Below, in pieces: positions 1 to 64,000 of a stretch of DNA of 64,000 bases. Both the position numbers and the translations under genes were made by a program. The stretch lies in the NCBI GenBank assembly GCA_963816185.1, contig CAWFJJ010000030.1, positions 514,981 to 578,980 on the forward strand, in the 5' to 3' direction. Every line of letters begins with the position of its first letter. The stretch's first letter is position 1. This stretch comes from Thermoanaerobaculia bacterium. Lineage in GTDB: Bacteria; Acidobacteriota; Thermoanaerobaculia; UBA5066. The notes beneath the pieces are model-generated. The model was not told the origin of the DNA, ran no database searches, and saw only the letters and a program-made list of their open reading frames with translations.

Positions 1-414
1 GTCAGGTCGGCGCTGTCGATATGGGGCGGCGGCCTCTCGGACCGCTTCGGGCGCAGGCGGCTCCTGCTCGCGGCGTGGTCTCTCTACGCTCTGTGCTACG
101 CCGGCTTCGCGTTCGTGTCGTCGCCGTGGCCTCTCGTCGGGCTCGTCGGCGTGTACTCGGTCTACTACGCCCTTTCCGAAGGCACCGAGCGCGCGCTCGT
201 CGCGGACCTCGTGCCCGCCGCTTCGCGCGGGCGCGCATTCGGCTGGATGAACGGCCTCATGGGGTTCGCCGCCCTGCCCGCGAGCGTCGGCTTCGGGCTC
301 ATCTGGGAGCACGCGGACTCGAAGACCGCGTTCCTGACGGGAGCCGCGATCGCCACAATCGCCGTGGCGGTCCTCCTCGCTCTTCGCTTTCCCCGCCCGC
401 GCCCCGCCGGGTAA
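1..414 (+). CDS. MFS transporter, C-terminal part (truncated by window start)
   Basis: Frame 1 is open from base 1 (…GLSDRFGRRRLLL…, MFS motif A). Hydrophobic helices follow, including ALVADLVPAASRGRAFG. Confidence 0.85.
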   Translation, partial: VRSALSIWGGGLSDRFGRRRLLLAAWSLYALCYAGFAFVSSPWPLVGLVGVYSVYYALSEGTERALVADLVPAASRGRAFGWMNGLMGFAALPASVGFGLIWEHADSKTAFLTGAAIATIAVAVLLALRFPRPRPAG

Positions 415-424
415 GATCCCCGTC

Positions 425-673
425 ATGTCAGGACCCGTCTGGAAACGCCTCCGCATCAAGGGAACCTGCGACGCGTGCGGCGACACGTGCGACGAGCTTC
501 TCGCCTCGGGCACCGTGGTCGACTTCAAGTTCACGCCAGACTCGCGCTACTGTGCGTCCTGCTACGCCCGCTACGCGGGCCGGTACGACGAGCTGAACCC
601 GAAGGCGGTCGCCGAGCAGCAGAACCCGCCCGCTCTCTCGCGCCCCATCGCCAAGGGTGACATGCCGGATTGA
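425..673 (+). CDS. Small Cys-rich hypothetical protein (possible Zn finger)
   Basis: 82 aa with CDACGDTC and YCASC. Its stop overlaps the TTG start of mqnE. Confidence 0.65.
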   Translation: MSGPVWKRLRIKGTCDACGDTCDELLASGTVVDFKFTPDSRYCASCYARYAGRYDELNPKAVAEQQNPPALSRPIAKGDMPD

Positions 674-1905
674 GCGTCCTCCTGGAGCGTTTCGCCGGCA
701 CGCCGCTCCTTCCGATCGCCGAAAAGGTCGCGGAAGGCCGCCGTCTCTCGTTCGACGACGGCGTCGCCCTGTCCACGTCTCCCGACGTCCTCGGCGTCGG
801 TACGCTCGCGAACTTCGTGCGCGAGAAAAGGCACGGCAACACCGGCTACTACAACGTGAATCGCTACCTGAACCCCACGAACCTCTGCTGGGTGGACTGC
901 GCGCTCTGCGCCTGGGCGCGCAAGCCCGGCGTGGACGGCGGCTACACGATGTCCATCGAGGAGGCGGTCGCAGAGTCGGCCGCCGGATGGCACGACGGGA
1001 TCACCGAGCTCCACATCGTGGGCGGCCTCCACCCGTCGCTCCCCTACTCCTGGTACCTCGATCTCCTCCGGGCGCTCAAGTCCCGCTTCCCGGGCGTCCA
1101 CCTCAAGGCCTGGACGATGGTGGAGCTCGACTGGATCGCGCGTGTCGGAAAGCGCGACGTCGTCGACGTCATCCGCGACCTGAAGGCCGCCGGCATGGAC
1201 TCGTGTCCCGGCGGAGGCGCCGAGATCTTCGCGAAGAGGGTCCGCGACGTCATCTGCCGCGACAAGATCTCCGGAGAGCGCTGGCTCGAGGTCGCGCGCC
1301 TCTGCCACGAGAACGGCGTGAGGACGAACGTCACGATGCTCTACGGCAGCATCGAGACCGTCGAGGAGCGCGTGGACCACCTCGTGCGCATCCGCGAGCT
1401 GCAGGACGAGACGGGGGGCTTCCTCGGCTTCATTCCGCTCGCGTTCCATCCCGAGGAAACGCAGCTCCCCCATCTGCCCGCGGCGACGGGCCTCACGGAC
1501 CTCAAGGTCATCGCCGTCGCGCGCCTCATGCTCGACAACGTCGACCACGTCAAGGCGTACTGGGTGCAGATCGGCGAGAAGCTCGCGCCCGTCGCGCTCC
1601 ACTTCGGCGCAGACGACCTCGTGGGCACGGTGACGGAGGAGACGATCACGCACGCGGCGGGCGCCAAGACCGAGGCCGGCCTTTCGCGCGCCGAGATGGA
1701 GCGCATGATCCGGGGCGCCGGCCGGGAGCCCTTCGAGCGCGACGCGTACTACGAACGCGTTGTGCGGGATGAGGCCGGTCACGTGCTACGAGCCAACCGG
1801 CGGGATTTCGAGAATAGGAAAAGAGAAGATTCTTCGAAGGTGGGGGGAAAAAACCCCGACCTCGTTTCGCCGGCGCGTCTCGACGCCTCGATCGCCTCGA
1901 GCTAA
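670..1905 (+). CDS. mqnE: Aminofutalosine synthase MqnE (CofH-like radical SAM)
   Basis: NRYLNPTNLCWVDCALC radical SAM motif, plus ELHIVGGLHP, PGGGAEIF, FIPLAFHPEET, HVKAYW and ERDAYY. Confidence 0.85.
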   Translation: MSVLLERFAGTPLLPIAEKVAEGRRLSFDDGVALSTSPDVLGVGTLANFVREKRHGNTGYYNVNRYLNPTNLCWVDCALCAWARKPGVDGGYTMSIEEAVAESAAGWHDGITELHIVGGLHPSLPYSWYLDLLRALKSRFPGVHLKAWTMVELDWIARVGKRDVVDVIRDLKAAGMDSCPGGGAEIFAKRVRDVICRDKISGERWLEVARLCHENGVRTNVTMLYGSIETVEERVDHLVRIRELQDETGGFLGFIPLAFHPEETQLPHLPAATGLTDLKVIAVARLMLDNVDHVKAYWVQIGEKLAPVALHFGADDLVGTVTEETITHAAGAKTEAGLSRAEMERMIRGAGREPFERDAYYERVVRDEAGHVLRANRRDFENRKREDSSKVGGKNPDLVSPARLDASIASS

Positions 1906-2064
1906 CGGACCCGGCCTCTCCGCCCCGCCGGCACGCCGGCACGCCGGCCGCGGCTGAAGTGTTTGCACCATTTATTTGTCTCGACTCATTGCCGAGAGTC
2001 GTTGCGTGAATGACAATCGGGGCGCTCCTAACGCCGCCTCAGGGTTTCGGGGGAATGACCGATC

Positions 2065-2652
2065 GTGGTGATCTCGTGCATTCTCGCTTTGACGCTTGTG
2101 TCCCGTCCGATTTCGACCTCTCCGGTGGTCGCGCTGCAGCCGCTCGGCGAGGTGAACGAGAGCGTCGTCGAGAACCTCGCGCGGAACCTGGGCTCACTTT
2201 TCGGGCTGAACGTCACCGTTCTTCCGAAGGAGCCCTTGCCCGAATCCGCTTACTACGCACGGCGAGACCGGTACCGTGCCGAAGATCTCGTGGCGTTCCT
2301 CGACCGCACCACCGCGGCCGCGATTCCTCACGTCCTCGGCGTCACGTCCCGGGACATCTCGGCGCCGAAGGGAGACGTCGCGGACTGGGGCGTTCTCGGA
2401 GTCGCTAGGCTCGGCGGACGGCCCGGCGTCGTCTCGACGTACAGGCTGCACGCGGGCGAGGCGTCTGAGGCGATGTTCTCGCAGAGGCTCGACCGCGTCG
2501 CCGCGCACGAGCTCGGCCACGCGCTCGGCCTTTCGCACTGCCCGAATCCGCACTGCCTCATGCACGACGCGGAAGGCACCATCCGCACCGTCGACTTCGC
2601 GACCGGATTCTGCGAGAAGTGCATCCGGGCCCTCGCGGAGAAGCTCCGCTAG
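2065..2652 (+). CDS. Archaemetzincin-like (M54) zinc metalloprotease
   Basis: HELGHALGLSHCPNPHCLM metzincin motif and C-terminal FCEKC. Confidence 0.85.
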   Translation: MVISCILALTLVSRPISTSPVVALQPLGEVNESVVENLARNLGSLFGLNVTVLPKEPLPESAYYARRDRYRAEDLVAFLDRTTAAAIPHVLGVTSRDISAPKGDVADWGVLGVARLGGRPGVVSTYRLHAGEASEAMFSQRLDRVAAHELGHALGLSHCPNPHCLMHDAEGTIRTVDFATGFCEKCIRALAEKLR

Positions 2653-2659
2653 GTGCGCG

Positions 2660-4231
2660 TCACTCGGGCTTGATGGCCGCGAGGAACTTCAGAGCCTGTC
2701 CCCGCCCGCCGCCGCGCTCGATGTAGAAGCGGATGTACTTGCCCTTCGGCGCTTTCCGGATCTGCGCCTGCAGCTCCTCCACCGTCCCCACGGGCGTGCC
2801 ATTCACCTCGAGGATGACGTCGCCTTCCTGGAGGTTCGCGTCGCCCGCGGGCGAGACCGGCCTGACGTGGGTGATGATGACGCCCTTCTGGATATCCCGG
2901 TCCAGGCCGTAGGCCCGGCGCGCCTGCGGCGTCAGCTCGTCGAGCTCGAGGCCGAGCATCTTCTGCTTGCCGGCCTTCGAATCCTCTTCTTCCCTGGCCG
3001 GCTTCTCGCCGATATCCGGCCTCTCCTCGAGGGTCGCGACCGCGGTCTTCTCCTTGCCGTCGCGGAGGTACGCGATCGAAATCTTGGAGCCGGGTGCCTT
3101 GCCCGAAACGTAATCGATGAGATCGCGGTTGTTCTTCACCGTGACGTCGTCGACCTTCGTGATGATGTCTTCGTGCTTCAGGCCGGCTTTCTCGGCGGGT
3201 TTGCCGGGCTCGACCGAGTTCACGAGGGCGCCTTCGGGCTTCTTCAGGTCGTAGGTCTCCTGCAGCTTCTTGTCGATCGACTCGATGCTCACGCCGAGGA
3301 ATCCGCGCACGACCTTGCCCTTCTTGAGCTGGGGCAGGAGGCGCTTGGCCATGTTCACGGGCACCGCGAAGCCGATGTTCTGCGCGAAGTTGTTCTGCCC
3401 GCGCGCCATCGCGGTGTTGATTCCGATCACCTCTCCGGCCACGTTCACGAGCGGGCCGCCCGAGTTGCCGAAGTTGATCGCGGCGTCGGTCTGCAGGAGG
3501 CTCTCGAAATTCGCGGTCGCGCGCGAGAGGCCCGCGTACCGGCCCTTGCCGGAGATAACGCCCACGGTGACGGACTTGTCGAAGTTGAGAGGGTCGCCGA
3601 TCGCCATGACCCATTCACCGACGCGGATCCGGTCCGAATCTCCAAGCCTCACGATGGGAAACGGCCGGGGGCCGTCGATCTTCAGGAGCGCGAGATCCGA
3701 GGCCGGATCGCGGCCCACGACCTTCGCCGCGTAATCGTCCGTGTCGCCGACCTTGACCTCGATCTTGTCGGCGCCGTCGATGACGTGGTTGTTCGTGAGG
3801 ATGTAGCCGTCACTCTCGATGATGAAGCCCGTGCCTCCCGAAAGCTGCTTCTGGTCCTCATCGTTGTCCGAGCCCCTGCGTCTCGGACCCTCCGGGCCGA
3901 AGAAGAACTCGAACGGGTCGGAGCCGTCCGGGTTTCCGAAGTTATGGAAGCTCCGGCCGCGCAGCTGGTCGGCCTTGATGATGTCCGTCGCCGTCACCGA
4001 GACGATGGCCGGCGTGACCTGCTCGACGATGTCGGCGAACGACGGCAGCGCGACCATCTGAGGAGCGCGGGCGGCTGCGGCCGTCACGGCGGCGGGGGCG
4101 GCAGCCCTCTTCTGAGCGGAAGCGAGCTTCGTGAAGTCCAGGCTTCCGGCCAGGATCATCCCGAAGACGACCGAGCCGGCGAGGAGAGCGGCGAGAGACA
4201 GAACCTTCGTTTTCGTACGCATACCGTCCAT
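2660..4231 (-). CDS. htrA: Do/DegP-family (HtrA) serine protease with two PDZ domains
   Basis: TNNHVI, DLALLKI and QTDAAINFGNSGGPL motifs; N-terminal anchor; two PDZ-like repeats. Confidence 0.92.
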   Translation of the reverse strand: MDGMRTKTKVLSLAALLAGSVVFGMILAGSLDFTKLASAQKRAAAPAAVTAAAARAPQMVALPSFADIVEQVTPAIVSVTATDIIKADQLRGRSFHNFGNPDGSDPFEFFFGPEGPRRRGSDNDEDQKQLSGGTGFIIESDGYILTNNHVIDGADKIEVKVGDTDDYAAKVVGRDPASDLALLKIDGPRPFPIVRLGDSDRIRVGEWVMAIGDPLNFDKSVTVGVISGKGRYAGLSRATANFESLLQTDAAINFGNSGGPLVNVAGEVIGINTAMARGQNNFAQNIGFAVPVNMAKRLLPQLKKGKVVRGFLGVSIESIDKKLQETYDLKKPEGALVNSVEPGKPAEKAGLKHEDIITKVDDVTVKNNRDLIDYVSGKAPGSKISIAYLRDGKEKTAVATLEERPDIGEKPAREEEDSKAGKQKMLGLELDELTPQARRAYGLDRDIQKGVIITHVRPVSPAGDANLQEGDVILEVNGTPVGTVEELQAQIRKAPKGKYIRFYIERGGGRGQALKFLAAIKPE

Positions 4232-4311
4232 AGATGATAGATCCTCGTCGAGGACGGCCTCTGCCGTCTTCCTTTCACGTTACGGGCAAAGATCGTGCCG
4301 GGCCTGTAGTG

Positions 4312-4740
4312 TCAAAGCGACATCCGTCCAAGAGCGGCATGGTCGCGGAAGATGCAGCGGTCCATCGCCACGGGAATGCCAGCGGCCGCGAGGCGGCGGG
4401 CCGCCTCCTCGTCCACCACGCCGTCCTGCATCCAGAAGAATCCCGCTCCGCGCTCGAGAGCTGCGTCGGCGATCGAGGACACGAACTCCGAGCGCCGGAA
4501 GACGTCCACGACGTCGAGGCGCACGTCCCTCGGAATGGAGGCGAGATCCGGATAGCACCTTTTTCCCAGAATCTCGGCATGGCCGGGGTTCACGGGAATC
4601 ACGTCGAATCCCGCGCTCAGGAGATAGCTCGCGATCGCGTGCGACGGGCGGCTTTCTTCGGGCGAGCAGCCCACGACCGCGATCGTCCTGGCGGTTCTCA
4701 GGGCGCGAGCGATTTCCGCGGGGTCGTTGATGCCTGCCAC
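4312..4740 (-). CDS. CoA-binding protein (YccU-like)
   Basis: TIAVVGCS…RPSH, VIPVNPG, DVVDVFRRS, WMQDGV and MDRC motifs. Confidence 0.9.
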   Translation of the reverse strand: MAGINDPAEIARALRTARTIAVVGCSPEESRPSHAIASYLLSAGFDVIPVNPGHAEILGKRCYPDLASIPRDVRLDVVDVFRRSEFVSSIADAALERGAGFFWMQDGVVDEEAARRLAAAGIPVAMDRCIFRDHAALGRMSL

Positions 4741-4748
4741 CCCGCCTC

Positions 4749-5879
4749 CTATCGCGGCCGGCCCCTGTCGGCGTACTCGTCTTCGGGGCGCATGTTGTAG
4801 AAGAACGTCACCGTCACACCCTCCCTGTCGTGCCCGAGGTCGCTCGGCAGCGGGCGAAACGCGCTCGAGCGCGCGATGGCCTGGAAAGCGGCGTTGTCGA
4901 AAGGGGGACGCCCGGAGGGCGAAAGCACGGTCTCACCTTCGACGCGGCCGTCCTTCAGGATGTAGAAGCGGATCGTGATCCGGCCCTTCATGCCGTAGCG
5001 CGCGAGTGCCGGCACGTCCCAGTTCCGCTTGATCTTCCGGATCATTTCCGCCGCGTACGCTCCCCAGTCGTACCCGACGGTGTCGAACGAGAGCGGCCCC
5101 GAGTCGACGAATCCCCCTTCACGATCGAAGCCGCCTCCCTCCTCTCCGCCGCCGCCGGACTGGGCGGCTTTGCGGGCCGCGTCGGCGGTGATCGCGCCGA
5201 GGTCGGGACCGGGTATGCCGAGCAGCCTCCGCCGGGCGGCCCGCTCTTCGGCCGTCGGTGGATCGTGCAGCGGGCCGGCGGTCGCGAGGTCCGTGAGCTT
5301 CCGCCTCTCACCCGAAGGGCTTCCAAGGGGCGCTTGCGCGGCCGGCGCCGGGGCGATCCTCGGTCCCGCTCTCCCGGCCTCGAGGTCGCGAATGCCCGCC
5401 TGTGGAACTGCCTTCGGCACGGGCAGCACCGGGAGGGTGCGGTCCCCCCCGTGCGCCTGCCGGTTCATGTCCGACGGCAGAGAGGTCTTCGGCGCCTCCT
5501 TCGCGCGCGCACCCGGCGCCGGAAAAAACTGAATCGGGATCGCCGGATCGGGCGGTGTCGAGCTCATGAGGCTCTGGATTCCGAGCGGATCCAGCGCGTT
5601 CTGCGCGGCGGTGCGCGCGGGAAGCTTCACGGTCAGGAGGGCGATGACCAGGAGGAGGTGCAGGATGACCGAGACCGCGAACGCGCGTTCGGTGTTGATG
5701 CGCCGCGAGTCGCGCTGGACGACCGCGCCCGCCGGGAGGAACTCCGGCGCGGGCAGGATCGCCTTCTCGTCGAACGGATCCTCTCCGGGGGGCAGGCCCT
5801 TCTCGGGGGGCCAGGCCTCGACGGTTTCCGCGCCCTCGACAAATTCGTCGTTCAGGGAGATGACGATGAGATCGCTGAT
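4749..5879 (-). CDS. TonB/TolA-family energy transducer protein (start probably non-canonical)
   Basis: C-terminal TonB_C domain (IKRNW…FYILKDGRV…FDNAA…FRPLP). The frame stays open upstream of 5630 through a SVILHLLL membrane anchor. Candidate ATC start at 5879 follows GAGGA. Confidence 0.75.
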   Translation of the reverse strand: MSDLIVISLNDEFVEGAETVEAWPPEKGLPPGEDPFDEKAILPAPEFLPAGAVVQRDSRRINTERAFAVSVILHLLLVIALLTVKLPARTAAQNALDPLGIQSLMSSTPPDPAIPIQFFPAPGARAKEAPKTSLPSDMNRQAHGGDRTLPVLPVPKAVPQAGIRDLEAGRAGPRIAPAPAAQAPLGSPSGERRKLTDLATAGPLHDPPTAEERAARRRLLGIPGPDLGAITADAARKAAQSGGGGEEGGGFDREGGFVDSGPLSFDTVGYDWGAYAAEMIRKIKRNWDVPALARYGMKGRITIRFYILKDGRVEGETVLSPSGRPPFDNAAFQAIARSSAFRPLPSDLGHDREGVTVTFFYNMRPEDEYADRGRPR

Positions 5880-5994
5880 GTGCTTCCTCGGGAGGGCGAT
5901 TCGTGGCGCGCCGGACCACCCCCATGGGAAGTCCGTGCCAGATCGGTCCGTTGCGCATGTTACGCGGTCTCAGGCCTTTTCAGGCGCTCGACCC

Positions 5995-6023
5995 TTGCCC
6001 CGGGACGCCTCACGGCCTATAAT
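5995..6023 (+). promoter_or_regulatory. Sigma70-type promoter of the rimP-nusA-infB operon
   Basis: TTGCCC (5995-6000), 17-bp spacer, TATAAT (6018-6023). Confidence 0.75.
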
Positions 6024-6050
6024 TCGCCAGCGGACTTTCAAGGGGCTTGA

Positions 6051-6076
6051 AAGGGGGCACACGCCCTCTTTTTTTT
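6051..6076 (+). terminator. rimP-leader attenuator-like hairpin
   Basis: AAGGGGGC-ACAC-GCCCTCTT followed by T6, located between the promoter and rimP. Confidence 0.7.
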
Positions 6077-6113
6077 GCCCCAAACGGGCTCAAGAAAGGT
6101 ACGAAACGGTTTC

Positions 6114-6584
6114 ATGGATCAGGCGGTGCTCCCCTTCGACGACGTCACGGTGGACCTTCTTCGGACGCGCATCGGCGCGCTCTCTCTGGAGCTCTGCCAC
6201 GTCGAATGGAAGAGAGGATCACGCGCCACGCTGACGCTCACCGTGGACAAGCCCGCCGGTGTGACACTGGAGGACTGCGAGGCCGCGTCGCACGCAGCGT
6301 CGGAAATTCTCGACCCCCTCGAGGAGCAGCTTCCGAAGTACGCGCTCGAGGTTTCCTCCCCCGGCCTCGATCGGCCCCTGTGGACTCTCGCGGACTTCAC
6401 ACGCTTTCGCGGCCGGCGCATCACCGTGCGACTCGCCGGGAAGGTAGAGGGCGCCGCGCGCCTGAAGGGCGTCCTGGAAGAAGTCCGGGGGGATTCCCTG
6501 ACCGTCCTTGATGAGGATCAGCGCCGACGATACACTGTGCGATTCGGCGACGTCCGGCTCGCACGCCTCGTCCCCGAGCTCTGA
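6114..6584 (+). CDS. rimP: Ribosome maturation factor RimP
   Basis: GVTLEDCE and YALEVSSPGLDRPL motifs; sits upstream of nusA. Confidence 0.95.
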   Translation: MDQAVLPFDDVTVDLLRTRIGALSLELCHVEWKRGSRATLTLTVDKPAGVTLEDCEAASHAASEILDPLEEQLPKYALEVSSPGLDRPLWTLADFTRFRGRRITVRLAGKVEGAARLKGVLEEVRGDSLTVLDEDQRRRYTVRFGDVRLARLVPEL

Positions 6585-6615
6585 ACAGAATGCGGCCCAC
6601 GGAGAACACGACACG

Positions 6616-8391
6616 ATGAGTGCGACTCAACCCCCGACGGACAGCGGCGCGGCGCCGGAAAAGCCGGAGAAGAAGACGGGCAAGGGCTCGCGCGGCGGCG
6701 CCAAGGCGCGCGCCGCGAAGGCGGCAAAAGCGGCCCAGGCTCCGCCCGCGACGCGCGCTGACGAGATCATCGAGGCCCTGCGCGCGGCCTCGCGCGACAA
6801 GGAGATCGATTTCGAGCGGCTCGTCGCCGCGCTCGAGGAAGCCATCGCGACGGCCGCTCGCAAGGTCTACAAAGTCCGCGAAATGGCGGCCCGGTTCGAC
6901 CAGAAAACCGGAACGCTGACGGCGTGGACTCCCTATCGGATCGTGGCCGAAAAGACGATCAAGCCGGAGGAGCCCGCGCCGACGGCCGCGATCGATCCGG
7001 AAGACGTGCCGCTCGGGCAGACCGTCGCGCCCGCGCCCGCTCCGGCCGTGCCGATCGACCCGGAGAAAGAGATCCGCCTGCCCTACATCGAGGTTCTTCC
7101 CGAGGAGGCGCACGCGCTTCTTCAGGGCGAGCTCGCGAGCCAGAGCTGGGAAGTCGTGCGGAATCCGAAGGGCGAGGGATCGGTGGGCGAGGAATCGGTC
7201 ATCGAGCCGGCCTCGATGGGGCTCGGCGACGAGATCCGTCTCTATCGCTCGACCGAGGGCCTCGGCCGCATCGCCGCGCAGAGCGCCAAGCAGGTCCTCT
7301 ATCAGAAGGTCCGTGAGGCCGAGCGCGACAACATCTACAACGAGTTCTTCCCGAAGCTCGGCGAGCTCATCACGGGCACGGTCAAGCGGTTCGAGCGCGG
7401 CGACATGATCGTGGACCTCGGCCGCACGGAAGCGGCGATCCCGCGCGAGCACCAGTCACGCGCGGAGCGTTACACGCAGGGCGAGCGCGTACGCGGCGTC
7501 CTCGCGGACGTCCACAAGAACCCGAAGGGCTCGCAGATCATCCTTTCTCGAACCGCCCCCGAGCTCCTCATGCGCCTCATGGAGATGGAGGTCCCCGAGA
7601 TCTACGACGGCACGGTCGTCATCCGGGGCTGCGTGCGGCAGCCCGGCGATCGCGCGAAGGTGGCCGTTTCGTCCCGCGAGAGGGACGTCGACCCCGTCGG
7701 AGCGTGCGTGGGCATGCGCGGCTCGCGCGTGCAGGCGATCATGCGCGAGCTTCGCGGCGAGCGCATCGACATCATCCAGTATTCCGACGACCTCATCACG
7801 TACGCGCAGAACGCGCTCTCCCCGGCGAAGATCACGCGCGTCTCGGCCATGCCGGCCGACGACGAGGCCACGCAGGAGATCGGCCCGGACGGCCAGCCCG
7901 TGGAGCCCGTCCCCACCCTCGAGTGCATCGTCGAGGAGGACCAGCTTTCGCTCGCCATCGGAAAGCGCGGGCAGAACGTCCGCCTCGCCGCAGCCCTGAT
8001 CGGCGCCCGCATCGAGATCAAGAGCGAACAGGCCGTCAAGGCCGAGGTCGCGCAGGCTCTCCAGCGGATGCTGCTCGTCTCGCAGCGCCGCGCAACGCCG
8101 CTCGCGGAGGTCCCGGGCTTCGACGAGGCGGCCACCGCCGCCTTCACGGCCGCGGGGTTCGCGACCGTCGGCGATCTCCTCGAGGCGGAAAGCGGAGCCG
8201 AGGGCAAAGAGGGCGACGATCCGCTCTCCTCGGTCACGCTCGACAAACCCGCGCGCGACGCGGCCCTGGAAGCGGCGCATGCCTTCGAAGAGGCGCCCGA
8301 AGAAGAGGAGGCTGCCGACGAGGGCCTCGAGTTCCAGGAAGTGTCCGAGACCGAGGGCGAGAAAGGCCCCGAGGGAGACCCGCAGACTTGA
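6616..8391 (+). CDS. nusA: Transcription termination/antitermination factor NusA
   Basis: GRIAAQSAKQV, EVPEIYDG, DPVGACVGMRGSRV and SLAIGKRGQNVRLA. Confidence 0.97.
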   Translation: MSATQPPTDSGAAPEKPEKKTGKGSRGGAKARAAKAAKAAQAPPATRADEIIEALRAASRDKEIDFERLVAALEEAIATAARKVYKVREMAARFDQKTGTLTAWTPYRIVAEKTIKPEEPAPTAAIDPEDVPLGQTVAPAPAPAVPIDPEKEIRLPYIEVLPEEAHALLQGELASQSWEVVRNPKGEGSVGEESVIEPASMGLGDEIRLYRSTEGLGRIAAQSAKQVLYQKVREAERDNIYNEFFPKLGELITGTVKRFERGDMIVDLGRTEAAIPREHQSRAERYTQGERVRGVLADVHKNPKGSQIILSRTAPELLMRLMEMEVPEIYDGTVVIRGCVRQPGDRAKVAVSSRERDVDPVGACVGMRGSRVQAIMRELRGERIDIIQYSDDLITYAQNALSPAKITRVSAMPADDEATQEIGPDGQPVEPVPTLECIVEEDQLSLAIGKRGQNVRLAAALIGARIEIKSEQAVKAEVAQALQRMLLVSQRRATPLAEVPGFDEAATAAFTAAGFATVGDLLEAESGAEGKEGDDPLSSVTLDKPARDAALEAAHAFEEAPEEEEAADEGLEFQEVSETEGEKGPEGDPQT

Positions 8392-11300
8392 AGACGACAG
8401 CGGCCAAATTCACCGTCGCCCAGCTCGCCAAGATGATGGGCAAGCCTGCGAAGGAAGTCCTCTTTCTTCTGCAGGGCATCGGCGTCGACGTCAAGACCGC
8501 CGAGTCCGTTCTCGATCCTGCGACTGCTCAGGCTCTTCTCATGGGCAAGACGCAGGCGCCCAAATCGCTGATCGTGAGGCAGGCCCCTTCAGCCGCGGCC
8601 GCGGCCGCGGCCGCGAGCGCCTCGGCGGCCAAAGCACGGACCGAGCGCGCGGCGTTGAAGCGCATCAAGATCGTCGAGCGTTCCCTCGACGCCGAAGAGG
8701 GCGAGGCGGGCGAACCAACGGCGACTCTCGAGCCGGAAGTGCCCGCGCTCTCGACCGCGGCCGAGGAGCCGCCCGCTCCGCCGAAGGTCGAAGCCGCGGC
8801 GCCCCCCGCATCCGCATCCGAAGTTCCCGTCGAGCCTGCGCCGCCCGCACCCGCAAGTCCTCCTCCGGCCGCGCCTCCCGTCGCGTTCATTCCCTTCACC
8901 CCGCCTCCTCAGGCTGCGGCGGCCGCCGCTCGCCCGCGCCCCGCCGAGACGCCGGCCCTGGCCCCCCGGCGCCCGATTGCAGCTCCGCCTGCCCGCGTCA
9001 GCCCTCCGCCCGTCGCGTCGAAGACCCCGCCGCCGCCCCCGGCTCCCACGCCTCCTGCGGGAGCTCTCGGCCGCATCCTGAAGCGGGCGGGCGATCTTCC
9101 GCCGGGTCCCTCAGCCGCTCCCGTCCCGGCCGCGCCCGCTCCGCGTCCCGAGGCGATGATGTCCCACGGCGCGAGCGCCGGTCCTCATTCACCGGGCGTC
9201 ACGCACGTCCGGGCCGCTTCCCCTCCCACGCAGGCCGGCGCGACGGCCGCTCTGCCGCTCCGCGGCGCGGGAGGTCTCGGCCGCGCAGTCATTGCACCTC
9301 CGAGCGCCGCCACCCTCCGGCCGTACCGCGCCGCCCAGCCGGCCATCGGCACGAGTTTCCCGCGTCCCGGCATGCCGCCGCGCCCCGGCATGCCGCCCAG
9401 GCCCGGATTCGCGCCGCGCCCCGGCTTCTCCCCGCGCCCCGGCGGCCCTTCGGGCCCCGGATTTGGACCGCGTCCCCCCTTCGGCCGGCCGCCGCTCGGG
9501 GGCGTCGCCCCCCCTGTGCTGCCCGATACGGCCGAGCGCAGGAAGAAGGACGCGACGAAGCCGGGCCTCGGCGTCAAGAAGGGCGACGCGAAGAAGACGG
9601 AGTCGAAGAAGCCGCGCACGAAGGAGGTCTCGGCGCTCGAAGAGGACGTGCGCGAGTACCTCGGCACGTACAAGCAGGATACGTACGAGGACATTCCGAC
9701 GCCCTCGGCTGAAGGGACGGACGAGGCGCTCGCCGCCAAGCCGCTCTCCAAGTCCGCGCAGCGCCGCGCCGGCAAGAAGACGATGGCGACGGAGACCGGC
9801 GAGGTCGTCGAGGTCAAGAAGAAGGCAGAGGGGCCCGTCTTCCTGTCGGAAGGCGTCACGATCAAGGAGCTCTCCGAGAAGCTCGGGGTCCTGGCGAAAG
9901 ACCTCATGAAGGCGTTCCTGTCGCGCGGCGTCTTCGCGACGATCAACCAGCCGCTCGACCCCAAAGTGGCCGTGGAGATCGCACGGGAGTTCGGCGTCGA
10001 GGCGGCCGTCGTCTCCTTCGAGGAGGAGCTCGAGCTCTCGCGCCAGCAGACCGCGAACGACCAGGCGGCGGCGACCGCTCTCGCGCCGGAGGCCGGCCTC
10101 GGCGTCCCCTCGGGAGAGCGCGTACCCCGCGCGCCCGTCGTGACCGTCATGGGACACGTCGACCACGGCAAGACGTCGCTCCTCGACGCGATCCGTAAGG
10201 AGCACGTCGCCGAGGGCGAGGCCGGCGGCATCACGCAGCACATCGGCGCTTACCGAGTCGTCGCGAAGGGCAAGCCCATCGTCTTCCTCGATACGCCGGG
10301 CCACGAGGCGTTCACCCTGATGCGCTCGCGCGGCGCGAAGGCCACGGACATCGTCGTCCTCGTGGTCGCAGCCGACGACGGCGTCATGCCGCAGACGCAG
10401 GAGGCGATCGACCACGCGCGCGCCGCGAAAGTCCCGATCGTCGTGGCCATCAACAAGATCGACAAGCCCGACGCGAACCCGCAGCGTGTCAAGCAGGAGC
10501 TCGCCGAGAAGGGCGTCCTCGTCGAGGAATTCGGAGGCGACGTCGTCGCCTGCGAGATCTCCGCGAAGAAGAAGATCGGAATCGACCAGCTCCTCGAGAT
10601 GATCCTGCTCCAGGCCGACCTCCTCGAGCTGAAGGCCGTGGCGACGGGGCCCGCCCGCGGCGTCGTGCTGGAGGCGCGCCGCGAGGCGGGCAAGGGCACG
10701 CTCGCGACGGTGCTCGTGCAGCAGGGCACGCTTCACGTCGGCGACGTCTTCTTCGCCGGCACGGCCGTGGGTCGCGTCCGCGCGATGCTCGACGACCACG
10801 CCGCGCGCGTCACCGAGGCGCCTCCCGCGACGCCGGTCGAGGTCATGGGCTTCGAGGACATCCCGAACGCCGGCGACACGCTCCAGGTCGTCGAGGACGA
10901 AGGCAAGGCGCGCCAGGTCTCGCAGTTCCGCTCGCTCAAGGAGCGCGAGGAATCGCTCACGAAGTCCTCGCGCATGTCGCTCGACTCGCTCTTCAACCGG
11001 ATGAAGGAAGGCGAGATGAAGGATCTCGCCCTCATCGTGAAAGCCGACGTGCACGGCTCCGAGGAGGTCCTCGTCCAGACGCTCGGCAAGCTCTCCACCG
11101 AGAAGGTCAAGGTCAGCGTTCTGCACTCCGGAGTCGGGGCCATCTCGGTGAACGACGTCCTCCTCGCGTCGGCGTCCGACGCCATCGTCATCGGTTTCAA
11201 CGTCAAGCCCGAGAAGAAGGCGCAGGAGCTCGCCGACCACGAGGGCATCGACATTCGCCTCTACTCCGTCATCTACACGCTCACGGACGAGATCAAGAAA

Positions 11301-11633
11301 GCCATGACGGGCCTTCTCGACACGGTCAAGAAGGAAGTCACGCGCGGGCACGCCGAGGTGCGCGAGACGTTCAAGGTGCCGAAGATCGGGACGATCGGCG
11401 GATGCATGGTCACGGACGGCGTCATCCCGCGCTCGGCTTCCGTGCGCCTCATCCGCGACAGCCGCGTCATCTACGAGGGCAAGGTCGGCTCTCTTCGCCG
11501 CTTCAAGGACGACGCGTCCGAGGTGAAGCAGGGCTTCGAGTGCGGCATCGGCATCGCGGGCTATCAGGACGTGAAGGTCGGAGACGTCATCGAGGCATTC
11601 GTCGTCGAGGAGCTCGCGGGATCGCTGACCTGA
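8388..11633 (+). CDS. infB: Translation initiation factor IF-2
   Basis: TTG start overlaps the nusA stop; GHVDHGKT, DTPGHEAF, NKID and GFECGI motifs. Confidence 0.97.
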   Translation: MKTTAAKFTVAQLAKMMGKPAKEVLFLLQGIGVDVKTAESVLDPATAQALLMGKTQAPKSLIVRQAPSAAAAAAAASASAAKARTERAALKRIKIVERSLDAEEGEAGEPTATLEPEVPALSTAAEEPPAPPKVEAAAPPASASEVPVEPAPPAPASPPPAAPPVAFIPFTPPPQAAAAAARPRPAETPALAPRRPIAAPPARVSPPPVASKTPPPPPAPTPPAGALGRILKRAGDLPPGPSAAPVPAAPAPRPEAMMSHGASAGPHSPGVTHVRAASPPTQAGATAALPLRGAGGLGRAVIAPPSAATLRPYRAAQPAIGTSFPRPGMPPRPGMPPRPGFAPRPGFSPRPGGPSGPGFGPRPPFGRPPLGGVAPPVLPDTAERRKKDATKPGLGVKKGDAKKTESKKPRTKEVSALEEDVREYLGTYKQDTYEDIPTPSAEGTDEALAAKPLSKSAQRRAGKKTMATETGEVVEVKKKAEGPVFLSEGVTIKELSEKLGVLAKDLMKAFLSRGVFATINQPLDPKVAVEIAREFGVEAAVVSFEEELELSRQQTANDQAAATALAPEAGLGVPSGERVPRAPVVTVMGHVDHGKTSLLDAIRKEHVAEGEAGGITQHIGAYRVVAKGKPIVFLDTPGHEAFTLMRSRGAKATDIVVLVVAADDGVMPQTQEAIDHARAAKVPIVVAINKIDKPDANPQRVKQELAEKGVLVEEFGGDVVACEISAKKKIGIDQLLEMILLQADLLELKAVATGPARGVVLEARREAGKGTLATVLVQQGTLHVGDVFFAGTAVGRVRAMLDDHAARVTEAPPATPVEVMGFEDIPNAGDTLQVVEDEGKARQVSQFRSLKEREESLTKSSRMSLDSLFNRMKEGEMKDLALIVKADVHGSEEVLVQTLGKLSTEKVKVSVLHSGVGAISVNDVLLASASDAIVIGFNVKPEKKAQELADHEGIDIRLYSVIYTLTDEIKKAMTGLLDTVKKEVTRGHAEVRETFKVPKIGTIGGCMVTDGVIPRSASVRLIRDSRVIYEGKVGSLRRFKDDASEVKQGFECGIGIAGYQDVKVGDVIEAFVVEELAGSLT
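9361..9440 (+). repeat. Coding 18-bp tandem repeats (PRPGMP/PRPGFA) in the IF-2 low-complexity region
   Basis: Translates as RPGMPPRPGMPPRPGFAPRPGFSPRPG. Confidence 0.7.
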
Positions 11634-11640
11634 GGCGTTC

Positions 11641-11973
11641 GTGGTCGTTGCTCTCACGGTTTTCGAATTTCATCTTCCCGGGTGCCGGGGCCTCAAGGAG
11701 AAGCGCTCGTTCCTGAGGCCGCTGAAGACCCGGCTCCGCGGAGACTTCGAGATCTCGGCCGCCGAAGTCGCGCATCAGGATCTCCTTCAACGCGCGACCC
11801 TCGGAATCGCAGCAGTGGGACCCGATCCGGAGGCTCTGGAGCCGCTGCTGCAGAGGATCCGCCGTTTCATCGAAGGCTATGCGGAGGAGAACGGAGCCGA
11901 GATCGCGAGCGAGCGGCACGAGCTCGTGGGGTTCGGGGATGTCGGCGCGCCGGGCAGCTCCTTCGGGACTTGA
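11641..11973 (+). CDS. DUF503 (YlxP-like) protein
   Basis: LPGCRGLKEKRS and SAAEVAHQDL; usual position between infB and rbfA. Confidence 0.9.
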   Translation: MVVALTVFEFHLPGCRGLKEKRSFLRPLKTRLRGDFEISAAEVAHQDLLQRATLGIAAVGPDPEALEPLLQRIRRFIEGYAEENGAEIASERHELVGFGDVGAPGSSFGT

Positions 11974-11999
11974 ACGATCCGCTGAAAGCAGGTGACGAC

Positions 12000-12392
12000 A
12001 TGGCGACACAGAGACGCTCCGCGGGGGCCACGGGCAGGCGCCCGAAGCAGGTCGGAGACGTCGTGCGGGCGGAACTGGCGCGCCTCTTGAGAGAGGACCT
12101 GCGCGATCCGGCGATCGGCTTCGCGACGATCACGGACGTCGTCATGGCCGACGACCTGCGCTCGGCGCGCGTCTTCGTGTCGGTTTTCGGCCCGAAGGAG
12201 CAATTCAAGAAGACCGTCGACGCCCTGAACCACGCGCGGGGACACCTGCGCTCTCTCGTGGGAAAGAACTGCAGCCTGCGTTACGCGCCGGAGCTGACGT
12301 TCGCCGAGGACCACACGCTCGAGCGCGGCGCCCGCGTCGAGGAGCTCCTGCGCTCGATTCCGAAGCTGCCGGGCGAGCCGGACGCCTCATGA
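12000..12392 (+). CDS. rbfA: Ribosome-binding factor A
   Basis: LRDPAIGFATITDV…DLRSARVFVS and LRYAPELTF. Confidence 0.95.
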   Translation: MATQRRSAGATGRRPKQVGDVVRAELARLLREDLRDPAIGFATITDVVMADDLRSARVFVSVFGPKEQFKKTVDALNHARGHLRSLVGKNCSLRYAPELTFAEDHTLERGARVEELLRSIPKLPGEPDAS

Positions 12393-13414
12393 CGCCGCGC
12401 GACGCCGAGATCGACGCCGCCTACGAAGACATCGCGAGGCTGCTCGCGACGGGGAAGCGGTTCCTCCTCACGGGCCACCGCAACCCGGACGGCGACGCCC
12501 TCGGCTCGGCGCTCGGTCTCGCGCTCGCGCTCGAGGCGCAGGGCAAGGAAGCACGCGTCGTGATGCGCGATGCGTGGCCTTCCGCCTACGCGAAGATGCC
12601 CGGGATCTTCCGCGTTCTCGTGGCGGACTCGTTGCCCGACGACTGGCCCTCGGGCTGGGACGCGCTCTTCACGATGGAGTGCCCCGACGCGGATCGAGCC
12701 GGGTGGCCGAATCTCCTCGCGGGGAAGGTCGTGAACGTCGATCACCATCCCGGCAACACGCGCTACGGCGCGCTGAACCTCGTGGATCTCCCGGCCGCCG
12801 CCGTGGGCGAAATCGTGGTCGACCTCCTCGACCTCCTCGGATGGCCGCTCACCAAAGATATCGCGACGAATCTCTGGGTGTCGCTCGTGACCGACACGGG
12901 CTCGTTCCGCTACTCGAACACGACGTCGAAGGCGCTCGCGCTCGGGGCGCGCCTCGTGGCCGACGGCGCGCAGCCCGGGCCGGTGAACGAGTTCCTCTTC
13001 GAGGCCGCGCCGCTCTCCACTCTGAAGCTCGAGGCGCTCGTCCTCGGGACGCTCGAGCTCCATGCCGGCGGTTCGGTTGCGACGGTCGAGCTGCCCCGCC
13101 GCTTCTTCGACGAGAGCGGCGCGAAGGATTCGGACACGGAGGGGCTCGTGAACCGAGCGCGCGGCATCGAAGGCGTGCGCGCCGCAATGCTCCTTCGGGA
13201 AGGCGAGAGCGGGGAGATCCGCTGCTCGCTGCGGAGCAAGGGCGTCGTGGACATCCGGAGCGTCGCCGCGCGACACGCCGGCGGCGGGCACCGAAACGCC
13301 TCGGGCTGCCGCGTGGCGGGCACGCTCGCGTCGGCGAAGGTGACGCTGGTTCCGGAGGTCGCCGCCGCCGTGGAAGCCGCCGGAGCGGAAGAACCCGTGC
13401 CGGGGCCCGAGTGA
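12389..13414 (+). CDS. nrnA: DHH/DHHA1 phosphoesterase (NrnA-like oligoribonuclease/pAp phosphatase)
   Basis: HRNPDGDALGS, VDHH, TDTGSF, SLRSKG and GGGHRNASG. Confidence 0.9.
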   Translation: MTPRDAEIDAAYEDIARLLATGKRFLLTGHRNPDGDALGSALGLALALEAQGKEARVVMRDAWPSAYAKMPGIFRVLVADSLPDDWPSGWDALFTMECPDADRAGWPNLLAGKVVNVDHHPGNTRYGALNLVDLPAAAVGEIVVDLLDLLGWPLTKDIATNLWVSLVTDTGSFRYSNTTSKALALGARLVADGAQPGPVNEFLFEAAPLSTLKLEALVLGTLELHAGGSVATVELPRRFFDESGAKDSDTEGLVNRARGIEGVRAAMLLREGESGEIRCSLRSKGVVDIRSVAARHAGGGHRNASGCRVAGTLASAKVTLVPEVAAAVEAAGAEEPVPGPE

Positions 13415-14343
13415 CGGGACCTCCGCGCCCCGAGGGCCCGTCCGGCATCCTCCTCGTCGATAAACCCGCGAAGCTCACGTCCCACGACGTCGTGGACGTC
13501 GGGCGCCGGCTGCTCGGGACGCGCCGCATCGGGCACACGGGAACGCTCGATCCCGCCGCGACCGGGCTTCTCGTCTTGTGCGTGGGTCGCGCCGGGCGGC
13601 TCCAGTCGTTCCTCACGGGCTGGGAGAAGACGTACGAGGGCACGATGCGCTTCGGGATCGTGACCGACACGTACGACACCGAGGGGACTCCCGTCGGAGA
13701 GCCGCACCCCGACCCCCGCCCGGAGCGCGCGCGCCTCGAGGAAGTCTGCCGCTCGTTCACGGGGGAGATCCGGCAGTCGCCGCCGCCCTTCTCGGCAAAG
13801 AAGTTCGAGGGCCGGAAGTTCTACGACCTGGCGCGGAAGGGTGAGGCCGTGCCCGATCTCCCCAAGACGGTCACGGTTCACGAGTTCGCGATCCTCGCGC
13901 TCGACGGCGATGTCGCGCGGTTCCGAATCTCGTGCACGTCGGGCACGTACATCCGCTCTCTCGCCCACGACGTCGGAAAAGCGCTCGGCTTCGGCGCCCA
14001 TCTCGCGTCGCTCCGCCGCACCTCGATCGGACCTTTCCGCCTCGAAGACGCGAGCACGCTGCCCGAGCTCGAGGCCCTCGCGCCCGGCGAAAGGCTTTCG
14101 AAGCCGTTCTGGCTCGGGCTTTCGGAAATTCCTCTGCCGTTCCCCGCAGTCCCGCTCGCTCCCGCCGAAGCCGTGAAGGTGAAGAGCGGGCACGGCGTGC
14201 CCGTGCGGGTCCCGCCCGAGGCCGCCGGCGCCCCGATGGTGCGCCTCACGGCCGGCGGAGACCTCCTCGCCCTCGGCATTCTCGAGCCGCTCGGCAGGGG
14301 TGTCCTCGCGCTCGCCCGCCCGAAGATCGTCCTCGGAGAGTGA
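13411..14343 (+). CDS. truB: tRNA pseudouridine(55) synthase
   Basis: VDKPAKLTSHDVV, GHTGTLDPAATG and SGTYIRSLA. Confidence 0.96.
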   Translation: MTGPPRPEGPSGILLVDKPAKLTSHDVVDVGRRLLGTRRIGHTGTLDPAATGLLVLCVGRAGRLQSFLTGWEKTYEGTMRFGIVTDTYDTEGTPVGEPHPDPRPERARLEEVCRSFTGEIRQSPPPFSAKKFEGRKFYDLARKGEAVPDLPKTVTVHEFAILALDGDVARFRISCTSGTYIRSLAHDVGKALGFGAHLASLRRTSIGPFRLEDASTLPELEALAPGERLSKPFWLGLSEIPLPFPAVPLAPAEAVKVKSGHGVPVRVPPEAAGAPMVRLTAGGDLLALGILEPLGRGVLALARPKIVLGE

Positions 14344-14346
14344 CGT

Positions 14347-14375
14347 TTGACGCCCGGAGGGCGTCCCGGTAAACT
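14347..14375 (+). promoter_or_regulatory. Sigma70-type promoter of rpsO-pnp
   Basis: TTGACG, 17-bp spacer, TAAACT. Confidence 0.7.
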
Positions 14376-14417
14376 TCCCCGGCTGAAAAATTAGAGACGT
14401 CTAAGGAAAAAACGAAA

Positions 14418-14687
14418 TTGGCCCAGCTCACCACGAAGAAGGCGGAAACGATCACCAGCTACCGGCGCCACGAGAGCGATACCGGGTCCCCCGAGGTCCA
14501 GGTCGCCCTCCTCTCCAAGCGCATCTCCGAGCTGACCGAGCACTTCAAGGCCCACGCCAAGGACCATCACTCGAGGAGGGGGCTCCTCCAGATGGTCGGC
14601 CGGCGGCGCCGCCTGCTCGATTACGTGAAGAGGCGCGACGCGGAGCGGTACCGGGCCCTGATCGAACGCCTCGGACTGCGCAAGTAG
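14418..14687 (+). CDS. rpsO: 30S ribosomal protein S15
   Basis: [12 protein letters not shown] and [10 protein letters not shown]. Confidence 0.98.
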
Positions 14688-14784
14688 TCCTTCTTCCCTC
14701 ACGTTCGGCGGCACCCCCCGGCCCGCATTCCGCGGTCTCGGGGTCTTTTGCCCGCCGGGCAGGGCCACGCGAAAGGAATTGCCC

Positions 14785-17033
<2,249 letters not shown>

Positions 17034-17037
<4 letters not shown>

Positions 17038-18746
17038 TTTTCTTTCTTCCGCACGCGCCGCTCCGGCGGCGCGACCCCTTCGGGGGCGATGCCCGTGTTC
17101 GACCTGTCGCCGGAGTCGAGCCAGTAGCGGGCGGAAGCCACGCCCGCGTCACGATCGTGATCGTCGCCGCCCTCGGCGAGATAACGCTCGATCTCCGCCG
17201 CCCCTGCCTCCGGCGAGACTTTCGCCTCGACGAGCGTCGCGTAGACGAGTGCGTCGGCGAAGCGGTGCCTGCCGGCGGGGATCGTGGACGGCAGGAGCGG
17301 CACGAGAGACAGCGCACCCGCCGTCACGACCAAAAGGCCCGCGGCCCGAAATCTGCGATCCTGCATTTCTTTGAAGATGAAGAGAAGGAAGAAGCCCGCG
17401 CCGAGGGCCAGCGGGCCGGCCATCGCGGCGCGGTAGCGGGATGTGGTCTGGACCAGCAAACAGGCCGCGAGCGGCACGAGAATCGCGACGAGCGCCAGCA
17501 ACCCCTCTTCCTTTCTCAGCACGCGGCGCGACAGCGCCGCGCAAAGGCCGACTCCCCCTATTCCGAGCAGACAGGAAAAGACCGGGAGAATTCTCAGAAT
17601 CGTCAATCGGTCCCGGAAAAAATAGAAACTCGCGTTGTCCGGAATCTCGAACGCATTGAAGAACGTCGCGAGCTTCTTCAGGAAGAGCTTCGGCAGCTCG
17701 AGCGGCGCGCCTCTGTAGCTCTCGAGGACGAGACGCGCGGTGCGCAACGTGGAGCCCCGTGCCTTCTCGAGCATCTCGTCCATCCCCGGCGGCGACATCG
17801 TCGTCGCGTTCGCGCCGCGCGCGTTGCCCCAGACGAGGCCGATGGCCTGCCGCGTGTCGAAGGTCAACGGCGGTACGCCGGCGGAGATGTTGCGGGCGGC
17901 GAGAACGGCGAGCGGGATCGCGAGGCCCAGGGTGCCGAGGAGAAGAACGCCGCCGCGCTTCGCGCCGCCCGGGGATTTCTTAGAAGGTGAATAAAGAGAA
18001 TAAAGGCAATAGAGAGACGCGAGCGCCAAGGGTGCGATCGTCTGCTTCAGCAGGATCGCCAGGCCGCCGAGGAGGCCGAGAAGGAAAGGAGAAGACCTTT
18101 TCCGCGCGATCAGCGGCCAGGCCAGCAGCAGCGTCGAAAGGTGCGCGACGGGTCCGTCGCGCAGCAGGAAACCGTCGTGGAAAACGAGCGGGCCGTAGAG
18201 CCCGTAAAAGACCCCCCCCAGTGTGGCCGCGACCGCGGCGGCGGTGCTGCGCTCCTGCGCCTCGGGCGAAGCTCCGCCGGCGCCGTCCCCCTCCCCTCTT
18301 CCCCTTCTAAGAAATTCTTCTCTCCTCCTCCCTAACTCGAAGACCGCCAGGGCGAGTACCGCGCTTGCGAGACACGCGAGAAGGAGCTGCAGGACTCTCG
18401 CCGGCCAGACGGGCGAACCGAAGGCGAGGCGGAGGACCGCGAGGCCGTACGGATAGAGCGGACCCGAAAAGTACGCGTTCTTCTGATACCAGCCTTCCCA
18501 GTCCTCCGGACTCCCGTAAGCCTCCTGCCACGCGAAGTAGGAACGCCACGCGGGCACGTCGCGCCAGTTGCCCGCGGCGAGGTGTGCAGACCAGTCGACA
18601 TATCCCCATTCGTCCGTCTGTGTCCAGAGATGCCACAGCGAAAGCGGCGTTCTGGAGAGCGACACGAGATATGCCCCCCTCACGACGAAGACCGCGAGAA
18701 AGACCGTGACGAAGACGGCGCGACCGCGTCGGGCTCGTGAAGACAC
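17034..18746 (-). CDS. Multi-pass membrane protein, ArnT/GT39-like glycosyltransferase
   Basis: Many TM segments; N-terminal TDEWGY acidic motif; PLYPY, YGPLVFHDG and SRYR. Start position uncertain. Confidence 0.7.
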
Positions 18747-18890
18747 GCAGGGATTCTAGGAGACTCGTTCGCGGTGCTCGTTCTCACGCCGCCCTCGGCA
18801 CGATCCCATCCGCGGCCGGCGGTTCTGGCGCTATCTGGTAAATTCCCCGCGTTTGCGCCGGGGCGGAGAGAGACTCAAGAACAACACGAG

Positions 18891-19543
18891 ATGTCACAGA
18901 TCTTCAATCGAAGTACGAACGCCATCTCGCGCCTCTCGATCTGGGGCGCGGCGTTCATCCTCGGTGGCGTCGGATGGGCGGCGTCAATCCTGAACCGCTC
19001 CGCCTACAACACGAACCAGGGCGTCACGGTGAAGCAGCCCGTGCCTTTCGGCCACGAGCACCACGTGGCCGGCCTCGGCATCGACTGCCGCTACTGCCAT
19101 TCCTTCGTCGAGAAGAGCGCCTCGGCCGGCATCCCGCCGACGGCGACCTGCATGAACTGCCACAAGATCATCTGGAACGACAGCCCGATGCTCGAGCCCG
19201 TCCGCGAGAGCTTCCGGACCGGAAAGCCGCTGAACTGGAGGAAGGTCTACGACCTGCCCGACTTCGTGTACTTCGACCACAGCATCCACGTGGCGAAGGG
19301 AGTCGGGTGCGTCACGTGCCACGGCCGCATCGACAAGATGCACCTCACCGCACAGTTCCCGTCTCTCCAGATGGAGTGGTGCATCGCCTGCCACCGCAAC
19401 CCGGAGAAATCCCTGCGTCCGAAGGAGAAGATCTTCGACCTGACCTGGACCGCGGCCGACCAGGAGACGCTCGGACGAGAGCTCGCGAAGAAGAACCACC
19501 TCCGATCGACGATCGCGCTCACGAACTGCAGCACGTGCCATCG

Positions 19544-19547
<4 letters not shown>
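18891..19547 (+). CDS. actA: Alternative complex III multiheme cytochrome c subunit ActA
   Basis: Five CxxCH motifs (CRYCH, CMNCH, CVTCH, CIACH, CSTCH); QPVPFGHEHH. Confidence 0.93.
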
Positions 19548-22450
<2,903 letters not shown>

Positions 22451-22455
22451 GGCGA

Positions 22456-23834
<1,379 letters not shown>

Positions 23835-23838
<4 letters not shown>

Positions 23839-24452
23839 GGACCTTTCTCGCGAGGCTCTTCGCCCGCCACGTCAGGCCTGAATTCGGCAAGCCGGGCCCG
23901 CGCCAGGAAGGCGGGGACCTGCCGCCGCACCTTTACGGCGTCATCGCCGAGTTCGCGAAGCCCGAGTCGCTCGTTCACGCGGTTCACGCGGTCCGCCAGG
24001 AGGGGTACCAGGTGATCGAGGCCTATACGCCCTATCCGATCGAGGAGCTGCACGACGCCATCGGCCACGGCCCTTCGCGCGTGCCGCTCCTCGCCCTGAT
24101 CGGCGGGATTCTGGGCGGCCTCTTCGGATTCTTCCTCCAATACTGGACCTCCGCGGTCGATTTCCCGCTGAACATCGGCGGGCGCCCGTACAACAGCTGG
24201 GTCTCCTTCATCCCGATCACGTTCGAGTGCACGATCCTCTTCGCGGGCATCGCGACCGTGCTCGGCATGCTCGTGCTGAACGGCCTGCCGATGCCGTACC
24301 ACCCGGTCTTCTCCGTGCCGCGCTTCCAGCTCGCTTCGCGCGACCGGTACTTCCTGATGATCCTCGCGCGCGACCCTCGCTTCCGTGCCGGCGACACGTT
24401 CCGCTTCATGGAGACGCTCGGCGCGAGCCACGTCTCGGACGTGGAGGACTGA
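23835..24452 (+). CDS. actD: ACIII ActD (DUF3341)
   Basis: AYTPYPI, NIGGRP and FIPITFE motifs; operon position. Confidence 0.9.
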
Positions 24453-25174
24453 TGCGCCGGGATCTCTTCCAGGCCGGCGTGCCCTTTCTCGTGCTCCTCG
24501 TCGGCGGCTGCCGGAACGACATGCATCACCAGGCCAAGATCAAGCCGTTCCGCGAAAGCACGTTCTTTGCGGACGGCACCTCGGCCCGCCCATTGCCGGA
24601 GGGCACCGTCGCACGCGGCTTTCTCCGCGCCGACGCCGCGCTCTGGCGCGGCCAGGGGCCGGACGGCAAGTTCGTCGAGCAGATCCCCGTGCCCCTCACA
24701 CGCGAGCTCCTTCTGCGCGGCCAGGAGCGCTTCAACATCTTTTGCTCGCCGTGCCACGGCCGGACGGGCGAGGGTCAGGGCATGATCGTGCAGCGCGGCT
24801 TCAAGCGCCCGAATTCCTTCCACGTCGACCGCCTGCGAGCCGAGCGCGCGGGCTACTTCTTCGACGTCATCACGAACGGCTTCGGCCAGATGTCGAGCTA
24901 CGCCGTGCAGGTGACGCCCGAGGACCGCTGGGCGATCGTCGCGTGGATCCGAACCCTCCAGGCCTCCCAGCACATGCCCGGGAGATTTCTTAGAAAGGGG
25001 ACCGAGAAGAATTGGACCGTGTTCCCGAATGAGCGATGTCAAGGGTCAAAGACCGCAGCGCGGCGCGCAAAGCGCGCGCTCTCGGGGGCTTACTTCGGGA
25101 GCCCCCGGACCCCCGTGTCGCCGCATATCAGAAGAACTCTCTTCCCCGGGTGCACATCCAGTTCCCGCAGCTGA
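24452..25174 (+). CDS. actE: ACIII ActE monoheme cytochrome c lipoprotein (aberrant C-terminal tail, possible frameshift near 24995)
   Basis: Lipobox VGGC; DMHHQAK; CSPCHG; WAIVAWIRTLQ. The tail after ~24990 looks non-homologous. Confidence 0.85.
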   Translation: MRRDLFQAGVPFLVLLVGGCRNDMHHQAKIKPFRESTFFADGTSARPLPEGTVARGFLRADAALWRGQGPDGKFVEQIPVPLTRELLLRGQERFNIFCSPCHGRTGEGQGMIVQRGFKRPNSFHVDRLRAERAGYFFDVITNGFGQMSSYAVQVTPEDRWAIVAWIRTLQASQHMPGRFLRKGTEKNWTVFPNERCQGSKTAARRAKRALSGAYFGSPRTPVSPHIRRTLFPGCTSSSRS

Positions 25175-25207
25175 CATTGCCTCGCCCTCTTAACTTCTAA
25201 GAAATCT
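24983..25207. repeat. 225-bp segment bounded by a 13-bp perfect inverted repeat (AGATTTCTTAGAA / TTCTAAGAAATCT)
   Basis: IR at 24983-24995 and 25195-25207; internal GC-rich hairpins. Confidence 0.7.
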
Positions 25208-25233
25208 TCCTCTTCGTCTTCTTCCGAAACAAA

Positions 25234-26421
25234 ATGACCGAATCCCGCTGGGCCCCACCCCTCGCCGATCTCGCCGCCCTCGGGCGGCGCGGCCTCGTCA
25301 TTGGGACGCTTGCCGCCCTCGTCTCGGCGGCCGGCCTCGTCGCGAACCCCGTCCAGTTCTACCGCTCGTACCTCGTGGCCTTCGTCTTCGTCCTCGGCGT
25401 CACACTGGGCAGCCTCGCGATCTCGATGCTCCATCACATGTCGGGCGGCGCGTGGGGGCTCGTCATCCGCCGCATCCTCGAAGCGTCGACGCGCACGCTG
25501 CCGCTCGTCGCGCTCTTCGCGGTCCCGCTCCTTTTCGGGCTCAGGTACCTCTACCCGTGGGCCGACGCGGCCCGGGTCGCGGGGGACGAGATCCTGCGGC
25601 ACCGCGCGCCCTACATGAACCCGACCTTCTTCACCGTCCGGCTCGCGTTCTGCCTGCTCCTGTGGACGGTCTTCGCGCGGGCGCTGAGCCGCCTTTCCAG
25701 GAAGCAGGATGACGCGCCCGTGCCGGGCCTCGAGCGCCGGATGCAGCTCGTCGCGGCGCCCGGGCTCGTCGTCTACTGCCTCCTCGTCACGATCGCCTCG
25801 GTCGACCTCCTCATGTCGCTCGACCCGCACTGGTACTCGGCGATCTACGGCATGTACGTGGTCGGCGGTCAGGCCATCTCGGGCATGGCGTTCACGCTCC
25901 TCGTCAGCCTGTTCCTCGTGCGGAAGGGGCCGATGCGGGGGGTCCTCCAGCCCCGCCACGTGCACGACCATGGAAACCTCCTCCTTGCCTTCACGATGCT
26001 CTGGGCGTACTTCGCGGTTTCGCAGCTCATCATCATCTGGTCGGGAAACCTGCCCGAGGAGATCGGCTTCTTCCACGACCGGCTCAACGGCGGATGGGGC
26101 GCCCTTTCGTTGTTCCTCGCCCTCTTTCAATTCGCCGTTCCCTTCGTTTTTCTCCTGTCTCGAGACTTCAAGCGCGACATCGGGAAGCTGGCCTGGGCCG
26201 CGGGGCTCCTTCTCTTCATGCGGTGGGTGGATCTCTTCTGGCTCGCCTCTCCCGCCTTTCACCCTGGCGGGCCGCACCTCCACTGGCTGGACCTCACGAC
26301 GCCCGTGGCTCTCTCCGGCCTCTGGCTCGCAGCGTTCGCACGCGAGTTGGGAACGCGCTCGCTCCTCCCGGCGAACGATCCGAACCTCGCGGTCGCCCTG
26401 GAGGTGGCCGCCCATGGCTGA
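25234..26421 (+). CDS. actF: ACIII ActF membrane subunit
   Basis: GGAWGLVIRRILEA, MSLDPHWYS, WAYFAVSQLIIIWSGNLPEE. Confidence 0.9.
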   Translation: MTESRWAPPLADLAALGRRGLVIGTLAALVSAAGLVANPVQFYRSYLVAFVFVLGVTLGSLAISMLHHMSGGAWGLVIRRILEASTRTLPLVALFAVPLLFGLRYLYPWADAARVAGDEILRHRAPYMNPTFFTVRLAFCLLLWTVFARALSRLSRKQDDAPVPGLERRMQLVAAPGLVVYCLLVTIASVDLLMSLDPHWYSAIYGMYVVGGQAISGMAFTLLVSLFLVRKGPMRGVLQPRHVHDHGNLLLAFTMLWAYFAVSQLIIIWSGNLPEEIGFFHDRLNGGWGALSLFLALFQFAVPFVFLLSRDFKRDIGKLAWAAGLLLFMRWVDLFWLASPAFHPGGPHLHWLDLTTPVALSGLWLAAFARELGTRSLLPANDPNLAVALEVAAHG

Positions 26422-26848
26422 GCGGCAGGCTTCCCGCGCTCCCGCAGCCGGCGGAGGGCCGATCGACCACGAGCTGAATTTCCGCGGGATTCTCGGGTTC
26501 GTCGGCGGACTCACGGCCATAACGCTCGTCGTCATGGGCCTCATGTGGGGCATCGCGGTCCTCCTCAAGGGCTCGCTTGCGCGAAAGGATCCCGCGCCGC
26601 CCGCGCTCGCCGAGGCCCGGGAGGCGCGCGTTCCCCCCGCGCCGAACCTGCAGCGGAATCCCACGGCCGACTTCGCGGCTTTCCGTGCCGCCGAGGACGC
26701 CGAGCTCGAGGCGTGGGCCTGGGTCGACAAGGAGAAGTCCGTCGCGCGCGTGCCGGTCGAACGCGCTCTCGAGATCGTCGCCGCGCGCGGCCTGCCCCCG
26801 CCGCCGCCCATGCCGCCGCCCGCGCCGGCCACAGAGTCAGCGAAATGA
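26414..26848 (+). CDS. ACIII-associated small membrane protein (ActG-like)
   Basis: Single TM helix; PPAPNLQ and WVDKEKSVARVPVERAL; lies between actF and SCO. Confidence 0.75.
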   Translation: MAERQASRAPAAGGGPIDHELNFRGILGFVGGLTAITLVVMGLMWGIAVLLKGSLARKDPAPPALAEAREARVPPAPNLQRNPTADFAAFRAAEDAELEAWAWVDKEKSVARVPVERALEIVAARGLPPPPPMPPPAPATESAK

Positions 26849-27696
26849 AGCGCATTTCTTTCGTCTCCTATCTCACGTTCGTCGCGCTGTTGCTCGTTCC
26901 TGCCGCGCGCCTCGGCGCCTCGGGAGCTCCGGGCTCTCCGCCGCCGGACGCTCCGCTGCCGCCGCCTCCCGTCAAGGACGTCGGCTTCGATCAGAAGCTC
27001 GGGGAAGAGATCCCGCTCGACCTCGTCTTCCGCGACGAGGCGGGCGCGAGCGTCCGCCTTTCGACGTACTTCGGGAAGCGCCCCGTCGTCCTGTCCCTCG
27101 TCTACTTCACCTGCCCGATGCTCTGCGGCATGACGACCGACGGCCTCGTGCGCAGCGTGCGCGCCCTGAAATTCGAGCCGGGGACCGACTACGAGATCCT
27201 TTCGGTGAGCTTCGACCCCCGCGACACCCCCGAGGCGGCATCCGAGAAGAAGCGCACGGTCATGGCGCAATACGGGCGGAAGAGCGGACCCGGAGGCTGG
27301 CATTTCCTGACGGGCGACGCCGCCTCGATCGCCGCCCTCACGAAGGCCGTCGGATTCCGGTACGTGTGGGACGCGGAGCAGAAGCAGTTTGCCCACGCGA
27401 CCGGTATCACGGTCCTCACCCCGCAGGGTCGCATCGCGAAGGTCCTCTTCGGGATCGAATACCCGGCGAAGGACCTTCGCCTCGCGCTCATCGAGGCGTC
27501 GGAGGAGAAGATCGGCAACGTCGTCGACCAGCTCCTGCTCCTGTGCTTCCATTACGACCCAAAGGCGGGTCGGTACACGACGACGGTGCAGAACTTCGTC
27601 CGGGCCGGCGGGGTGATCACGTTCGTTCTCCTCGCGGGTTTCGTGACGATCATGCTGCGGAAAGAGCGCGCGAACGCCGGGAAAGCGCCGCGATGA
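26845..27696 (+). CDS. SCO/SenC family copper chaperone
   Basis: [19 protein letters not shown] and FAHA. Confidence 0.92.
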
Positions 27697-28664
27697 TCCC
27701 GAGCTCTCCCCTTCTCCCCGATCAGGCCTCGGACGTCGCCCGGTCCGTCGACCACCTCATGCTCTTCGCCCTCTCCGGACTCGTCTTCTTCTCGGCGCTC
27801 ATCGCGATTCTCGTCCTCGTCTTCATGGTGAAGTACCGCCGCCGGGCCGACGACCAGGTCGGAATCGACATCTACGAGACGAATCCGAAGTCCCACGTCC
27901 TCGAGATCGTGTGGTCCGTCATCCCGCTCACCCTCCTGCTGATCCTTTTCGGCTGGGGCACGAAGGTCTTCTTCGACGAGAACCGACCGCCCGCCGGCGC
28001 CGAGCAGTACTGGGTCACGGGCCGACAGTGGATGTGGAAGATCCAGCATCCCGACGGGCGCCGCGAGATCAACGAGCTTCACGTCCCGCTCGGCAAGGCC
28101 ATTCAGCTCCGGATGATCTCCGAGGACGTCATTCACGACTTCTTCGTGCCCGCGTTCCGCATCCACGTGGACGTCCTTCCCTCGCGATACACGACGTACT
28201 GGTTCAAGGCGAATCGCACCGGCACGTTCCACCTCTTCTGCGGCCAGTACTGCGGCACCGAGCACTCGAAGATGGTCGGCCACGTCGTCGTGATGGAGCC
28301 GCGCGCTTACGAGGCGTGGCTCGCGGGCGAGAAGACGGGCCCGTCGGCCGTCGCATCCGGCGCGGATCTTTTCATCGCGAAGTCGTGCAACACCTGCCAC
28401 CGGCCCGACAGCTCGGCGCGCGCGCCGATCCTGAACGGGGTCTTCGGAACACAGGCATCCCTGAACGACGGCACGAAGGTCCTCGTGAACGAGGATTACG
28501 TCCGCGAGTCGATCCTGAACCCCGCTGCGAAGGTCGTGGCCGGCTACCAGCCCGTTATGCCCACGTTCAAGGGGCAGGTTTCGGAGGAGGAGCTCATCCA
28601 GCTCGTCAACTACGTCAAGTCGCTCAAAGGCGCATCGACCTCGACCGCGGAGGCGGGGAGATGA
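27693..28664 (+). CDS. coxB: Cytochrome c oxidase subunit II with C-terminal cytochrome c (caa3 type)
   Basis: DVIHDF; [12 protein letters not shown] CuA motif; CNTCH heme c motif. Confidence 0.95.
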
Positions 28665-30328
28665 CCCCGGGCGCGGCCGCAACTCCCGTGCTGCGGGGGA
28701 CGAACGCCGACGGCAGCCCGCGCGTCCATTACCTCAACGCCGCCTACGGCCTGAAGTCGTGGCTGCTGACGAGAGACCACAAGCGGATCGCGCTTCTCTA
28801 TCTCTTCTCGGTCACGTTCTTCTTCGCGCTCGGCGGCCTCATGGCGGTGCTGATCCGCATGGAGCTCGTGACGCCGGCGGGCGACCTCTTCCAGCCGGAC
28901 ATCTACAACCGGCTGTTCACGATGCACGGCGTGCTGATGATCTTCTTCTTCCTGATTCCCGGGGTTCCGGCCGTCCTCGGGAACTTCCTGATCCCGCTCA
29001 TGATCGGCGCGAAGGACCTCGCGTTTCCGCGCATCAACCTCTTCTCGTGGTACCTCTACTCGATCGGCGGCCTCTTCACGCTGTGGGCGCTCCTGCACGG
29101 AGGCGTCGACACGGGGTGGACGTTCTACACGCCGCTCTCGACGAACTACGTGAACACGTCCGTGATCACCGTGGGCCTCGGGATCTTCATCGCCGGCTTC
29201 TCGTCGATTCTCACCGGCCTGAACTTCGTCGTCACGATCCACCGCATGCGCGCGCCCGGCCTCACGTGGTTCCGGCTGCCGCTCTTCGTGTGGGGCCACT
29301 ACGCGACGGCCCTCATCCAGATTCTCGGGACGCCGGTCATCGCGATCGCGATCCTCCTCGTCGCGGCCGAGCGCACGCTTCACATCGGAGTCTTCGATCC
29401 GAGGCTCGGCGGCGATCCGGTCCTGTTCCAGCACTTGTTCTGGTTCTACTCGCACCCCGCCGTCTACATCATGATCCTGCCGTCGATGGGCGTCGTCAGC
29501 GAGCTCATCGCCACGTTCTCGCGCAAACCGATCTTCGGCTACAAGTTCGTCGCCTTCGCGTCCATCGGCATCGCGGTCCTGGGCTTCTTCGTCTGGGGCC
29601 ACCACATGTTCGTGGCGGGCCAGTCCATCTACGCCGGCGTCGTCTTCTCGGTCCTCTCGATGCTCGTCGCGGTGCCCTCGGCGATCAAGGTCTTCAACTG
29701 GACGGCCACCCTCTACAAGGGCTCGATCTCCTGGGAGACCCCGATGATTTACGCGCTCGGCTTCATCGGCCTCTTCACGATCGGCGGGCTCACCGGCGTC
29801 ATGCTCGCGACGCTCGGCATCGACGCGCACGTGCACGACACGTACTTCATCATCGCGCACTTCCACTACATCATGGTCGGCGGCGCGATCATGGGCTACC
29901 TCGGGGGCCTGCACTTCTGGTGGCCGAAGATCACGGGCCGCCTGTACCCGGCGTTCTGGTCGAGGCTTTCGGCGCTCGTCATCTTCATCGGCTTCAACGT
30001 CACGTTCTTCCCGCAGTTCATCCTCGGCTATCTCGGGATGCCGCGGCGCTACCACTCGTACCCGCCCGAGTTCCAGGTCCTGAACGTCATGTCGTCCGCC
30101 GGCGCGACGATTCTCGGCCTCGGCTATCTCATGCCTCTCGTCTACTTCATCTGGTCGATGCGCTACGGCCCGAAGGCGCCTCCGAATCCCTGGGGCGCAA
30201 CGGGCCTCGAGTGGCAGACGACGTCGCCTCCGCCGGTCGAGAACTTCAAGATCCAGCCCGTCGTGACGGCTCCGCCGTACACCTATCCGGCGCGGATGCC
30301 TTCCCCGGAGGTGGCCCCTGGCTCCTGA
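28661..30328 (+). CDS. coxA: Cytochrome c oxidase subunit I (A2 type)
   Basis: [19 protein letters not shown] (YS motif), WGHHM, AHFHY and MPRRY. Confidence 0.97.
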
Positions 30329-31007
30329 CGCGCACGAGACCCCGAGCGGTTCGGACGCGGCCACGCACGGCCATGCCGCGGGCCTCGCCCACCACTTCGA
30401 CAGCCTCGAGCAGCAAAGAGATTCGGCCGTGCTCGGAATGTGGACCTTCCTCGTCACCGAGATCCTGTTCTTCGGCGGGCTCTTCGCGGCGTACGGCCTC
30501 TATCGCTCGCTCTACCCGGAGGTCTTCCGGGCCGCCAGCCGCACGCTGTCGATCCAGCTCGGCACGTTCAACACGGTCGTCCTCATCGCGAGCTCGCTCA
30601 CGATGGCGCTCGCCGTGCGTGGAGGGCAGACCGGCAAGTCAAAGGTGTCTGCGGCCTTCCTCGTCCTCACGCTGATCCTCGGATCGACGTTCCTCGTCGT
30701 GAAGGGTTTCGAGTACCACGAGAAATTCGTCGAACACCACGTCCCGGGCGCGAGCTTCCACTTCGAAGGTCCGGACGCCGTTCACGCGCAGCTCTTCTTC
30801 AGCCTCTACTTCCTGATGACCGGGCTCCACGCGCTCCACATGGTCATCGGAATCGTGCTCGTCGCCTACGTCGCGAAGAGGGCCGCCGCCGGCGCCTACA
30901 CGCCCGAGAACCACAACTTCCTCGAGGGGACGGGCCTCTACTGGCACTTCGTCGACCTCGTGTGGATCTTCCTGTTCCCTCTCCTCTACCTCATCGGGAG
31001 GCACTGA
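30318..31007 (+). CDS. coxC: Cytochrome c oxidase subunit III (probable CTG start)
   Basis: [25 protein letters not shown] and YWHFVDLVW. The frame is open upstream through HHFDSLEQQ to CTG at 30318, which follows GGAGGT. Confidence 0.9.
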
Positions 31008-31306
31008 TGCCGGTTCACGTCCGGCCGGTCAAGGTTTACGTCGCGGTCTTTCTCGCGCTCATGGCGTTCACGGCGCTCACGGTTTTCGCCTCGTTCGTGA
31101 ATCTCGGCCCCGCGAACACCTTCGTGGCGCTCGGCATCGCGGCCGCGAAGGCCACGCTCGTCATCCTCTATTTCATGCACGTGAAGGGAAACACGAGGCT
31201 CGTTCCGGTCGTCATCCTGTCCGGCCTGTTCTTCCTCTTCATCCTCTTCCTGTTCCTGGCCGCGGACTATGGCACGCGCGGCTGGCTCGGCGTGCCGGGG
31301 CGATAG
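31007..31306 (+). CDS. coxD: Cytochrome c oxidase subunit IV
   Basis: Three TM helices; KATLVILYFMH. Confidence 0.88.
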   Translation: MPVHVRPVKVYVAVFLALMAFTALTVFASFVNLGPANTFVALGIAAAKATLVILYFMHVKGNTRLVPVVILSGLFFLFILFLFLAADYGTRGWLGVPGR

Positions 31307-31333
31307 GGCGGAAGAGGAGATGCTAGAATTTTG

Positions 31334-32386
31334 ATGCAGCCGATGCGCATTCTCCTCACCGGCCACCGGGGCTACATCGGCAGCGTGATGGTTCCGCTGC
31401 TCCGGAAGGCGGGCCACGAGGTCGTCGGCCTCGACAACGACTACTACGAGGCCTGTACCTTTGGCGACGGCCTCCCGAAGGTTCCGGAGATCCGCAAGGA
31501 CATCCGGGATGTCGAGAGGAAGGACCTCGAGGGATTCGACGCCGTCGTCCATCTTGCCGCTCTGTCGAACGATCCCCTGGGAGATCTCAACCCGGAGCTG
31601 ACCTACGACATCAACCACCGGGGCACGCTGAGGGTCGCGGCCGCGGCGAAGGAAGCCGGCGTCAAGCGCTTCGTCTTCTCCTCGTCCTGCAGCAACTACG
31701 GGGCTGCCGGCGATGCGATGGTGACGGAGGACTCTCCCATCCACCCCGTCACGCCGTACGGCGAATCGAAGGTACGCGCCGAGAAAGACCTGGCCCGGCT
31801 CGCGGACGACCGGTTCAGCCCCACCTTCCTGCGCCCGACGACGGCCTATGGGGTCTCGCCGCGGCTGCGCTTCGACATCGTGCTCAACAACCTCGTGGCC
31901 TGGGCCGTGACGACCGGCCGAATTCACTTGAAGAGCGACGGGACGCCCTGGCGCCCGATCGTGCACATCGAGGACATCTCGCGCGCCTTCCTCGCGGTGC
32001 TCGAGGCGCCCCGAGAGCTCGTCCACAATCAGGTCTTCAACGTCGGCCGGACCGACGAGAACTTCCAGATCCGCGAGCTTGCGCAGATCGTCGGAGTCAC
32101 GGTGCCCGGCTGCCGGATCGAATTCGCCGATGGCGCCGGACCCGACGCGCGCTCCTACCGGGTGGACTTCGGCAAGATCGCGCGGATGCTCCCGGCGTTC
32201 CAGCCGCGATGGAACGCGAGGGAGGGGGCCCGTGAGCTGTACGAGGCCTACAAGGGAAGCGGGCTCCGGCTCGACGACTTCGAAGGCCCGCGGTATCGCC
32301 GCATCGACCACATCCGGGAACTGATCGCAAAAGGACGCCTCGACGGCTCCCTGCGCTGGACCGCGCCGGTCGGCACGACCGCGTGA
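31334..32386 (+). CDS. NAD-dependent epimerase/dehydratase (extended SDR)
   Basis: [22 protein letters not shown] and YGESK. Confidence 0.9.
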
Positions 32387-32411
32387 TCAGGGCCCGCCCG
32401 CGGACCTCGCG

Positions 32412-33347
32412 ATGAATTCCGTCTTCGTCGACTCTGCGGTCTCCGATGACGAGCGCCGCCGCCTCCTCTACGACGGCCAGCTCTTCGTCTATTCGCGCCG
32501 TCCCTCCGTCGCCGCCTTCGTCGCGTTCGCGCGCGAAATGGCCGAGAAGGCGTTCGCGCCGCTCGACCCGCGGGACGCGCAGAGCCATCTTCCCGTCGCG
32601 CAATACGTGGCGATCCTGGCGAAGGTGAAGCCCGCCTTCATCCATCACCCGGAGTCGAAGAGGCACATCCGCGAAATCCTGAGAGACTTCGGATGCGACC
32701 CCGAGAAGACCTATTTCGACGTCCCGCGCCTGCGCACGGCCTGCTTCGGCAACTACCTCTCGGCCGGCCTGGCCTACGCATTCCACCTCCACCGCGACAC
32801 GTGGTACTCGGCGCCGCACTGCCAGCTCAACTGGTGGCTCCCGGTCTACGACATCGAGCCGGACAACTGCATGGCGTTCCACCCGCGCTACTGGGCGAAG
32901 CCCGTCGCGAACGACTCGAGCAAGTACAACTACTACGAGTGGAACGCGACCAGCCGCAAGATCGCCGCGCGGCAGGTCGAGGCCGACACCCGGGAGCAGC
33001 CGCACGCGCTCGAAGCGATCGATCCCGATCCGCAGGTCCGGCTGATCTGCAATCCGGGCGGCCTGATCGTCTTCTCCGGCGCGCAGATGCACTCGACGGT
33101 ACCCAACACGTCCCGCCGGACGCGCCTCTCAATCGACTTCCGGACGGTGCACGTGGACGACGTGCGAGAAAAGCGGGGGGCGCCCAACGCCGACGCGGCC
33201 TGCACGGGCACGACGATGCGCGACTACCTCCGGGTGACGGATCTCGAGAAAATCCCGGAGGATCTCGTCGCCCTCTACGACGACGTCCCGCCGACTTCGG
33301 GAGAGCTCGTCTATCAGCCGCCCCCGCTCCCCGACCCGCCGCTCTGA
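32412..33347 (+). CDS. Hypothetical protein, possible Fe(II)/2-oxoglutarate (PhyH-like) oxygenase fold
   Basis: HRDTWY…NWWLP…MHSTVPN…RLSIDFR resembles the HxD…H…RxS pattern. Confidence 0.6.
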   Translation: MNSVFVDSAVSDDERRRLLYDGQLFVYSRRPSVAAFVAFAREMAEKAFAPLDPRDAQSHLPVAQYVAILAKVKPAFIHHPESKRHIREILRDFGCDPEKTYFDVPRLRTACFGNYLSAGLAYAFHLHRDTWYSAPHCQLNWWLPVYDIEPDNCMAFHPRYWAKPVANDSSKYNYYEWNATSRKIAARQVEADTREQPHALEAIDPDPQVRLICNPGGLIVFSGAQMHSTVPNTSRRTRLSIDFRTVHVDDVREKRGAPNADAACTGTTMRDYLRVTDLEKIPEDLVALYDDVPPTSGELVYQPPPLPDPPL

Positions 33348-33376
33348 CGGGCGAGGCCGTCGCGTCTTCGGCGTCC

Positions 33377-33646
33377 TTACCCCTCCACCTGAACCAGGCA
33401 GTCCTGCGCGCATCTGGCCCGTTCCGGCCACCGCGAGCATTCCTTCAGCCTGACGTCGGGCGGGCCGGCCCAAGCGGAGGCCGCGACGCGGGCGGCGTCG
33501 ACCTCCACGGTGGCGGACTGCCCCGTTTCGGGGCACGTGACGGTCTTCTTCCCGCGCACCCCGCGCCAGGCCGGCAGGACCCACAGGAAGCCGACGGCGG
33601 AAAACGCGATCACGAGAATGATCAGTCCCGCATCGAACATGGTCAT
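33377..33646 (-). CDS. Small membrane-anchored Cys-rich protein
   Basis: TM helix, then CPETG…CSRWPERARCAQDCL. GGGAGG RBS upstream. Confidence 0.75.
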   Translation of the reverse strand: MTMFDAGLIILVIAFSAVGFLWVLPAWRGVRGKKTVTCPETGQSATVEVDAARVAASAWAGPPDVRLKECSRWPERARCAQDCLVQVEG

Positions 33647-33671
33647 GGCGTACCTCCCGGACTCCGCTTTT

Positions 33672-34223
33672 TCAGCTCCAGAGATGCTCCCGCTCCGGGC
33701 GCACGGTGATCGTATCCGGGCGCTCGCGAATGAGGCTCTGGACGACGTGGCAGTCCCAGCAGACGGGCTTGTGCGTCGAGAAGAGGTCGGGGAGGTTCTC
33801 CGGCTTCACGTCTTTCCACGAGACGGTGACCCCGTCGGGCGCGAGAAGAGCCGGCCGGTGCTCGGTCCACGTCACCTCGGGAATCGGCTTCCCGCAGAAA
33901 GCGCAGGACTGGCCGTGATACCAGCCCGCCACGATGGTCCTGACGAGGCAGCCTCCGAGGTCGCGCTCGACTTCGGAGAGGCATTCCTGCCCGCAATCCT
34001 CCTTTTCAGGCCAGCGCGAGCAGCTCGTCAGGCGAAACCGCCCCGGATCGCCCCCAAAAGTGAAAGCCGCACGCAGCGAGTCGAGCTTCACGGCCGCGGG
34101 CCGCTTCGTCTCCGGGCACGCCACGAGGCGCGTGCCGCGGTACACACGCACGACCGGGATCAGGACGAGCGCCGTCAGGAGGGCGAGCGCGAGAAGGGCG
34201 AGGAGGACTAACGGGACACTCAT
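33672..34223 (-). CDS. Membrane-anchored Cys-rich protein, longer paralog
   Basis: TM helix, then CPETK…CSRWPEKEDCGQECL, plus CAFC and CWDCH. GAGGAGG RBS upstream. Confidence 0.78.
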   Translation of the reverse strand: MSVPLVLLALLALALLTALVLIPVVRVYRGTRLVACPETKRPAAVKLDSLRAAFTFGGDPGRFRLTSCSRWPEKEDCGQECLSEVERDLGGCLVRTIVAGWYHGQSCAFCGKPIPEVTWTEHRPALLAPDGVTVSWKDVKPENLPDLFSTHKPVCWDCHVVQSLIRERPDTITVRPEREHLWS

Positions 34224-34352
34224 AGGTTCCCTCCTCTCTATTGGGGCCTGCCCGGCGCGGCGTCCATGATGCGTCGGCATCAAGGGTGTCCTGTATATTT
34301 CGGTCCGGCGGCCCGGGAACGGCTCCGTTCCCTGGTGTCCCGCTCCTCCGAG

Positions 34353-36080
34353 ATGAGAGACCTCCCCCGCTTCCTGCGCTATTTCCGTCGCCGTAAAGGC
34401 GCGTACGTGGCGGGCTTCGCCTCGATCCTCACGTCGACGGGCCTCTTTCTCGCGATGCCCGGGATCGTGCGGCGGGCGATCGAGGAGCTCGGCGCGGGGG
34501 TGTCGAGGGAGCGGCTCTTCCGCCTCGCGGCGCTCATCGTCCTCCTCGCGGTGGGCGACGCGATCGCCCTCTTCTTCACGCGGCGCATCCTGATCGGCGC
34601 GTCGCGCCACATCGAGTACGAGATGCGGCAGGACCTGTTCGAGCACCTCCTGCGCCTGCCTGCGCCGTGGTACCGGAAGAACCGCGTGGGAGACCTCATG
34701 AGCCGCGCCGTGAACGACCTTTCGGCCGTGCGCATGCTGCTCGGACCCGGAATCATGCAGGCCGCGAACACATTCTTCGTAGGCGGTGTCGCGCTCGCCC
34801 TCATGTTCGTCGTGTCGCCCGCCCTGACGGGCGTCGCCCTCGCCGTGCTGCCGATCGTCGCCGTGGCGACGAAGGTCATGGGCCAGGCCACGCACCGGCG
34901 CTTCACGAAGATCCAGGAATTCTTCGCCGAGATCTCCGCCGAGGCGCAGGAGAACTTCTCCGGCGCCCGGCTCGTGCGCGCCTTCGCGCGCGAGGCGAGC
35001 GAGGAATCCCGCTTCGACGCGAACAATCTCGAGTTCAAGCGCCGAAACCTCGGCCTCGCACGCCTGAACGCGCTCTACTTCCCGCTCCTCCAGCTTCTCG
35101 TCGGCGTCGGGTTCGCGCTCACGCTGTGGGCCGGCGGACACTTCATCCTCGCGGGAAAGCTCACGGTCGCGCGGTACGTGGAGTTCAACCTGTACATGAT
35201 CGAGCTGATCTGGCCGGCGACCGCTCTCGGCTGGGTCGTGAACCTCTGGCAGCGGGGGTCGGCTTCGTGGAACCGCATGCTGGACATCTGGGAAGCGGCG
35301 CCGCAGCCCGCCGAGGCGGACACCGGCGAGCGCCTCTCCGGCGACGTGGAGTTCCGGGGGCTCTCCTTCGCGCACGGAGAGCGGACGATCCTCTCGGACG
35401 TCACGTTCCGCGTCGCGCCCGGCACGACCGTCGCCGTCGTGGGCCGCACCGGTGCCGGCAAGTCCACGCTGCTCCACCTCCTCCTGAGGCTGGACGACCC
35501 GCCGAAAGGCACGATCTTCGTCGGCGGCCGCGACCTGACGGAGATCCCCCTGCCGGTCCTCCGGCGGAACGTCGTCGTCGTGCCGCAGGAGACGTTCCTC
35601 TTCTCGGACACGCTCGCGAACAACGTGGCCTTCGGGCGGCCCATGGCGACGCGCGAGGAGATCGAGCGCGCCGTTCAGGCCGCGGGGCTCGCGCCCGATG
35701 TCGCGCGGTTCCCGAAGGGCCTCGACACGCTCGTGGGCGAGCGCGGCATCACGCTCTCGGGAGGCCAGAAGCAGCGCGCGGCGCTCGCGCGCGCGCTCCT
35801 GACGGACGCGCCCGTCCTCGTCCTCGACGACGCGTTCTCGTCCGTCGACACGGAGACCGAGGCGAAGATCCTCGCCGCCCTCAAGGCTGCGGCCGGCGGG
35901 CGGACCGTCTTTCTCGTCTCGCACCGCCTCTCCACGCTCCAGAACGCCGACGTCGCGGCCGTCCTGGACGGCGGCCGGATCGTCGAGATGGGCACGCACG
36001 CCGAGCTGCTCCAGAAGGGCGGCGTCTACGCGGCGATCGCCGAGCGCCAGCGCCTCGCCGAGGAGATGGAGGCCGCCTGA
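34353..36080 (+). CDS. ABC exporter, fused TMD-NBD subunit 1 (MdlA/YheI-like)
   Basis: GRTGAGKS, LSGGQKQR and LDD (degenerate Walker B). Confidence 0.93.
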   Translation: MRDLPRFLRYFRRRKGAYVAGFASILTSTGLFLAMPGIVRRAIEELGAGVSRERLFRLAALIVLLAVGDAIALFFTRRILIGASRHIEYEMRQDLFEHLLRLPAPWYRKNRVGDLMSRAVNDLSAVRMLLGPGIMQAANTFFVGGVALALMFVVSPALTGVALAVLPIVAVATKVMGQATHRRFTKIQEFFAEISAEAQENFSGARLVRAFAREASEESRFDANNLEFKRRNLGLARLNALYFPLLQLLVGVGFALTLWAGGHFILAGKLTVARYVEFNLYMIELIWPATALGWVVNLWQRGSASWNRMLDIWEAAPQPAEADTGERLSGDVEFRGLSFAHGERTILSDVTFRVAPGTTVAVVGRTGAGKSTLLHLLLRLDDPPKGTIFVGGRDLTEIPLPVLRRNVVVVPQETFLFSDTLANNVAFGRPMATREEIERAVQAAGLAPDVARFPKGLDTLVGERGITLSGGQKQRAALARALLTDAPVLVLDDAFSSVDTETEAKILAALKAAAGGRTVFLVSHRLSTLQNADVAAVLDGGRIVEMGTHAELLQKGGVYAAIAERQRLAEEMEAA

Positions 36081-37936
36081 TGGCCGAAGTTCCTCACGAG
36101 GAAGAGATCCTCGGGAAAGCCTTCGAGCTTCGCCTCGCGAGAAGGCTCTTCTCCCTCGCGCGCCCGTACCGGCGTTACGTGGTCGGGTCCGTCGTCGTGC
36201 TGATTCTCGAGTCGGTCGCGCAGCTCGCGGGGCCGCTTCTCATGGCCGCGGCGATCGATCTCCTGTTCACGAAAGGACGGACGGGAGCCGGACCGGCCGC
36301 GCGCGGAGTGGACGGCTTCTTCCGATTCTTCGGCGTCGACCTCGGCGCGGGTCACGGCATCGAATGGATCGCGGCGCTATCGATCCTCATGGCCGCGCTC
36401 GCGTTCGTCTTCATGATGGTCATGGTCGCCTGGACGTCGCAGATGGGCCAAGGCGTCATGTTCGACCTCAGGACGCGGATCTTCTCCCACCTCCAGCGCG
36501 CGGACATCGCCGTTTTCGACCGCACGCCCGTGGGCCGGCTCATGACGCGCCTGACGACGGACGTCGACGCCCTGAACGAGCTCTTCACATCCGGCTTCGT
36601 CGCGCTCCTCGGCGACGTGGCGGCCCTGGCGGGAATCGTGGCCGTCCTCTTCGCGCTCGACACGACGCTCGCCGCGATCACGTTCGCGATCCTCCTGCCG
36701 ATGCTCTGGGTGACGAACTGGTTCCGGAAGGGCGCACGCGACACGTACCGCGACGTGCGCGTGAAGATCGCCCGCGTGAACGCGTTCCTCCAGGAGCACA
36801 TCTCCGGAATCAACGTCGTGCAGCTCTTCCGTCACGAGCCGGTCTCGCGCCGGAGCTTCGCCGAGGTGAACGACGCGCACCGGCAGGCGAACCTCGACTC
36901 GATCTTCTACTACTCGATCTTCTATCCGGCCCTCGACTTCCTGTCGGCGGTCGGCATGGCGTCGATCGTGTGGTACGGCGGCGGCGAGGTGCTTCGCGGC
37001 CGCATGACGCTCGGCGCCGTCGTGGCGTTCCTCCAGTACAGCAAGCGCTTCTACCGGCCGCTCATGGACCTCTCCGAGAAGTACAACATCCTGCAGGCCG
37101 CGATGGCCTCCTCGGAGCGGATCTTTCAGCTCCTGGACGCGCGGCCCTCGATCACGGCGCCGGCCGATCCGGTCGCCCCGAAAGGGCCCCTCTTGGGCTC
37201 CGTCGCGTTCGAGGACGTGCGCTTCTCCTACAAGAAGGGCGAGGAGATCCTGAAGGGCGTCTCGTTCCACGTGCAGCCGGGGCGCACGGTCGCGCTCGTG
37301 GGCGCGACGGGCGCGGGCAAGACCACGGTCCTGAACCTCCTCCTGCGCTTCTACGACGTGACGGAGGGGCGCGTCCTCGTGGACGGCACGGACGTGCGCC
37401 GGTACGACCCCGTGCGCCTCCGCGAGCACTTCGGCATCGTCCTGCAGGACACGTTCCTCTTCACGGGCACGATCGCCGAGAACGTCTCCTTCTTCGATCC
37501 TTTGATGCCGCGCGCGCGCATCGAGGAGGCCTGCCGCGAGGTCGGCCTCGCGCCGCTCCTCGCGCGCATCCCGGGCGGCCTCGACGCGAAGCTCTCCGAG
37601 CGCGGGGGCGGCCTCTCGGTCGGCGAGAAGCAGCTCGTCGCCTTCGCCCGCGCGCTCGCGCGCGACCCGCGCGTCCTGATCCTCGACGAGGCCACGTCCT
37701 CGGTCGACCCGGAGACGGAGAAGACGATCGAGCGCGCCGTCGCGCGGCTCCTCTCGGGCCGGACGTCGATCGTCGTCGCGCATCGCCTCTCGACGATCGT
37801 GCGCGCCGACGAGATCCTCGTCCTCTCGCACGGCGAGGTGAAGGAGTCCGGCACGCATGCGGAGCTCCTCGCGAAGGACGGGCTCTACGCCCGCCTCTAC
37901 ACGCTGCAGCTCAAGGACCGCGAGGCGGCGGCGTAG
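36080..37936 (+). CDS. ABC exporter, fused TMD-NBD subunit 2 (MdlB/YheH-like)
   Basis: GATGAGKT, LSVGEKQL, LDEATS and AHRLST. Confidence 0.93.
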   Translation: MAEVPHEEEILGKAFELRLARRLFSLARPYRRYVVGSVVVLILESVAQLAGPLLMAAAIDLLFTKGRTGAGPAARGVDGFFRFFGVDLGAGHGIEWIAALSILMAALAFVFMMVMVAWTSQMGQGVMFDLRTRIFSHLQRADIAVFDRTPVGRLMTRLTTDVDALNELFTSGFVALLGDVAALAGIVAVLFALDTTLAAITFAILLPMLWVTNWFRKGARDTYRDVRVKIARVNAFLQEHISGINVVQLFRHEPVSRRSFAEVNDAHRQANLDSIFYYSIFYPALDFLSAVGMASIVWYGGGEVLRGRMTLGAVVAFLQYSKRFYRPLMDLSEKYNILQAAMASSERIFQLLDARPSITAPADPVAPKGPLLGSVAFEDVRFSYKKGEEILKGVSFHVQPGRTVALVGATGAGKTTVLNLLLRFYDVTEGRVLVDGTDVRRYDPVRLREHFGIVLQDTFLFTGTIAENVSFFDPLMPRARIEEACREVGLAPLLARIPGGLDAKLSERGGGLSVGEKQLVAFARALARDPRVLILDEATSSVDPETEKTIERAVARLLSGRTSIVVAHRLSTIVRADEILVLSHGEVKESGTHAELLAKDGLYARLYTLQLKDREAAA

Positions 37937-37971
37937 GGGCCGAGGTGACCAGAAAGGACTATGATCTGGTC

Positions 37972-38210
37972 ATGAGCAGAGTTTCGAAACGGGACGTGCT
38001 CGTGATCCACCGGCCCGAGGCTGGCGCGCCGCCGCCGGGAAGGGTGAAGCTGCCGCCCCCGTTGAAGACCAAGAGAGACATCGTCGAGATTCTCCTGGAG
38101 GAGCGCCAGAGCCAACGGTGATTCGCTACGTCGATTCTTCGGTCATTTCCCCGTACTCGTCAGAGAGGCTCTGGCCGGGAGGTCTCCTTGACCTGTTTTT
38201 CGGTTGCTGA
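37972..38210 (+). pseudogene. Toxin-antitoxin remnant: short antitoxin-like ORF plus truncated VapC/PIN N-terminus
   Basis: 37972-38121 ends …DIVEILLEERQSQR and overlaps GTG at 38118, which reads IRYVDSSVI (PIN-like start) and stops after ~30 codons. Confidence 0.55.
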
Positions 38211-38264
38211 AGAGCTTCGTCCTCGTCGATCCGTATCCCCACCCCCCCCGGGAGCCCCTGAACC

Positions 38265-39980
38265 GTGAGCGACGTTCCTTCTCTCCGCGGCATGTCCCTC
38301 GTGGGTGCATCGGCCCTGAACAAGGGCACGGCCTTCTCGGACGAGGAGCGGGCACGCCTCGGCTTGCACGGCCTTCTCCCGCCGCGCGTGGAGTCGCTGG
38401 AAGAGCAGGCGGGCCGCGCGTACGAGGCGTACCGCGAGAAGCGGACCGACCTGGGCCGGCACATCTACCTTCGCGCCCTGCAGGACACGAACGAGGTCCT
38501 GTTCTACCGACTGCTCACGGACCACATCGAGGAGATGATGCCGATCGTCTACACGCCGACCGTGGCCCGGGCGTGCGAGCGGTTCAGCAACATCTACCGG
38601 CGGCCGCGCGGCCTCTTCGTCTCGTACCCGCTGCGCGACCGCATTCCCGAGCTCCTGCGCAACCGCCCGCATCGGGAGGTGGACGTCATCGTCGTCACGG
38701 ACGGCGAGCGCGTCCTCGGCATCGGCGACCAGGGCGTCGGCGGGCTCGGCATCTCGATCGGCAAGCTGTCGCTCTACACGCTCATCGGCGGAATCCCGCC
38801 CGCGCGGACTCTTCCGATCGTCCTCGACGCGGGAACGAACAACCCGGAACGGCTCCGCGACCCCGAGTACCTCGGCTGGCGGCACGAACGCGTGACCGGC
38901 GCCGACTACGACGCGTTCGTGGACGCGTTCGTCCAGGCGGTGAAGCAGGAGCTGCCGGGCGCGTGCCTCCAGTGGGAGGACTTCGCGACACCGCACGCGC
39001 GCCCGATTCTCACGCGCTACCGCGACCAGCTCCTCACGTTCAACGACGACATCCAGGGAACCGCGGCCGTGGCGCTGGGCGCGATCCTGGCTGCGATCGG
39101 CGTCACGGGAGGGAAGCTCCGCGAGCAGACGGTCGTCTTTCTGGGCGGCGGCTCGGCGGCGATCGGGGTCGCGGACTCCCTTCGCGAGGCGATGGTCGCG
39201 GAGGGCCTGACGGACGAGGAGGCCCGGCGCCGGTTCTGGATCGTCGACAAGGACGGCCTGCTCCACGCTTCGCGCACGGACCTGACGGAGGAGCAGCGCG
39301 TGTACGCGCAGCCGCCGGAGCGCGTGGCCGGATGGCCAGCGACCGCACACGGCGGGATCGGCCTCGCGGACGTGATCGGGAACGTGAGCGCGACGATCCT
39401 CATCGGGCTTTCCACTGCGGCCGGGGCGTTCACGGAGGCGATCATCCGGGAGATGGCGAGGAAGACGCCGCGGCCGATCGTCTTCCCGCTCTCGAACCCG
39501 ACGGACCGCTCCGAGGCGCGGGCGGAGGATCTGATCCGATGGACGGAGGGGCGCGCGCGCGTCGCCACCGGCTCGCCGTCCGTGCCGGTCGTGTTCAACG
39601 GCCGCACGATCCCGATCGCGCAGTGCAACAACGTCTATGTCTTCCCCGCGGTCGGGCTCGGCCTCGTGGCCTCGGGAGCGCGCCGCGTGACGGACGGGAT
39701 GATGCTTGCCGCGGCCAGGGCGCTGGCGGCGACCTCGCCTGCGCTCGCGGACCCGGGCGGCCCTCTCCTTCCGCCTCTGAGAAACCTGCGCGCGGAGGCG
39801 GTCGCGGTCGCCGTGGCGGTGGGCCTGGAGGCGCAGCGGGCGGGCTTCGCGCCGGCGACGTCACCCGAAGAGCTGCGCTCGCGCGTCGTCGCGAGCCAGT
39901 GGGCGCCGGCCTACGGGAACGAGCAGAACGAACACCACCGCCTCTGCGCTGGCCCGGAATTGGCATCAGCCCGGGCGTGA
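38265..39980 (+). CDS. maeA: NAD-dependent malic enzyme
   Basis: LNKGTAF, PIVYTPTV, VTDGERVLGIGDQG, FNDDIQGT, PLSNPT and QCNNVYVFP. Confidence 0.93.
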   Translation: MSDVPSLRGMSLVGASALNKGTAFSDEERARLGLHGLLPPRVESLEEQAGRAYEAYREKRTDLGRHIYLRALQDTNEVLFYRLLTDHIEEMMPIVYTPTVARACERFSNIYRRPRGLFVSYPLRDRIPELLRNRPHREVDVIVVTDGERVLGIGDQGVGGLGISIGKLSLYTLIGGIPPARTLPIVLDAGTNNPERLRDPEYLGWRHERVTGADYDAFVDAFVQAVKQELPGACLQWEDFATPHARPILTRYRDQLLTFNDDIQGTAAVALGAILAAIGVTGGKLREQTVVFLGGGSAAIGVADSLREAMVAEGLTDEEARRRFWIVDKDGLLHASRTDLTEEQRVYAQPPERVAGWPATAHGGIGLADVIGNVSATILIGLSTAAGAFTEAIIREMARKTPRPIVFPLSNPTDRSEARAEDLIRWTEGRARVATGSPSVPVVFNGRTIPIAQCNNVYVFPAVGLGLVASGARRVTDGMMLAAARALAATSPALADPGGPLLPPLRNLRAEAVAVAVAVGLEAQRAGFAPATSPEELRSRVVASQWAPAYGNEQNEHHRLCAGPELASARA

Positions 39981-39985
39981 GAGGC

Positions 39986-40356
39986 GTGAAAGAAAACTCT
40001 TCCACGCCGCAGGTCGTCAGGTTCCCGAGGCGGCACCGGCTGCGGCGATTGGGGAAAAGCATCCTCAGGGGTGCCTTCGGGCTCTTCGGTCGTCTGGCGC
40101 CCTCGCTCGCCGCCGAGCGGGCGAGACCTCTTCCTCCCCCCCCCTCCCCCCCCTTTCCCCTCCCCCCTCGGACTTGAAGGTCCCCTTTCGCGAGGGAAGC
40201 GCGATCGCGGCGGCGTGGCCGAACGCACGCCTCGTCCGGCTGCGCGGCGTCGGGCATCACCGAATCCTCCGGACGCCCGACGTCATTACGGGCACGGTGG
40301 ACTTCCTGGCCGCCGGAGCGAGCGAGCTCCCGCTCCGACCCGCGCAGGCGAGCTGA
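39986..40356 (+). pseudogene. Alpha/beta hydrolase remnant (N- and C-termini joined across a C-rich tract)
   Basis: N-terminus …GRLAPSLAAERA/RDLFL and C-terminus VPFREGSAIAAAWPNARL…GVGHHRIL; the central domain is missing. Confidence 0.6.
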
Positions 40357-40396
40357 CGGGTCAGCGCGGGCCGAGCGAGCCTAGGGCCCCCCGAGG

Positions 40397-41206
40397 TCAG
40401 TGGCCCTGCTGGCCCTGCTGCTTCTTCATCATCTCCTCGAACTGCTTGCGCTGCTCGGGAGTCATCTTCTCCATCGCCTTGCGCATCGCCTCGGCCGCTT
40501 CCGGCGAGACGACCCCGGCCGCGCCCATCATCCCTTCCTGCTTCGTGTAGCCGGCCGGGATCTCGAACAGCGAGGCGGGGAGCGACTTCTTCTCGGCTTT
40601 CGTGAGCTCCATCGTCGTCAGGACATCGGCCTTCCCTTTTTCGCGGGTCACCATCTTCACGAAGAAGCCGTCCGCCCCGGCGTCCCGGAGCGCCTTCAGG
40701 AACGAGCCTTCGTCCTGGCTCGAGCCACGGCGCATGAGGCCGCGCACCGACTCGTAGTTCAGGCCGTGGATGTCCTTCGTCGTCCAGAGCTCCATTTCCG
40801 ATTTGTCTCCTTTGCGGGCGAGAAGGACGTGCTTCGTGGAATAACCGAACATCCTCTCGGAGCCCAGGACCTTGACGGTGTACGGCTCCTTGTCCGCCGT
40901 CATCTTCGAGGCCGACTCGCGCATCTTCTTCACGTCCATTTCGGAGTACGTCTTCGCTTTGTCGTTGATGAGGTAGACGATGTCCGGATTCGCGAACTTC
41001 ATGAGCGAGACCATGTGCATCGGCATCTGGGCCGACTGCATGTCGATCTCGGTCCGCGAGCCGACGCGCGACACGAACGATTTGCCCGTCCCCGTCATGC
41101 CCCCCTGGCTCGTGATCTTCATGTCGATCTCGCCTTCGAACTGCGCGAATGCCGGAGCCGCGGCCAGGGCGGCGCCCGCGAGGACGCTCAAGAGAACTCT
41201 CTTCAT
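40397..41206 (-). CDS. Secreted DUF4412-like protein
   Basis: Signal peptide ending AFAQ; FEGEIDMK; KTYSEMD; LFEIPAGY. Confidence 0.75.
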   Translation of the reverse strand: MKRVLLSVLAGAALAAAPAFAQFEGEIDMKITSQGGMTGTGKSFVSRVGSRTEIDMQSAQMPMHMVSLMKFANPDIVYLINDKAKTYSEMDVKKMRESASKMTADKEPYTVKVLGSERMFGYSTKHVLLARKGDKSEMELWTTKDIHGLNYESVRGLMRRGSSQDEGSFLKALRDAGADGFFVKMVTREKGKADVLTTMELTKAEKKSLPASLFEIPAGYTKQEGMMGAAGVVSPEAAEAMRKAMEKMTPEQRKQFEEMMKKQQGQQGH

Positions 41207-41259
41207 GGAATCTCCTTTTGATCGATGTACAGAATGAGCGATCAACAGGTGATTCTATC

Positions 41260-43698
41260 TCAGCTCGCCCGCAGCGCGACGACCTGGCGCTCCTCGAACG
41301 AGACGACGACGAGCGTCTGGTCGTCCTCGGGCGGGCGGTTGCGCGTGAAGCTCTTCACGGACTCGAGGAGAGCCTGCTTGAGCACGTCCGCGCCTTTTTC
41401 GCCGCGCGAGAGGATGACGCCCTCGAACCGCTCGAAGCCGAACGGCTCGCCGTCGTCGTTGAGCGCCTCGATGAGACCGTCGCTGTAGAGCACGAGGCGG
41501 TCGCCCGGCTCGAATCCGACGACGAACTCGCGGAACGGCTCGCGCCGCTTCACGCCGAGCGGAAATCCCCAGGACGACAGCAGCTCGAGCTTCCGCTCGC
41601 GCGCGCGGAAGACGTACGGGTCGAGATGGCCGGCGGACGCGAACCGCAGCGTCGAGCTCGCGGAATCGAGAACGCCGTAGAAGAACGTCATGAGCATGCG
41701 CTTCGGCGCGGTCTTCATGACGATGTCGTTCAGGACCTCGAGAACCCGGGCGGGCGAGGGGTCGTGCCGCACCTGGACGAGGAGAGCCGCCTTCGTCATC
41801 GCCATCACGATGCCGCTCGTGAGGCCGTGCCCGGCCACGTCGCCGAAGGCGAGCCCGAGCCGGCCCTCTTCGAGCGGCAGGAAATCGAAGTAGTCGCCGC
41901 CGATCTCCGTCGCGGCCCGGTAGTGCGAGACCACTGAGGCGTTCTCCAGCTCGGGATGGACGGAGGGCAGGAGCGCGGCCTGGATGCGGTTCGCGGCGTC
42001 GATCTCGGCCTTGATGCGCTCGCGCTCGACGATGCGCTTGACGTGCGGCGCGAGGTCCTCGTAGGAGTAGACGATCGTGCGGCGCGTCGCAAGGCCGGCG
42101 ACCGCGACGAGAGCGATCCCGGCGAGCGGGAGGGCGAGCGCGAGAAGCGGCCCCGTGCGGGCCGGGCCGGACGCCGCGACGCAGAGCGGCACGAGGCAGA
42201 GGAGGAGGCCTCCGCCGAACGCCGCCGTCGACGCCGCGAGGAGATCGGAGAAGGCGAAGACGAGGAGGACGACCGCGATTCCGCCGAAGCCTACGGCGAG
42301 CCCCCGGCCGAACGGCGCGACGGGCGGCGGGAGAACGCCCATGAGCGTCCCGAAGAGCGCCGCGAGGACGACGCCGACGGCAAGGAGGCGCTTGCGGTGG
42401 AAGAAGGCGAGGAAGAAGAGGAGGCCGGCGCTCGCGAAGAGGAGCGCGTCGAGGGCCGCCCCCGCATTGACGGCGAGGGGCCCCCAGATCGCGTTCAGGC
42501 CGTCGCGCGTGCCGGGCGCGAGGCGCGCCCAGACGGCGCCCGCACGATACGGGAGTGCGGGGACGAGGAGCGCCGCCGCGGCGACGGCGGGGGCCGCGAG
42601 GAGGCCGGCGAGGAGCGAGCCGCCGACCGCCGCGTTGCGCACGTCGCGCCGGAGGAGCGCATCGAATGACGCGAGGCGCTCGCCCCAGCGCTCGCGCGCG
42701 AAGCTCTCGCCGACCGACCACGCGAGGAAGACGAGGACCGAAAGCGGGATGTCGTAGAAGAGGAAGCGAAAGCCCGAGACCGCGAGCGTCGTCGTCCGGT
42801 TGTCGATGCTCCCGAGCCCCGTCCCGGTGGCCGCCCACGGGGACGTCAGCGCGTTGTGGAGGATCGAGAGCCCGATCGCCGCGGCGAAAAGGACGGCGCC
42901 CGTCCCGACGCCCACCTCGCCCGCGTGGTACTTCTTCAGGAAGATCGCAAGCAGAATGAAGAGAAGCGAGAAGATCCCGGCGAAGCGCAGGAACGTCTCG
43001 CCGACGCCCGAGTCGTACGCGAAACGGCGGCCGTCCTTGTACTCCTCGATGAGCGACCAGCCCGCGGGCACGTCGCCGATGTAGCTCACGTAGAGGTAGC
43101 AGACGACGTCGCCGGTCGGGAAGGTCGACGGCACGCGGTAGCGGAACGTGGTGTCCGTGCGCGAACGCAGCACCGTCGGGCGCGCGTCCTCGTAGACGGG
43201 GCCCGGCGCACCGAGAAAGGCCCGCGACGCGACGTACGCGTCCGCCTTCGCCTTGAGGTCGTCCGCCTTCGGCGACGCGCCCGTTTCCTCGAGGCGGGCC
43301 TCCCGCATCGCGGCGACGACCTCCCCGGTTCGCGACACGGCGACGAAGCCGTAGGGCGGGTATTTGTCGACGCCGTTGCGCCAGTACGTGACGCGGAACC
43401 CGAAGATGCGCGGCCCGAGGACGGGGTCGGACTCCGCCTTCCGCCGCAGGTCCGGCTTGTCGCGGAGCTCCTTGTCGAGGAGGGGCGAGTCGTCCACGGT
43501 CGTCACGACAAATGCCTTGTCGACCTCGATTCCCCACTTCCGCGCCTCGGCGTCCGCGATCTGCCGGACCCGTCCGCGGGTCACCGTCAAGCCCCGCGGT
43601 TCGGGAGCGTCGTAGAGCGGGACGAGGACGGCGAGAAGAGCCGCCCCGGCGATCCCGGCGACCGCGAACGCACCTGTCCTCGTAGCGGCGCGCATCAC
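41260..43698 (-). CDS. Membrane-bound SpoIIE/RsbU-family PP2C phosphatase
   Basis: Extracytoplasmic region and multiple TM helices, then IGGDYFD, GDVAGHG, SAGH, YSDGL and DDQTL. Confidence 0.9.
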   Translation of the reverse strand: MMRAATRTGAFAVAGIAGAALLAVLVPLYDAPEPRGLTVTRGRVRQIADAEARKWGIEVDKAFVVTTVDDSPLLDKELRDKPDLRRKAESDPVLGPRIFGFRVTYWRNGVDKYPPYGFVAVSRTGEVVAAMREARLEETGASPKADDLKAKADAYVASRAFLGAPGPVYEDARPTVLRSRTDTTFRYRVPSTFPTGDVVCYLYVSYIGDVPAGWSLIEEYKDGRRFAYDSGVGETFLRFAGIFSLLFILLAIFLKKYHAGEVGVGTGAVLFAAAIGLSILHNALTSPWAATGTGLGSIDNRTTTLAVSGFRFLFYDIPLSVLVFLAWSVGESFARERWGERLASFDALLRRDVRNAAVGGSLLAGLLAAPAVAAAALLVPALPYRAGAVWARLAPGTRDGLNAIWGPLAVNAGAALDALLFASAGLLFFLAFFHRKRLLAVGVVLAALFGTLMGVLPPPVAPFGRGLAVGFGGIAVVLLVFAFSDLLAASTAAFGGGLLLCLVPLCVAASGPARTGPLLALALPLAGIALVAVAGLATRRTIVYSYEDLAPHVKRIVERERIKAEIDAANRIQAALLPSVHPELENASVVSHYRAATEIGGDYFDFLPLEEGRLGLAFGDVAGHGLTSGIVMAMTKAALLVQVRHDPSPARVLEVLNDIVMKTAPKRMLMTFFYGVLDSASSTLRFASAGHLDPYVFRARERKLELLSSWGFPLGVKRREPFREFVVGFEPGDRLVLYSDGLIEALNDDGEPFGFERFEGVILSRGEKGADVLKQALLESVKSFTRNRPPEDDQTLVVVSFEERQVVALRAS

Positions 43699-43757
43699 CC
43701 TTGTCCAACGCAGCCGGAAAAGAAATGTTTCGGCCGAAGAGAAGAACCCCGGAGGAC

Positions 43758-43844
43758 TTTCTTAGAAGGGTGTGTGTGGTCTCGGCGGCGAGCGCCGCTA
43801 CGTCGGCTCGGAACGCCCTGGCAGTCACTCATTCTTCTAAGAAA
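43758..43844. repeat. 87-bp segment bounded by an 11-bp inverted repeat (TTTCTTAGAAG / CTTCTAAGAAA)
   Basis: 43758-43768 and 43834-43844; the right copy contains the trpB2 stop codon. Confidence 0.65.
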
Positions 43845-45219
43845 TATTTGGGTTCTCGGGAACCTTCGGGAGGTGCGTCATCGCCTCCTCGACCGCGTGG
43901 TCGGGATACTCGAAATCCTTCAGCTCGCCGGCGTGGTAGCTCTGATAGGCGCTCATGTCGAAGTGGCCGTGGCCCGAGAGGTTGAAGGCGATGACCTTCT
44001 TCTCTCCCGTCTCCTTGCAGCGCAGCGCCTCGTCGATCGCCGCGCGGATCGCGTGCGCGGACTCCGGCGCCGGGATGATTCCTTCCGCCTTCGAGAACTG
44101 GACGGCCGCATCGAACGTCTCGAGCTGCTTGGCCGAGCGGGCCTCGACGTCGCCGTGCGCGACGAGCGCGCTCACCGAGGGCGCCATCCCGTGGTATCGC
44201 AGTCCGCCCGCGTGGATGCCAGGCGGGACGAACGTGTGCCCGAGCGTGTACATCTTGACGATCGGCGCCATCGCGGCCGCGTCGCCGTAGTCGAACGTGT
44301 AGCGCCCCTTCGTGAGCGTCGGGCAGGAGGCGGGCTCCACGGCCATGATCCGCGTCCTCTTCCCCTCCGTGAGGTTGCGGTGGACGAAGGGGAACGCGAA
44401 GCCCGCGAAGTTCGATCCGCCTCCCGCGCACGCGATCACGACGTCGGGATACTCGCCCGCCATCTCCATCTGCTCGAGCGCCTCCAGCCCGATCACGGTC
44501 TGGTGCATCAGGACGTGGCCGAGGACCGAGCCGAGGCTGTACTTCTTCGCACCGCCGCTCGTCGCCGCCACCTCGACCGCCTCGGAGATCGCGATCCCGA
44601 GGGAGCCCGGAGAGCCGGACGACTCGGCGAGGACCTTCCGGCCGAACTGCGTCCTCGAGGTCGGGCTCGCGAACACCTGCGCGCCGAAGTTCTCCATGAT
44701 GTGCCGGCGGTACGGCTTCTGGTGGTACGAGACCTTCACCATGAAGACCTCGAGGTCGAGCCCGAAGAAGCTGCACGCCATCGCGAGGGCCGAGCCCCAC
44801 TGTCCGGCTCCGGTCTCGGTCGTGAGCGCCTTCGTCCCGGCCTCCTTGTTGTAGAAGGCCTGCGCGACTGCCGTGTTCGGCTTGTGCGAGCCGACCGGGC
44901 TCACGCTCTCGTTCTTGTAGTAGATGTGGGCCGGCGTGTCGAGCGCCTTCTCGAGCCTCAGGGCGCGGCACATCGGCGTCGGACGCCAGAGCCGGTAGAT
45001 CTCCCGCACGGGCTCGGGGATCTCGACCCAGCGCTCGGGCGAGACCTCCTGCATCACGATGTTCATTGGAAAGAGGACGGACAGGAAGTCCGGCGTGACG
45101 GGCTCCATCGTTCCGGGGTGCAGGACCGGCGACGGGGGCACGGGCATGTCCGCGTTCACGTTGTACCAGGCCTTCGGCAGCCTCGAATCGTCGAGCTGGA
45201 ATCTCACGGTCCGGGTCAT
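43837..45219 (-). CDS. trpB2: TrpB-like PLP-dependent enzyme (TrpB2)
   Basis: [32 protein letters not shown] and [10 protein letters not shown]. Confidence 0.93.
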
Positions 45220-45287
45220 GGGTCCTCCCTTCCGGAAAGGCGCGACGATAGCGCAGACCGCCGCGGACTCCGATATCCTTGCGTCGC

Positions 45288-46433
45288 ATGGAGTCGATCG
45301 TCGTCACCGGCGGGGCCGGTTTCATCGGCTCGAACTTCGTGCGGCTCGCCCTCGCCGAAACGCCCGACCGTGTCGTCGTCGTCGACAAGCTCACGTACTC
45401 GGGTCATCGCGCGAGCCTCGCGGACGTCGAGACGAACCCGAGGTTCACGTTCGTTCAGGCCGACATCGCGGACGCCGCCGCGATGAAGGCCGTCTTCGCG
45501 GCCCACCGCCCGCACGCCGTCCTGAACTTCGCCGCGGAGACGCACGTCGACCGGTCGATCGACGGTCCGGGCGCGTTCGTCCATACGAACGTCAACGGCA
45601 CGTACGAGCTTCTCGAAGCTGCGCGTGTCCACGTCGCCTCCCAGCGCCCGGCCGACGCCGAACGTTTCCGCTTCCTCCACGTCTCCACGGACGAGGTCTA
45701 CGGAACGCTGGGCGGGTCGGGTCTCTTCTCCGAGGAGACGCCCTACGCGCCGAATTCGCCGTACGCCGCGTCGAAAGCCGCCGCGGACCATCTCGTGCGC
45801 GCCTGGCGCGAGACGTACGGCCTCGCGACGCTGCTCACGAACTGCTCGAACAACTACGGGCCGTACCAGTTCCCCGAGAAGCTGATCCCGTTGATGATCC
45901 TGACCGCCCTCGAGGGGAAGCCTCTCCCGATCTACGGCGACGGCGGCAACGTGCGCGACTGGCTCCACGTCCAGGACCACTGCCGAGGCATCCTCCTCGT
46001 CCTCGAGAGGGGGGCGCCCGGAGGCAAGTACAACATCGGGGGCGGCAACGAACGGACGAACCTCCAGGTCGTCGACGCGCTGTGTGAGGCGCTGGAGAAG
46101 ACGGTTCCGTTCGAAGAGAACCCGAAGATTTCGGAGAAGATTTCTTTGAAGGGTAAGAGGGGATACGCGCAGCTCAAGACGTTCGTGGCGGATCGACCCG
46201 GGCACGACCGGAGATACGCGATCGATGCGACCAAGATCCGCCGCGAGCTCGGGTGGAGCCCCTCTTACTCATTCGAAGAAGGTCTTCTTCGAACCGTGGA
46301 GTGGTACCTGAGCCACCAGGAGTGGTGTGCGACCGTCCAGGCGGGAAATTACGGCCGCGAGCGCCTCGGCCTTGGGACCGGCGCCGGCGTCGGCACGGCC
46401 GCCGCCCCTCGCGCGGGCGGAGCCCGCGAATGA
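45288..46433 (+). CDS. rfbB: dTDP-glucose 4,6-dehydratase
   Basis: [33 protein letters not shown] and [12 protein letters not shown]. Confidence 0.96.
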
Positions 46434-47302
46434 AGGGGATCATCCTCGCGGGCGGCTCGGGCTCGCGCCTCTATCCGCTGACGCTCGCGGTTTCGAAGCA
46501 GCTCTGCCCCGTCTACGACAAGCCCATGGTCTATTACCCGCTCTCGACGCTCATGCTCGCGGGGTTGCGCGACATCCTCGTCATCACGACGCCAGAGGAC
46601 GAGGCCGCCTTCGTACGCCTTCTCGGCGACGGCGGCCAGTTCGGCATCCGGGTCTCCTACGCGACGCAGCCGAAGCCCGAGGGCCTCGCGCAGGCGTTTC
46701 TGATCGGCCGATCGTTCGTCGGCGAGGACGCCGTCGCGCTCGCGCTCGGCGACAACCTCTTCTACGGGCACGGCCTCCCCGAGATGCTCCAGCGCGCGGC
46801 CTCACGCGCCGCCGGCGCGACCGTCTTCGCCTACCGCGTGCTCGACCCCGAGCGCTACGGCGTCGTGGAGTTCGACGCGAGGGGGCGCGCAATCGGCCTC
46901 GAGGAGAAGCCGAAAGAGCCACGCTCGAGCTACGCCGTCACCGGCCTGTATTTCTACGACAACCGCGTGCTCGACGTCGCGACGGCGTTGAAACCCTCAC
47001 CGCGAGGCGAGCTCGAGATCACGGACATCAACCGCGCGTACCTCGAGACCGGCGACCTCCACGTCGAGATCCTCGGCCGCGGCATGGCGTGGCTCGACAC
47101 GGGCACGCACGAGGCGCTCCTACAGGCCTCGAACTTCATCCAGGCCATCGAGGCGCGGCAGGGCCTGAAGATCGCGTGTCCCGAGGAGATCGCCCACAAG
47201 GCCGGCTGGATCTCCACGGCCCACGTGACCCGCCTCGCGCTGCAGATGAAGAGCGACTACGGCCGCTACCTTCTCCGGATGCTGGAGGACGGAGTCGTCT
47301 GA
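46430..47302 (+). CDS. rfbA: Glucose-1-phosphate thymidylyltransferase
   Basis: [22 protein letters not shown] and WLDTGT. Confidence 0.97.
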
Positions 47303-47355
47303 CGGCGCAACCGCGGGCCGGCGCGTACGTATCTTCCGGGAACTGGAGAGAAAAC

Positions 47356-48471
47356 ATGACGACGAGACGCGACTTCCTCTGGAAAACGGCCGCTTCAGCG
47401 GGTCTTCTCGCGGGCGGGCTTCCGGCATTCTCCGAGACGAAGAAGACCCTCCTCGTTCTCGGGGGCACCGGCTTCCTCGGACCTCAGATCGTCGGCGCCG
47501 CGAAGGCGAGCGGCTGGACGATCACCCTCTTCAACAGGGGCAAGACCAACCCCGGCCTGTTCCCCGAGCTTGAGAAGCTTCAAGGCGATCGCAACGGCGA
47601 TCTCAAGTCGCTCGAGGGCCGCGTTTTCGACGCCGTGGTCGACACGTCGGGCTACATCCCGCGCCAGGTGCGCGATTCGGCGGGGCTCCTCGGCAAGTCG
47701 GCGAAGCAGTACGTCTTCGTCTCGTCCATCTCGGTCTATTCCGACCTGAGCAAGCCGGGCGTCGACGAGACGGGGCCCGTCGCGATCCTGAAGGACCCGT
47801 CCGTCGAGAAGGTGACCGGGGAGACGTACGGCGGCCTCAAGGCGCTGTGCGAGAAGGCCGCCGAGGCGGCGATGCCCGGACGCGTCACGAACGTCCGCCC
47901 CGGCCTCATCGTCGGGCCCGGCGACGGCAGCGACCGCTTCACGTACTGGCCGGTCCGCGTCTCGCGGGGCGGTGAGGTCCTCGCGCCGGACAAACCCGAG
48001 GATCCCGTCCAGTTCATCGACGTCCGCGACCTCGGGGCCTGGATCGTGAAGACCATCGACACGAAGACGGTGGGCGTCTTCAACGCGACCTCGGCTCCTC
48101 TCCGGATGGGCGACGTGCTCGAGGCCTGCAAGGCCGCGAGCTCGAGCGACGCGCGCTTCACGTGGGTGGACGCCGCGTTCCTTGCGGCCCAGAAGGTCGA
48201 GGAGTGGAGCGACCTTCCTGTTTGGACCTCGCCCCTGGGCTCCGACGCCGGAGGCGGCCGCGTGAGCAACGCCCGCGCGGTCGCCACGGGGCTCGTGTTC
48301 CGGCCCGTGAAAGCCACCGCGAAGGACACGCTCGACTGGTGGAAGACGCTTCCGAAAGAGCGGACGGACAAGATGAAAGCGGGCCTCAAGACCGACCGTG
48401 AAGCCGCTGTTCTCGCGGCTTGGCACGAGGCGCACGACGCGCAGGCGAAGAAGACGCCGAAGGCCGGCTGA
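47356..48471 (+). CDS. Tat-signal NAD-dependent epimerase/reductase (atypical SDR)
   Basis: TRRDFL twin-arginine signal; LGGTGFLG; YGGLK; RPGLIVGP. Confidence 0.85.
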   Translation: MTTRRDFLWKTAASAGLLAGGLPAFSETKKTLLVLGGTGFLGPQIVGAAKASGWTITLFNRGKTNPGLFPELEKLQGDRNGDLKSLEGRVFDAVVDTSGYIPRQVRDSAGLLGKSAKQYVFVSSISVYSDLSKPGVDETGPVAILKDPSVEKVTGETYGGLKALCEKAAEAAMPGRVTNVRPGLIVGPGDGSDRFTYWPVRVSRGGEVLAPDKPEDPVQFIDVRDLGAWIVKTIDTKTVGVFNATSAPLRMGDVLEACKAASSSDARFTWVDAAFLAAQKVEEWSDLPVWTSPLGSDAGGGRVSNARAVATGLVFRPVKATAKDTLDWWKTLPKERTDKMKAGLKTDREAAVLAAWHEAHDAQAKKTPKAG

Positions 48472-48475
48472 CGGC

Positions 48476-49801
48476 GTGGAGGGGCGGAGCGCGCTTTCCC
48501 GCCTCGTGCGGGTCGAGCCCGGGGAGGGCCACGGCCTCACGTGGGCTGCGGCCTCGTTCTTCTTCCTGCTGGGCGGGTACTACATCATCCGGCCGCTGCG
48601 CGAGGAGGCGGGCGCCTCTTCCGGGGGCGGCTTCGCGCTGAACTGGCTGTTTCTCGGGACGCTGGCCGGCACCTTCCTCGTAACCCCGCTCTTCGGCACG
48701 CTCGTGACGCGCGTCCCGCGCCGCGTCTTCGTTCCGGCCGTCTACCACGCCCTCGCGGCGAGCTTCGTCGCGTTCTACGTCGCGCTCAGCGTCCTTTCGG
48801 GAGCCTCGCGCCTCGCGACCGTCCGCTTCTTCTTCGTTTTCGTGAGCACGTTCAATCTCCTGATCGTCTCGGTCTTCTGGGGCTTCCTCGCGGACCTCTT
48901 CCGGTCCGAGCAGGCCAAGCGCCTCTTCGGCGCGATCGGACTCGGCGGGACTCTCGGGGGGATCGCCGGGGGCACGATCACGGCGAGCCTCGCGAAGAGG
49001 CTCGGGCCCGTGCCCCTCCTCCTCGTGGCCGCCGGCCTCTTCGAGGTCGCCGTCCTGTGCATGCGCCGTCTCGCGCGCGTCTACCACGTCGACGAAGCCC
49101 CGCGTGTGGACGGCGCCGCCCCGCGCGCGGGAGACGACGTCCCCGACGGCGGAATCCCGCCCGGCACCGGCGCGCTCTCGGGCCCCAGGCTCTTCCTGCG
49201 CTCGCGGTACCTCCTCGGGATCGCCGCGTTCCTGCTCCTCTACACGGTCGGCTCGACCTTCCTGTACCTCGCGCAGGCGCGCATCGTGCGGAGCGCCTTC
49301 CCCGACGCCGGCTCGCGCACGGCGTTCTTCGCGAAGGCCGACCTCGCCGTAAACGTCCTCACGGCGCTGGCGCAGCTCTTCCTCACGGGGCGCGTCCTGC
49401 CCGCGATGGGCCTCGGGCCCGCGCTCGCGCTGCTTCCGGCGATCACGGCGGCGGGCTTCTACGCGCTCGGCGTCTCGTCCACCGCGAGCACGCTCTTTTG
49501 CGTGCAGGTTTTTCGGCGCGCGGCCGAGTTCGCCCTCGTGAAGCCCGCGCGCGAAGCTCTCTTCACCGTCGTCCCGCGCGAGGAGAAGTACACGGCGAAG
49601 AGCTTCATCGACACGTTCGTATACCGGGGCGGCGACGCGCTGGGCGCGCTGGCCGATCGGCTCGTGGCTTTCCTCGGCCTCTCACCTCTCGGCTTCGCGT
49701 GGCTCTTCCTGCCCGTGGCCGGCGTATGGATCGCGAACGCACTCGCCCTCGGGAGGAGACAGAAGGCGCTCGCGAACGAGCCTCAGTCGGATTTTGCTTG
49801 A
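48476..49801 (+). CDS. MFS transporter, NTT/TLC (ATP:ADP antiporter)-like
   Basis: YYIIRPLRE, SVFWGF, AKRLFG, KPAREALF and EKYTAKSFID…RGGD. Start approximate. Confidence 0.82.
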   Translation: MEGRSALSRLVRVEPGEGHGLTWAAASFFFLLGGYYIIRPLREEAGASSGGGFALNWLFLGTLAGTFLVTPLFGTLVTRVPRRVFVPAVYHALAASFVAFYVALSVLSGASRLATVRFFFVFVSTFNLLIVSVFWGFLADLFRSEQAKRLFGAIGLGGTLGGIAGGTITASLAKRLGPVPLLLVAAGLFEVAVLCMRRLARVYHVDEAPRVDGAAPRAGDDVPDGGIPPGTGALSGPRLFLRSRYLLGIAAFLLLYTVGSTFLYLAQARIVRSAFPDAGSRTAFFAKADLAVNVLTALAQLFLTGRVLPAMGLGPALALLPAITAAGFYALGVSSTASTLFCVQVFRRAAEFALVKPAREALFTVVPREEKYTAKSFIDTFVYRGGDALGALADRLVAFLGLSPLGFAWLFLPVAGVWIANALALGRRQKALANEPQSDFA

Positions 49802-49826
49802 CTCGGCGCTGACCTGCTCATAGCTT
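49798..49826 (+). promoter_or_regulatory. Putative sigma70 promoter for the TonB-dependent receptor
   Basis: TTGACT, 17-bp spacer, TAGCTT. Confidence 0.45.
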
Positions 49827-49886
49827 TTCGCCAGTCCGCAGAGCGACTTGTTTCTTCGCTTTCATTTTCTTTCCTTTTAGGAGGCT

Positions 49887-52865
49887 GTGATGCTGCGTTT
49901 TCGAACGGGAGTCGGCTGTCTTGCTCTCCTCCTGCTGGTGGTCCTGCCGGGCGCCGTGCTCGCCCAGTCGCAGGCCACGACGGGCGTCATCGAGGGAACT
50001 GTTTCGGACGAGGGGGGCGCTCCGCTGCCCGGAGCCGCGGTCGCGATCCGGAACACGGCCACGAATTTCGAGAAGAGCACGATCACGGGCGCGGACGGGC
50101 ACTTCCGCGGCCTCGCCCTGCCGCTGGGCCCCTACCGGGTGACCGTGAGTCTCGCGGGCTTCACGACGCTCGTGCGCGAGGGGCTCGACCTCGGCGTCGG
50201 TCAGGCGATCAACCTCACCGGCCTCACCCTCAGGCTCTCCCAGCGGGCGGAGTCGGTGACCGTGACGGGCGCGGCTCCCGTCGTCGAAACGACCCGGACC
50301 GAGGGCTCGACGCAGATCGACTCGGCCGCGATCCAGGGCCTTCCGAACAACGGGCGGAACTACCTCGACTTCGCGAAGCTGACGCCCGGCGTGTCCATCG
50401 TGCAGGGGCCCGACGGCGACGAGATGACCGTCAACGGCCAGAAGGGCATCCAGAACAACGTCTCGGTGGATGGGGCCGATTTCAACAACCCGTTCTTCGG
50501 GGAGCAGCGGGGCGGCCAGCGCCCGCCGTTCACGTTCAACCTCGACGCAGTCAAGGAGGTCGTCGTCGTCGCGGAGGGCGCGAACGCGGAGTTCGGGCGC
50601 GCCTCGGCCGGGTTCGTGAACGTCGTGACGAAGTCAGGCACGAACGACGTCCACGGGAGCGCGCACGGGTACTTCAAGAGCCAGAGCCTCTCGTCCGCGG
50701 CGATCAAGCCCGACGGATCGTCGGCTGACAAGTTCGACTTCAACCAGCAGCAATACGGCTTCACGCTGGGCGGGCCGTTCGTCAAGGACAAGCTCTTCTA
50801 CTTCACCGCCTTCGACTACCAGCGCGGCCGCTCGACGAAGCAGACCGATCCCACCCGCATCGACCCGGCTCTGGTCCAGTATTTCGCCAGCGTCGGCGAT
50901 CCGAACGAGAACGGCCCGATCGACCGGACGAACGACGCCCGCGTCTTCCTCGGGAAGATCGACTGGAACGTCAACGAGCAGCACCTCGCGACCCTCCGGT
51001 ACAACTACACGTGGTCCGAGCAGAAGAACGGGACGTTCGACGTCGATCCGTTCGGTGTCAGCGCGAACGCGGTCGAGGACGATCACTCGAGCGCCGGGAG
51101 CGGCTCCCTCCAATCGACCCTCTCGAACTCGACGCTGAACGAGTTCCGCTTCCAGTGGGCAAGGGAGGACCGGCCCCGCCCGTATGACGGCGCGCAGGTT
51201 CCCGGCGGAGGCCGCCCGTTCCCGGACACCGGGGTCAGCTTCTCGGGCTACCGTTTTGGCGAGCCATTCTTCATCCCGGTCGATGACCACGACACCCGCT
51301 TGCAGCTCAACGAGATCCTCACGTACATCACGGGTCCCCACACGATCAAGGCGGGCCTCGAGTACAACCAGACGAACACGACGCAGACGTTCCGCGGCTT
51401 TGCGAACGGCCGATACCTCTTCGACTCCGTCTCGGGCTTCCTGAGCTATGCGAAGAACCCGAAGTTCGTCGAGTGCTCGGACGGTTCGTCGAGCCAGACC
51501 GGCGTCTGCCCGGCCGGGACGTCCATCAGCGGCCCGGTCCTGCTGTACCTGCAGCAGGTCCCGGTCGGCGGCCTCACGGTCGACCAGGCGGGTACGCAGA
51601 GCATCGACCAGAAAGAGCCGGCCGTCTTCGTCCAGGACACGTGGCAGCCGCTGGCGAACCTCACGATCAGCTTCGGCCTGCGCTGGGAAGCCCAGATCGA
51701 GCCCGATCCGATCACGCCGCCCGATCAGGTCTTCTTCTCGAAGTTCATCGGGGCGACCTCGAAAGGCCAGGCGTTCCCGTCCGACGGGACGATCCCGTCC
51801 GACAAGAGCCAGTGGCAGCCGCGGCTCGGGATCACGTGGGACCCGAACAAGGACGGCAAGACGGTCCTCCGCGCGAGCGGCGGCATCTTCGCGGCCCGTA
51901 CCGTGGGCCTCAACCTCGCCTCCGCGCGGTCGACGAACGGCAGCATCGGGTACACGTACGCCGCCGGGAGCGCTTTCGGGACGCTGCCCGCATACCCGAA
52001 CATCCTGAATGCCGCGACCCTCCCCGCGACGCCGGACCACCCGGACGTCTACGTCTTCAGCAAGGACTTCAAGAACCCGCGGACGTACCAGTTCAACCTG
52101 GGGATCGACCGCGAGATCATCCCGGACGTCGCCCTCTCGCTCCGGTATGCCTACGCGCACACGGTCAACATCCTCCGCTACATCAACCGCAACGACCCGC
52201 TGCTCGGCTCGCCGTGGTCGACCGGCCTCGGGGCAAACGGCCAGAACGGCATCGGGACGCTCTGGACCGCGGAGTCCACGGCGCACAGCGTCTACAACGG
52301 CATCACCCTCGGCCTCATCAAACGTTACACGCACAAGTTCGAGTTCCAGGCCTTCTACACGCTCTCCTGGGACAAGTCCGACGACGACCAGGAGCGCGAC
52401 CCGTTCACGCTCTACTACGCGAAGGTCACGGACCTCGGCCCCGAGTACGCGTACTCGAACCGCGACCAGCGGCACCGCGTGAACGCGTACGTCCTCTGGC
52501 AGGCCCCGTTCGGGATCAACGTGAACGCGAGCTGGCAGTACCGGTCGGCCCAGCCGCAGTCCATCACGGCCACGGGGGCGATCGCGAACACGCCTCAGGA
52601 CCGGATCAACGCGGACGGCAGCGTCACGGAGCGCAACCTCGGGCGAAAGGACAACCAGTTCAACTCGGTCAACCTGAGGATCTCGTACCCGTTCGCGGTT
52701 GGCCCGGTCACGATCGAGCCGATCGCCGAGGTCTTCAACCTCTTCAACAGCAAGAACCTCAAGAACCCGTTGACGTCGAACCTGCTCTTCAACTTCGACG
52801 GCACTCTGCAGCAGGGCCTCGGCGACCCGCGCCAGGCGCAGCTCGGCGTCCGCATTCTCTTTTAG
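49887..52865 (+). CDS. Oar-like TonB-dependent receptor with carboxypeptidase-regulatory-like N-domain
   Basis: Signal peptide; IEGTVSD…PLPGA; LPNNGRNY; NVVTKSGTN; QPRLG; C-terminal PRQAQLGVRILF. Confidence 0.92.
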   Translation: MMLRFRTGVGCLALLLLVVLPGAVLAQSQATTGVIEGTVSDEGGAPLPGAAVAIRNTATNFEKSTITGADGHFRGLALPLGPYRVTVSLAGFTTLVREGLDLGVGQAINLTGLTLRLSQRAESVTVTGAAPVVETTRTEGSTQIDSAAIQGLPNNGRNYLDFAKLTPGVSIVQGPDGDEMTVNGQKGIQNNVSVDGADFNNPFFGEQRGGQRPPFTFNLDAVKEVVVVAEGANAEFGRASAGFVNVVTKSGTNDVHGSAHGYFKSQSLSSAAIKPDGSSADKFDFNQQQYGFTLGGPFVKDKLFYFTAFDYQRGRSTKQTDPTRIDPALVQYFASVGDPNENGPIDRTNDARVFLGKIDWNVNEQHLATLRYNYTWSEQKNGTFDVDPFGVSANAVEDDHSSAGSGSLQSTLSNSTLNEFRFQWAREDRPRPYDGAQVPGGGRPFPDTGVSFSGYRFGEPFFIPVDDHDTRLQLNEILTYITGPHTIKAGLEYNQTNTTQTFRGFANGRYLFDSVSGFLSYAKNPKFVECSDGSSSQTGVCPAGTSISGPVLLYLQQVPVGGLTVDQAGTQSIDQKEPAVFVQDTWQPLANLTISFGLRWEAQIEPDPITPPDQVFFSKFIGATSKGQAFPSDGTIPSDKSQWQPRLGITWDPNKDGKTVLRASGGIFAARTVGLNLASARSTNGSIGYTYAAGSAFGTLPAYPNILNAATLPATPDHPDVYVFSKDFKNPRTYQFNLGIDREIIPDVALSLRYAYAHTVNILRYINRNDPLLGSPWSTGLGANGQNGIGTLWTAESTAHSVYNGITLGLIKRYTHKFEFQAFYTLSWDKSDDDQERDPFTLYYAKVTDLGPEYAYSNRDQRHRVNAYVLWQAPFGINVNASWQYRSAQPQSITATGAIANTPQDRINADGSVTERNLGRKDNQFNSVNLRISYPFAVGPVTIEPIAEVFNLFNSKNLKNPLTSNLLFNFDGTLQQGLGDPRQAQLGVRILF

Positions 52866-52884
52866 GAGAGGGTCGAAGAAGCCC

Positions 52885-53289
52885 CTACGTGGAAGCGCCC
52901 TCGCGACGCATGAACGTCGCGAGGGCGTGGTCGGTCCCGCGGAGATGATTCGTGAGCGTGCGCCGGAGGCGCTCGGCCAGCTCGATGGTGATCTCGAGCG
53001 TGCCCGCCGAGTTCTGGCGAACGAGCTCGTTCATCTCCCGGATCAGCTTCACGTGCTCGGCGGCGTGCTCCTCGAAGGCGGGATACTGATGCAACCGCAT
53101 GACGAGCTCCTCGACGAGGAAGTGCGTCTCGGAGAGGTCGGCCATCTCCTCGAGGATCTTCCCGGCCTCGACGCGCTCGTTCGCGCCGGCGGCTCTCTCG
53201 AAGGCGTCCACGAGCGCGAGCTGAAGCTCGTGCTCCCGCTCCATCTCCGGGAGGCCGGGAACGTCCTTCCGGCCCTCGGCCGTCGGCAT
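52885..53289 (-). CDS. Bacteriohemerythrin
   Basis: EH…HFLVEE…HAAEH…HLRGTD pattern of iron ligands. Confidence 0.85.
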   Translation of the reverse strand: MPTAEGRKDVPGLPEMEREHELQLALVDAFERAAGANERVEAGKILEEMADLSETHFLVEELVMRLHQYPAFEEHAAEHVKLIREMNELVRQNSAGTLEITIELAERLRRTLTNHLRGTDHALATFMRREGAST

Positions 53290-53391
53290 GAAACTCCTCC
53301 TCATCCCCTGTGCGCCTCGAAGTGTAAGCCTGATTCAGGTGGCTCATGGCGTGAGATGCGTCACCTCCCGATCGTATAGAGGGAGGTTTGC

Positions 53392-53847
53392 ATGAGAGTC
53401 GAGGACATCATGACGAGACGCGTTCAGACCGTCGCCCACACGGAAAATGCGGAAGCGGCCTGGAACCTGATGCGGTGGAAGCGCATTCACCATCTCGTCG
53501 TGACCGGCGCGGACGGTGAAGTCGTCGGCGTCGTGTCCGCGCGCGACCTCGGCGGGCGGGACCGCGACGAGATCCGCCGCCTCCGCCCGATCTCCGCGAT
53601 GATGACCGCCTACGCGGTCAAGGCGACGCCGAAAATGCCCGTGCGCCAGGCCGCGAACGTCATGCGCGGCTGGAACATCGGCTGTCTGCCCGTGATCGAG
53701 CCGGACGGCACGCTGGCCGGCATCGTCACGGTTTCCGACCTCCTGCGGCTCCTCGCCGAGCAGGTCCCCGCACCCGCACGCGTGAACCCGGCCAAGCGCG
53801 TGGCGAAGATCAAGCCGCCGAAGAAATCCAGCCGGGCCCGCGGCTGA
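53392..53847 (+). CDS. CBS-pair protein
   Basis: VEDIMT, IHHLVV…GVVSARDL and IGCLPV…GIVTVSDLL. Confidence 0.9.
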   Translation: MRVEDIMTRRVQTVAHTENAEAAWNLMRWKRIHHLVVTGADGEVVGVVSARDLGGRDRDEIRRLRPISAMMTAYAVKATPKMPVRQAANVMRGWNIGCLPVIEPDGTLAGIVTVSDLLRLLAEQVPAPARVNPAKRVAKIKPPKKSSRARG

Positions 53848-53870
53848 CCGGACCCGGATCGGAGGACCTC

Positions 53871-54293
53871 ATGAGCGACGAGACCATCTTTTTCGGGACG
53901 GACTTCTCGCCCGCATCCGATCGCGCGTTTCTCACCGCGCTCGACGAGGCGAAGCTTCGGTCGGCCGAACTCGTCGTCGCGCACGTCATCCCGACCTCCG
54001 TCCTCCTCGATCACGGCATCGGCGAAGTGGCGCCGCTCCGCGCGATCTGCCTGAAGAAGCTCGAGGCGCTCAAGCGCAGGGCCGAAACAGCCGGTGTCAA
54101 GGCGCGCATCGAGCTTCTCGACGGCACGCCTCACGCTGCGATCGTGGAATCTGCGGCCCGGGCGAACGCGGCGCTTCTCGTCCTCGGGACGCAGGGCCGG
54201 ACGGGCGTCTCGCGGCTCGTTTTCGGCAGCGTCGCGATGCGCGTCGTGTGCGAGGCGCTCTGCCCCGTGGTCGTCGTCCGCGCCGCGGCGTGA
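53871..54293 (+). CDS. Universal stress protein
   Basis: TDFSPAS and LGTQGRTG…GSVA…CPVVVV. Confidence 0.92.
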   Translation: MSDETIFFGTDFSPASDRAFLTALDEAKLRSAELVVAHVIPTSVLLDHGIGEVAPLRAICLKKLEALKRRAETAGVKARIELLDGTPHAAIVESAARANAALLVLGTQGRTGVSRLVFGSVAMRVVCEALCPVVVVRAAA

Positions 54294-54345
54294 ACGGAAA
54301 CCGGGCGGCTGGCATGTGCCGTGCCTCCCGCCCTTCAGGAAGGGC

Positions 54346-54687
54346 ATGAATTACAAAGCGCTGGTCCTGGGCGTGATTCTGGGAGGCGCGACGGCGGGTG
54401 CGATCCAGCAGTCGACTCCCGCGCCGGCACCCGAAGCCACTCCTCCGTCTTCGCCCTCGCCGCCGCCTGAAGGCGCGCCACCCACCCCTCAGATCCTCCC
54501 TACGCCCAACCCCACTCCCGAATCGCACGGATCGCCCACGCCCGGCATCGGAAAGCCCGACCTGCTGCGAACGCCGGGAGTCAGCCGGACACCCGGCGGG
54601 GGCCCCGCCGACAAGATCGTCCCGACGCCGACGCCGGGCCCGGCGGAGATCTTCTCTCCCAAACCGACGCGCGCGCCGGCGTTCTGA
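54346..54687 (+). CDS. Small Pro/Thr-rich secreted protein
   Basis: Hydrophobic N-terminus followed by PTP repeats. Confidence 0.55.
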   Translation: MNYKALVLGVILGGATAGAIQQSTPAPAPEATPPSSPSPPPEGAPPTPQILPTPNPTPESHGSPTPGIGKPDLLRTPGVSRTPGGGPADKIVPTPTPGPAEIFSPKPTRAPAF

Positions 54688-54752
54688 GCCGTGCCCCGCG
54701 CGCGGAAACTTCCCTGACGGCCCGAAAGGCTGCTATATTTCGCCGCTCCTGA

Positions 54753-55909
<1,157 letters not shown>

Positions 55910-56170
55910 GCGCTTCAAGCTTCCTAAGATCCTGCGCCTGGCGCTGCCTGAGCGACCAGTCGCGCGAGCGCGGCGGGTTTGGCACTCAGAATCGCTTGAA
56001 AGTACGCTAGAGCACTTGGCGGTCGATCCTTGACGTGACGTCGGCGGCCGAGTGCGATCTGACAACCGTACGGCGACGCAGGCGACTCCGCCACCTTGTG
56101 CGGTACTCCCTCAAGAATCTCCTCACGGGTGAACCCGGTAAGCCGCGGGAGGAATAGTGATCACGCCTTG

Positions 56171-56210
56171 GCCCAACCCTGTGCTGCAGCGGACTCGGCG
56201 TCTGCCGCTG
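56171..56210 (+). other. attC-like 5' half site
   Basis: GCCCAAC (RYYYAAC) followed by CAGCGGACTCGGCGTC; 32/40 identical to 58559-58598. Confidence 0.55.
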
Positions 56211-56278
56211 GCACTCCTTCCTTCTCGCGGTCACAGTGGGTGACGCCTGCCGGTCGTGGGGCATGATATTTTGGCGAC

Positions 56279-57628
56279 ATGCAGCTTAGATGGGTCGCCT
56301 CATCGGGCCCGATCTGCTTAGGGTTCGCCCTGCTCGGGCTGAGCAGCGGCGCCGCGCAGGCGCAGGTGATCACCGAATTCAGCGCTGGCATCAGCGCCAA
56401 CGCGGGCCCGTACGCGATCACGGCCGGCCCTGACGGCAACCTGTGGTTTACGGAATTTGCGAGCAATCAGATCGGGCGGATTACCCCCCTTGGTGTCGTC
56501 ACCGAGTTCAGTGCAGGCATCACCGCCGGCGCGCAGCTCGATGGCATCGCAGCTGGTCCCGATGGCAACGTGTGGTTTGTTGAGAATTATACCAACAAGA
56601 TTGGGCGAATCACTCCACTCGGCGTCGTTACCGAATTTAGCGCAGGCACCGGCGCCTACCCGGGACCTTCTGCTATCGCGGCAGGACCGGACGGCAACCT
56701 GTGGTTCACAGAGTTCTATCTACCGCGGATAGGACGGATCACCCCGCTCGGCATCGTTACCGAATTCACCAGTGGCATCACGGTCGGCGGAAGCATGCAG
56801 GGCATCACTGCCGGACCCGATGGCAACCTCTGGTTCACGGAGTTCGATCTTAGCCAGGTCGGGCGGATTACCCCTCTTGGAGTCGTCACCGAGTTCAGCA
56901 CCGGCATCAGCGCCAACGCGGGCCCCTACGCGATCACGGCCGGGCCCGACGGTAACCTGTGGTTTACGGAGAACAAGCTCTTCCGGATAGGCCGGATTAC
57001 GCCTGTCGGAGTCGTCACCGAGTTCGGCACAAGCTCAAATCCATACGGCATCACGGCCGGGCCCGACGGCAACCTGTGGTTCACCGAACCCAACGCCCGC
57101 CGGATCGGGCGGATCACCCCGCAGGGGGAGGTTACCGAATTTGGCGTCATCAACACGAATGGCGGCGCTCCTTATCTCAGCGCTTCCGGCCCTGATGGCA
57201 ACGTGTGGTTCACTCAGCTCCTCGGTGGGCGAGTGGCGCGCATTACCACGGGACCGGCGACCGGAACCTCCTTCCACACGACGACTCCCTGCCGCGTCGT
57301 TGATACTCGAAATCCGACCTCGCCTCTTGGGGGCCCGGCGCTCGCGGCCGGTGTAAAGCGTGACTTTCTGGTGACCGGCGCGTGCGGCATTCCCGCGGGA
57401 GCTGTTTCTATCTCTGGAAACGTCACCGTCACGCAGCCCACGTCGGCTGGCTCTGTGCTCGCCATGCCCGCCCAACTCCCGGTCATCACATTCCAGTCCG
57501 GGACTACACGGGCCAACAATGCCTTCCTCCTTCTGTCTCTCGATGGCACCGGAACGCTATCCTTCTCGAACGACATGCCGACGGGCACCGTGGAGCTCAT
57601 CGTTGATGTGAACGGCTGGTGGGAGTAG
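56279..57628 (+). CDS. Secreted Vgb-like seven-bladed beta-propeller protein with C-terminal PCRxxDTR module
   Basis: Signal peptide; seven GPDGNxWF…GRITP repeats; C-terminal TPCRVVDTR…DVNGWW. Confidence 0.85.
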   Translation: MQLRWVASSGPICLGFALLGLSSGAAQAQVITEFSAGISANAGPYAITAGPDGNLWFTEFASNQIGRITPLGVVTEFSAGITAGAQLDGIAAGPDGNVWFVENYTNKIGRITPLGVVTEFSAGTGAYPGPSAIAAGPDGNLWFTEFYLPRIGRITPLGIVTEFTSGITVGGSMQGITAGPDGNLWFTEFDLSQVGRITPLGVVTEFSTGISANAGPYAITAGPDGNLWFTENKLFRIGRITPVGVVTEFGTSSNPYGITAGPDGNLWFTEPNARRIGRITPQGEVTEFGVINTNGGAPYLSASGPDGNVWFTQLLGGRVARITTGPATGTSFHTTTPCRVVDTRNPTSPLGGPALAAGVKRDFLVTGACGIPAGAVSISGNVTVTQPTSAGSVLAMPAQLPVITFQSGTTRANNAFLLLSLDGTGTLSFSNDMPTGTVELIVDVNGWWE

Positions 57629-57675
57629 CCGCGTGTAACTGTCGCACCGGTGGGGATACATTCGGCTGGCTCCCT

Positions 57676-57710
57676 CGCTACGCTCGCCGCCGAGCTTGAT
57701 ATCGTCAAAT
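57676..57710 (+). other. Degenerate attC-like 3' half site
   Basis: CGCTACGCTCGCCGCCGAGCTTGATATC-GTCAAAT (GTTRRRY with one mismatch), just before the next gene start. Confidence 0.45.
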
Positions 57711-57728
57711 GCAGCCATGATGCGAATC

Positions 57729-58532
57729 ATGAAGACCATCGGCCATTTCAGAGCCGCTGCTCTCTGGTTACTCGGCGTTGTTCTCTGTGGATGTGCCGCT
57801 AAGCACGCTCCGTGGAGTCCCGGTGAGAATCCGGATCCGTCGGCGATTCTGGACGAGGCGAAGGCCGATGCAGCGGCGGGTCGATATCCCGACGCGCTGG
57901 CGAAGCACGTTTGGTTTTTTGAAAACGCGTTGAAGTACGCGCCCGCGATGCGCGGCGTTCGACTGTCGTTCGCCCTGAGCTACTGGAAGACGCTTGCAGA
58001 CTCGTATCCTCCAGCACTTGAGAAACTGAAGGCCGAACGAGATGAAGCGGCTGCTAAGGTCCGTGGATCGAAAGACTCTCGTCACAGTTTCAACGACTTC
58101 GCATCCATAAACCGGGAACTCTGCGAGGACGCGAAGACCCGAGAGCTCTTTCTCTGGCTGGACGCGAATAGCCCGGCCACGGCTTCGGCCGTATATGACC
58201 TCGCGCAGCCTTCGTTGGTCAAGGCGAAGGAATACAGCGTCTGTGGCAGATATCTGGTGAACCCGGATCGCTCTCTTGAGCGGATGGTCTGCCACTACAC
58301 GGAACTCAAGCAAATCAAGGACGACGCTGAATCTCAGCAGCACATGAGCGACTTTGCCGACGATAGTCTTTCAAATGGTGTCGGGACACTCGTCGCTCTC
58401 TTGGTAGCGAATGGTCGGACGGCGGAGGCCTACCGCGTGGTCGGTCGAGCGATGCAGGCGCGCGATGACTCGGCGTTCCGAGCGCAAATCGAGAGCGCGC
58501 TCAGAGGAGAAGTGCCGCCCCCGTGGCCTTGA
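57729..58532 (+). CDS. Hypothetical lipoprotein (gene-cassette-like)
   Basis: Lipobox VLCGC; helical body; flanked by attC-like halves. Confidence 0.75.
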   Translation: MKTIGHFRAAALWLLGVVLCGCAAKHAPWSPGENPDPSAILDEAKADAAAGRYPDALAKHVWFFENALKYAPAMRGVRLSFALSYWKTLADSYPPALEKLKAERDEAAAKVRGSKDSRHSFNDFASINRELCEDAKTRELFLWLDANSPATASAVYDLAQPSLVKAKEYSVCGRYLVNPDRSLERMVCHYTELKQIKDDAESQQHMSDFADDSLSNGVGTLVALLVANGRTAEAYRVVGRAMQARDDSAFRAQIESALRGEVPPPWP

Positions 58533-58558
58533 GGTGAGGAGGCGTGTCTCGAGTCTCC

Positions 58559-58598
58559 GCCCAACACCTCGTTCCAGCGGACTCGGCGTCAGTCGCTG
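58559..58598 (+). other. attC-like 5' half site
   Basis: GCCCAAC…CAGCGGACTCGGCGTC, starting 26 bp after the lipoprotein stop. Confidence 0.55.
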
Positions 58599-58729
58599 CG
58601 CTCTACTCGAACACGCCCGCGAGCTGCTCGTCCTCGTCGTCATCGGACGAGTTCGCAGCGAGTTCGCTGGAGTGCGATGATGGGGCATCGGGCAACGCTG
58701 TAAGTGCTCGAGCGTTCGTGCTCTCAGGC

Positions 58730-58776
58730 CCTTGCCAAGGTAGATGTCGCGAGTTCGACCCTCGTGTCCCGCTCCA
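58730..58776 (+). repeat. attR: 47-bp duplicate of the tRNA-Gly 3' half
   Basis: Identical to 54781-54827. Confidence 0.95.
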
Positions 58777-58786
58777 TAGTCGAACC

Positions 58787-58817
58787 CGGGGCCCGGCACG
58801 AGCCGGGCCTCGTTTTT
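58787..58817 (+). terminator. Intrinsic terminator (probably the original tRNA terminator)
   Basis: CGGGGCCCGGC-ACGA-GCCGGGCCTCG followed by T5. Confidence 0.8.
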
Positions 58818-58887
58818 GCCGTGTTCTGGCAGAAAACGTGGGAACGTTGTCATTGTCTCTTCAGTATGAAGGCGGCATCCTTTCACC

Positions 58888-59940
58888 ATGACGCGTCGAT
58901 CGCGGACCGAGGGCGCGCGCGTGCCGGCTGACCGCCCGAGGACGTTGCGGGTGGCGATGCTCGCCTATCCGGACATCCAGATGCTGGACGTCACGGGGCC
59001 GCTCGAGGTCTTCTCCCGGACGTCCCGCTGGCTGAAGGACAACGGAAAGCGCCGCGACGACGCCTACAGTCTGGAGCTCCTCGGGTTGAAGCGCGGCGCG
59101 TTCCGCGCGTCGTCGGGGCTGCTCTTCCATGCCGACAGACGCTTCGACGAGGTCGGCCGCGGGATCGACACGCTCCTGATCGCGGGGGGGAGAGGCTCGG
59201 GGCTTTATCAGGCGCACCCGCCGCTCCTCTCCTGGCTCCGGCGCCAGGCCGGCTGGGTCCGGCGACTGGCCTCGGTTTGCACGGGGGCGTTCTTCCTCGC
59301 TGAAGCCGGGCTCCTGAAAGGGCGCCGGGCGACCACGCACTGGGGCTCGTGCTCGCGCCTGGCACGCTTCCCGGACGTGCGGGTCGAGCCGGACACGATC
59401 TTCGTGCAGGACGGGTCGATCTACACGTCGGCCGGTGTCACCGCGGGCATGGACCTCGCGCTTGCCATGGTGGAAGAGGACTGCGGCCGCGAAGTGGCGC
59501 TCGCCGTCGCGCGCGAGCTCGTCATGTTCCTGCGGCGTCCCGGCGGCCAGGCGCAGTTCAGCACGCAGCTCGCCGTCCAGCTCGCCGAGCACGAGCCTCT
59601 GCGCGACCTCCAGGCCTACATCCTCGATCGTCCGCGCGAGGACCTGTCGGTCGAGACTCTGGCTCGCCGCGTGGCCATGAGCCCGCGCAACTTCGCGCGG
59701 GTCTTCACACGCCAGGTGGGAATGACCCCGGCGCGTTTCGTCGCCTCCGTCCGCGTCGAGACGGCGCGTCGGCTGCTCGAGGAGTCCACGGAGCGGCTCG
59801 AGACGATCTGCTCCATGAGCGGCCTCGGGACGACGGAGTCCATGCGCCGGGCCTTCCTGCGTGTCGTCGGCGTCCCGCCGATCCAGTATCGCGAGCGCTT
59901 CACACGTCGACAGCCGTCGGGAGTCCGGAGGACCACATGA
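58888..59940 (+). CDS. GlxA-family (DJ-1/PfpI + AraC) transcriptional regulator
   Basis: SVCTGAF, ATTHW, TSAGVTAGMDL, RRPGGQAQFS and an AraC HTH. Confidence 0.93.
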   Translation: MTRRSRTEGARVPADRPRTLRVAMLAYPDIQMLDVTGPLEVFSRTSRWLKDNGKRRDDAYSLELLGLKRGAFRASSGLLFHADRRFDEVGRGIDTLLIAGGRGSGLYQAHPPLLSWLRRQAGWVRRLASVCTGAFFLAEAGLLKGRRATTHWGSCSRLARFPDVRVEPDTIFVQDGSIYTSAGVTAGMDLALAMVEEDCGREVALAVARELVMFLRRPGGQAQFSTQLAVQLAEHEPLRDLQAYILDRPREDLSVETLARRVAMSPRNFARVFTRQVGMTPARFVASVRVETARRLLEESTERLETICSMSGLGTTESMRRAFLRVVGVPPIQYRERFTRRQPSGVRRTT

Positions 59941-61079
59941 CGAATCCTCTTCGCTTCGCCGCACCGCTCCTGCTCTCGCTCGTTCTCGGCGCGATCGCGA
60001 ATCCGGACCCGGCCCAGGTTCCGGCCCGGCACTTCGTCTGCAGTCCCTGCGGCCTGCCTTGCGACGACGTCGTCTACGACCACCCCGGCACCTGTCCGAA
60101 ATGCGGCATGCCGCTCGTGGATCAGGAAACAGCGAATCGTGCCCGGGAGGCGGCCGCGCGCGCGCAAAAAAAAGTCGCCATCCTGATCTTCGACGGGGTG
60201 GAGATCATCGACTACACCGGACCCTGGGAGATCTTCGGAGCCGCCGGCTTCGACGTCTACACGGTGGCCGCGACGAAGGACCCCGTCACGACGGCCATGG
60301 GGATGACCGTTCTCCCGAAATACACCTTCGCCGACGCGCCCCAGGCGGACGTCCTCGTGGTTCCCGGCGGCGGCGTGAAAGCGGCTCAAGGCAGCGCCCC
60401 GACCTTGAAGTGGGTGACGGGCATGAACACCCGCACGGCGCTCACGATGTCCGTGTGTAACGGCGCGTTCATCCTGGCGAGCGCGGGTCTCCTCGACGGC
60501 CTCTCCGCGACGACGACCGCCGGCAACATCGCCCGTCTGAGCGCCGACTTCCCGAAGACGAAGGTCGTCGACGACCAGCGCTTCGTGGACAACGGCAGGA
60601 TCATCACGACGGCGGGGCTGTCCGCGGGCATCGACGGCGCCCTGCACGTCGTCTCCCGGATGCTCGGCCAGGGAATCGCGCAGAAAGTCGCCCTGGTCGA
60701 GGAGTACGACTGGGACCCGACCGCTTCGTTCGTGCGCGCCGCGCTGGCCGACCGGCTCATCCCGGACGTGGGTCTGGATTCCATCGGCAACTGGACCCTC
60801 CTCAGCACGGAGGGAGGACGGGACCATTGGGAGATCGCCTTCCGCGGAACCTGCGATCTGACCGCCGCCGAGGTGATGGACCATATTGGCCGCAATCTCA
60901 CGGCCAAAGGAAAATGGACGAGCGTCACGGCCGCGGGCGCCCCTTCGTCCACGCAAACGAGCCGGTGGCGGCTCACCGGCCGAGACGGCAAACCCTGGAC
61001 CGGGACCCTGACGATCCAGCCCGGCCCCGGAGACGTCCACCAGTACAGGGGGAAGCTGACAATCGCGCGCGCCGGCTAG
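59937..61079 (+). CDS. Secreted DJ-1/PfpI family protein with N-terminal heavy-metal-binding motif
   Basis: Signal peptide; CSPC…C…PGTCPKCGM; SVCNGAF; TAGLSAGID. Confidence 0.85.
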   Translation: MTNPLRFAAPLLLSLVLGAIANPDPAQVPARHFVCSPCGLPCDDVVYDHPGTCPKCGMPLVDQETANRAREAAARAQKKVAILIFDGVEIIDYTGPWEIFGAAGFDVYTVAATKDPVTTAMGMTVLPKYTFADAPQADVLVVPGGGVKAAQGSAPTLKWVTGMNTRTALTMSVCNGAFILASAGLLDGLSATTTAGNIARLSADFPKTKVVDDQRFVDNGRIITTAGLSAGIDGALHVVSRMLGQGIAQKVALVEEYDWDPTASFVRAALADRLIPDVGLDSIGNWTLLSTEGGRDHWEIAFRGTCDLTAAEVMDHIGRNLTAKGKWTSVTAAGAPSSTQTSRWRLTGRDGKPWTGTLTIQPGPGDVHQYRGKLTIARAG

Positions 61080-61220
61080 AGGGCACGCGGCCGACTCTTT
61101 CTCTTTCTCTTTCTTGTTGCTTGCCCCCTGTCTGATTCCGCGACAGGCGGTTTTCCCGACAGCTCTTTTCCGCAGGGACGGGCTCTCTTTTTGGTCGGTC
61201 CCGCATGCGCGGAAATCGGC

Positions 61221-61299
61221 TAACTCATTGATTGCGTGATATCTGCCTCGCAGCTGAACCCCACATGAGACCTTTTGTCTATATGGCACGGGTCGTGCT
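61221..61299 (+). promoter_or_regulatory. Putative IHF site plus sigma54 (-24/-12) promoter
   Basis: The reverse complement of 61221-61233 is AATCAATGAGTTA (WATCAANNNNTTR). TGGCAC-GGGTC-GTGCT at 61284-61299. Confidence 0.55.
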
Positions 61300-61361
61300 G
61301 TGACACACGCCAAAGTGTGCACTGACACAACATCCAAGTCCGATCAAAAGGAGTCATAGAG

Positions 61362-63047
61362 ATGGCGCAAGAGAAGACCCTGCCTGTTCACGCCTCCGAG
61401 ACAAGTGCATCAACAACATTCCCCCATCCAGCGCCTCCAAGGACGCAGGTGACCAAGGGGCTCGCCGTCCTCATGGTCATGGCTCTCCTTCCGGCGCTCG
61501 CTCTCGCCTCGTCCGCCGTGGACACGGTGGTCTCCGACGGACCGCAGGCGTGGTCGGCCCCGCCGTACTGGTCTGCGCCGGCGATTTCGCCCGAGGAACA
61601 GGGCGGGCGCAACGCGCTCGCTTCGGGGCGGGACACCCTCGTGACCAGCCCTGTCCCCCTGCCCTTCGTCGCCTTGACGCCCTGCCGCTTGGTTGACACT
61701 CGCGGCCTTGTCGCGGCGTTGCCGGGTGACGGTTTCCTGCCGGCCGCCATCGTCCGCAGCTACACGCTCGTCGGCGCCTGCAACGTGCCGGCGAACGCGC
61801 AGGCGATCTCTCTCAATGCCACCGTTACGAACCCCACAGGCCCTGGCTTCCTCGTCCTCTGGGCGAAAGGCGGCCCCATCCCGCACGTCTCCACTCTCAA
61901 CTACATCGCGGGTCAGACGGTCGCGAACGCCGCCGTCGTTCCGCTGAGCTCCGACGGAAGCATCTCGCTCGTCCTCGGGGTCTCGGGAGGCGATGTCATC
62001 CTGGACACGAACGGCTACTACTCGTCTCTGGGAGTCGTCAACAGCCTGAACGGAGCGGCGGGTGACCTGACTCTCGCGGCTGGCACGAACGTCACGATCA
62101 CGCCGACGGGAAATTCCTTCACGATCGCGACGTCCGTTCCGGCAGGGCCGGCAGGTCCCTCCGGTCCGACGGGCCTCGCCGGGCCGCAGGGTCCAATCGG
62201 CCTGACCGGCGTCGCGGGTCCTCAAGGCCCGGCCGGCGCCGCGGGAGCGACAGGCCCTCAGGGTCCGATTGGTCCCGCCGGTTCCTTCGATACGCAATGT
62301 CTCGTTTCTTCCACGGGTTGGGCGGAGCTCCGGAACTGCCTGCTCGCTCCGATCACCGTCTTCGACAGCATTCCTTCGCCGGTTCCGGGGAACGTAGTCA
62401 GCGAAGGCTTCCAGTGCTGCCAGAACTCCGAGGTCGGCGACATGATCACGCTGGCGGGAACCGCCCGAAGAGGCATCTCAGCCACGGTGCTCATGTCCGA
62501 CTGGGCCAGGCACTCGGACTATCCCGCGATGAGCGCCGCCGGGTACGTGCACCCGATCACGCTGAACTTCTACTCCGACGCGAGCCACGCGGCCGCGCAC
62601 ACGCCCGACATCGGAACTGTCACGCAGAACTTCGTGATTCCGTGGCGCCCCGCCGGGGATCCGACCTGCCCCGACACGGGCTACGGTGTCGGATTCGCCT
62701 GGCGGGCGAGCAACGGCACCTGCTACAACGGCTATGCGTTCCCGATCGTGTTCAGTCTCGGCGGGATCACGCTGCCCGGTACGTTCATCTACGGCGTCGC
62801 CTACAACACGAACACGTGGGGCTACGTGCCGCTCGGCACGGGCGGCCCGTTCGAGTCGCTGAACGTGGGGCTCAGTAGTACGCCTACGATCGCCGTCGGC
62901 ACCAATGTCGGGCCCGACGACCTGTGGCGTTCCGTCGGGAAGCCGTCCGGTCCGTTCGCACCGGAGGCTGGATGGAGCATCCCCCCCGCGCCTCCGAACG
63001 GCCTGATCGTGTATACGCCGGCGGTCCGGTTCTCGACGCTGAACTAG
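61362..63047 (+). CDS. Secreted protein with PCRxxDTR module, collagen-like GXY repeat and C-terminal beta domain
   Basis: AGGAG RBS; hydrophobic signal; [13 protein letters not shown]…DTNGYY; [17 protein letters not shown]… repeats. Confidence 0.85.
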
Positions 63048-63125
63048 AGGATATTCGCCCGCTTCGTGACACGCCAAAGTGTGCACTGACACAACATCCA
63101 AGTCCGATCAAAAGGAGTCATAGAG

Positions 63126-64000
63126 ATGGCGCAAGAGAAGACCCTGCCTGTTCACGCCTCCGAGACAAGTGCATCAACAACATTCCCCCATCCAGCGCCT
63201 CCAAGGACGCAGGTGACCAAGGGGCTCGCCGTCCTCATGGTCATGGCTCTCCTTCCGGCGCTCGCTCTCGCCTCGTCCGCCGTGGACACGGTGGTCTCCG
63301 ACGGACCGCAGGCGTGGTCGGCCCCGCCGTACTGGTCTGCGCCGGCGATTTCGCCCGAGGAACAGGGCGGGCGCAACGCGCTCGCTTCGGGGCGGGACAC
63401 CCTCGTGACCAGCCCTGTCCCCCTGCCCTTCGTCGCCTTGACGCCCTGCCGCTTGGTTGACACTCGCGGCCTTGTCGCGGCGTTGCCGGGTGACGGTTTC
63501 CTGCCGGCCGCCATCGTCCGCAGCTACACGCTCGTCGGCGCCTGCAACGTGCCGGCGAACGCGCAGGCGATCTCTCTCAATGCCACCGTTACGAACCCCA
63601 CAGGCCCTGGCTTCCTCGTCCTCTGGGCGAAAGGCGGCCCCATCCCGCACGTCTCCACTCTCAACTACATCGCGGGTCAGACGGTCGCGAACGCCGCCGT
63701 CGTTCCGCTGAGCTCCGACGGAAGCATCTCGCTCGTCCTCGGGGTCTCGGGAGGCGATGTCATCCTGGACACGAACGGCTACTACTCGTCTCTGGGAGTC
63801 GTCAACAGCCTGAACGGAGCGGCGGGTGACCTGACTCTCGCGGCTGGCACGAACGTCACGATCACGCCGACGGGAAATTCCTTCACGATCGCGACGTCCG
63901 TTCCGGCAGGGCCGGCAGGTCCCTCCGGTCCGACGGGCCTCGCCGGGCCGCAGGGTCCAATCGGCCTGACCGGCGTCGCGGGTCCTCAAGGCCCGGCCGG
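63126..64000 (+). CDS. Second copy of the collagen-like secreted protein (truncated by window end)
   Basis: Identical to 61362-62236. Confidence 0.85.
   Translation, partial: MAQEKTLPVHASETSASTTFPHPAPPRTQVTKGLAVLMVMALLPALALASSAVDTVVSDGPQAWSAPPYWSAPAISPEEQGGRNALASGRDTLVTSPVPLPFVALTPCRLVDTRGLVAALPGDGFLPAAIVRSYTLVGACNVPANAQAISLNATVTNPTGPGFLVLWAKGGPIPHVSTLNYIAGQTVANAAVVPLSSDGSISLVLGVSGGDVILDTNGYYSSLGVVNSLNGAAGDLTLAAGTNVTITPTGNSFTIATSVPAGPAGPSGPTGLAGPQGPIGLTGVAGPQGPA

Follow-up and report, generated by a model that had tools for sequence, protein, structure and literature searches.

A genus-wide family of oriented, convergently paired repeat units in uncultured soil Acidobacteria

A 10-mer, TTTCTTAGAA, recurs in both orientations within a 64,000-nt stretch of a Thermoanaerobaculia genome (the window), and raises the question of whether such a word is a signal carried by the DNA itself and, if so, what kind of process put it there. 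The initial annotation, made from the letters alone, had placed six exact copies in three plus-then-minus pairs with starts 329, 209 and 77 bp apart, and all six lie where it put them, in the arrangement it described (Table 1). Its rough estimate of fewer than 0.1 exact copies per window agrees with our computed expectation of 0.02, and at least six copies were seen in 0 of 100 shuffles. The annotated near-matches fared less evenly. Those at 1830, 17367, 17591, 20431, 46130 and 46142 exist as TTCNNNGAA words, which number 26 in the window against 13.9 expected, and that at 22434 is TTGCTTAGAAAG; membership of the family was established for the sites starting at 1829, 17366, 22433 and 46141 and could not be shown for 17591 and 20431, and the word at 46130 is a half-copy within the purine tract of an rfbB unit. 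Pfam matches fit the genes as named (MqnE/CofH-like, ActB-like, ActE-like, a TrpB-like PALP protein and RfbB), except that Pfam, at E 1e-5, offers nothing matching the ORF called a glycosyltransferase (17034-18746). What had been taken for patches at protein C-termini are mostly intergenic elements that open frames read through.

The repeat unit and its pairing

Across the genome studied (G000; a 5.09 Mb, 94.9% complete, 30-contig assembly) we counted 239 copies of the 10-mer where an order-4 Markov model predicts 1.4; the reversed word occurs 8 times, and the 12-mer TTTCTTAGAAGG is present in 149 copies against 0.2 expected. The 10-mer forms the centre of a larger, oriented unit ~50-60 bp long, composed of a purine tract, TTTCTT(A/C)GAA and then GGTGAAGAGGG, in which the dyad TTC-N3-GAA is strictly kept. 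In a logo of the 239 copies both flanks of the core are purine-rich on one strand, bearing out the GA-rich patches first noticed by eye (from ~-30 to +30 on the motif strand), the dyad is limited to TTCTTAGAA, and a GTAG or CGTC tag is absent. In all, the family comprises ~500 sites at 357 loci, 240 on the plus strand and 262 on the minus strand. The initial annotation had found the core, and had missed both this larger unit and the genome-wide rule by which units are paired.

That rule is convergent, or head-to-head: an inverted partner lies 30-270 nt downstream of 167 of the 238 exact cores and upstream of only 4, and there are 103 plus-minus site pairs 30-300 bp apart compared with 6 minus-plus pairs. 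Core spacing has its mode at 75-77 bp (14/46 exact pairs). The arms of 95 elements fit a common consensus while their interiors are unrelated, only one unrelated pair matching, and interior folding reaches z <= -2 in just 4 of 37 elements. Arms of one element resemble each other no more than arms of different elements do, both in the outer flank (5.93 within, 5.89 between) and in the inner flank (5.20 and 5.21), and at the variable core position no covariation between arms was found (0.57 observed versus 0.56 expected, n = 90). Since interiors are unique and mostly unstructured, arms of one element are no more alike than those of different elements and covariation is absent, each unit is recognised separately and not through pairing with its partner.

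At unpaired sites neither transcription nor GC skew goes with a preferred orientation: between co-directional genes the purine strand is sense in 44 cases and antisense in 45, and in 111 of 211 it coincides with the G-rich strand. Given this balance, and the similar split of sites between strands, the family is a double-stranded-DNA signal rather than an RNA one. We accordingly hold it to be quite improbable that the two arms pair into a long stem within polycistronic mRNA, there to be cut by RNase III, to block exonucleases or to couple translation, or that the purine arm instead provides a Shine-Dalgarno-like ribosome pad. Such a role would suit the position of 44 of the 52 classifiable elements between co-directional genes, the fact that convergent pairing gives a 5' purine arm and a 3' pyrimidine arm in the RNA of either strand, the AGAAGGTGA contained in the purine arm, the resemblance of the pyrimidine arm to the 16S 3' end, GGATCACCTCCTTTCTAAGGGATCTC, and the predicted folding of full elements with their arms paired. 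Against it stand not only the missing compensatory changes and the lack of sense preference but also interior structure that does not exceed shuffles in 33 of 37 elements, closure of all three frames by stops in only 12 of 500 units, the absence of any Rfam match, and pairs inside coding sequence (rfbB, rimO and the membrane protein), which are implausible as terminators or coupling devices.

Every large contig carries sites, at an overall density near one locus for each 13 kb, and the distribution of loci is clumped, with 9 of 87 50-kb bins empty, a dispersion of 2.07 in these bins and a coefficient of variation (CV) of inter-locus distance of 1.40. An organising site in the manner of matS, SBS or NBS, as suggested initially, or of KOPS is not favoured by this clumping, by ~500 copies or by the lack of a GC-skew bias. 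Architecture sites of these kinds, and Chi, would be expected to be skewed with the direction of replication or restricted to one macrodomain; judged by GC skew and by placement on the contigs of this assembly, the units show neither pattern.

Table 1. Units of the family in the window, with their occurrence in related genomes.
Feature	Position	Strand	Core	Location	Related genomes
Degenerate unit	1809..1868	+	ATTCTTCGAAGG at 1829-1840	End of MqnE/CofH-like ORF 670-1905	Stretch ~80 bp shorter in G011 and G003
Degenerate unit	17346..17405	+	TTTCTTTGAAGA at 17366-17377	In membrane-protein ORF	Core with 1-3 mismatches in 5/5 syntenic genomes; length difference 0 or 1
Unit	17956..18015	+	Exact, 17976-17985	Inside membrane-protein ORF 17034-18746 (minus strand); translated as ...SPSKKSPGG	Same codon position in 16/16 aligned orthologues
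Unit	18275..18334	-	Exact, 18305-18314	Same membrane-protein ORF; translated as ...EEFLRRGRGEG; convergent partner of 17976 unit, 329 bp apart	In 14/16 orthologues; partial in L013, absent in L014
Single degenerate unit	22413..22472	+	TTGCTTAGAAAG at 22433-22444	At ActB-like stop codon	Single unit in G000, G011, G003; full convergent pair in G007; nothing in G008, G001
Left arm	24966..25025	+	24986-24995	219-bp paired element between ActE-like gene and next gene; ActE frame reads through	
Right arm	25165..25224	-	25195-25204	Same element; ~30 nt before ATG at 25234	
Left arm	43738..43797	+	43758-43767	Element of the modal length (87 bp, core to core)	Element in G000, G007, G012; shortened in G010; absent in G014, G036, G016, G008, G037
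Right arm	43805..43864	-	43835-43844	Same element; TAG is stop of PALP ORF 43837-45219 (minus strand)	As left arm
Unit in rfbB	46121..46180	+	TTTCTTTGAAGG at 46141-46152	In loop	In 11/11 aligned genomes of genus; loop missing in more distant genera
Unit in rfbB	46257..46296	-		Over conserved segment, length unchanged; convergent partner of 46141 unit, 131 bp apart	TTC GAA GAA GGT CTT CTT in 9/11 genus genomes

Units across the genus and within conserved genes

The signal is genus-wide in these uncultured soil Acidobacteria, known as Thermoanaerobaculia metagenome-assembled genomes (MAGs), turning up in each genome searched, whereas in a sister genus its occurrence is patchy. All 18 genus genomes examined carry the 12-mer, in 45-210 copies each, and among sister genera it is missing from G039, G038, G043 and G050 and occurs 16 times in G055; matches to a 19-mer come almost only from Thermoanaerobaculia and Acidobacteriota MAGs. 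Conservation across genomes already refutes the notion that the copies reflect chance or faulty assembly, to which we give next to no credence. Short-read contigs do tangle at units, and one run yielded a single chimeric joint (25216 to 18288), but independently assembled genomes carry the same units at orthologous positions, units are also found in contigs from unrelated soil metagenomes, and chance would not produce the excess of the 10-mer.

Between species, units are gained and lost as indels of 30-130 bp, and one locus can show left-only, right-only and both-arm variants. One site is filled in G012 and empty in its gene-tree sister G003 (support 99/94). In alignments of filled and empty sites no target-site duplication is evident, these sites being old and their edges lying in low-complexity purine tracts. 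Conservation of the core in non-coding orthologous elements is 0.90, a value biased by its restriction to cases in which both genomes kept the core.

Units are also found over codons of conserved genes. At the minus-strand unit of rfbB, 12 outgroup sequences have G/C-ending codons, and GC3 of the unit is 0.27 compared with 0.89 in the remaining gene. Replacement has occurred at three sites in rimO without indels, leaving no gaps relative to T. maritima RimO (4JC0), as a sharply bounded block of ~24-27 nt with two allele classes and no intermediates. Of 8 genus genomes 7 have the site-3 allele, as do 3 of 6 from the sister genus; it cuts across the G065/G067 pair. Codons at site 2 form a graded series (CTC, CTG, TTG, TTA) that could reflect decay as well as build-up. 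Together with the presence/absence differences, these block replacements support the insertion or writing process that had been proposed from the sequence alone.

The rare codons noted at the outset are conserved far more within units than elsewhere in the same genes: A/T-ending codons are identical across the genus in 93 of 117 comparisons in rfbB units (79%) as against 43 of 299 outside them (14%), and at 67 of 111 (60%) as against 80 of 309 (26%) in rimO. The ActE tail retains the nucleotides of the motif even though different species read them in different frames. Because rare codons are conserved, frames differ and codons are replaced without change in length, the DNA must be kept or renewed independently of coding, as the initial annotation had held.

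How the units may spread and what they may be

We tentatively favour, at somewhat less than even likelihood, the view that the family is a dimer-bound DNA signal that spreads by templated copying, behaving like REP/BIME or MITE sequences and belonging to no described family. The unit would be the putative binding site of a lineage-specific, probably dimeric, DNA-binding protein that prefers head-to-head pairs at a core spacing of 75-77 bp. The family may spread and renew itself by templated copying of the unit, both through 30-130 bp insertions and through block replacement without change in length, and the copies may then be held at the nucleotide level by selection or by conversion drive. 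The protein binding, the mode of copying and a role in the cell are what we infer from these patterns; our searches identified no binding protein, transposase or recombinase for the units. The clumping of loci (CV 1.40, dispersion 2.07) also counts against this view, being more typical of mobile DNA than of a designed array.

REP, BIME and REPIN sequences of Proteobacteria are short lineage-specific repeats in hundreds of copies, each an imperfect palindrome that can fold into a hairpin of its own; they are present singly or as inverted doublets whose spacing has a preferred value, mostly between co-directional genes, persist at orthologous loci and have a RAYT transposase. The units resemble them in length, lineage specificity, copy number and singlet or spaced-doublet organisation (an inverted partner for 167/238 cores, mode 75-77 bp), and likewise lie mostly between co-directional genes and persist at orthologous loci. 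They differ in that a single unit forms no hairpin palindrome, purine tracts instead flanking a 9-bp dyad, and in that some lie within genes, where they are able to overwrite codons. The host genus is, moreover, almost without Y1/RAYT (PF01797), which has no match in G000 and is found in just 2 of 14 further genus members, compared with 27 of 31 from other genera of the family. Also absent from the units is the GTAG/CGTC tag that PMC3733652 describes for REP repeats.

It is unlikely, in our view, that the units are a purely selfish repeat, MITE-like or solo-TIR, that does nothing for the host. They would then be the ends of an old or extinct transposon, their ~500 copies staying alike through ectopic gene conversion and being tolerated only where harmless. 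The appeal of this reading lies in the ~90-130 bp inverted-repeat architecture shared with MITE and Correia elements, in the presence/absence and arm variants at single loci, in the clumped distribution and in the patchiness outside the genus (16 copies in G055, none in G039); moreover, units in protein loops are translated in-frame as parts of host proteins, as PMC10969869 describes for Rickettsia palindromic elements. Unlike MITEs, however, copies share their ends and not their interiors, single arms are common, no target-site duplication is evident in the aligned filled and empty sites, which are old and edged by low-complexity purine tracts, and some units replace conserved codons (rimO, rfbB) without insertion. 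Neither a RAYT nor a parent IS was found in this genome: a search of it turned up no IS ending in units, so that the refuting condition set by the initial annotation did not arise, the genes enclosed by pairs spaced 300-1430 bp are ordinary ones, and no peak appears in either minus-plus or plus-minus distances up to 6 kb. Arms are held at the nucleotide level across the genus, and rare unit codons are kept although genus proteins differ by 10-30%, which counts against a decaying parasite because it is unpredicted unless conversion is very frequent.

The USS of Pasteurellaceae and the DUS of Neisseriaceae are clade-specific oligomers found in both orientations, sometimes as inverted pairs, incorporated into coding sequence at places that the peptide permits and spaced fairly evenly along the chromosome. 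By analogy, unit-bearing DNA might be preferred in uptake or recombination, so that its alleles spread within and between species, a reading we regard as rather doubtful. It would account for clade-specific units in hundreds of copies, equally frequent in both orientations, for their appearance without indels in conserved genes where the peptide tolerates them, and for alleles that appear to cross species lines, namely rimO site 3 and the filled site of G012. All 8 genus genomes searched have ComEC, but so, equally, do genera without the motif, and its presence is therefore uninformative either way. Compared with USS and DUS, however, the units are roughly ten times sparser and clumped rather than even, their informative part (>25 nt) is far longer than that of known uptake sequences, and whole elements with unique interiors are inserted; pairing, which is the rule here (70% of cores in convergent pairs, spacing preference 75-77 bp), would be left unexplained.

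A bolder reading, which we consider unlikely, is a self-propagating 'written' signal, whose machinery would paste ~25-50 nt into or over DNA, conserved genes included, and so counter GC-biased decay. Such machinery might consist of uptake-biased recombination or of a protein- or template-guided conversion system, and would, if real, amount either to an uptake-type molecular drive, the first known outside Proteobacteria, or to a templated genome editor of a new kind.

An oriented, dispersed unit with a dyadic core

The initial annotation had reported six exact copies of the 10-mer TTTCTTAGAA in the window, arranged as three plus-then-minus pairs, and both their positions and their pairing were recovered exactly (0.02 copies expected; six reached in 0 of 100 shuffles), as were the near-matches that it named. 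The genome-wide count against a Markov model that it had proposed also revealed enrichment: across the window's own genome, G000 (5,088,052 bp in 30 contigs, 67.2% GC; the window is C30:514981-578980), the 10-mer occurs 239 times against 1.4 expected (order-4 Markov model), the reversed word eight times, and the main variant, TTTCTTCGAA, 152 times against 19.6 expected. Because an nhmmer profile of the unit proved too insensitive for a motif this short (383 matches at E <= 10) and the control of a position weight matrix scan was contaminated, with reversed purine tracts scoring too, both were dropped and unit sites were instead counted by mismatches to the consensus word. At up to two mismatches to TTTCTTAGAAGG, there are 502 sites at 357 loci in G000, 240 on the plus and 262 on the minus strand.

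Alignment of the 239 copies yields an oriented unit in which the core follows a tract rich in purines, commonly GAAGAGGAAGAGA or ...CCGGGGA, and precedes GGTGAAGAGGG and a short G-rich stretch, with GC skew and purine excess spanning about -30 to +30 around the core. Since core positions C3, G7, A8 and A9 are nearly invariant and the centre is variable, what is strict in the unit is the dyad TTC-N3-GAA, whose flanks are asymmetric. On its pyrimidine strand, TCACCT-TCTAAGAAATCTC, the unit also resembles the 3' end of the 16S rRNA and start of its spacer, TCACCTCCTTTCTAAGGGATCTC, at 17 of 19 positions when 4 nt are skipped, so that the purine strand has a strong Shine-Dalgarno-like AGAAGGTGA; part of this match merely reflects purine richness.

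Convergent pairing and placement among genes

An inverted partner (up to two mismatches to the 12-mer) lies 30-270 nt downstream of 167 of the 238 exact cores, compared with 4 of 238 in the upstream control and 17 of 238 for the reversed pattern. Site pairs 30-300 bp apart are plus-minus in 103 cases and minus-plus in 6, and their spacing peaks at 75-77 bp, which accounts for 14 of 46 exact pairs. Selection for a hairpin between such convergent arms was rejected on three null results: 33 of 37 interiors fold no better than shuffled sequence, arms are no more similar within than between elements (5.93 vs 5.89 and 5.20 vs 5.21, n = 87), and there is no arm-to-arm covariation at the variable core position (0.57 vs 0.56, n = 90). 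Each arm is thus a separate instance of the consensus, and no selection acts on pairing of bases between the two. The 95 interiors examined have no common sequence, one unrelated pair matching, and a BLAST search of them against the genome returned no copies of other loci, save for a few elements that harbour nested repeats of unrelated families, so that an origin of the interior as captured DNA was likewise rejected. Two of these nested families are listed in the table.

Coordinates of unit-bearing loci and associated features (window positions unless a contig is named)
Feature	Position	Observation
Membrane-protein ORF	17034-18746	Three unit sites, A, B and C
GC hairpin within this ORF	17950-17969	Perfect, GGCGGCGC-GAA-GCGCCGCC on gene strand; adjoins unit 17976; recurs in most of 16 orthologues
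End of ActB-like gene	22433	
ActE-like cytochrome c gene	24385-25174	C-terminal tail is read-through of the repeat element
ActE-ActF paired element	24986-25204	
Repeat nested in ActE-ActF element	25017-25080	Second, unrelated dispersed repeat, ~60 nt; begins GTGTTCCCGAATGAGCGATGTCAAGGGTC, ends in GCGCGC-AAA-GCGCGC hairpin; ~44 copies genome-wide; no Rfam match
PALP-side paired element	43758-43844	
rfbB	45279-46433	Convergent pair of units
Third repeat family, nested in a paired element outside the window	G000:C28:225097-225261	13 BLAST matches elsewhere in genome, 76-98% identity
16S rRNA 3' end	G000:C1:445547	
Kinase-like genes with TTCGAAGAAA (examples, G000)	C24:605759, C24:616474, C8:329057	

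By GC3 phase, sequence downstream of the core, that is, into the element, is non-coding in 167 of 238 cases, and upstream sequence is coding, on one strand or the other (107 and 77 cases); where both flanks could be classified, 44 of 52 elements lie between co-directional genes. The units show no strand polarity: at unpaired sites flanked by co-directional genes, the purine strand is sense in 44 cases and antisense in 45, and the purine strand falls on the G-rich strand at 111 of 211 sites. Loci are clumped along the genome (CV 1.40; dispersion 2.07 in 50-kb bins). Of the 238 exact cores, 23 (about a tenth) fall within frames that remain open and have coding signal on both sides, their translation being FLRRGRG, DFLEGEEG or SPSKKS according to frame and strand; a role as a universal stop cassette was rejected, as all three frames are closed in only 12 of 500 units. 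At about 12 G000 loci, paralogous Ser/Thr-kinase-like genes share the TTCGAAGAAA variant at the same loop position (...YSFEEIPGSS...RHLLVMEL...), and some unit copies have therefore been multiplied by gene duplication.

The dyadic core in asymmetric flanks, the lack of strand polarity and of arm covariation, and the sharp head-to-head spacing point to a putative protein, probably a dimer, that recognises each unit as double-stranded DNA; two bound units would then interact across ~77 bp.

Turnover between species and overwriting of conserved codons

Syntenic loci differ in their units from species to species. The PALP-side element is present in G000, G007 and G012, is represented only by abutting arms in G010, and is absent from G014, G036, G016, G008 and G037. 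In a tree of its flanking gene, G012 is sister to G003 (99/94 support), in which no cores were found upstream of that gene; the use of this 540-nt tree to polarise the element was abandoned, as most of it is unresolved. At the end of the ActB-like gene, three genomes have one unit, G007 has a full pair, and G008 and G001 have none; another syntenic locus carries, according to species, both arms, the left or the right arm alone, or purine and pyrimidine tracts only. Within the membrane-protein gene, sites A and C are found in nearly all of 16 orthologues and site B in six. The 24 public sequencing runs all consist of contigs of related strains, with at most 0.32 of words; four were compared in detail, and one run has shorter, single-unit variants of the ActE junction, of 33-87 nt instead of 238-249. 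These contigs, ill suited to the question, gave no sign of inversion or excision. No target-site duplications were seen at the filled and empty sites compared between species. In its insertions and deletions, its clumping and its patchy spread, the unit family behaves like mobile DNA.

Units are also written over conserved codons and held there against GC-biased codon usage, as seen when in-gene units were compared with outgroup orthologues in three genes. At the ActE tail the element is kept as DNA and the reading frame through it varies by species, as do the length and sequence of the tail within the genus; in G000 it extends ~60 codons beyond the conserved end. In rfbB, a loop unit is followed 131 bp downstream by a second unit that covers a conserved 12-residue segment without any indel relative to 12 outgroup sequences. 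The codons of this second unit read TTC GAA GAA GGT CTT CTT in 9 of 11 genomes of the genus, where outgroups have G/C-ending codons, and its GC3 is 0.27 vs 0.89 for the rest of the gene. When G000 rfbB is compared with the genus's other species, its A/T-ending codons recur as the identical codon in 93 of 117 comparisons within units vs 43 of 299 outside.

Three units occupy a part of rimO that aligns gap-free to Thermotoga maritima RimO (4JC0), and a codon alignment of 22 genomes has zero gap columns at all three sites. Site 3 falls into two allele classes without intermediates, an ancestral ...GCC GAG GTG AAG GAG GAG... and the unit class ...TTC GAA GAA AAA TCT TCG..., the latter carried by 7 of the genus's 8 genomes, by 3 of 6 from the sister genus and by none of 8 others; the replaced block is ~24-27 nt long and has sharp edges. 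Site 2 shows a graded series of codons and not two classes, so block and stepwise change both occur. Identity of A/T-ending codons is again higher in units (67 of 111) than outside (80 of 309). Such overwriting and retention against GC bias must reflect a drive by conversion or uptake, or else selection for a host function; ComEC is present throughout the family and is therefore uninformative on uptake.

Taxonomic spread and relation to known repeat systems

The 12-mer occurs in all 18 other genomes of the genus (45-210 copies) and in 0 of 12 genomes from two other families of the order (0 of 10 without the unpublished G019 and G024). Within the same family, G038, G039, G043 and G050 lack it, and G055, from the sister genus, has 16 copies with the same paired structure. 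A 19-mer, sought in one genome per species, matched at least 116 stretches, and nearly all of the 80 listed come from MAGs with Thermoanaerobaculia or Acidobacteriota in their titles; the exceptions are a MAG contig labelled Aquifex and an 'uncultured bacterium'. A 16-mer gave >120 single matches in unrelated viral contigs, which were taken as chance for an AT-rich word.

Short dispersed repeats are usually classed as junk (MITEs), as hairpins tended by a transposase (REP) or as uptake signals, and the unit family mixes hallmarks of all three. A known RNA family was rejected, as Rfam at gathering thresholds identified only a tRNA in the window and an E-value search of 24900-25300 gave no match. 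The initial annotation had raised the possibility that the motif marks the ends of a known IS or MITE family; no IS bounded by units was found in G000, and a parent IS between distant pairs was rejected because the six pairs more than 300 bp apart enclose ordinary genes and distances between sites have no peak. A RAYT/REP system was rejected too, since PF01797 (Y1/RAYT) has no match in G000 and occurs in only 2 of 14 other genomes of the genus; it is found in 27 of 31 genomes of the family's other genera, where the Y1_Tnp (RAYT/IS200-like) frames are open and ~320 aa long. RAYT genes kept by relatives appear to have been lost in the genus with the new repeat, which offers a natural comparison for the role of such repeat systems. 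Elsewhere, Rickettsia palindromic elements (RPEs) are described as in-frame MITEs (PMC10969869), and GTAG/CGTC are given as REP tags (PMC3733652). Among the literature matches listed for either 10-mer were primers, STAT sites and the like, none of them on bacteria of this lineage, and those listed for MITEs in Acidobacteria contained nothing on this repeat family.

What matters is the combination of mobile-like insertion and deletion, a nucleotide-level hold in essential genes (rimO, rfbB) against strong GC codon bias, and a head-to-head rule that is strict at ~77 bp without a base-pairing constraint between arms. These traits point to a putative DNA-reading protein and a candidate new copying mechanism in a soil lineage that is widespread and uncultured. 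In practice, the units make ORF calls longer, give predicted proteins junk tails and loops, and entangle the lineage's short-read assemblies; in its de Bruijn assemblies the repeat is a probable cause of chimeric joins. One short-read contig from a public soil run joins window position 18288 to 25216, each adjoining a different unit, a joint that is probably an assembly tangle.
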